Virus record (IMG/VR): IMGVR_UViG_3300009095_000048
Coordinates: 1-30,902 of that record
Origin: a virus
Taxonomy: Duplodnaviria; Caudoviricetes
DNA: 30,902 nt
Direction: 5' to 3' (one strand)
A program made the translations under genes and the position numbers. Positions 1 through 30,902 of this stretch are shown here, piece by piece. The notes beneath the pieces are model-generated. The model saw only the letters and a program-made list of their open reading frames with translations, was not told the DNA's origin and did no database searches. Every line of letters starts with the position of its first letter. Within the stretch, counting starts at the first letter, position 1.

Positions 1-1
1 C

Positions 2-394
2 GACGAGATGAAGAAGCTCTTCGCCTACCTGAAGGCTCTGCGGCGCTACCACCGCTTCGGGCTAGTGTTCATCCACCACCACCGCAAGAAGGCCAACGAT
101 GCCGCCAGCCGCAAGCAGGCGAACACGCAGTCCGACATCTACGGCTCCTACCAGATCGCGGCATCGATCGACTTCGCACTCGACCTGGAAGACCGGCACG
201 ACCCCGAGCAGCTGCTCGACCTGCAGCTGCTGAAGGCGCGATTCCGCCCGATGATGCAGGACCCCTGGAAGCTGAGGAGAGACGACCACCTGTACTTCAG
301 CAGAGATGAGCTCGACGGTCTGAGAGACCAGAGACTCAGCGCGCCCCGAGAAGATGAAGGAGATGACGATGGCGAAAAGGCACTTCACATCTGA
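2..394 (+). CDS. C-terminal part of an AAA/RecA-family ATPase, probably primase-helicase (5' truncated by window edge)
   Basis: Frame is open from base 2. LVFIHHHRK followed by YGS..IAASIDFALDL resembles the hhhhHHxRK / GS motifs of AAA_25/RepA-type phage helicases. It lies directly upstream of the DNA polymerase. Confidence 0.65.
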   Translation, partial: DEMKKLFAYLKALRRYHRFGLVFIHHHRKKANDAASRKQANTQSDIYGSYQIAASIDFALDLEDRHDPEQLLDLQLLKARFRPMMQDPWKLRRDDHLYFSRDELDGLRDQRLSAPREDEGDDDGEKALHI

Positions 395-2222
395 TGACGT
401 GATTTCATACCTTTACAGGCATCCTGACCTGGAGGTGGCGATCGACACAGAGACCACCGGACTCGACGTCCACGACGGACGGTCGAAGGTGATCGGCTTC
501 AGCATCTCGTTCCGCACCGAGGAGGGCGAGCTGGTGAAGTGGTACTGGGGCGTCCGGCACAAGGCAGGCAAGGAGCAGAACATCGACGCCGCCACAGCCA
601 AGAAGCTCCGGTGGGTGCTGCAGAAGCAGCGACGACCTCTCATCTTCGCCAACTACCAGTTCGACATCATCGGTCTGCTGAACATGGGGCTGGATCTCCG
701 CGAGAACCCGTTCCACGACGTGCTGACCGTCCAGAACCTCATCAACGAGAACTGGACCATCGGACGCCGAGGGCTCGATGAGCTGGCCGTCTACACCCTG
801 TCGGACGGGCACCGAAAGCTCGCCGTCTGGCCGTGGGAGAACGAGTACCCGCTGAAGAAGGAGAAGACCTCCGGCTGGCCGAACACCACCCCTGAGATGA
901 TGTTCGACTATGCGACGACCGACACCGACCTGACCCTGCTCATTAAGGAGGAGCAGGTCAAGACCCCAGCCTGGAAGTCGCTCCCTGCCGACGTCTGGGA
1001 GACCAAGCAGAAGGTCATCCGTGTGCTCACCGAGATGCGCCGCCGAGGTATCGAAGTCGACCTGGAGCTCGCTGAGCAGCTTCGGGACGAAGGCGAGGCC
1101 CGGAAACAGGAGATCAAGGGCGAGCTGGGCCTGAACCCCAAGAGCAACAAGGACATGCAGGAGCTGCTCATCAACAGGCTGAGATTGCCCGTGCTGAAGA
1201 AGAGCGAGAAGACCGGGGCTCCGTCATTCACCAAGGCTGTGATGGCTGAGTACGAGCCGATGCTGGAGCGAATGGAGAGTCCGGTCGCATCCCTCATCAA
1301 GGAGTACCGAGGCTGGGACACTGCTGTCGGCTTGCTGCTGAACCCGTACCTGACGCTCACGAGCCCAGACGGCAGGCTCCGTACCGAGTACACCACGCAC
1401 GTCACGGCGACTGGTCGGCTGAGTTCGCGGAACCCGAACCTGCAGCAGATCTCGAAGGGGGCTGACCCGAAGCCCTGGAACGATCGCATCAAGAAGTGCT
1501 TCGTGCCGCGAGACGGCTACGTGCTGATCTCGGCGGACTACTCGCAGCTGGAGCTCCGGCTGGCTACAGCGTACAGCCAGGAGCCCGCTCTGCTGGAGAT
1601 CTTCGAGCAGGGCCGGGACATCTTCACGGAGATGACCGAGGCGATCCGGGAGCAGCTCCAGAAGACGAGCCCTAGGCTTGCTGAGAGCTGGACCCGACAG
1701 AGGACGAAGACGTTGGTCTACTCGCTGCAGTACGGCGCAGGCGACGGTCGGATCATGTCGGCGTTCGGAGTCACGAAGAAGGAAGCCCAGCTGCTGAAGT
1801 CTTCGTTCTATCGGTCGTACCCGCGATTCCGGCTCCTGGAGGAGGACATCAAGCAGAAGGTCGAGAAGACCCTCCGGGCAAGGCTCTGGACGGATCGCTA
1901 CCGCCACTTCAAGTACAAGAGCGAGAGCTACAAGGGCATGAACTCAGTCATGCAGGGCGGTGCTGCTGACATCGTCGACAGGGTGATGATCTACGTCATG
2001 GACACGCTGGACAGCGAGGACTGCAGGCTGCTGCTGCAGGTGCATGACGCCCTCGTGTTCGAGGTCCGCGAGGATCTGGCCGAAGAGTACGCTGTAAAGA
2101 TCAAGCAGGCAATGGAGAACGTCAACGGTATCTGCTCGGACGACGGCGAGGAGCTCTTCCCTGTCCGCTTCGCTGTCGAGGTCGAGAGCTGGGACGGCTC
2201 GATCAAGTACGCACATTCGTGA
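369..2222 (+). CDS. polA: Family A DNA polymerase (3'-5' exonuclease + polymerase, no 5'-3' exonuclease)
   Basis: ExoI DTETTG, TGRLSSRNPNLQQI, motif A DYSQLELR, motif B RQRTKTLVYSLQYG, motif C LQVHDAL. Start placed at ATG 369 behind GAAGGAG (ORF track start 354). Confidence 0.97.
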   Translation: MAKRHFTSDDVISYLYRHPDLEVAIDTETTGLDVHDGRSKVIGFSISFRTEEGELVKWYWGVRHKAGKEQNIDAATAKKLRWVLQKQRRPLIFANYQFDIIGLLNMGLDLRENPFHDVLTVQNLINENWTIGRRGLDELAVYTLSDGHRKLAVWPWENEYPLKKEKTSGWPNTTPEMMFDYATTDTDLTLLIKEEQVKTPAWKSLPADVWETKQKVIRVLTEMRRRGIEVDLELAEQLRDEGEARKQEIKGELGLNPKSNKDMQELLINRLRLPVLKKSEKTGAPSFTKAVMAEYEPMLERMESPVASLIKEYRGWDTAVGLLLNPYLTLTSPDGRLRTEYTTHVTATGRLSSRNPNLQQISKGADPKPWNDRIKKCFVPRDGYVLISADYSQLELRLATAYSQEPALLEIFEQGRDIFTEMTEAIREQLQKTSPRLAESWTRQRTKTLVYSLQYGAGDGRIMSAFGVTKKEAQLLKSSFYRSYPRFRLLEEDIKQKVEKTLRARLWTDRYRHFKYKSESYKGMNSVMQGGAADIVDRVMIYVMDTLDSEDCRLLLQVHDALVFEVREDLAEEYAVKIKQAMENVNGICSDDGEELFPVRFAVEVESWDGSIKYAHS

Positions 2223-2240
2223 TACACTCAGGTAACCCAA
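2220..2240 (+). promoter_or_regulatory. Putative extended -10 promoter (TGA-TACACT) followed by a GGTAACCCAA box
   Basis: TGn+TANNNT at 2220-2228 overlaps the polA stop. GGTAACCCAA at 2231-2240 recurs in other control regions. Confidence 0.4.
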
Positions 2241-2264
2241 TCCCCTAGAGAACGGAGAATCATC

Positions 2265-2657
2265 ATGGCTGTAAAGATCTACACCAACCAGAAGCCGAAG
2301 GTCGACACCTACCTCATCCCGCCAGGGGTACGGACACTGGACTACGAAGACTTCGACTGGACCGAGAGGGTCACCATCCCCAGGATCGAGCCTGAGATCC
2401 CTCGCACGGCTACCCGCATCATGCTCGGCAGCGGAGAGGTCATCTTCGTCATCGACAAAGAAGTGGAGGCCGACGAGAAGGGGTTCTCACAGCAGGTCAG
2501 TCAGCTTTTTGCAGACAGCACGGAGAGCTACGCGGAGTGGCTCGCTCAGCGGGCCGAGAGGGAAGGCGTCCCTGACGTCGCTGAGATGGAAGCGCAGTTC
2601 CTGCACTCAAGACAGTGCTACGTGTACACCTGGAAGTGGTGGGAGGTGTCCTGGTGA
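2265..2657 (+). CDS. Hypothetical phage protein (130 aa)
   Basis: GGAG RBS, phage-like codon usage, GTGA overlap with the next gene. Confidence 0.8.
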   Translation: MAVKIYTNQKPKVDTYLIPPGVRTLDYEDFDWTERVTIPRIEPEIPRTATRIMLGSGEVIFVIDKEVEADEKGFSQQVSQLFADSTESYAEWLAQRAEREGVPDVAEMEAQFLHSRQCYVYTWKWWEVSW

Positions 2658-3112
2658 CCCTGCTCGCGATCGACGGCGGTGACAAGAACGTCGGCTACGC
2701 ACTCTTCACCGACGAGGGAGAGGAGATCGAGCGAGGCGTCATCACGTTCGAGAACTTCGAGGAGTGGTTCTGGCTCGGTCTCGACAGGGAGCTGATGTTC
2801 TCGCCGCCGCTCGACGGCCCGATCCATGAGATCACGCAGCTCGTCGTCGAGGGTTACCGGCACGACCCTGGCGTGAAGCAGGGCGGCTCCATCCACGGAG
2901 CCTCGCAGATCGAGGGCGCTGTAAAGATTCTCGGGGCCGTGACCGGCATCCCTGTAACAGTGCAGTACGCAGGCCAAGCCCTCCCTGTCGCCAAGCAGAT
3001 CACCGGTTACACCGGAGACCTCACGAAAACAGGGAACAAGAAGCACCTCCCGGACCAGGACTCGGCCTGGCTGCACGGCATCTACTGGCTGCACTGCAAC
3101 GAGATCATCTGA
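2654..3112 (+). CDS. RuvC/YqgF-like (RNase H fold) Holliday junction resolvase
   Basis: N-terminal LLAIDGGDKNVGYA, central LVVEG and C-terminal DQDSA give the acidic pattern of RuvC-type resolvases. GTG 2654 follows GGAGG. It sits in the replication module. Confidence 0.8.
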   Translation: MTLLAIDGGDKNVGYALFTDEGEEIERGVITFENFEEWFWLGLDRELMFSPPLDGPIHEITQLVVEGYRHDPGVKQGGSIHGASQIEGAVKILGAVTGIPVTVQYAGQALPVAKQITGYTGDLTKTGNKKHLPDQDSAWLHGIYWLHCNEII

Positions 3113-3118
3113 TACGCT

Positions 3119-3205
3119 ATCCCCAAGAGATTCTCCGATCTCTTGGGGGTGAGAAGCCCCCGCCAGGTCCGTCATACGGCACCTCGGGCGGGGGCTTCTT
3201 CTTTG
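3119..3205. terminator. Tandem hairpins / bidirectional intrinsic terminator between convergent operons
   Basis: Stem CCCCAAGAGA/TCTCTTGGGG (3121-3148) and stem AGAAGCCCCCGCC/GGCGGGGGCTTCT (3152-3199) followed by TCTTT, between convergent stops at 3112 and 3232. Confidence 0.8.
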
Positions 3206-3231
3206 TCTCGACTCTCCTCAGAGCGGACGAC

Positions 3232-3873
3232 CTATCCGTGCCACTCCCAGTGCCACGGCTCAAACTGCTTGAAGTTCTTCCCGGTCCATTTGAAGCCCCA
3301 CCGACCGGCGTTGGCCTGGAGCCAGCGGTGCTCGCGAGATCCCGCGTTCTGAATCGCACCGCCGAAGTCGATTGCACGACCGCTCTCATGGAGACTGTGG
3401 CCGGGAGGTGCGGCGAGGTTGCCCTTCCCTGCCTTGTACAGGTTGTAGAGACGCTGCTGCTCGGCTCGGGTGCGCCCGCCTGAGTTGACCTTCAGGCTAT
3501 AGCCGAACTGCTTCTGGAACGCCGCATTCATTGCCTGGAGAGCTCTGTCGGCCCCGGCAACGAGGTTGTACCGGCCCACCAACGGGCCGCCAGCGCCCCC
3601 GCCGCCAGATCGGCCCCCGCCATAGCTGGAGGAGATTTTAGGCTGCTGACGGGCCTGCTGTGCCCGCAGAGCGGATAGGAACATGCTGTGCTGGCGAGAT
3701 GCTCGATCTGAGATGTCGCTGAAGCCCTTCATGTCCGCCGACTCGTTCGGAAGAGAGATCTGCGCGGCCACCGGACGAACACGCTGGTTGGCCCCTGCAG
3801 GTGCTGTAAAGCGCGACAGCTGCTGATTCTGGAACCCACCGACAGAGGCGAGAGGGTTGACGAAGTTTGCCAT
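3232..3873 (-). CDS. Probable virion-associated peptidoglycan peptidase (M15/VanY-like domain with low-complexity N-terminus)
   Basis: SLHESGRAID and EPWH zinc-peptidase motifs. It is the last gene of the internal-virion cluster and is coupled by TGATG to the 1646 aa gene. Confidence 0.8.
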   Translation of the reverse strand: MANFVNPLASVGGFQNQQLSRFTAPAGANQRVRPVAAQISLPNESADMKGFSDISDRASRQHSMFLSALRAQQARQQPKISSSYGGGRSGGGGAGGPLVGRYNLVAGADRALQAMNAAFQKQFGYSLKVNSGGRTRAEQQRLYNLYKAGKGNLAAPPGHSLHESGRAIDFGGAIQNAGSREHRWLQANAGRWGFKWTGKNFKQFEPWHWEWHG

Positions 3874-6800
3874 CAGAATCCATTCCCCTTCTTCTCAGAG
3901 CCTGCCCGGTTCCTCTTCTCGATCTCAGCGTAGTTGATGAAGTTCGGACGGCTCCAGTTCTGGGCGTTGAGGCCCAGGAGCCAGTTGACGACGGACAGAC
4001 CCTGATCGAACTCCGTCTTGTTACCCTTCGCTACCTGAGCCTGCGGATCGAGCCCCTGCCCCTGCAGCACCGAGACGGCGCTTCCGGTGATGCTCTGGCC
4101 GGTGATGTTCGCGAGGTAGTTCACGATCGGCAGGTTCTGGTCGAGGTAGTCGCTCGTGTCATTGATCGGGATGCCGCCGACCTTGCTGCCGGTGGCGAGC
4201 TCAGCAGGCACGCGGATCAGCGGGGACGTCATGCCGAGCACGCCCTGGATCGGGTCCGGGGAGAAGATCTGGCTCAGCATGTCGAACTGAGGCGCGCCAG
4301 GGTTGATGTTGATGTAGTTGCCGTCGATCTGCAGTTGAGGCCCGAACGCACCGTCTGTGACGAAGCTCGGGAAGAGCTGATCCTCCGGGAACGGGTCCGA
4401 CAGGCTGTTGGGGTTGATCCCCATCGACTCAGCCAGCGCATAGGACGCCTTCGGGAGGGCCATGAACCGCCCAGGGTTGCGAGCAGCCGACTCCATAGCG
4501 AACGGCAGGGTCTTTGCGAACCATGTGTAGAACGGGACCAGGAAGCGCCACTTCGCCTCTGTCGGGGTCAGCATCAGGCTGTCGGGGTGAGCCCGCTTCA
4601 CCTCGTTCACGGCACGCTTTACGAGCTCGCTCTTCGAGAGCTTGCCCCAGCGACCGTGCTGAGCCGACTCCTGCTTGAGGATCTGGATGAAGTGCTGCAG
4701 CTTGCCGTGGTGGTCGACGAAGTGCGACACGCCACCGGCAATGCGACCGGCACGGCTGTTCGCGATGTCAGCACCGATCTGGCCGATACGACCGCTGGCC
4801 GACTCCAGCATGAGGTCCTCTGTCGTGGCATAAGAGCTCAGTAGGCCGTGGTCCTGAGCCAGCTTCGAGACCTCATCTGCTGTAAAGGAGTGACGCCCCT
4901 TGACGATGACCTCGCTCGACTTGGGCATCCGCTCACCGATCGCAGTCAGGGATTCGAGAAGGTCGACGCCGTGGTAGTTGTTCTTCATGCCCATCACCCG
5001 GAGAGCGTCCTTGTAGCTCGACAGGTAGTGAGCGTTGCCGCGAGCGATCCAGCTCATGAAGACGTTGCCGAGGTGGTTCCGGACGTGGTGCCCTGCCCGG
5101 AACACGGTGACGAGCTGCTTCCAGATGTTCTGGGTAGGGATGAATGTCTTCTGGAAGAAGTCACCGAGCTCACCCTGGAACTTACGGTCGGTGCGCACCA
5201 TCGCATCGAGGACGTGCAGCTCCTTAGCGACCTCCTTCTGCATGTAGACACCGTCAGGAATGAGGCTCGCGAACGTGGAGCCCCCGCTGTCGGAGACCTT
5301 GACCATTCCAGCCTTGTACTCGCGGCTTACGAGTCCTGCCTTACCCATTTCGTGAAGGAAGTTGCCGACGACAGAGCGGTGCTCTGCGGCGGTCACGAAA
5401 GCATCCGTGATCCTGTAAAGGTCGGTGATCGGGTCTGCGATGTCCCAGTTTCGCCACTGCCCGACAAGGTCGGAGATGTTGTCGAAGTCGTCGCTGAGCT
5501 GGAAGGACGTCTCCTTGCCTGCCTTCTGGCGAAGGATCGCGTTGATGTGCTCGATGTTCGGCTCTGTACGCATCAGCGGGCTGTTCATCAAGCTCTTGGC
5601 AGCAGGATCGAGATCGAAGGTCTTCGACAGCACGGACTGGATGAGATCGGCAGCTGCCGTTACCTCAGCGTTACTGTTCGCCACGCCGCTCTTTACAGCA
5701 GCCATTGCAGCGGTCAGCTGATCCGGAGTGAACTTCTTCATCTGCCGGAGGGTGTCGACGGTCTCCGACAGGATCTGCCCCGACACGGTGCGCTTGGCGT
5801 GGTAGACGCCGTAGAGGTTCTTCATGCCGAAGGACTGATCGAACGTCTTAGAGAGGCCGAAAGCAGCCCCTGCCACGAACCCCTGCTGTGCGGCGTACTC
5901 TTTCACGCCGTAGAGCGGGTCCATGCTCGCGAGATCGTAGAGCTCGATCTCCTGCTCAGCAGCCTTCACCTGAGCAGAGGCGGACTGCTCGCCCTCCTCC
6001 AGGACCTTGACGGGCTCGAAGTCAAGATCGTCGGCCTGCTTGCCGTAGGACTCAGCCTGCTTCGTGGAGTTCTCTGCCACGATCGTCTTGCGCATCTTCG
6101 GGTTGTCAGAGACGGCAGCCATCGACCGGCTGAAGTAGGCAGCTCGCTGCACCTCGAAGCCGCCGACAGCCTGCTTCACAAGCTCCTCGGCTCCCAGCAC
6201 CGAGCTCGGGAATGCGCCGATGTCGGCAGCGTTCTCCTGGAGGTTGGCTCGGAGCTTCGCGAGGGCCTCCACCTGCTCGTCCATCGTGCCAGCGTCGAGC
6301 ACACGACGGATGCGTTCCAGCTGATCCGTCGTGAGGCTCTTGGTCTCCTTCAGACCGCGTGCCGCGTAGGCGGCGCTGTTCTCGGCAGCGCGAGCCGCAA
6401 AGGCATCAGCGCCCTTGACGATCGCCTCTGTCAGAGGGTCCAGGAGACCCTTCGGGCCGGTCGTCACGTAGTAGCCCTTGCTGCTCTTCGTGACCTTCGC
6501 TCCGGGGATGCTTGCGGCCATTGCGTCTGCCGCCTTCTTGGCGTTGGGCAGGAAGAAGGCAGCCTTGCCGGACTTGATCGCGTTGTTCGGAAGGTTCTTG
6601 TCGAGCACCTGTCCTCGGTAGCCAGTGAGCTTCTTGTTCTGCAGGATCTCCCGGACACCGGCCAGCGCCTCGTCTCCGCGTGCACCGGATGTGACAACCC
6701 AGTGAGCGGCCTCCATGAGTCGCGACGGAGCCACGGAGGTGCCGCCGTTGAACAGCGCGGCCAGAGCGGCATTCGAGCTCTCGAAGCTCTTCTCGGTGAT

Positions 6801-8813
6801 GTCGACGATGTCCCGGTAGGTCAGCGACAGGAACTCCTGCCCCTGTCGTCCGACGTGCATCTTGATGCCGAGACCGTCCAGGGAGCGCGAGAGGGCATCC
6901 CAGTTCTCGTAGAACGCCTGGCGGAACGCCTGAGTGCGCTGCAGACCCGCGAGCTCCTTGAGGGGGCGTCCGGTAACGTCCTCCATACGCTTCGAGATGG
7001 CCGCAAAGAGCCGCTTGTTCAGGTCATACTGGAACATCGTGTTCAGCTGGCGGACACGGCGACCGAGACGGGCCTCCTTATCGGCCTCCGTGAAAGCAAC
7101 CTGGCCCTCGCGGTGCGTGTACTTCTGCTTGAAGCCTTCTCCGACAGGGAGCTCGTCCCCGAACACCCTCACGAGCACCTCGTCAGCGGGGCGCTGAGCG
7201 GCATTCACCGCTTCAATCACCTGAGCCGCCTCATCGGCAGATCCGGCCTCGGCTCGGACGTACTTCGGCAGCCCGAGGGATGCTGTAAAGGCGTCACGGG
7301 TCTGAGCCCCTACGCGATCGAACACGGAGAGGTCTGCAGCGGGGTCAGCCAGTCGACCGAGATCCCGGACGATCTTCTCGAACGCCTTCGCCCCGGCCTT
7401 GCCGTCAGCCTTCGACTCCAGGAAGCCGTACAGCTCGTTGCCGAGGCCCGCCCGGACGGCGTCTTCCTGGCGAGCACGGCGCATGTTGAACGCTGTCAGT
7501 GCGTCCGTGACGTCCGACTTCATAGCAGCCTGAGAAGCGGCATAGAAGCGCTTGACCAGATTCGCTGCCTCTGCACGGATCTCTCGGGGGAACTGCTCTC
7601 CGCCCGCGATGCGTGCCAGACGTCCCACAGACCCCACAGGCAGGTTACGGAGGACCTGAGCCTGGCCGGTCAGAAGGTTGCCGAGAGCGGCAGACGGCTG
7701 CACGGTCTCGTCGAAGAGGTTGAGCTTCGCGTTCTCGCGGACCCAGTCGTTGATCGGCTTGGGCTCGACAGGAGCGGCATCCCCGACCATCTTCATGATG
7801 TTGTCGAGCTCAGCGCGGATGCCGTCAGCGGCAGGACCGGCGTTCGCCTGGCGGAACATCTCGGTGAAGGTACGATCAGCGGGCTTGGTCACGCGACCGA
7901 CAGGGGCGTTGTAGCGCTCGAACAGCTTCGTCAGTGCCCTCTCGGCATCCGGAATCGTCTTGGAGAGGAACGTGCCGCTGGCGACGTCGCCGGACAGAGA
8001 CTTCGAGCTCTTGGCGAGCTTGCTGTTGTAGTCGAGAAGAGCACGCTGAACCTCGGGGATGTTCGACTCAGACGCCCACTTCAGCACGGAGCCAGGAGTC
8101 GCTTCCGGGACAGCCACCTCTGTGCGCACGGGCCGAGGAACAGAGTCGGGGGCAGATGGAGCGCCCTCTTCGGCGGCACGGGCAGCGGGGACTGCTTCGT
8201 CGCCCTGACGAGCGACCGCCTCTGCGACGTTCCCGCCCTTCTGGGTACGGACGAGATCCTCAGCGCCCTTTACAGCAGACTTTCCTACGCTGGCAGCCTT
8301 CGACCCCAGCTTCGCGATCGCTGCGCCAGGGACATACGTCAGGGGGTCCAGAGCCACGTCACCGACAAAGCCGAGAACGCCCTTCAGGACGGGGTCGACA
8401 TTGTTCTCGACGTCCTCGTAGTTCGGGTCGTTGATCTTGCCGTGACGGTCGGTCTGCTGCTCCATGACCTTGCTGAAGGTGCGCTTGGCCTCTTCGCCGC
8501 CTGTGCCGAAGAACCCGGTCAGGAAGTTCGTAGGGAGGGCAGCCACTCCTCCGACAGCAGGGAGCGGATTGCCGCTCTCACGGGAATCTGCGATGCCCTC
8601 TGAGACGCCGGTCACCGCGTTCGTCACGCCGTAGAGCGGACGGCTCAGCAGATCGATGATCGTGTCGAGAACTCCGTAGGGCTTCGCCTCGTCTACCTTC
8701 TTTGCAAACCCAGAGAGCCCGGAGAAGTCGTACTTGGGCAGAGCAGATGGCCGCTGCTGGGGGGACTGGGAGGCAGCGGCCATCTGGTTGTAGTAGTCAG
8801 AGAAGGTAGCCAC
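3873..8813 (-). CDS. Large internal virion / DNA ejection protein (1646 aa)
   Basis: Very long Ala/Gly-rich helical ORF downstream of the nozzle gene, the position of podovirus ejectosome proteins. No catalytic motif recognised. Confidence 0.6.
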   Translation of the reverse strand: MATFSDYYNQMAAASQSPQQRPSALPKYDFSGLSGFAKKVDEAKPYGVLDTIIDLLSRPLYGVTNAVTGVSEGIADSRESGNPLPAVGGVAALPTNFLTGFFGTGGEEAKRTFSKVMEQQTDRHGKINDPNYEDVENNVDPVLKGVLGFVGDVALDPLTYVPGAAIAKLGSKAASVGKSAVKGAEDLVRTQKGGNVAEAVARQGDEAVPAARAAEEGAPSAPDSVPRPVRTEVAVPEATPGSVLKWASESNIPEVQRALLDYNSKLAKSSKSLSGDVASGTFLSKTIPDAERALTKLFERYNAPVGRVTKPADRTFTEMFRQANAGPAADGIRAELDNIMKMVGDAAPVEPKPINDWVRENAKLNLFDETVQPSAALGNLLTGQAQVLRNLPVGSVGRLARIAGGEQFPREIRAEAANLVKRFYAASQAAMKSDVTDALTAFNMRRARQEDAVRAGLGNELYGFLESKADGKAGAKAFEKIVRDLGRLADPAADLSVFDRVGAQTRDAFTASLGLPKYVRAEAGSADEAAQVIEAVNAAQRPADEVLVRVFGDELPVGEGFKQKYTHREGQVAFTEADKEARLGRRVRQLNTMFQYDLNKRLFAAISKRMEDVTGRPLKELAGLQRTQAFRQAFYENWDALSRSLDGLGIKMHVGRQGQEFLSLTYRDIVDITEKSFESSNAALAALFNGGTSVAPSRLMEAAHWVVTSGARGDEALAGVREILQNKKLTGYRGQVLDKNLPNNAIKSGKAAFFLPNAKKAADAMAASIPGAKVTKSSKGYYVTTGPKGLLDPLTEAIVKGADAFAARAAENSAAYAARGLKETKSLTTDQLERIRRVLDAGTMDEQVEALAKLRANLQENAADIGAFPSSVLGAEELVKQAVGGFEVQRAAYFSRSMAAVSDNPKMRKTIVAENSTKQAESYGKQADDLDFEPVKVLEEGEQSASAQVKAAEQEIELYDLASMDPLYGVKEYAAQQGFVAGAAFGLSKTFDQSFGMKNLYGVYHAKRTVSGQILSETVDTLRQMKKFTPDQLTAAMAAVKSGVANSNAEVTAAADLIQSVLSKTFDLDPAAKSLMNSPLMRTEPNIEHINAILRQKAGKETSFQLSDDFDNISDLVGQWRNWDIADPITDLYRITDAFVTAAEHRSVVGNFLHEMGKAGLVSREYKAGMVKVSDSGGSTFASLIPDGVYMQKEVAKELHVLDAMVRTDRKFQGELGDFFQKTFIPTQNIWKQLVTVFRAGHHVRNHLGNVFMSWIARGNAHYLSSYKDALRVMGMKNNYHGVDLLESLTAIGERMPKSSEVIVKGRHSFTADEVSKLAQDHGLLSSYATTEDLMLESASGRIGQIGADIANSRAGRIAGGVSHFVDHHGKLQHFIQILKQESAQHGRWGKLSKSELVKRAVNEVKRAHPDSLMLTPTEAKWRFLVPFYTWFAKTLPFAMESAARNPGRFMALPKASYALAESMGINPNSLSDPFPEDQLFPSFVTDGAFGPQLQIDGNYININPGAPQFDMLSQIFSPDPIQGVLGMTSPLIRVPAELATGSKVGGIPINDTSDYLDQNLPIVNYLANITGQSITGSAVSVLQGQGLDPQAQVAKGNKTEFDQGLSVVNWLLGLNAQNWSRPNFINYAEIEKRNRAGSEKKGNGF

Positions 8814-8830
8814 AAAGGTAATCCTACCGG

Positions 8831-10030
8831 CTAGTTGGCGAGCTTACCGATGGAGGCTGCAGGTCCGAGGATCTTCAGGATCTGATCGATGTCGAGGTCC
8901 TGGAACTCCGGGCTCTGCATGAGCTGACTGATGAAGTTCAAGCTGTACTGCATCGGATCAGTCCGACCAGGCTGATTCTGAGCCAGCTGCTGCTCGTAGA
9001 GCCACTTCGAGATGTCGTCGTTGTAGCCCTGCTTGCGCCAGGCATCGTCGTACAGCAAGTTTGCAAGGCCCATCGACTGAGCAAACGACTGCTGCTGAGC
9101 CTGTCGGTTCGCTTCCTGCTCCTGCATGTCGTACTGAGCCAGGAGGTTCGCGAGCTCGGACTGAACGCGGGCTCGCTGAAGGTTGCCCTCCAGGCCAGCT
9201 GCTCCGGCGATGCCGGTGCTGTAGTCGACAGAGGACTGCTGGTTGCGCTGCAGCGCATCACCTGTGATCTGGCCGCGAGCAGCCGCATCAGCGACGTTCC
9301 TTGCCGTCTGCGTGCTCAGGTCTCGGCCCTGCCGCACGATGTTGCCCTGAGCCTCCTCGATTCCGAGGTTGCGAAGGACTTCGGCGTTGCGGTCAGCGGC
9401 GACGTCTGATGCCATCTGAATGTTCCGCTGCGTGTCAGCAGAGCGCTCAGCAGACTGGTCGATCGCACCCTGGTATCGGGTGCCTGCCTCCTTGGCATCG
9501 TTTCGCAGAGACTGGGCCAGCTGGTTGTACATCGCCTCCAGGCGGGCATCGTACTCAGCGCCCCTCTGTCGGGCGTCGTTACGGAGCGGGTCGTAGCTGA
9601 CTCTGCCAACGCCGCCGACCTGGTTCATGGCCTGACGGAGGAAGCTCATGAAATCGGGCAGCTCAGTGTTGCCGAGCGGCGGCACGCGGTTGTTGCCGCC
9701 CTGATTGAGGACGTTGCGATCGACGGAGGGGGGCTTCGGCTGGGCCTTGGCCTGAGGGCCGCTGCCGTAGCGGTAGTCGCCTAGACCGCCGCCGAGAGGG
9801 CGCTGGTTCCCGAGGATCTCGCTGTCCCAGAAGTTGCTGAGGTTCCGGCTCGTGTCGGCGGCGAAGTTGAACAGCTGGCCGAGGATTCCGGTCTTGTACG
9901 GGGTCTGCGCGTAGGTGCGTCCGCCGCCGAAGCCGGACATATCCCAGATGCTATTACCGGGACCCTTCGCCAGCTGGGACTTCTTGTTCTCCAGGTGGTC
10001 AGGGATGCCGTTGCGGTTCTTGTCGGCCAT
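8831..10030 (-). CDS. Putative internal virion protein (399 aa, Gln/Ala-rich coiled coil)
   Basis: Start moved to ATG 10030 (MADKNRNG; GGAG RBS, just after the upstream stop at 10032). Function inferred from synteny. Confidence 0.6.
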   Translation of the reverse strand: MADKNRNGIPDHLENKKSQLAKGPGNSIWDMSGFGGGRTYAQTPYKTGILGQLFNFAADTSRNLSNFWDSEILGNQRPLGGGLGDYRYGSGPQAKAQPKPPSVDRNVLNQGGNNRVPPLGNTELPDFMSFLRQAMNQVGGVGRVSYDPLRNDARQRGAEYDARLEAMYNQLAQSLRNDAKEAGTRYQGAIDQSAERSADTQRNIQMASDVAADRNAEVLRNLGIEEAQGNIVRQGRDLSTQTARNVADAAARGQITGDALQRNQQSSVDYSTGIAGAAGLEGNLQRARVQSELANLLAQYDMQEQEANRQAQQQSFAQSMGLANLLYDDAWRKQGYNDDISKWLYEQQLAQNQPGRTDPMQYSLNFISQLMQSPEFQDLDIDQILKILGPAASIGKLAN

Positions 10031-10031
10031 A

Positions 10032-10817
10032 TCAGACTCCGAATCCATACTGAGCTGCTCGGCGGAGGATCGCCTCCGCACGAGCAGCCTGCAAAGCAGC
10101 GGTGTTCTCGTCCGCTGCCTTTGTCTTCTGTCGGGTCAGGTCATTTATGAACTGCTCATTCGAGGTACTGATCCCCGTGTACTGATCGTCCAGGGACCGA
10201 GCGAGGTTCTCTTGTGCGTCACCGTATGCCTGGCTCTGGATCATGTTCCGAGAAGCGAAGTCGTTGAGCATCGCCTGGTAGGCACGACCAGCAGCGGTGT
10301 TCAGGTCCTCGTAGTTCCAGGTTCCCTTCGCCCCTTCGGCTGCAGGCTCGATGTAGCCGAGCTGCTGAAGAGCCTTGCTGTAGTCGAGTTTCCGGTTCTC
10401 CAGCTGAGAGTCGATGTCCGCGTTGAAGTTCGACAGCTGCTTTGCCAGGGCTGCGAGAGCAGCCTGGTACGTAGCATCTCCCTTGAGGTAGTCCTCTTCG
10501 GACGGGACACCAGAGTCGACAGAGAGACCGCCTCCCCCGCCGCCTCCGCCACCGAAGTAGGACCCCCCGCCACCGCCGTAGGAGCCTCCGCTGCGAGCAG
10601 TGTTTCGAGCCGGTGCAGAAGGTCGTGCGACGTAGTTCGTCGCAGGCTTTAGCACAGTCCTAGTTCCCGCAGGCGTGAGGTTCTGTATGCGCTGCTGGGT
10701 CGTCTGCTTGCCTGCAATCTGGTTGCCGAGCTGCTGGTTCCAGTACTGGAAGGTTTTGTTGCTGAGTGCGCCACCGCCGCCAGAGCCCTTTACAGGCTGA
10801 CTGATCTTGATTGCCAT
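10032..10817 (-). CDS. Putative internal virion protein (261 aa, Gly-rich linker + helical C-terminus)
   Basis: TAATG coupling to the upstream gene. Lies between the nozzle and the large ejection protein. Confidence 0.6.
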   Translation of the reverse strand: MAIKISQPVKGSGGGGALSNKTFQYWNQQLGNQIAGKQTTQQRIQNLTPAGTRTVLKPATNYVARPSAPARNTARSGGSYGGGGGSYFGGGGGGGGGLSVDSGVPSEEDYLKGDATYQAALAALAKQLSNFNADIDSQLENRKLDYSKALQQLGYIEPAAEGAKGTWNYEDLNTAAGRAYQAMLNDFASRNMIQSQAYGDAQENLARSLDDQYTGISTSNEQFINDLTRQKTKAADENTAALQAARAEAILRRAAQYGFGV

Positions 10818-11029
10818 TACCGGCCTCCCTGCTGTCTCTTCATGATGGCCCTGCGGCGAGCGTCACGTGCGGTGTATCCGGCCTTGCCCTGAGTCCCGGT
10901 CTTGCCCATGTTCGGGTACGGCCTGCCGCCGCCATAAGCCTTGCGGCCTGCAGCCTGAGCGCTGTACCCGCCACCACCCGTGGTAGACGCATTGATCCCC
11001 TTCAGGGGGTTGAGGAAGTTCGCGGCCAT
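10817..11029 (-). CDS. Small basic Gly/Arg-rich protein (70 aa), likely virion-associated
   Basis: Fills the gap in the operon and is translationally coupled to the next gene. Confidence 0.65.
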   Translation of the reverse strand: MAANFLNPLKGINASTTGGGGYSAQAAGRKAYGGGRPYPNMGKTGTQGKAGYTARDARRRAIMKRQQGGR

Positions 11030-11043
11030 GCTGGCATCCTACC

Positions 11044-13167
11044 TTACGAAACGGTCTTGGAAACAGTCTGCTTCTCGGTCATGTACGTCGACAGGGTGAA
11101 GATCTGTACGGGAGCCGTACTCGATGACCCGTCCGTCTGGAAGGTGATCCGGAACTGCAGCTGTCGGAATCGGAGCTTCTTGAAGAACTTCACGAACTTC
11201 CGGGACGGGCCAGGGCCGGTAGAAACATCGGATACGACAGAGGGGTCGCTCAGGTACGGGTGCGTCCAGGTGCCGCTCAGGAGCCTCCCCCAGGACGCGC
11301 CCTCTGCGAGGAGCTTCCCCCATGTCGACGACAGGTTGTAGACGCCGGGGATCACCTGGCCTCTGATGTTCGTCTTGAAGATCGCGTCGATCCCCCACCA
11401 GAACAGCACCTTGAACGAGCCAGGGACGTCGAAGTTGTAGTTCTTCGTGACGAGCACGCAGAGCATGTCCTCGGAGGCGTCAGAGACCCTGTCTTCGATC
11501 TTCAGCAGGGAGATTCCACGGAAGGTGAACTTGCGGCTCGGGCTGTTCCCGTCCTCGTTGTCCCAGCCGTAGCTGATGTCAGGGTCGGCAGAGACGGTGT
11601 CTCCGTCGAAGTACCCCTCGATCTCCAGCGGCTTCGTGTCCCAGATGACGTCGTCGAGGTACACGACCTGGTCGACGGTAGCGTTTTCGATCCGGGGGTA
11701 CACCCGGATGAAGTTGACTCCGGGCTCTGCAGCGATCGGGGTCTCGAAGGTCACCTCAGTCCACTCTGACGAGCTCAGGGAGACAGGGGCGCTGTCGTAG
11801 GGAGAGGAGATGTCCCCGTCTGAGAGACCCTCGGTGCCGCCAGTAACGAAGTGCATTCTCACTGCGCCTGTAGCTGTGCCGGAGGCCAGTCTCAGCCTCA
11901 TGCTGATGTACGCCTTCTCTCCGACGTTGATAGCCATGTTGTCCTGGCGTATCTGCCCGCCCGTTGCGGTCATGACGAAGGACGCACAGTGAGCACTACC
12001 GGGGATGTCGGTGACCCGTGTAAGGTCCTTCGCCCCTGACGACGCGCTCCAGTTCCGGAGATCCTTCTTGAAGGACGGGTTCCAGCTGCGGTTCCGAGCG
12101 ATGGTCGCACGCGGAGTCACGGACGCGGACGGCAAGGCGTAGGCCACGCCTGTCTGATCGTCCGTGAACGGCATCATCAGCTGTCCGATAGGCCCCCAGG
12201 TATCGGAACGCCAGGTCGTCCAGGTCTGCGTCCGAAGACTGTAGACGTAGATCATCTCGTAGTAGCTGTAAAGAACACGGTTGTTGAACAGCGAGACGGT
12301 GAACGGGTTGTCGGTCGAGCCAGGGTTCAGGGTGCGGAACGGCACCTTGGTGTTGATCTGCTCTGCCCTGTTGTTCACGAACCGGTAGGCGTTCTCGTCG
12401 TACATGAAGTACAGGTAGTTCTCGTAGGTCACGAGAGCGTGACGAGACTGCAGACCGACGCCAGGGACGATGACCCCCTGCGTAGCCGATGCAGGGTCCT
12501 GGCTGTACTGGAAGCTCCAGATGCTCTTGGTGCGGAAGACAAGCATCGTGTCGTAGTAAGCGAGGATCTTCACGACGTTCTGGCCGTCGCCGGAGCCGAC
12601 GTCGAGGAACGCCGGGGTCTTCCAGAAGTCGGGCTGCCCGATCACCTTCGAGTAGTAAATCCGGGTCGGGTTATCGCCGCCGATGCCCTGTGCGATCCAC
12701 AGACGGCTCTTGTAGGAGGTGATGCTCGCCCCTCGGGGCATGTCCGCGTCAGCGACAAAGCCGCCAGAGGGGGTCCAGTACCCTCCGGGGTCCGCCTCAC
12801 CGACAGGGGAGACAAGCCACGCCTTCCCGTCGAACTGAGTCATGTCGGTGGCCGACAGAGCGCTTGTGACGAGCGTCCAGGAGCCCTGATAGTACGCCCA
12901 GGTCGAGGAATCGCCGTCACTCGCCAGGAGGTACGGGCTGCCGTCTGTGTCGTAGAAGTAGCCGAGCATCTGCGGGTTGCCGATGCCGGACACAGGAAGA
13001 GGCTTCCCGGTGTCTGTAAAGGGCGGGCGGCTGCGGAGAGACCCGTCCAGGCCGGGGTCGAAGTTCAGCGCCTCGGCACACTCCTTGTCATGCAGCGCTG
13101 TGGGGTCGTCGTAGGTGTTGACGCCTCGTGAGAATGGCCCGATGAGGATGGCCTTGCGGGAAGTCAC
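11044..13167 (-). CDS. Tail nozzle / tubular protein B-like (beta-propeller) with inserted CBM-like domain
   Basis: N-terminal GVNTYDDP..ECAEALNFD..GSLRSRP, beta-rich repeats (RLWIA, RIYYS, LVFRTKSIWSF), C-terminal FRQLQFRI. Directly follows the adaptor gene. Confidence 0.7.
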   Translation of the reverse strand: MTSRKAILIGPFSRGVNTYDDPTALHDKECAEALNFDPGLDGSLRSRPPFTDTGKPLPVSGIGNPQMLGYFYDTDGSPYLLASDGDSSTWAYYQGSWTLVTSALSATDMTQFDGKAWLVSPVGEADPGGYWTPSGGFVADADMPRGASITSYKSRLWIAQGIGGDNPTRIYYSKVIGQPDFWKTPAFLDVGSGDGQNVVKILAYYDTMLVFRTKSIWSFQYSQDPASATQGVIVPGVGLQSRHALVTYENYLYFMYDENAYRFVNNRAEQINTKVPFRTLNPGSTDNPFTVSLFNNRVLYSYYEMIYVYSLRTQTWTTWRSDTWGPIGQLMMPFTDDQTGVAYALPSASVTPRATIARNRSWNPSFKKDLRNWSASSGAKDLTRVTDIPGSAHCASFVMTATGGQIRQDNMAINVGEKAYISMRLRLASGTATGAVRMHFVTGGTEGLSDGDISSPYDSAPVSLSSSEWTEVTFETPIAAEPGVNFIRVYPRIENATVDQVVYLDDVIWDTKPLEIEGYFDGDTVSADPDISYGWDNEDGNSPSRKFTFRGISLLKIEDRVSDASEDMLCVLVTKNYNFDVPGSFKVLFWWGIDAIFKTNIRGQVIPGVYNLSSTWGKLLAEGASWGRLLSGTWTHPYLSDPSVVSDVSTGPGPSRKFVKFFKKLRFRQLQFRITFQTDGSSSTAPVQIFTLSTYMTEKQTVSKTVS

Positions 13168-13808
13168 CAGATGTCCTGAATCACAGGGTAGGTGAGGTGT
13201 GCGACCTCACGTTCCTCTTCGGCCTGCTCCTCCAGAGCGCCCCGGAAGTGGCCCTCCTTCAGCTGAGCGCCGTTCCAGTCCTCGTCCATCTCATAGCACT
13301 TCCAGAGGATGTAGTCCACTACCGCCTGGTAGTACTTGTCCGGGACGTCGAGAAGCTCCTCGTCTGCCCCCGACAGGGGGGTCGGGTATCGGGTGTAGTA
13401 GAGCGCGATCTCCTTCTCCGTGTCAGGGGAGGGGTACAGCACGAATTCGCCGTCCCACTCGTACCAGCAGACAGGGACGCCGCTCTGCTCTCCGTGAGGG
13501 TCGTTGGACTGGATGCGGGTCTGAGCCTCTGCCATCTCGACCGCCCGGAGCGGGCTGCCGTCGAAGGTCAGCGATGCGACCTGCTGGATGAGCTCTGTCG
13601 GGAAGGTGTAGTTCGCCTGGCCGGGTACGCTCATAGACGTGCTCTTGGCCTTGAAGATCTTGTTATTCGTGTTGATGGCCTGCTGTGCGTCATTGGCCCA
13701 CTGCAGGATGTCTGCGTCTTCGAGCTGCACGCCCGCCTCGTCACCGAAGAGGCGCTTTACAGCCCGCTTGACGTTCCCCTAGGTCCGGGTCGATGCGCGA
13801 AGCGTCAT
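13164..13808 (-). CDS. Head-to-tail adaptor / tail tubular protein A-like, with in-frame TAG at codon 10 (13779-13781)
   Basis: GGAGG-preceded ATG at 13808 reads MTLRASTRT*GNVKRAVKRLFGDEAG in frame with the ORF-track protein from 13730. The C-terminal LYPSP..LDVPDKYYQAVVDY pattern is typical of podovirus adaptors. Confidence 0.7.
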
Positions 13809-13810
13809 GG

Positions 13811-14278
13811 CTACCTCCGGAAGGTCTGGCCGTTGTGTCTGAACCAATCCTCGTGATCCCGGCCACCAGATGCCAGGTTCGCCATCAAGTCTACCCGCTC
13901 GGCCCGCTCATCCGCTTCGCCCTTCTCCTTCAGGAGTTCAGCAGCAATTCGCTTGGCCTCCAGGCGGTTGAAAATCGCATCAGGGTTATGCTTGCGGAAG
14001 TCGCCCTCCCAGATCCAGAGAAGGACCTGCTGGGGGTCGTCCATCTCATGAGCGCTGAGGTAGCGGACGACGTACTTGTCGCGACCGTCTCTGGGCGTCT
14101 GCACAATCCGAAACGGCTTGGCATCATCGTCAGTTCGTTCCAGGGAAGGAATGAACTCGACAGAGAGGGTGTCGTCGTAGTCGTGGAGAATCTCCGCGAG
14201 GTGCTGATGCTTCGAGTCGATGAAGTCTCGGACAGTGCTGTCGTAGGTCTTCGCTGATCCGGTCGTGAAGGAAGTCAT
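13811..14278 (-). CDS. Hypothetical protein in virion operon (155 aa)
   Basis: Tightly packed ORF with phage-like codon usage. Confidence 0.75.
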   Translation of the reverse strand: MTSFTTGSAKTYDSTVRDFIDSKHQHLAEILHDYDDTLSVEFIPSLERTDDDAKPFRIVQTPRDGRDKYVVRYLSAHEMDDPQQVLLWIWEGDFRKHNPDAIFNRLEAKRIAAELLKEKGEADERAERVDLMANLASGGRDHEDWFRHNGQTFRR

Positions 14279-14287
14279 GGGGTTACC

Positions 14288-14830
14288 TTACCAGGCCCTT
14301 CCGTAGTCGACACCCTTGGAGTGCTCGCTACTGTCGCCGTCCACGGGGACTAGGTTGTCCCAGACACTCTTATCTACTAGCCACGTGGTCACGAAGCTCC
14401 CGACCACCTCCGCATCTTCCCGGCTCAGGGTGAAGTCTTTCCTCCCTGCGGTCCCTGCCCGAACTATGCTGAACGACCCCTCAGTCCACAGACCGGGAAC
14501 CGAGGTGCTACCTGTCCGAAACGGATAGCCAGGGAAGGTGGCGATGAAGCTTACGTCGGTCTGCAGGGGGCCGCCCCCCAGGATGTTGGTCTGTCCGGCA
14601 CGGAAAGTTTCCTCATACCAACCCGCCCCGCCTCCGCCCCCCTGCGCCTGCCCCCGAAGTGCGGCGGCGAAGTACAGAGCCAGCATAGAGTCATTCACCC
14701 GACCCATCACCGACCAAGGCTGGTCACTGCTGTATCGGTACGCGAGCTGGTCCTCCGGCTTGTGCGCAAACCTGATGCGGCAAAATTGGAAGTTGTCGCC
14801 CTGAATGATCGTTGGCTCAGCCACGATCAA
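14288..14830 (-). CDS. Hypothetical protein (180 aa), possibly virion decoration/receptor-related
   Basis: TTGA overlap with the upstream gene. Contains noticeably more A/T-ending codons than its neighbours. Confidence 0.6.
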   Translation of the reverse strand: MIVAEPTIIQGDNFQFCRIRFAHKPEDQLAYRYSSDQPWSVMGRVNDSMLALYFAAALRGQAQGGGGGAGWYEETFRAGQTNILGGGPLQTDVSFIATFPGYPFRTGSTSVPGLWTEGSFSIVRAGTAGRKDFTLSREDAEVVGSFVTTWLVDKSVWDNLVPVDGDSSEHSKGVDYGRAW

Positions 14831-15237
14831 ACCTTTGTCGTCCAGACGAGCGATCCTGTATCGTCGTGCTCCAGCACCTGTGCAGTCGATTCACTGTACC
14901 CGGGGATCGCGCGGAAGAACGCCGCGACGCCCTGATGCAGACGCTGTCCGGAGATGACCCGCATTCCGGTGGCATTAGGGTTTTGCGCCTCGGCCTGCGG
15001 CATAGAGCTGTAGGTGGTGTCCGGTGGGGTCGACCAAGACCCGTCGCCACGAAGGTAGGTCGACGCTGACGGGGTGCCTGTGGCCTCGATCCCGTCAGGT
15101 ACAGCGACAGGGCCGGAGGGGAGCCCGCCGTCGACGGCAGCCAGGAAGTAGGCGTACCGGAGGTCCTGGATGCTCTTCCCTGTCGGGTCGTCGATGACCG
15201 ACTCGTAGAACGCTCTTTCGGCGTCAGTTACACTCAC
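14827..15237 (-). CDS. Putative fibre/decoration protein (136 aa)
   Basis: AGGAG RBS. TGTPSASTYLRGDGSWSTP is a motif common in phage fibre proteins. Lies immediately after the capsid gene. Confidence 0.6.
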   Translation of the reverse strand: MSVTDAERAFYESVIDDPTGKSIQDLRYAYFLAAVDGGLPSGPVAVPDGIEATGTPSASTYLRGDGSWSTPPDTTYSSMPQAEAQNPNATGMRVISGQRLHQGVAAFFRAIPGYSESTAQVLEHDDTGSLVWTTKV

Positions 15238-15258
15238 GATTGCTCCTTGGGAACGGGA

Positions 15259-15294
15259 GAGGGCCTCTCCGGAGACTATACCAGAGAGGCCCTC
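15259..15294 (-). terminator. Hairpin after the major capsid gene (putative terminator/attenuator)
   Basis: 11 bp stem GAGGGCCTCTC/GAGAGGCCCTC, 12 nt past the capsid stop. The U-tract is weak. Confidence 0.6.
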
Positions 15295-15305
15295 AGCGAC
15301 ATCAC

Positions 15306-16505
15306 TCAGCCTTCGGTGATGTCCTTGATGACGCCGTGAGTGTTGCGGCGGTCGGTGCCGAGCTCGTGACGCTCAACCAGGTGGGCGTACCAGGCGTCGT
15401 AGACGCCGCTGGAGTCCCGGAGCTGCTTGAACATCGAGCCGTCGCGGTCCAGCCAGTCCCATTCCTTGTCGCGGTAGAACGTCAGAGCGTCCTCGTTGAT
15501 GAAGTACTGGGTGCCCAGCGGGGCGTCGACATCCGCCACGACAGGGATCTCGCCCTGGTCCGTGGTGAAGGCCAGGCCCTTGAAGCCGCCCTTGAACTCC
15601 TGCTCGTTGACGATCGAGCGGAGCTGGCTCAGCAGGTTCCAGTATGCGCGGCGCACGCCGAGCGACTGGAAGATGACGGTCGTCTTGCCGCCACGCACAC
15701 GAATGCGGTCGGCCATCTGGACCATCAGCTGCTCCGTGATGGCACGGCCCGAGCCACTGTTTTCGTCGACCTCAGAGGTCCACTCCGGCTCGACAGAGGG
15801 GTTGATGTTGTAGACGACGGAGCTGTCGTCCACGATGGCCGCGAAGCCGGTGATCTCCTTCGACAGGGAGCCCTGTCGAGTGATGACCTGTCCGTTGGAC
15901 ACGGACGGGGCCGCACCCGAGATGGTGACCGTGTTGTTCTGCACGGAAACGGCGGTGATGGTGCGGTTCGAGATCGCGACGGTGGACGGGAGCGTGACGA
16001 TGTCGACGTTTGCGCCGATCCAGAAGAGACGGGCGTCCTCGACAGGGATGACGTTGCCGGTCGCGGCACCCGTGATGGTGCTGATCGTTCCGGAGCCGTC
16101 ACCGTAGATCTGGCGGTTCATGTCCTTCTTGACGTCGACCTTGAGACGCTCGATCTCCTCGTCGATCGAACGAGCGAACGCCTTGGAGTCGCGGTCGGCC
16201 TGGTCGATTGCCTGCCCGGTGATCTGAAGTCCGCCGTAGGCGCTCTTCAGGGCGAGACGGGCAGCCGCGTAGCCCTGCTGACCGGGGACGGGCAGCGGGT
16301 CCATCTCGTTCCGCGAACCCAGGCCGCTGTTGCGACGAGTGTGGATCGGGAACGTGACGTACTTGCCGTTCGTCTCGGAGCTGACGCCCGCACCCGATCG
16401 GGTGACGCGCTTAAGCGTGGTGATCTCCTCGTTGAGCTGACGCCGGATCTTCCCGGTGTATACCTCCTTGAGGTACGGCTCAATCGTGGCGAGAGTGGCA
16501 GCCAT
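15306..16505 (-). CDS. Major capsid protein (399 aa)
   Basis: Follows portal and scaffold, strongly biased codons, GGAAGGA RBS, downstream hairpin. Patterns VKKDMNRQIYGDGSG, FKGGFKGL and GEIPVVADVDAP are typical of HK97-fold capsid proteins. Confidence 0.88.
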   Translation of the reverse strand: MAATLATIEPYLKEVYTGKIRRQLNEEITTLKRVTRSGAGVSSETNGKYVTFPIHTRRNSGLGSRNEMDPLPVPGQQGYAAARLALKSAYGGLQITGQAIDQADRDSKAFARSIDEEIERLKVDVKKDMNRQIYGDGSGTISTITGAATGNVIPVEDARLFWIGANVDIVTLPSTVAISNRTITAVSVQNNTVTISGAAPSVSNGQVITRQGSLSKEITGFAAIVDDSSVVYNINPSVEPEWTSEVDENSGSGRAITEQLMVQMADRIRVRGGKTTVIFQSLGVRRAYWNLLSQLRSIVNEQEFKGGFKGLAFTTDQGEIPVVADVDAPLGTQYFINEDALTFYRDKEWDWLDRDGSMFKQLRDSSGVYDAWYAHLVERHELGTDRRNTHGVIKDITEG

Positions 16506-16532
16506 TGGACTGTCCTTCCGTGTGATGGTGGA

Positions 16533-17405
16533 TTACTGCTTGTTCTGTTCGAGCAGCTCAGCCAGTGCGTTCTGACTCTCCTCGCGGGAGAGCTCTGCGA
16601 AAGGCTTGCGCTGCCCAGCCGGAACACCGCCACCTGCTCCGGGGAGTCGCGGGGCTGTGTCGTTCGGGCGAGGTGCAGATCGAATACGGTCGACGAGGCT
16701 GAAGTATTCCTTCGCCACCTCTTCCAGCGAGCGGATGTTCTGAGGTCCAGAGGCCGCGTACTGGAAGTGACGGTTGTAGATCTCTCGCTTGTCGTCCTCG
16801 GTCAGCTCGGGGTGAGCCTTCTCGAAGGCGTCGAACTCCTGAGCAACTTCCTGCTCGGCCTTGGCCTGGAGCTGCTCCATCTGGAACTGCTCCTGCTGTG
16901 CCTGAAGGAACTGCTGCTGCTGCTCGAACTGACGCTGAAGCTCAGCGAGCTTCTTGTCAGTCTCGGGGAGATCTTCGTCGTCCTCGGCGTTGTCGACGAC
17001 CTCCTGAACCTCGGCGTCCGTCTGCGGGAGACGTCCGTTCTGCTTCAGGAAATCGTGGAGCGCGGAGTAGATCTTCTCGGGCTCGTCATTCAGCTGACGG
17101 AGAAGACCGAAGCCCTGAGTGACCTGTTCGGGCGTGATGCCCTGGTCCTCGAAAGCCTTCCACGGCTCGTACTTCGCGTTCGCCTTGGTAATACCGCTGT
17201 TGAATCCTTTTTCGATCTTCTGGAGATCGGGGAGGATGGACTCGAACTGGATTCCGAGGGTCTGCCGGATCGGCTCGAAGACGGGGTTGTACCCACTCTC
17301 GTGCTGAGGCGTCTCTTCGGTTTCCCGCTCAACTTCAGGGCTGTTCTCCTGGCCCTGGTCTACGACCTCTGCCTCGGAGTCTTGGCCCATCTCTTCGGGG
17401 TCCAT
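16533..17405 (-). CDS. Capsid scaffolding protein (290 aa)
   Basis: Very acidic, Gln/Glu-rich coiled coil with a Pro/Gly-rich tail, immediately upstream of the capsid gene. Confidence 0.75.
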   Translation of the reverse strand: MDPEEMGQDSEAEVVDQGQENSPEVERETEETPQHESGYNPVFEPIRQTLGIQFESILPDLQKIEKGFNSGITKANAKYEPWKAFEDQGITPEQVTQGFGLLRQLNDEPEKIYSALHDFLKQNGRLPQTDAEVQEVVDNAEDDEDLPETDKKLAELQRQFEQQQQFLQAQQEQFQMEQLQAKAEQEVAQEFDAFEKAHPELTEDDKREIYNRHFQYAASGPQNIRSLEEVAKEYFSLVDRIRSAPRPNDTAPRLPGAGGGVPAGQRKPFAELSREESQNALAELLEQNKQ

Positions 17406-17490
17406 CTCTATCCTTTCTGCTGTACTCGAACGATTCGAGCCTTGGCTGCTTGTGAGTTACTGTAGCACACCCTTTACAGGGCGTGACTTC

Positions 17491-17724
17491 TTAGTTGTCG
17501 CCGGACTCTTCCTCGGGAGCGACGTAACGAACCGGAACCTCGACGCCCAGACTGCGGGCGATGCTGGTGAGGTCATTTCGGTTGCACTTGTCGAGATAGT
17601 CATCAGTGTAGATGCCCTCCTCGTCCGCCTCCTTGATGGCGTCTCGGATGTCCGACAGGTACGCCTTCACGGGCCTGAACGGGTGCTGAGGTTCGATCTC
17701 ATTGGTGAGGTCTACGGTAGCCAT
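17491..17724 (-). CDS. Hypothetical protein (77 aa)
   Basis: Fills the portal-scaffold gap, phage-like codons. Confidence 0.7.
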   Translation of the reverse strand: MATVDLTNEIEPQHPFRPVKAYLSDIRDAIKEADEEGIYTDDYLDKCNRNDLTSIARSLGVEVPVRYVAPEEESGDN

Positions 17725-17738
17725 GTCCTAATCCTTCG

Positions 17739-20024
17739 TCAGAGCGACGCGGGCTGCGCCGGTGCTGGCCCAACGATACCAGGACCGCCTGTATCAGGTG
17801 TCAGTCCAGGACCCTTTACTGCAGGGCCTCCAGCCATCGGGCCTTCGCCAGCTCCACCTTCGCCGCCCATCGGCATCCCGCCCATCATGAGCTGCTCCAT
17901 CATCGTCTGCTGCAGCAGCATCTTGTGCATCTCGACGTGCTTGTCGAACTCGGCCTTTACAGGGTCCGGAAGGGTCTCGTACTCCTGCCCCATCCGGTAG
18001 CGGTTGTGGACGTCGATGTGGATCTCGTGCATGTCGAAGTCGTCAACAGGGATGAACGGAGGGATCTGCTCCGACAGAGCCTGCACGACCTCGGGGTTCT
18101 GCATCAGCTCCTCGGGGTCCACTGGCTCAGGCGACATCCCTGTTTCAGGGTCCGGCTCGGTGCTGAGGCTTTGAGCCATCTCCGTGACCATTTCCTTCAT
18201 GTTCGAGGAGATGTGCTCTTCGAGAAGCTGCTGGCCCTCCTGGTTCTGCAGGGACTTCATCTTCGTGTTCTCGCGCTGAGCCTTCTTCTCGGCCACCGAG
18301 ATCGTGTCGAGCACCTTCTGTGCGCCACCGACCTCCAGAAGACGGAGAGCCTGATTCGGGTCCTGCAGGATGCCGACAGCGAACATATCCATGATGGCTG
18401 CCCGCTTCGCTGCCTGGCTCTGGCCGATGCTCGACCCAGGCTCCACCCGGATGTCGGACGCTCCGTTGATGTCCGAGCCCGACAGTAGGGCGCTGTCGAA
18501 GGCACCGTCCGCACCGATCACCTTGACACGGCGGGCAACGTCTACGAACTGCTGGAACAGCGACAGCGTCTGCACGGCCACGCGCTCGAAGCCGTCCTCG
18601 ATGTTCTGGTACTGGGGCGTCAGGTAGTTGTCGTCGGTCTCCTTCAGGAAGGCCAGAGCCGTCCCTGCAGTCACGCCTGTCGGCGTGGAGCCCTTGGACA
18701 CCTCGTGCTGACCGGACAGGTCCTCGAAGTCCTGCACGATCTGAGGAAGCTGAGCCACCACGTACTCCGGCAGAGGCTGCAGAGGGATCGGGCTGGGGGG
18801 CGGCGTTCCTGGGCGGTACTGGATGATCTGGCCGGGCTCGTTCGTGATCCGGCCAGGGACGATCGAGCCCTGCTGAGCGAGCAGCTGAGGGTTCCCCATC
18901 CTCTTCGCCGCCACGCCGATGTTGGTACGGACATCGTTGAATTCTTTCTGGAGCTCGATGAGATCCGCGAGAGGGCTGTCAGCGAAGAAGGTGTCGTTGG
19001 AGAGGTGCTCGAACTTCGTGTAGGGGTACTCACCGTGCTTGTACGGCATCCCGTCGACGTAGGCACCGACCAGCACCTCCCCGGCCAGGATCAGCAGACC
19101 TCCGTTAGGGAGCTTCGGGTGAGTACCAGGCTTGACCCACATTTCCAGGATGACGACGGCATCGAGCTCGGACTTGTGGGTGTTCGACAGGGTGTAGAAC
19201 GCCTCGTCGAGCAGCGTATTCGAGCTGGACTGGGTAGGGCTCAGCTTCTGACCCTTCAGCTCTTCCTGGTACTGCTGCTTGACCCACTCCAGGGGCTTAA
19301 CCTGCGCCTGGATGATGTACGCCTGGTCATCAACCTCACGCTCACGAAGATCCGGCACGAAGATGTGAAACGGGGTCACCGATCGGTACATGATGTCCCC
19401 CGGCTGCCCGGAGGTCTTGTCGACGACAGTGGGGTCCCACCACGTCTTCAGGATGCCGGTGCCGGTGAGGATCATCCACCAGATGGCCTTGCTGTACTCG
19501 CGACGGAGCTTGCGCTTGGAGAAGTAGCTCTCGATGACCTGCTCGCCTGCGTAGGCGGCTCGGACGTCCTCCTCCTCGCTCGTGGCGGGGACGGAGGTGA
19601 CCGTGGGCAGGGTCGACAGGAACTTAGACTGCTCCGTGCGGACGAACGACCGGATGCGGTTCACTGTCCGCCGTCCCATGTAGGACGGAGCGGGCTTGGC
19701 CTTGATCGGAGAGGCCCCCGAACCTGGCACGTTCTTGCCGACGATGTCGATCCACTGATGGCCGAACGTGAAGGCCATGAAGGTGTACCACTGGCGGTGC
19801 TTCCGGGTCTTGTACCCTCGACTGCGGCTGAACTCGTTCAGCGCCCACGCCGTGAGCTCCTTACCTTCCTCAGACTCCCGGAAGCTGTAAAGATCGAACC
19901 CGTCTGTCTCCGGGGCGTGGACAGCCGTCGTACCGGCGTCGGCACTCCGATCAGCCGAAGCTGCCAGGGAAGATGTCTCCGAGGACGGCTTCCTCTGCTG
20001 CGGTGAGGGACTCATCAAGTTCAT
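17739..20024 (-). CDS. Portal protein (start uncertain: 20024, 20015 or further downstream)
   Basis: About 750 aa between TerL and scaffold. GTGILKTWWD, FEDLSGQHEVSKG, TAGTALAFLKE, DDFDMHEIHIDVH and a Met/Gly/Pro-rich tail resemble P22-like podovirus portals. Confidence 0.88.
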   Translation of the reverse strand: MNLMSPSPQQRKPSSETSSLAASADRSADAGTTAVHAPETDGFDLYSFRESEEGKELTAWALNEFSRSRGYKTRKHRQWYTFMAFTFGHQWIDIVGKNVPGSGASPIKAKPAPSYMGRRTVNRIRSFVRTEQSKFLSTLPTVTSVPATSEEEDVRAAYAGEQVIESYFSKRKLRREYSKAIWWMILTGTGILKTWWDPTVVDKTSGQPGDIMYRSVTPFHIFVPDLREREVDDQAYIIQAQVKPLEWVKQQYQEELKGQKLSPTQSSSNTLLDEAFYTLSNTHKSELDAVVILEMWVKPGTHPKLPNGGLLILAGEVLVGAYVDGMPYKHGEYPYTKFEHLSNDTFFADSPLADLIELQKEFNDVRTNIGVAAKRMGNPQLLAQQGSIVPGRITNEPGQIIQYRPGTPPPSPIPLQPLPEYVVAQLPQIVQDFEDLSGQHEVSKGSTPTGVTAGTALAFLKETDDNYLTPQYQNIEDGFERVAVQTLSLFQQFVDVARRVKVIGADGAFDSALLSGSDINGASDIRVEPGSSIGQSQAAKRAAIMDMFAVGILQDPNQALRLLEVGGAQKVLDTISVAEKKAQRENTKMKSLQNQEGQQLLEEHISSNMKEMVTEMAQSLSTEPDPETGMSPEPVDPEELMQNPEVVQALSEQIPPFIPVDDFDMHEIHIDVHNRYRMGQEYETLPDPVKAEFDKHVEMHKMLLQQTMMEQLMMGGMPMGGEGGAGEGPMAGGPAVKGPGLTPDTGGPGIVGPAPAQPASL

Positions 20025-20388
20025 CCTTTGTGTTCTGGCGCTCAGCGATTCTCATCGCCTCTGCCTCCGGGGAAGGGTCGTACTGCTCATCATACGCGGG
20101 ACCTCCGGACATCGACATGATGGCCTGGTACTCCCACGCATTCGTTGCCCGAAGCTGGGCGAAAGCCTTCTCCAGGAGACCGAGCTGACTCTCCTGTACC
20201 TCTGCCGAGGAAGAGCTTATCTCCCGGCTCTGCTGAACGACGAAGGACAGGGTCGTCTTGAACTCGTCTCGGAGCTCAGACTGACGCTGCTCAGCTCGCC
20301 TTCCTCCGGCCACCAGCAGAATTGCCAGCAGGAGCGACATGCTCCAGCCAACGACGCAGAGTATCAGCAATGCTGTAAAGGTCTCCAC
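19951..20388 (-). CDS. Membrane-anchored hypothetical protein (145 aa)
   Basis: GTG 20388 behind AGGAGG. N-terminal hydrophobic stretch FTALLILCVVGWSMSLLLAILLVA. Confidence 0.65.
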   Translation of the reverse strand: METFTALLILCVVGWSMSLLLAILLVAGGRRAEQRQSELRDEFKTTLSFVVQQSREISSSSAEVQESQLGLLEKAFAQLRATNAWEYQAIMSMSGGPAYDEQYDPSPEAEAMRIAERQNTKDELDESLTAAEEAVLGDIFPGSFG

Positions 20389-20653
20389 CGAGTTCCTCCT
20401 GTAGTCCGTCCAGTTTGCCCTTGTTGTACGCGGCGTTGATCGCCGTGTCGTCCGCGTGACCTCCGATGAGGCCGAACTCACGAGCCATCTCAGCGACCGA
20501 GTCCTTCGACAGGTAGAGCCTGCCGAGGTTCCGCCCCGCCTGGTCGCGAATATCGCGCTGCGTATCGATGAACGGCCCGACGCCGCTGCCTGTGACGTAG
20601 TCCACTCCCGGAGCGAGCTCAGGGGCGGATACGACCTTGAAGTGTGAGGACAT
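20291..20653 (-). CDS. Hypothetical protein (120 aa)
   Basis: ATG 20653 coupled by TGATG to the TerL stop. The 3' end overlaps the next gene by 98 nt. Confidence 0.65.
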   Translation of the reverse strand: MSSHFKVVSAPELAPGVDYVTGSGVGPFIDTQRDIRDQAGRNLGRLYLSKDSVAEMAREFGLIGGHADDTAINAAYNKGKLDGLQEELGGDLYSIADTLRRWLEHVAPAGNSAGGRRKAS

Positions 20654-22245
20654 CACCAGAACCTTTCCATATCGTCGAAGTCTGCGACCTCCTGAGTATC
20701 CCACGTTTCGTTGTGCATCACCACATCGGGGTCATTCTGCAGTACGTCCATCATCTGAGAGAAGGTCAGGTGAATCGGGGCCTTCTCGAAGATGTCCTGC
20801 GGCAGAGGCCGGAGATCCGGCATCATCGTGGCGAAATACTTGGCTGAGTCGAAGGCGTGGTCATCCTTCTTGTGGACCTCTTCCTTACGGTTGAGCTCGT
20901 AGGACTTCTTGTCGGACTCGTAGCTGGCCCACTTCAGCCGCTGCAGCTCCCGGATGAGGTTCACGCAGTCCGGCGAGATCATCCACATCGGTGTGTTCTC
21001 GCCCCACGGAGTCTTGTCCTTTACAGCAAGATACTGCTGCATCTTGTCGATGCCGATCTGCGGGTCCTTCGGGATGTTCTCGGTCCCGATGTAGATACCG
21101 CGACGAGCGTACTCGCTGATAACGCTGGTTCCGGTGTTCATCTGCTTCTGGTTGCCTGCAGGATCACCGATCCGGATCTCCGGCTGCTTGAGCCAGGCGC
21201 TCTCCTTCTGATGGATCACGGCAGCGTGCTCGTCCGTGGTCATGAAGCTCTTGTAGTGCTCACCGAAGGTGTAGATCCGCCCGTCCGGTGCCACGGCGTG
21301 CCAGAGCCACGCTGTCGGGTTGTTCCATCCGAAGTCAGCACTGGAGTACCAGGCCCAACTCCGGAACTCTCCGACAGGGAGAGGCTCTGCCAGGACGTGC
21401 GTCTTCTTCTTGAAGTTCGGGAACACCAGACCGCTCTTGGCGATGAAGGCACCTTCCTCGCGGATGTGACGCTCGGCCTCATCCATCGCGATGTAATACT
21501 TCCCGCGCTCCTCCTCGTCGGCTTCGAGGTACGGGTTATCGGACTGCTTGAGCTGGATGCAGAAGACGAAGTCTCGGGCAGGGATGCCGTTGATCTCCTC
21601 GTCGTTCTCCCACGGCTCCCAGATGTAGTCGTAGGTCCACCCCATGCCCTGCACAGCGGTGGCCGCGATGACCCAGAAGCCGTTGTAGTCGATGAGACGC
21701 ATGAGGTTCTCGTTGAAGACCGGCTGAGGCGGGATCTCGTCGAAGAAGACGAAGTGCAGCGGCACACCACCGTGCTTGTCGAGATCCATTCCGTGCGTCA
21801 GGAACTGGATCGTCGACCCGTTCTTGAACGTGAAGGTCAACGTCCGGTTGTCCCAGGAGTCGTCGAACTTCCCGTTGATGAGGTCGCTCGTCGCGCACCA
21901 ACGCTTCAGCTTGGGGAGGATGATGTCCTCCACGCCCTTGACGATGTCGACGACGACAAAGCGACCTCGGATAGGACCGCTGCCCCAGCTCTCCGGTCGG
22001 TCGAGCCAGGGGTGCGTGTCCGTACACCACCAGATCGCCTCCATCACCTCTGCGTCGGACTTACCTGCACGGTTTGCTCCGGCGATGTAGCGGCCCAGGC
22101 AGTCCGATCGGTGGAACTGCTCCTGCTTGGGGTACGGCTTATAGGTGAACCTATTGCCCTTGCGCACAGGTGCTTCGAGCTCAGCGAGAGCGAACTCAAG
22201 AAGTCCTGTGACAGAGTTGTCGTCCTTGGCGCGCTTTACAGCCAC
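20653..22245 (-). CDS. terL: Terminase large subunit (530 aa)
   Basis: PYPKQEQFH adenine-binding motif, Walker A GANRAGKS, Walker B FVFFDE, nuclease SADFGWNNP and KKDDHAFDSAKY. AGGAG RBS. Confidence 0.95.
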   Translation of the reverse strand: MAVKRAKDDNSVTGLLEFALAELEAPVRKGNRFTYKPYPKQEQFHRSDCLGRYIAGANRAGKSDAEVMEAIWWCTDTHPWLDRPESWGSGPIRGRFVVVDIVKGVEDIILPKLKRWCATSDLINGKFDDSWDNRTLTFTFKNGSTIQFLTHGMDLDKHGGVPLHFVFFDEIPPQPVFNENLMRLIDYNGFWVIAATAVQGMGWTYDYIWEPWENDEEINGIPARDFVFCIQLKQSDNPYLEADEEERGKYYIAMDEAERHIREEGAFIAKSGLVFPNFKKKTHVLAEPLPVGEFRSWAWYSSADFGWNNPTAWLWHAVAPDGRIYTFGEHYKSFMTTDEHAAVIHQKESAWLKQPEIRIGDPAGNQKQMNTGTSVISEYARRGIYIGTENIPKDPQIGIDKMQQYLAVKDKTPWGENTPMWMISPDCVNLIRELQRLKWASYESDKKSYELNRKEEVHKKDDHAFDSAKYFATMMPDLRPLPQDIFEKAPIHLTFSQMMDVLQNDPDVVMHNETWDTQEVADFDDMERFW

Positions 22246-22252
22246 GATTCTC

Positions 22253-22534
22253 CTATGCCGAGCTCTGGTCTACTGCTCCGAGCTTCACCAGGGCCGAGAT
22301 TATTGACGGCAGGATCGATGCGGAGCTGCTTCGAGACCCAGAGATCGTCACCCCCTCCAGGAGGAGGGAGCTGTCGGAGCCGTTGTGCGTGTGATCCCCT
22401 GGAGCCGCCTGCGTCGTGCGAGGTCCGAGGGTGTGATGAATCGACTCCCGTCGAACGTCCGTATCCGCATTCAGGTGAATCTTCTCCACCTGCTCAGCAG
22501 TCAGCTTCGTGAACTCCTCCGGGAGGTCAGCCAT
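22253..22534 (-). CDS. Small putative virion protein (93 aa)
   Basis: HHTLG..QAAPGDHTH motif, like the His-rich repeats of fibre proteins. Confidence 0.55.
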   Translation of the reverse strand: MADLPEEFTKLTAEQVEKIHLNADTDVRRESIHHTLGPRTTQAAPGDHTHNGSDSSLLLEGVTISGSRSSSASILPSIISALVKLGAVDQSSA

Positions 22535-22535
22535 G

Positions 22536-22790
22536 TCAGAGCTTCCGGGGAACGTTCGGAGCGGTGACCGACAGGCCGAAGACGCCTGCCAAGAAGCTCG
22601 TCACGGCCATTGCCGGGGTCGTCCAGAACGACCAATCGAACTCAGGCGCGTTGACGTCGAGAACGATGGCTGCCGGGATGAGGACCAGGGCAGACCCGAG
22701 TACGATGTTCGCCACGAGACGGACCTTCGGGTTCTGTACGACGACATTCGGCGTGTTGTCCACGGCGATCGGCTGGTTGAGAGACATCAT
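22536..22790 (-). CDS. Putative holin (84 aa, two TM segments)
   Basis: ATGA overlap and GGAG RBS. Hydrophobic segments LVANIVLGSALVLIPAAIVL and AMAVTSFLAGVFGLSV. Downstream of the endolysin. Confidence 0.7.
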   Translation of the reverse strand: MMSLNQPIAVDNTPNVVVQNPKVRLVANIVLGSALVLIPAAIVLDVNAPEFDWSFWTTPAMAVTSFLAGVFGLSVTAPNVPRKL

Positions 22791-23245
22791 TTCTCCTTGT
22801 CCATGAGTGCCCTCAGTATACCTGTGGACACCTCTATGTGCTCGCTGAGAGTCTTCTGCTGATTCTCCTGACCGGCTCTCAGGTACTCGACGGCCTCCTT
22901 CAGGAGTCCGATCTCCTTGTAGTCGGCTGAGACCTTCGCCTCGATCCGGTTGTTCTGGTCTCGGAGACTCTTGCCGCTGTTCGGAAACATCTCGTGATGA
23001 ACGACGTCCACCTTCTTGACCATGTCCTGCTGCACGTCTTCGATCCTGCTCAGCCGCTCGAAGAGGCCGGGCCTGGCGGGAGTTCCGGGGCGAGCTTCCT
23101 CCCCGGCCACATCGTTGACGAAGGCCACGAACTTGCGGATCACAGGGAAGACCTTCACGATCAGCCACCCGATGACGGCAAGAATGATCGCCGCGAGGAC
23201 GTAGACCGTAAAGCCTACGTCCTCTAGGGCCGATCCCCCGCCCAT
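22787..23245 (-). CDS. Lysis-cassette membrane protein (152 aa; N-terminal TM + coiled coil)
   Basis: TAATG coupling to the endolysin. TM segment VYVLAAIILAVIGWLIV followed by a coiled coil, an arrangement common next to actinophage lysins. Confidence 0.7.
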   Translation of the reverse strand: MGGGSALEDVGFTVYVLAAIILAVIGWLIVKVFPVIRKFVAFVNDVAGEEARPGTPARPGLFERLSRIEDVQQDMVKKVDVVHHEMFPNSGKSLRDQNNRIEAKVSADYKEIGLLKEAVEYLRAGQENQQKTLSEHIEVSTGILRALMDKEK

Positions 23246-23991
23246 TACTTCAGCTCGCGGCGATTCGCCGCCTCGGCGCGCCGCAAGGCGGAGCGCATGA
23301 CCGGGCCGGGAACGTCGTTGCCGACGTAGCCCCAGCGAGCGCGGAGCCACCGGGCGATGGCCCTCCACATGACCGGGCCGAGCACGTCATTACCCTTGTA
23401 GCCCCAGTTCTGACGCAGGAACTGCGCGAACCCGCCCGCAGACCCGCTGCCCCAGATGTCATCATACGCGCCACGGTAGCCGTAGAGGCGGGCGATCTTC
23501 TGCAGGCCGACAGCGGTGGGGATGCCGAACGGGTTGTGCTTCTTGCCCGGCGTGGCGGGGACCGGAGCGGGTGCCCCGCCCGCGAGCTGGCCGGTGTACT
23601 CGTAATGCCAGCCCTCACGGGGGTTGAAGAAGTGACCGGCAGGGGTGAAACCGAACCTGGGCGCGTTGGCTGCCAGCCAGTTGGAGCGGACGGTGCCGAT
23701 CCGGGTCACCCCGTAGTCCTTCCCGGAATCGCGCAGGTCGAGCGCTCGCGGGCCTCGCGGGCCGGACTCCTCGTGGTTCGACCTTCCCGGAGGGGCGGCG
23801 AGGTTGTAGCCGGGGAGGCGCTTGACCCAGCCGTCATAGAGGCGCTGCTGCTCAGCGCGCGTGCGGGTGCCGCTGGATACGATCAGGTCGAGGCCGAACT
23901 TCTCCTTGAACGCGGCACGCATCTTCTCGAACGCGGCAGCGACGTTCTTCTCGACACGCTGCCCGTTGATCTTCACGTAGCTGTAGGCCAC
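23245..23991 (-). CDS. Endolysin: M15-type zinc peptidase + C-terminal cell-wall-binding repeats (248 aa)
   Basis: GTG 23991 behind AAGGGAG. SNHE..ALD and EGWH motifs, Pro/Ala linker, three GY.G.D..G repeats. Followed by two membrane proteins. Confidence 0.88.
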   Translation of the reverse strand: MAYSYVKINGQRVEKNVAAAFEKMRAAFKEKFGLDLIVSSGTRTRAEQQRLYDGWVKRLPGYNLAAPPGRSNHEESGPRGPRALDLRDSGKDYGVTRIGTVRSNWLAANAPRFGFTPAGHFFNPREGWHYEYTGQLAGGAPAPVPATPGKKHNPFGIPTAVGLQKIARLYGYRGAYDDIWGSGSAGGFAQFLRQNWGYKGNDVLGPVMWRAIARWLRARWGYVGNDVPGPVMRSALRRAEAANRRELK

Positions 23992-24002
23992 GACGTCTCC
24001 CT

Positions 24003-25139
24003 TCACAGAAGAGTGATCCACTGACCACCCTTGTAGGTCTTCACAGGCTTTACAGCCCATGTACCGCCCAAGTATACCTTCCCCGGCTTCTGGACTTCAG
24101 ACCCTCCCAGAATCACTGTCGGATACCCTGTTCGGGTCACGGTGTTGCTCTTAGACGAACTCCAGGTTCCGTCCCCATTGGCGTTTACAGCACGCACCCG
24201 GAAGTACCAGGTGCCGGTGTCGAGAGTCCCTGACGTCCAGGTGAGCACGTTGCCCAGAGTCGCCGTCGTCGAGTCGGAGAAGTCGGAGTTCTTGGACTGC
24301 TGGACCTTGTACCCCGTGATTGCAGACCCGCCGTCGCTGGAGGGGGCCGTCCACGTCAGCTTCACCTGCGTGCTGGACAGCGGCGTGAGCTCAAGGTCGC
24401 CGGGAGCGCCCGGAGTCGATGCCAGGGTCTTCCCGCTGAACGTAGACGACCACGGCCCTGTCGTGCCTGCGTTAGTGGTAACAGCGTTCTTCCCGGCAGC
24501 CCGGAAGTAGTACGTCGTATCGGGGTCAAGACCCGTGACCGTCGTCGTACCATTCGAGCTGACCGTCGTCGCACCAGAGAAGTTGGAGTTCTTGCTGTAC
24601 TGGAGGCTCCAGCCTGTGATGCTAGACCCTCCGTCGCTGTTCCCGCTGAACTTAGCTGTGAGGCTTGTTGCAGTAGCCCCACTGATGCCAATGGGGGTCG
24701 GAGCTGCAGGGGCCTCAGCATAGGTCATTGTTCCCGACAGAGAGGACCCCCACGAAGACGAGCCCGAGGACTGTGTTGAGCCCCCGCCACCGCGCCGGAA
24801 GTTGACGCCCCCGCCACCCCAGTGCACGCCGTAATTTGTGTTGCTTCCTCCACTAGCGTGAACCCCCACTGCCATAGACTTCTTTGAGGGGGTGCTCTGA
24901 GCCCCGTAGCTGGTCGAGCTCCCGCGAGGGTTGTTGCCAAAGTAGGGGCGGATACTCACTGATCCCGATCGACCGGCAACGTACAGATTCAGAGTCTGCA
25001 CCAGGATGTTCTTACTCCCGTTTGCCATCGTTCGGCCAGTTGGGAGCTTCACGTTGCTGTAGATGTAGAACGTGCCTCCAGGGGAGACCCAGCTCGTGGT
25101 GGCCGGGGAGTCCGTCCCCGGAAGCGCGACAGTAGGCAT
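24003..25139 (-). CDS. Virion surface / minor tail protein with two fibronectin type III domains (378 aa)
   Basis: Two FN3 repeats (DGGSSITGW..GLDPDTTYYFRAAGKN; LTWTAPSSDGGSAITGY..WYFRVRAVNANGDGTWS). Confidence 0.8.
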   Translation of the reverse strand: MPTVALPGTDSPATTSWVSPGGTFYIYSNVKLPTGRTMANGSKNILVQTLNLYVAGRSGSVSIRPYFGNNPRGSSTSYGAQSTPSKKSMAVGVHASGGSNTNYGVHWGGGGVNFRRGGGGSTQSSGSSSWGSSLSGTMTYAEAPAAPTPIGISGATATSLTAKFSGNSDGGSSITGWSLQYSKNSNFSGATTVSSNGTTTVTGLDPDTTYYFRAAGKNAVTTNAGTTGPWSSTFSGKTLASTPGAPGDLELTPLSSTQVKLTWTAPSSDGGSAITGYKVQQSKNSDFSDSTTATLGNVLTWTSGTLDTGTWYFRVRAVNANGDGTWSSSKSNTVTRTGYPTVILGGSEVQKPGKVYLGGTWAVKPVKTYKGGQWITLL

Positions 25140-25149
25140 TTACAGCACC

Positions 25150-25458
25150 TCAGTTCGTGTCAATCCACACGTACCCCTCCTGGGGGTTCTCGGGAGGGAT
25201 AGTACCGACGTGAGGGCTCAGCTGTCGCCACTGACCCAGGCTGTCGCTCCAGTAGTAGGTATCGCCCGACACTGAGACGACCTGCCCCGGAAACGGGTCC
25301 CCAGGGAACGTAGACAGCTCTGGGACACCGACGACCTCATCAAGACGCAGGAGACCCTGGTTGATGCGGTCGATGTCGGCCACTTCGTCGTCGCCACCGA
25401 GCCCGAGAGATCCTCCACCGGGGATGTACATCCCCAGTCGGGTCGTGAATGCAGGCAT
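25150..25458 (-). CDS. Putative minor tail/fibre-associated protein (102 aa)
   Basis: TTRLGMYIP..DIDRINQGLLRLD N-terminus and HVGTIPPENPQEGYVWIDT C-terminus, motifs typical of phage fibre proteins. Confidence 0.6.
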   Translation of the reverse strand: MPAFTTRLGMYIPGGGSLGLGGDDEVADIDRINQGLLRLDEVVGVPELSTFPGDPFPGQVVSVSGDTYYWSDSLGQWRQLSPHVGTIPPENPQEGYVWIDTN

Positions 25459-26207
25459 TACGCGATCTCCCCTCTGGTGACGGTACTCATCTGGTTCATC
25501 AGATTGCCCTTTTGCATGGCCTGTTCTACCTCGGCCAGGATAGCATCCTTCTCTTCCTTGGAACTTACGTGCTTGAGCACGGCTTCGACAAGAACGAGCA
25601 CCACCTGACGTGCGTTGTTGATCTCCTGCTGCTGGGGGTTCCAGCGCCCAGTAATCTCCAGAACCTTCTCGATGGCCCTCTGGTCACCGGAGTCGGCATT
25701 CCCGATCAGACGGTTCAGCGCGATCGGCACAGCGTCCATGAGGTTCTGCTCGCTCCGCTTCGACAGGAGCTCCGCGAACAGCGGCTGCCGCATCCAGTTC
25801 TGGTACTTCGGCATCGAGACGCCGATCTGCCTCAGCTTAGTGCTGAGCGCTCGCCGGTCAGTGGGGTCCGACAGGAGCTGGATCGCGACGGCCTGCTCAG
25901 GGCTCACCCCTGTGGCCGGGTCCATCGAGATGCCTCGGATCGCCAGAGCAGCCTTGAGCTCAGGCGTGGCATACGCCTTGGAGTAGGTCTTCTTCGAGAT
26001 CCGGTCCCAGCTCTTGCTGACCTCGTCGACAGAGGGCACGTAGCCGTTGCGGAGGTAGAAGACGTTGATAGCCGCGAGGATGTCCCGGAAGAGGTACGGA
26101 TCGAATCCTGTCGGGACCGGGGACGGCACCACCCGACCGTCAGCGTGAACGACGAGGACGGAGCCGTCGTCGTCCTCGTCGTTCAGGAAGAGTACCTCAT
26201 CAGCCAC
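25458..26207 (-). CDS. HTH DNA-binding protein, candidate terminase small subunit (249 aa)
   Basis: VSPEQAVAIQLL..KLRQIGVSMPKYQNWMRQPLF HTH followed by GDQRAIEKVLEITGRW, an arrangement seen in TerS-like proteins. Confidence 0.55.
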   Translation of the reverse strand: MADEVLFLNDEDDDGSVLVVHADGRVVPSPVPTGFDPYLFRDILAAINVFYLRNGYVPSVDEVSKSWDRISKKTYSKAYATPELKAALAIRGISMDPATGVSPEQAVAIQLLSDPTDRRALSTKLRQIGVSMPKYQNWMRQPLFAELLSKRSEQNLMDAVPIALNRLIGNADSGDQRAIEKVLEITGRWNPQQQEINNARQVVLVLVEAVLKHVSSKEEKDAILAEVEQAMQKGNLMNQMSTVTRGEIA

Positions 26208-26322
26208 GGTTGAAGTGGTCCTTTACAGCGAGCAGACCTGACAGGATCAGCACCAAGACGATGCTGATGACGATGCCTGTGGCATCGGCTCCAAAGTCCG
26301 GCATTCCAGCTGCTTCAAGCAT
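26200..26322 (-). CDS. Small single-TM protein (40 aa), not in ORF track
   Basis: MLEAAGMPDFGADATGIVISIVLVLILSGLLAVKDHFNRG*. Bridges the gap exactly, with 8 nt overlaps to both neighbours. Confidence 0.65.
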   Translation of the reverse strand: MLEAAGMPDFGADATGIVISIVLVLILSGLLAVKDHFNRG

Positions 26323-26848
26323 TTCTACGTCCCCAATCTCTCATTGCTGCGTCCAACTCATCGATGTGTGCGTACCCCATATCCGTCAGGGCCATCATCA
26401 CGGGCATCGGCATCTCGTAGGAGACGCCCTTAGCGTACCGCTCGACAAGCTGATCTGGGGCTGCCAGGAGGGCCGACATGCGGCTCACGCTGCCCACGGC
26501 CTTGACTAGCCGCATGAACGGGTTCAGGGTCTTGTCGTTGACCGGGGCGGGCATCGTCTGTGCCTTGCGGTGCTCGGCCACCCAGACGTCGTAGGCGTCT
26601 GGTACGGAGGTCGCGGAACCGTACTCACCCACGATCTCCGAGTCCAGGTCGATGCCCTTTGCCCGGGCCATGCTGTAAAGGTCGTTGACCACCCTGGCAC
26701 CCATGTGCGAGTGCCTGCCCTGACTCAGCCGGAGAAGGTACGGCTTGCTGTAGCCACCCTCCACCTGGAAGTCGGCACGGGTCATGCCCAGCTTGTTGAT
26801 TGCCCAGTCCAAAGGATTCTTAGAGATCCTGACGACCTTTACGGACAC
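26315..26848 (-). CDS. Putative DNA-binding protein with two XRE-like HTH repeats (177 aa)
   Basis: AGGAG RBS. NPLDWAINKLGMTRADFQVEGGYSKPYLLRLSQGR and NPFMRLVKAVGSVSRMSALLAAPDQLVERYAKG. Confidence 0.6.
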   Translation of the reverse strand: MSVKVVRISKNPLDWAINKLGMTRADFQVEGGYSKPYLLRLSQGRHSHMGARVVNDLYSMARAKGIDLDSEIVGEYGSATSVPDAYDVWVAEHRKAQTMPAPVNDKTLNPFMRLVKAVGSVSRMSALLAAPDQLVERYAKGVSYEMPMPVMMALTDMGYAHIDELDAAMRDWGRRNA

Positions 26849-26851
26849 TGC

Positions 26852-27142
26852 TTACTCCTTGATCTCGTCGGCAGGCACCTCCCGGTAGTGCTGCTCGATG
26901 GCTTCGTTCGTCGCCCCCCGGAAGGCGTTGTCGACCGGATCGTACAGGACCCAGTCGCCCTGCTCCAGGATCTCCATGCCTCCGACAGAGGGGAGGTACA
27001 AACGGTCGGCGGTGGCCGTCACCTTCTGAAAGGACAGCCGGTCCTGAATCCACGCCTGCAGGTCGGCGTTGTCGTTGTCCTGGCCGGTGAACTGCACAGC
27101 CTGCACAGGCCGTACCACCAGCTCGATCGTCTTGATGTCCAT
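26852..27142 (-). CDS. Hypothetical phage protein (96 aa)
   Basis: PVQAVQFTG..GDWVL..F pattern seen in many small phage proteins. TGATG coupling. Confidence 0.75.
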   Translation of the reverse strand: MDIKTIELVVRPVQAVQFTGQDNDNADLQAWIQDRLSFQKVTATADRLYLPSVGGMEILEQGDWVLYDPVDNAFRGATNEAIEQHYREVPADEIKE

Positions 27143-27432
27143 CAGAGGACCCTCTCTTCGTTGGTATTGATGCGTCGGTAGAACCTGCGGAGGGTGACCT
27201 CGCTGGTCATCGTCCGGTACAGATTCGAGTTTAGGCTGTCGGTCGGGGCGAGTACGAAACTGCGGGTGAGATCGTCGTGGTAGACGATCCTCTCGATCCT
27301 GACTAAGCGGGGGTAAGGCTTCCGGTCCGTCTTCTTCTTCTGCTTCTTCGGGAGTCGAACGTCGAGGAAGATGTCCCCGGTGTGCAGCCAGTCCCCTTCT
27401 CGGACGACGTCGCCCAGCAGCTTCTTGTTCAC
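27142..27432 (-). CDS. Hypothetical basic protein (96 aa)
   Basis: GTG 27432 in GTGA overlap with the upstream gene. Confidence 0.7.
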   Translation of the reverse strand: MNKKLLGDVVREGDWLHTGDIFLDVRLPKKQKKKTDRKPYPRLVRIERIVYHDDLTRSFVLAPTDSLNSNLYRTMTSEVTLRRFYRRINTNEERVL

Positions 27433-27785
27433 GTCAGGTCCCCGTGAATCCAGGCGTCCCACCGCTTCGCGGCCTCTGTACTGTCGACCTTCTGCATGAT
27501 CGCCAGACGTGCCTGCACCCGCTCGAAGTTCACGTTCTCGCTTCGGGTGAAGACCTCGAAGCTCGGGGAGCCGGGGCGGTTCATCACCAGGTCACCGACG
27601 CGGACCCGGTTCTGCAGGGCGACGACGTCGACTCCGGGGATGATGCTGTCGGCCCACCGCGACAGGGTGGTGCGATCGGCCTCGGTCGCGAGCTCGAACA
27701 TCGAGACCTCGCCGTTCTCGACAGGGGAGGACTCGTCGATACCCTCATCGGGGTTGATGAATGCGGGGTGCTCGTTGCCGTTCAC
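27429..27785 (-). CDS. Hypothetical protein (118 aa)
   Basis: GTG 27785 in GTGA overlap with the upstream gene. Confidence 0.7.
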   Translation of the reverse strand: MNGNEHPAFINPDEGIDESSPVENGEVSMFELATEADRTTLSRWADSIIPGVDVVALQNRVRVGDLVMNRPGSPSFEVFTRSENVNFERVQARLAIMQKVDSTEAAKRWDAWIHGDLT

Positions 27786-28021
27786 TTGAAGATCGCCTTT
27801 CCGGCCCACATCAGGGCCTCTTCGAGGTGCGTCAGCGCGAGGCTGAGCTCGCGCCCTGAGTCGATCTCCCCAGCCATGAACTTCGCGGCTTCGTAGATCT
27901 TGGCGCGCAGCTTGACCTGGACCAGCTGGCGATCTTCGATGTCGTCCGGGACAGGTGCATCCTGTGCGATGCCGAAGCGATCGTAAATGTCCGGTGCCAA
28001 GCCGCTGTTGTTGAGTGCCAC
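27782..28021 (-). CDS. Acb2/Tad1-like helical hairpin protein, candidate immune-signal sponge (79 aa)
   Basis: C-terminal GRELSLALTHLEEALMWAGKAI matches the RExSLAxTxLEEAxMW signature of the Acb2/Tad1 hairpin family. GTG 28021 behind GGAG. Confidence 0.65.
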   Translation of the reverse strand: MALNNSGLAPDIYDRFGIAQDAPVPDDIEDRQLVQVKLRAKIYEAAKFMAGEIDSGRELSLALTHLEEALMWAGKAIFK

Positions 28022-28034
28022 TGTGTTCTCCAAT

Positions 28035-28087
28035 CAGAAAAGGGACTGTGTCGAGATAAGTATCCCAACACAGTCCCTCTCTGTCAA
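28035..28087 (-). promoter_or_regulatory. SigA-like promoter (TTGACA-17-GATACT) overlapping a terminator hairpin
   Basis: Minus strand TTGACA at 28087-28082, 17 nt spacer, GATACT at 28064-28059. Stem AGGGACTGTGT/ACACAGTCCCT (28041-28078) followed by T residues on the minus strand. Confidence 0.6.
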
Positions 28088-28094
28088 GCCGGAC

Positions 28095-28451
28095 TCAGCT
28101 GGCCTGCTTCTCCAGCTCGTCGAGCACCTTGCGAATGTCGTCGATCGAGGAGGCGGCGAGCTCCAGCGGGGCTGTACCGACCCAGCCGATCATCGAGACC
28201 CGGAGGACCGGAACGGCCACCTGGTTCATGTCGACCGTCGCGGTGACCTGACCGGAGGTAGCCGACAGGACGCCCTTGTCGGAGACGGCCTTGTTGAAGT
28301 CGACCTTCTTGGCCTTCTTCTCAGCGGGCTTCGGCTTCTTCGCTGCAGGCTTCGGCTTCTCAGCAGGGGCCTCTTCCGAAGAAGGGACGTCGAGCGCCTT
28401 CCCCGAAGAGGGAGAGGACGTGGTGTCGTCGAACGGGTTCGTGCTGGTCAT
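28095..28451 (-). CDS. Hypothetical protein with Lys/Pro/Ala-rich segment (118 aa)
   Basis: GGAGG RBS, highly biased codons, possible extended -10 (TGA-TAAGAT at 28499-28491) upstream. Confidence 0.8.
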   Translation of the reverse strand: MTSTNPFDDTTSSPSSGKALDVPSSEEAPAEKPKPAAKKPKPAEKKAKKVDFNKAVSDKGVLSATSGQVTATVDMNQVAVPVLRVSMIGWVGTAPLELAASSIDDIRKVLDELEKQAS

Positions 28452-28496
28452 GGTGACCTCCTAGCTAGGTTGTTGTGTTGCAACGGGGGGATCTTA

Positions 28497-28844
28497 TCAG
28501 TCATGCTCGATATGGTCGGCCACGTCGTGCAGCCATGCGGACACGATCGCCAGGTCATGCTCGGCGTCGAATGGGAGCCCGTTGTGCGGGTCCATCACCA
28601 ACTCCGCGACCTCCCGCACCTTGCTGGCTTGTGCGCGTCGGACCAGCGGCATCAGCCACTCAGCAAGCTGCGGCACATCGAACGATGCGACCGGCCATGC
28701 CGACTCCGATTCGCTCGCGAACAGCGTCATCGTTCCGTCAGGCTCAACCTCCGCCCGCGCGAAGGACGTGTCACTGAACGGGCCGTTCTCGAAATCGGAT
28801 GCTAGGTACTCGCCCAACTTCTGCTGAACCTCTTCGATGTCCAT
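28497..28844 (-). CDS. Hypothetical acidic protein (115 aa)
   Basis: ATG 28844 behind GGAGG, TGATG coupling. Confidence 0.75.
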   Translation of the reverse strand: MDIEEVQQKLGEYLASDFENGPFSDTSFARAEVEPDGTMTLFASESESAWPVASFDVPQLAEWLMPLVRRAQASKVREVAELVMDPHNGLPFDAEHDLAIVSAWLHDVADHIEHD

Positions 28845-28987
28845 CAGTCCTCCACCTTCTCCGGGCGTGCCAGGCATTCACACTGGCCGCATTGCTCACA
28901 GAACTTCTGCCCACGGTCAGGACAGTTCGCCAGGCGATACCGGCCAACCTGCGCGCCACAGGCCATACAGACCCCGTCGGTTGGCAT
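28844..28987 (-). CDS. Cys-rich microprotein (47 aa), possible zinc-binding; not in ORF track
   Basis: MPTDGVCMACGAQVGRYRLANCPDRGQKFCEQCGQCECLARPEKVED*. AAGGAGG RBS and TGATG coupling at both ends. Confidence 0.65.
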   Translation of the reverse strand: MPTDGVCMACGAQVGRYRLANCPDRGQKFCEQCGQCECLARPEKVED

Positions 28988-29019
28988 CAGCCCTCCTTGG
29001 GGTGCTCGGGGATTTTCAT
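28987..29019 (-). CDS. 10-codon leader ORF MKIPEHPKEG
   Basis: AAGGAG RBS 8 nt upstream. Its TGA overlaps the ATG of the next gene. Confidence 0.4.
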   Translation of the reverse strand: MKIPEHPKEG

Positions 29020-29252
29020 TGGGTTACTCCTTCGATCTCGTAGTAGGGATACCTAAGCGTACCACGATAGGGCTGGGAATGTTGGGTTACCGGGGGGTCT
29101 GACGAAACCGGCCTACCGTTGGGATACCAGGCTACTCCGAGAAATCGGCCTACGGACTGGCGAATCAAATGGAGCGCGTGTCGCCAGGTACAAGATGCAT
29201 GATTAGATCTTTACAGATGCCAACCCAGACATCCCTTAGATCGGAGCAACTC
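29020..29252. promoter_or_regulatory. Divergent control region
   Basis: Non-coding gap between divergent gene arms. Contains four GGTA(A/T)CCCAA-like boxes, a GAAA(C/T)CGGCCTAC direct repeat and the first early module. Confidence 0.7.
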
Positions 29253-29633
29253 ATGCACGTTTACACTGCGACCATCGGACGCAACGTCCGCACCTCCACC
29301 TACGACGATCGCGATTTCTACCTGGACGGCCAGCCGGTCAAGGGCTGGGCTCCCATGTCCGATGAGCGCTGGGAGCAGTTCATCGAGGACGTTAAGGCGG
29401 ACATGAACAGGTTTGCGGTCGAGGCCGCCATTCATGTCGACAACGTCGAGATCCACCGAGGCACGGGTTTCTGGGATGGCGTCGAGGAGGAGTCCGCGAA
29501 GATTACGCTTCTCACTACGGGAAAGGCCGATGGCCGCGCACTCAGCGTCCTGCGCCGCTTCCTCAGCGAGCTGGCGCGCCTGTACAGTCAGGACGCGATC
29601 GCCCTGACCATTGGTCAGTCGGAACTCTGCTAA
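29253..29633 (+). CDS. Probable S-adenosylmethionine lyase (SAMase / DUF3574-like), 126 aa
   Basis: N-terminal TIGRNV, W..F helix, GTGFWDGVEEES and LARLYSQDAIAL match the G-x-[YW]-x-G-x-x-E and Q-[DE]-x-hh motifs of phage SAM lyases. First early gene, GGAG RBS. Confidence 0.65.
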   Translation: MHVYTATIGRNVRTSTYDDRDFYLDGQPVKGWAPMSDERWEQFIEDVKADMNRFAVEAAIHVDNVEIHRGTGFWDGVEEESAKITLLTTGKADGRALSVLRRFLSELARLYSQDAIALTIGQSELC

Positions 29634-29641
29634 GGCGAGAG

Positions 29642-29665
29642 GGGCCGGACCTTCGGGTCCGGTCC
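29642..29665 (+). terminator. cUUCGg tetraloop hairpin after the SAMase-like gene
   Basis: GGGCCGGACC-TTCG-GGTCCGGTCC, with no U-tract. Confidence 0.6.
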
Positions 29666-29775
29666 ACCGCCGCATGGAGGAATCAAATGGACTCTGCGCA
29701 CACCTTCGTGACACCTGCGTACTGTTCTTTACAGACATCAACCGATGTCAACCCCTAGAGCTCAAGGAGAGCACC

Positions 29776-30171
29776 ATGAATGTCCCGAACCACTCCCAGG
29801 CAAGCCGTATCCGATTCGACATCCAGAAACTGCAGAACGGCCAGGGCGACACCCTCCAGCACTGGCAGGGCAACTCATACAAGGGCATTCCGGTCACCAT
29901 CTACGTCGATGGCGAAAAGGTCGGCCACGGCATCCAGCTCAAGCACTGGGACACGACGATTGCGGTCATCACGATGGTCGGACCCATCTACTTCGATGCC
30001 CGGTACATCAGCTCGACCACGCGCGGCTTCCAGGGCCGGATCATCAACGCCCTGCGCACGGCCTTCGGCGAAAACTACGCATCCGTTGTCCGGATCGCGG
30101 AAGAGCTGGCCCTGCCGACAGGGGAGCGCGAGGTGCTTGACTGGCGCGCAGAGGGTACGTCAGTCCGCTGA
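29776..30171 (+). CDS. Early hypothetical phage protein (131 aa)
   Basis: ATG 29776 behind AAGGAG. HWDTTIA..YISSTTRGFQ resembles the Y.T.IA / S.TT..HQ pattern of small early phage proteins. Confidence 0.8.
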   Translation: MNVPNHSQASRIRFDIQKLQNGQGDTLQHWQGNSYKGIPVTIYVDGEKVGHGIQLKHWDTTIAVITMVGPIYFDARYISSTTRGFQGRIINALRTAFGENYASVVRIAEELALPTGEREVLDWRAEGTSVR

Positions 30172-30180
30172 CTGATCCAG

Positions 30181-30210
30181 GGCCGGGTTCCGCTACGGCG
30201 GGACTCGGTC
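30181..30210 (+). terminator. cUACGg tetraloop hairpin after the 131 aa gene
   Basis: GGCCGGGTTCCGC-TACG-GCGGGACTCGGTC (stem with G-U pairs), with no U-tract. Confidence 0.6.
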
Positions 30211-30336
30211 TCCAGTCGCGTGGAAGGAATCAAGTGGAGCGCACACCTCGTGGCACCGATCTGTGATTGAGTTCTTTACAGCACGAACCCGCCGCATCCT
30301 CCGCTGAGGCTCTGCAAGGGCAGGACATGCTACAGC

Positions 30337-30390
30337 TTGACAGGTATCCCAATACGTGCTTAGATCTTTACAGCACGGACCCCTTTACAG
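30337..30390 (+). promoter_or_regulatory. Putative SigA-like promoter carrying both genome motifs
   Basis: TTGACA 30337-30342, GGTATCCCAA 30343-30352 in the spacer, imperfect -10 near 30360-30366, CTTTACAGCACG twice (30366, 30383). Confidence 0.55.
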
Positions 30391-30408
30391 CACGACAGGA
30401 GAGTCATC

Positions 30409-30651
30409 ATGGCAAGCATCGGATATGCCGTTGACATCATCGCGGACGGCGAGCAGGTCAGGAACGCCGACTTCGGCCCCTGGGAGGAGCACGAGGCCAC
30501 CGGTGCCTACTACGAGTACGTCGCCGCGACGCGGCAGATCGCCGTGATCGACCCCTCCGACGACCTGGAGCGCACCGTGCGACTCATTGCGGACGGGGAG
30601 GTCATCCACGAGGCGACGATCCGCTGGGGGGACATCCTGGCCGAGATTTGA
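30409..30651 (+). CDS. Early acidic hypothetical protein (80 aa)
   Basis: AGGAG RBS, phage-like codon usage. Confidence 0.8.
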   Translation: MASIGYAVDIIADGEQVRNADFGPWEEHEATGAYYEYVAATRQIAVIDPSDDLERTVRLIADGEVIHEATIRWGDILAEI

Positions 30652-30798
30652 CCTTTACAGCTTGGCACCCGTGTCGGGATCGTAGAGCGCGATCTTGCCA
30701 TCCTTCCGGACAGCGATGACTTCTATGATCTCGGCACCCCATCGCTCAGCCTTCACAGTTAGAGCTTTACGGACACGGTATCGGCGCTGATAGCTAGC

Positions 30799-30846
30799 GT
30801 TAGATTCTCTCATAGTTAGATTCTAACACGATGTTAGATTCTCTCA
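30799..30846 (+). repeat. Three direct repeats of GTTAGATTCT (30799, 30815, 30833)
   Basis: Read directly. Copies 1 and 3 extend to GTTAGATTCTCTCA, and copy 2 is the palindrome GTTAGA-T-TCTAAC. Confidence 0.85.
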
Positions 30847-30902
30847 GATGGAATGTGCTGGGACCGGCTGACTTGGATCTTGAGTCGGTGCTTCGGTTCC
30901 CC

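Follow-up and report, generated by a model that had tools for sequence, protein, structure and literature searches.

Dispersed copies of CTTTACAG in the window and its relatives

The window, which is the whole 30,902-nucleotide stretch of viral DNA that was analysed, is part of a podovirus genome related to Microbacterium phage Shocker, which has been cultured on Microbacterium paraoxydans. Approximately 14 kb of the genome, including most early and replication genes, lies outside the window. Its GC content was 61.5%, below the approximately 64% given in a preliminary description of this DNA. A recount of the word CTTTACAG yielded the same 29 exact copies as that description (17 on the + strand and 12 on the - strand; first at 411, last at 30653). 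These copies are listed below with their orientation relative to the gene and, where applicable, the related genomes in which the site is exact, followed by the other features discussed here.

Copies of CTTTACAG
411..418, +: DNA polymerase I, codon 20, sense
2092..2099, -: DNA polymerase I, antisense (AVK); exact in G001
2269..2276, -: gene 2265-2657, codons 2-4, antisense
2919..2926, -: homologue of Shocker gp40 (annotated resolvase), antisense; exact in G001
3804..3811, -: M15 peptidase gene, codon 21, sense
4880..4887, -: 1646-aa gene, sense; exact in G001
5413..5420, -: 1646-aa gene, sense
5691..5698, +: 1646-aa gene, antisense
7283..7290, -: 1646-aa gene, sense; exact in G001
8268..8275, +: 1646-aa gene, antisense; exact in G001
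10788..10795, +: gene 10032-10817, codon 8, antisense
12266..12273, -: virion gene 11044-13167, sense; exact in G001 and G003
13014..13021, -: virion gene 11044-13167, sense; exact in G001, G003 and Shocker (no other site is common to the window and Shocker)
13755..13762, +: directly upstream of the adaptor gene or within its start
17472..17479, +: intergenic, upstream of gene 16533-17405
17955..17962, +: portal, antisense; lost by synonymous change in a close strain (run X2)
19885..19892, -: portal, sense; exact in G001
20373..20380, -: gene overlap, sense; exact in G001
21019..21026, +: terminase large subunit, antisense; exact in G001
22234..22241, +: terminase large subunit, codons 2-4, antisense; exact in G001
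24048..24055, +: overlap of fn3 tail and endolysin genes, antisense
26221..26228, +: intergenic, adjoining the terS-like gene on its upstream side
26673..26680, -: within the tandem-HTH gene, sense
29209..29216, +: 36 bp downstream of the first early element
29727..29734, +: 36 bp downstream of the second early element
30274..30281, +: 36 bp downstream of the third early element
30366..30390, +: pair, 17 bp apart (30366, 30383), between a TTGACA and gene 30409
30653..30660, +: directly 3' of the stop of gene 30409-30651

Other features
8..394, +: primase-helicase, C-terminal end; likely reader of CNACAG
798..30398, strands not split: CGACAG, the second dispersed word, in 87 copies
25458..26207, -: protein resembling terminase small subunits, alternative candidate reader
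26315..26848, -: candidate reader, a 177-aa protein with two XRE-like helix-turn-helix (HTH) domains
29019..29127, -: GTAWCCCWA, four copies, in a divergent control region
29162..29172, +: early-gene element GAATCAARTGG, copy 1, conserved
29680..29690, +: early-gene element, copy 2
30227..30237, +: early-gene element, copy 3

By the gene calls used here, 20 of the 29 copies were located in genes, and the copy at 13755 may join them, for a total of 21, should the adaptor gene have an earlier start; the predominance of coding placements reported previously was thus reproduced at slightly below its figure of 22. Ten in-gene copies were in sense and ten in antisense orientation, and their translations (AVK/PVK, LY[R/S] and xFT) agreed with the several reading frames described before. 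The first 75 nt of genes held 7 of 22 in-gene placements, against an expected 6.9%, in a count in which sites in gene overlaps were entered twice. Six of the nine intergenic copies were located in the early region (29209-30653), a clustering that the preliminary description had missed. The 17-bp pair in this region was also present in Shocker. The GTAWCCCWA copies may be the counterpart of Shocker's TACCCTA arrays, a correspondence drawn by analogy.

Shocker carried 45 exact copies, 26 inside genes (16 sense, 10 antisense), 13 intergenic and 6 over gene ends. One-mismatch variants were few, with 14 against 29 exact copies in the window and 6 against 45 in Shocker, which indicated that CTTTACAG lacks a halo of weak sites. 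Within the family, the word was enriched in 9 of 66 loci, among them G007 with 26 sites. A genome-collection scan for the word yielded one contig, L292. A doublet scan covering 4 of 64 parts of the viral contigs returned at least 118 loci. The protein comparison was confined to the nine of these that had four or more copies or more than 55% GC, and they showed no match to family proteins. Comparison of gene content across the family revealed no gene unique to CTTTACAG-carrying genomes.

Selection, spacing and the slot downstream of early elements

An order-3 Markov model predicted 1.29 copies of CTTTACAG in the window, and about one to two were expected overall. The over-representation proposed in the preliminary description, where roughly 0.4 copies were expected, was therefore borne out. 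A codon-preserving shuffle and conservation at synonymous positions had been named there as checks, and both agreed with its proposal that selection acts on DNA rather than on protein. In 1000 synonymous-codon shuffles, the mean number of in-gene copies was 2.44 and the maximum was 6, against 20 in the real sequence; since two shuffled copies were fixed by gene overlaps, the free expectation is approximately 0.4. Where the amino acid was kept, motif codons were retained in 20 of 30 cases between the window and G001, as compared to 87 of 300 elsewhere, and in 14 of 23 cases between Shocker and G006, as compared to 65 of 193 elsewhere. This excess retention at conserved amino acids indicated selection on the DNA. 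Individual sites are dispensable and turn over: among the 40 differences listed, out of approximately 1,800 that separate the window from a close strain, was the loss of at least one site (17955, synonymous). Such turnover would be compatible with a compositional or protein-driven artefact, but that explanation is refuted by the counts given above, by the retention of rare codons and by the independent positions of CTTTACAG in two lineages.

Outside the early region, copies of CTTTACAG were evenly spaced when strands were pooled (combined P 3.7e-4 for six genomes, which are related; the early region was left out after its clusters had been seen). Extra evenness per strand was absent (P 0.63). 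Over whole genomes, pooled evenness was weak (P 0.17, 0.04, 0.15, 0.53, 0.53, and 0.05), and statistics calculated with close sites merged were biased and set aside. Evenness that is seen on pooled strands and not on each strand separately suggests that the reader recognises double-stranded DNA. Of the earlier suggestion that a phage or host protein binds the word, orientation-free duplex binding therefore fits the spacing, whereas a general host signal became less likely (see below).

The word also occupies a fixed slot. Of the 11 early elements in the five positive genomes, 10 were followed by CTTTACAG within 60 bp on their downstream side, or 9 of 10 if the duplicate in Shocker's terminal repeat is left out. 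Its distance from the element was 15-36 bp, in either orientation, and approximately 6% would be expected from density; all three elements in the window had a copy. Early-region copies were in sense orientation in the window, G001, and G007, and in antisense orientation in Shocker, so that orientation relative to the early-gene end is not fixed. Other branches of the family fill the slot with, and scatter, different words (TACCYCA or TTGACA-N6-TGTCAA). In G005, TACCTCA occupied the slot at two of three early elements and had 43 dispersed copies. The palindrome TTGACA-N6-TGTCAA, or a one-off variant, was present in the slot at two of three elements in G013 and at both elements in G015; G013 contained 24 dispersed palindromes (CV 0.57, P 0.002). 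A palindromic word implies a duplex reader. A repeated word in G014 proved to be a tandem array.

A sigma-70 scan detected no promoter at the three early elements of the window. The possibility that CTTTACAG provides a -35 box (TTTACA) was rejected, as inspection of three sites by eye and the same scan showed no -10 box at the correct distance.

Candidate readers of CTTTACAG and CNACAG

The explanation that we favour, at somewhat less than even confidence, is that CTTTACAG is a lineage-specific operator, read by a phage-encoded duplex-binding protein that shuts early promoters and sits genome-wide. The best candidate is the tandem XRE-HTH protein encoded at 26315-26848, which would bind the word as a duplex. 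Once bound, it would shut the early promoters, where CTTTACAG clusters, and would also occupy the rest of the genome at approximately one site per kilobase. As a guess, in-gene copies might help, irrespective of their orientation, to damp or organise the replicated genome late in infection. The structural model of the 177-aa protein was all-helical and confident (pLDDT 93). Its best fold matches were mostly XRE/cI-type HTH proteins (top match 3trb, Z 6.4, rmsd 3.2, 74 aligned residues), Z-scores near 6 denoting a common fold only, and Foldseek returned no match at E<=0.001. The tree of the HTH gene united the window and Shocker lineages, which only 3 of the 13 gene trees did; the grouping is weak, at a support of 0.81 for one of three possible topologies. 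The terS (support 0.64) and adaptor trees also united these word-carrying lineages; the capsid tree was a quick version. The HTH gene was present in 18 of the 21 records searched, mostly without any dispersed word, and its recognition helices differed between the window and Shocker lineages. The missing one-mismatch halo makes CTTTACAG resemble an enzyme site more than a typical repressor operator. A winged-HTH gene (Shocker gp57), missing from only DS1 and ctEqG8 among the complete family genomes, was set aside as reader, because its copy in G007 is devoid of the HTH part despite 26 sites. The protein encoded at 25458-26207, previously described as a second HTH protein, instead matched terminase small subunit families.

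The second word, CGACAG, was missed by the preliminary description; 86 of its copies in the window were located in genes, against 28 in the synonymous-codon shuffle. CNACAG was found family-wide and was even per strand (P 1.8e-5, 19 genomes). It is likely a primase start site, read by the primase-helicase and separate from the CTTTACAG system. This enzyme showed AEP-like DxD/H/D motifs and weak RepB_primase/Prim-Pol matches; comparison with PDB sequences gave no match, and a single-sequence fold (pLDDT 38) was set aside. Two recognition sites, GTG and TTTGGTTA, are described for NrS-1 PrimPol (PMC8718748), which makes this AEP, with its short and long site, the best analogue for CNACAG. By extension, CTTTACAG could be a second, stricter start site of the phage enzyme. 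Both words end in ACAG and favour a pyrimidine directly before them, and the same-orientation CTTTACAG clusters close to the genome end might represent an origin. We consider such a role unlikely, since CTTTACAG, unlike CNACAG, lacked the per-strand evenness that this analysis expects of a single-strand start site such as those of NrS-1 (fewer sites, and hence lower power). Moreover, CTTTACAG filled same- and opposite-strand CNACAG gaps alike (quantiles 0.56 vs 0.56, n=184), and the slot words of other branches were unrelated or palindromic.

A role in packaging or DNA entry appears unlikely to the same degree. A terS-like or ejected protein would then read CTTTACAG as a genome-end mark and grip the DNA at intervals, and orientation-free even spacing would suit such a ratchet. 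The right end of Shocker falls within an early-element variant, with a copy of CTTTACAG 37 bp inward and four copies in the 484-bp terminal repeat; by analogy, copy 1 of the early element in the window (29162..29172) is possibly a genome end. The terS tree is a further, weak point in its favour. However, internal early elements also carry the word, and dispersed words are absent from relatives that share these packaging genes.

Mimicry of a host signal (Chi-like, or a site recognised by a host regulator or methyltransferase), exploited by this clade alone, is a still less probable account. CTTTACAG shares with Chi, an exact, all-or-none 8-mer, the character of its sites, it clusters near the genome end, and its carriers share no specific gene. 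Against this, CTTTACAG was absent from all 11 unrelated Microbacterium phages analysed (535 kb), including Tyrumbra, which infects Shocker's host strain, and occurred once in 320 kb of Microbacteriaceae plasmids; its absence from these phages makes a general host signal less likely. The opposite orientation of the early copies in Shocker would be poorly tolerated by a directional Chi. Lower still we place nicking or modification of virion DNA by a phage enzyme. Exact sites without weak variants, and an HNH-like protein (Shocker gp52) kept across the family, would suit this doubtful proposal. However, the HNH-like gene also occurs in word-free genomes, the complete Shocker genome has no annotated methyltransferase, the known nicks of T5 and phiKMV are confined to one strand, and the promoter-side slot would be left unexplained.

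Relation to published dispersed repeats

Chi, the nick sites of T5 and phiKMV, the C1 operators of P1 and the conserved inverted repeats of phiC31 are likewise short or dispersed words, each read by a dedicated protein. They differ from CTTTACAG in being strand-specific, in the case of Chi and the nick sites, or longer and from temperate phages, in the case of the P1 and phiC31 sites. In the main texts of phage literature searched, mostly outside subscription journals, neither CTTTACAG nor CTGTAAAG was found as a whole word. Searches for Shocker and for primase-linked overrepresented words retrieved nothing relevant other than the analogues cited here.

The closest published systems, as far as the accessible parts of their descriptions show, are the 17-bp repeats of Cluster O mycobacteriophages and the L5 stoperators. 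The former (TGTTCGGNNNCCGAACA), which mean that such a system is not undescribed as previously claimed, comprise more than 30 near-invariant copies genome-wide, approximately one third of them within coding sequence, with a higher density towards one end and without orientation to transcription, in phages that are not obviously temperate; their function is given as unknown (PMC4351075, in part). CTTTACAG is likewise near-invariant, genome-wide, orientation-free and partly in genes. However, the Cluster O sites are 17-bp palindromes in siphoviruses, whereas CTTTACAG is an asymmetric 8-bp word, mostly in genes, that holds a fixed early-element slot and is exchanged for other words across one podovirus family. 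The TGTTCGGNNNCCGAACA dyad was not found among the dyads of the window. Cluster A stoperators (L5, TipsytheTRex) number more than 20 per genome; these asymmetric sites are found both at early promoters and genome-wide, with a lineage-specific consensus read by a monomer with two DNA-binding domains. They are 13 bp long, lie in short intergenic spaces, are oriented with transcription and serve lysogeny (PMC9283540, PMC6550527, in part). The 29 asymmetric sites of the window, with one at each early element (putative promoters), resemble this arrangement. Unlike stoperators, CTTTACAG is 8 bp long and located mainly in genes, and its orientation does not follow transcription, the defining trait of stoperators, in either the window or Shocker. 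No integrase is annotated in the complete Shocker genome, and a stoperator repressor of the L5 gp71 type, which halts elongation when bound, was not among the fold matches listed for the candidate reader. In the consulted part of PMC7302621, which does not mention Shocker, lytic Microbacterium phages of clusters EC, EF, EG, and EI are described with conserved repeated words of unknown function; these differ in having 5-12 copies of 13-30 bp that are intergenic and mostly start-associated.

Dispersed repeats of non-temperate actinophages have been without an assigned function since the Cluster O description (PMC4351075, in part). The comparison made here sets CTTTACAG apart from the family-wide CNACAG, which behaves like a primase start site. 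CTTTACAG is short and exact, has 45 copies in a cultured phage and belongs to a family with three natural specificity variants; together with the small number of candidate readers, this makes binding and recoding tests simple. A broader reading, to which we give a low but not negligible probability, is that the family marks its genomes with swappable words (CTTTACAG, TACCYCA or TTGACA-N6-TGTCAA), one phage protein gating early promoters and labelling its own DNA every 1-2 kb. If so, the label would set phage DNA apart from that of host or competitors, for nuclease protection, organisation or packaging choice, and genome marking would give the dispersed repeats of lytic actinophages a function.

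Phage context and abundance of the dispersed word

By gene content, the window, an entire 30.9-kb contig, belonged to a podovirus-type phage with genes for an SU10-like capsid, adaptor, portal, terminase, DNA polymerase I and two M15 peptidases. As relatives have genomes of approximately 45 kb, some 14 kb was missing from it. Its nearest named phage was Microbacterium phage Shocker (capsid 62%), which infects Microbacterium paraoxydans, followed by Cellulosimicrobium phage DS1 and Jasminevirus phages of Arthrobacter. Since all 260 of 260 endolysin matches were in Microbacterium phages, Microbacterium is the likely host genus.

Other features observed in the window and its family were:
Window 3873-8813, 1646-aa protein that adjoins an M15 peptidase and matches nothing in Pfam or NCBIfam; its probable role is that of an internal virion (ejected) protein
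Window 27782-28033, Acb2/Tad1-hairpin protein (PF24729, E 1e-13), which probably acts as an anti-defence sponge; also present in G001, Shocker, G007 and L238, and omitted from contigs of runs X2 and X4
L006 38681-39448 and its homologues, HNH-like protein lacking an annotation, conserved from Shocker to Jasminevirus and containing the invariant block TGRKRAA
G014 1-180 and 43921-44460, in-frame 24-bp tandem array of approximately 31 units
G006 33790-36171, helicase gene of greater length than its counterparts in relatives; inspection by eye suggested an intein-like insertion

A recount of exact CTTTACAG copies reproduced the 29 (17 on the plus and 12 on the minus strand) reported in the preliminary description. 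An order-3 Markov model predicted 1.29 copies in the window, whose GC content was 61.5%; the low chance expectation stood, while the earlier value of 64% GC did not. In 1000 synonymous-codon shuffles, in-gene copies never exceeded 6 (mean 2.44, including 2 copies fixed in gene overlaps), as compared with 20 observed. The claimed excess and placement in genes were thereby upheld, with 20 rather than 22 in-gene copies, and occurrence in both orientations relative to transcription was confirmed (10 sense, 10 antisense). CTTTACAG is thus a real dispersed word. With just 14 one-mismatch variants in the window, it lacked a halo of weak sites, and this scarcity is the main point against its being an ordinary repressor operator.

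CTTTACAG was enriched in 9 of the 66 family loci that remained after duplicate removal from 118 loci of at least 7 kb. On a quick capsid tree these fell into two clades, that of the window and that of Shocker, separated by three negative loci; further short loci also carried the word.

Copies of CTTTACAG in family genomes (G) and loci (L)
Shocker, 45
G001, 31
G006, 28
G007, 26
L238, 16
G003, 9
L237, 7
G002, 6
G005 (complete genome), 1

Host mimicry is rather unlikely as an explanation: none of 11 unrelated Microbacterium phages contained a copy, and three Microbacteriaceae plasmids (320 kb) contained one. Two unrelated viral contigs, L088 and L077, had local CTGTAAAG clusters (8 in 3.2 kb; a 20-bp tandem) and no match to proteins of the window's phage family.

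Exact in-gene placements of the window were found in G001 at 12 of 21 alignable sites and in Shocker at 1 of 13; those of Shocker recurred in G006 at 8 of 22. The window and Shocker lineages thus have the same density of copies, mostly at different positions. With the amino acid conserved, motif codons were retained in 20/30 cases versus 87/300 elsewhere (window versus G001, P 6e-5) and in 14/23 versus 65/193 (Shocker versus G006, P 0.02), P values that are optimistic because codons inside one site are not independent. These comparisons at synonymous positions agreed with the earlier proposal of selection at the DNA level. Site 17955 was lost through synonymous change in a close strain.

The early slot and the spacing of two words

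The element GAATCAARTGG, conserved across the family, precedes early genes:
Window, 29162, 29680 and 30227
L006 (family locus), 484

In five positive genomes, 10 of 11 early elements (9 of 10 unique) had CTTTACAG within 60 bp downstream, lying in either orientation at distances of 15-36 bp. The window, G001, G007 and Shocker also had clusters of copies that shared one orientation and were spaced 15-25 bp apart. At a promoter-like site in Shocker (TTGACA, 16 bp, TAGGAT), CTTTACAG started 2 bp past the -10 box, as judged by eye; a sigma-70 scan called no promoter at the window's early elements. Each early gene resembled a cassette with its own element.

A second word, CNACAG, occurred family-wide at 2-3 per kb, as CGACAG in the window (798-30398) and most relatives, CCACAG in Jasminevirus and CTACAG in ctEqG8. 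It was evenly spaced per strand (strand-label shuffle, 19 genomes, combined P 1.8e-5). Outside the early region, an exclusion chosen after clusters had been seen, CTTTACAG was even with strands pooled (6 genomes, P 3.7e-4); over whole sequences pooled evenness was weak. From this difference, together with AEP-like motifs in the family primase-helicase, CNACAG is likely a primase start site and CTTTACAG is predicted to be read as duplex DNA. That CTTTACAG marks a second primase site is improbable, since it lacked per-strand evenness outside the early region (6 genomes, P 0.63) and did not fill same-strand CGACAG gaps.

Substitute words and a candidate reader

Genome G005 (L132-L134) contained 43 dispersed copies of TACCYCA, which stood behind two of three early elements and, in three copies, surrounded one TTGACA-17-TACACT promoter. 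Shocker's clade additionally had TACCCTA, which resembles TACCYCA and lies chiefly at promoters and junctions between genes; there may be two readers, or two domains with separate words. A palindrome, TTGAC-N8-GTCAA, was carried by G013 (L313-L315; 18 copies), G015 (9), G022 (L141; 5) and L292 (5), the last a family member inside a contig assigned to a Planctomycetota MAG and probably mis-binned. With at most one mismatch, G013 had 24 evenly spaced sites (P 0.002; G015, P 0.07), and sites followed two of its three early elements. In G013 and G015, TTGACA-N6-TGTCAA recurred about every 1.8-2 kb, both within genes and downstream of early elements, as a candidate dimer-operator version of the CTTTACAG layout. 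No such dispersed word was found in most family lineages near 50% GC.

Gene-content comparison of family genomes identified no gene confined to CTTTACAG carriers. The best candidate reader, less than half as probable as a phage-encoded duplex binder in general, was:
Window 26315-26848, tandem XRE-HTH gene

Homologues, among them Shocker gp10, occurred in 18 of 21 records, and JGI names several of these homologues XRE regulators. The predicted fold was confident (pLDDT 93), with two helical halves; a fold search gave modest XRE/cI-type HTH matches (top Z 6.4, rmsd 3.2, 74 residues) and Foldseek none. Identity was 36-39% to Shocker-clade homologues and 28% to those of G005 and G024, an order opposite to that seen for the capsid. 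Its gene tree united the two carrier lineages (0.81), as did, among 13 genes, only those of terS (terminase small subunit-like, gp12 in Shocker; 0.64) and the adaptor (0.77). Recognition helices of the homologues did not map cleanly on the words.

Possible roles and known repeat systems

CTTTACAG is an exact word under selection, free in orientation and with a fixed position behind early elements; other lineages carry substitutes. Judged from sequence, a phage-encoded duplex binder acting at early promoters is moderately probable. Such a protein, produced after the early phase, would bind CTTTACAG, close early promoters and also occupy the genome at about one site per kb. A role in packaging or entry is about as improbable as the primase reading; the right end of the Shocker genome lay between TCAA and ATGG inside an early-element variant, 37 bp from a CTTTACAG copy. 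Nicking or modification is the least probable of these roles.

Like the Cluster A operators and stoperators outlined in passages of PMC9283540 and PMC6550527, CTTTACAG is asymmetric, promoter-linked and dispersed, but it does not share the orientation and intergenic position by which stoperators are recognized there. PMC7302621 places the repeats of other Microbacterium phages between genes; CTTTACAG lies mostly in genes. Where it treats Jasmine, PMC5513430 names no motif, and a literature search of main texts did not find CTTTACAG in print. The closest layout, from the relevant part of PMC4351075, is that of the Cluster O repeats, whose function is unassigned. CTTTACAG belongs with known but unexplained dispersed repeats, and is directly testable in cultured Shocker.
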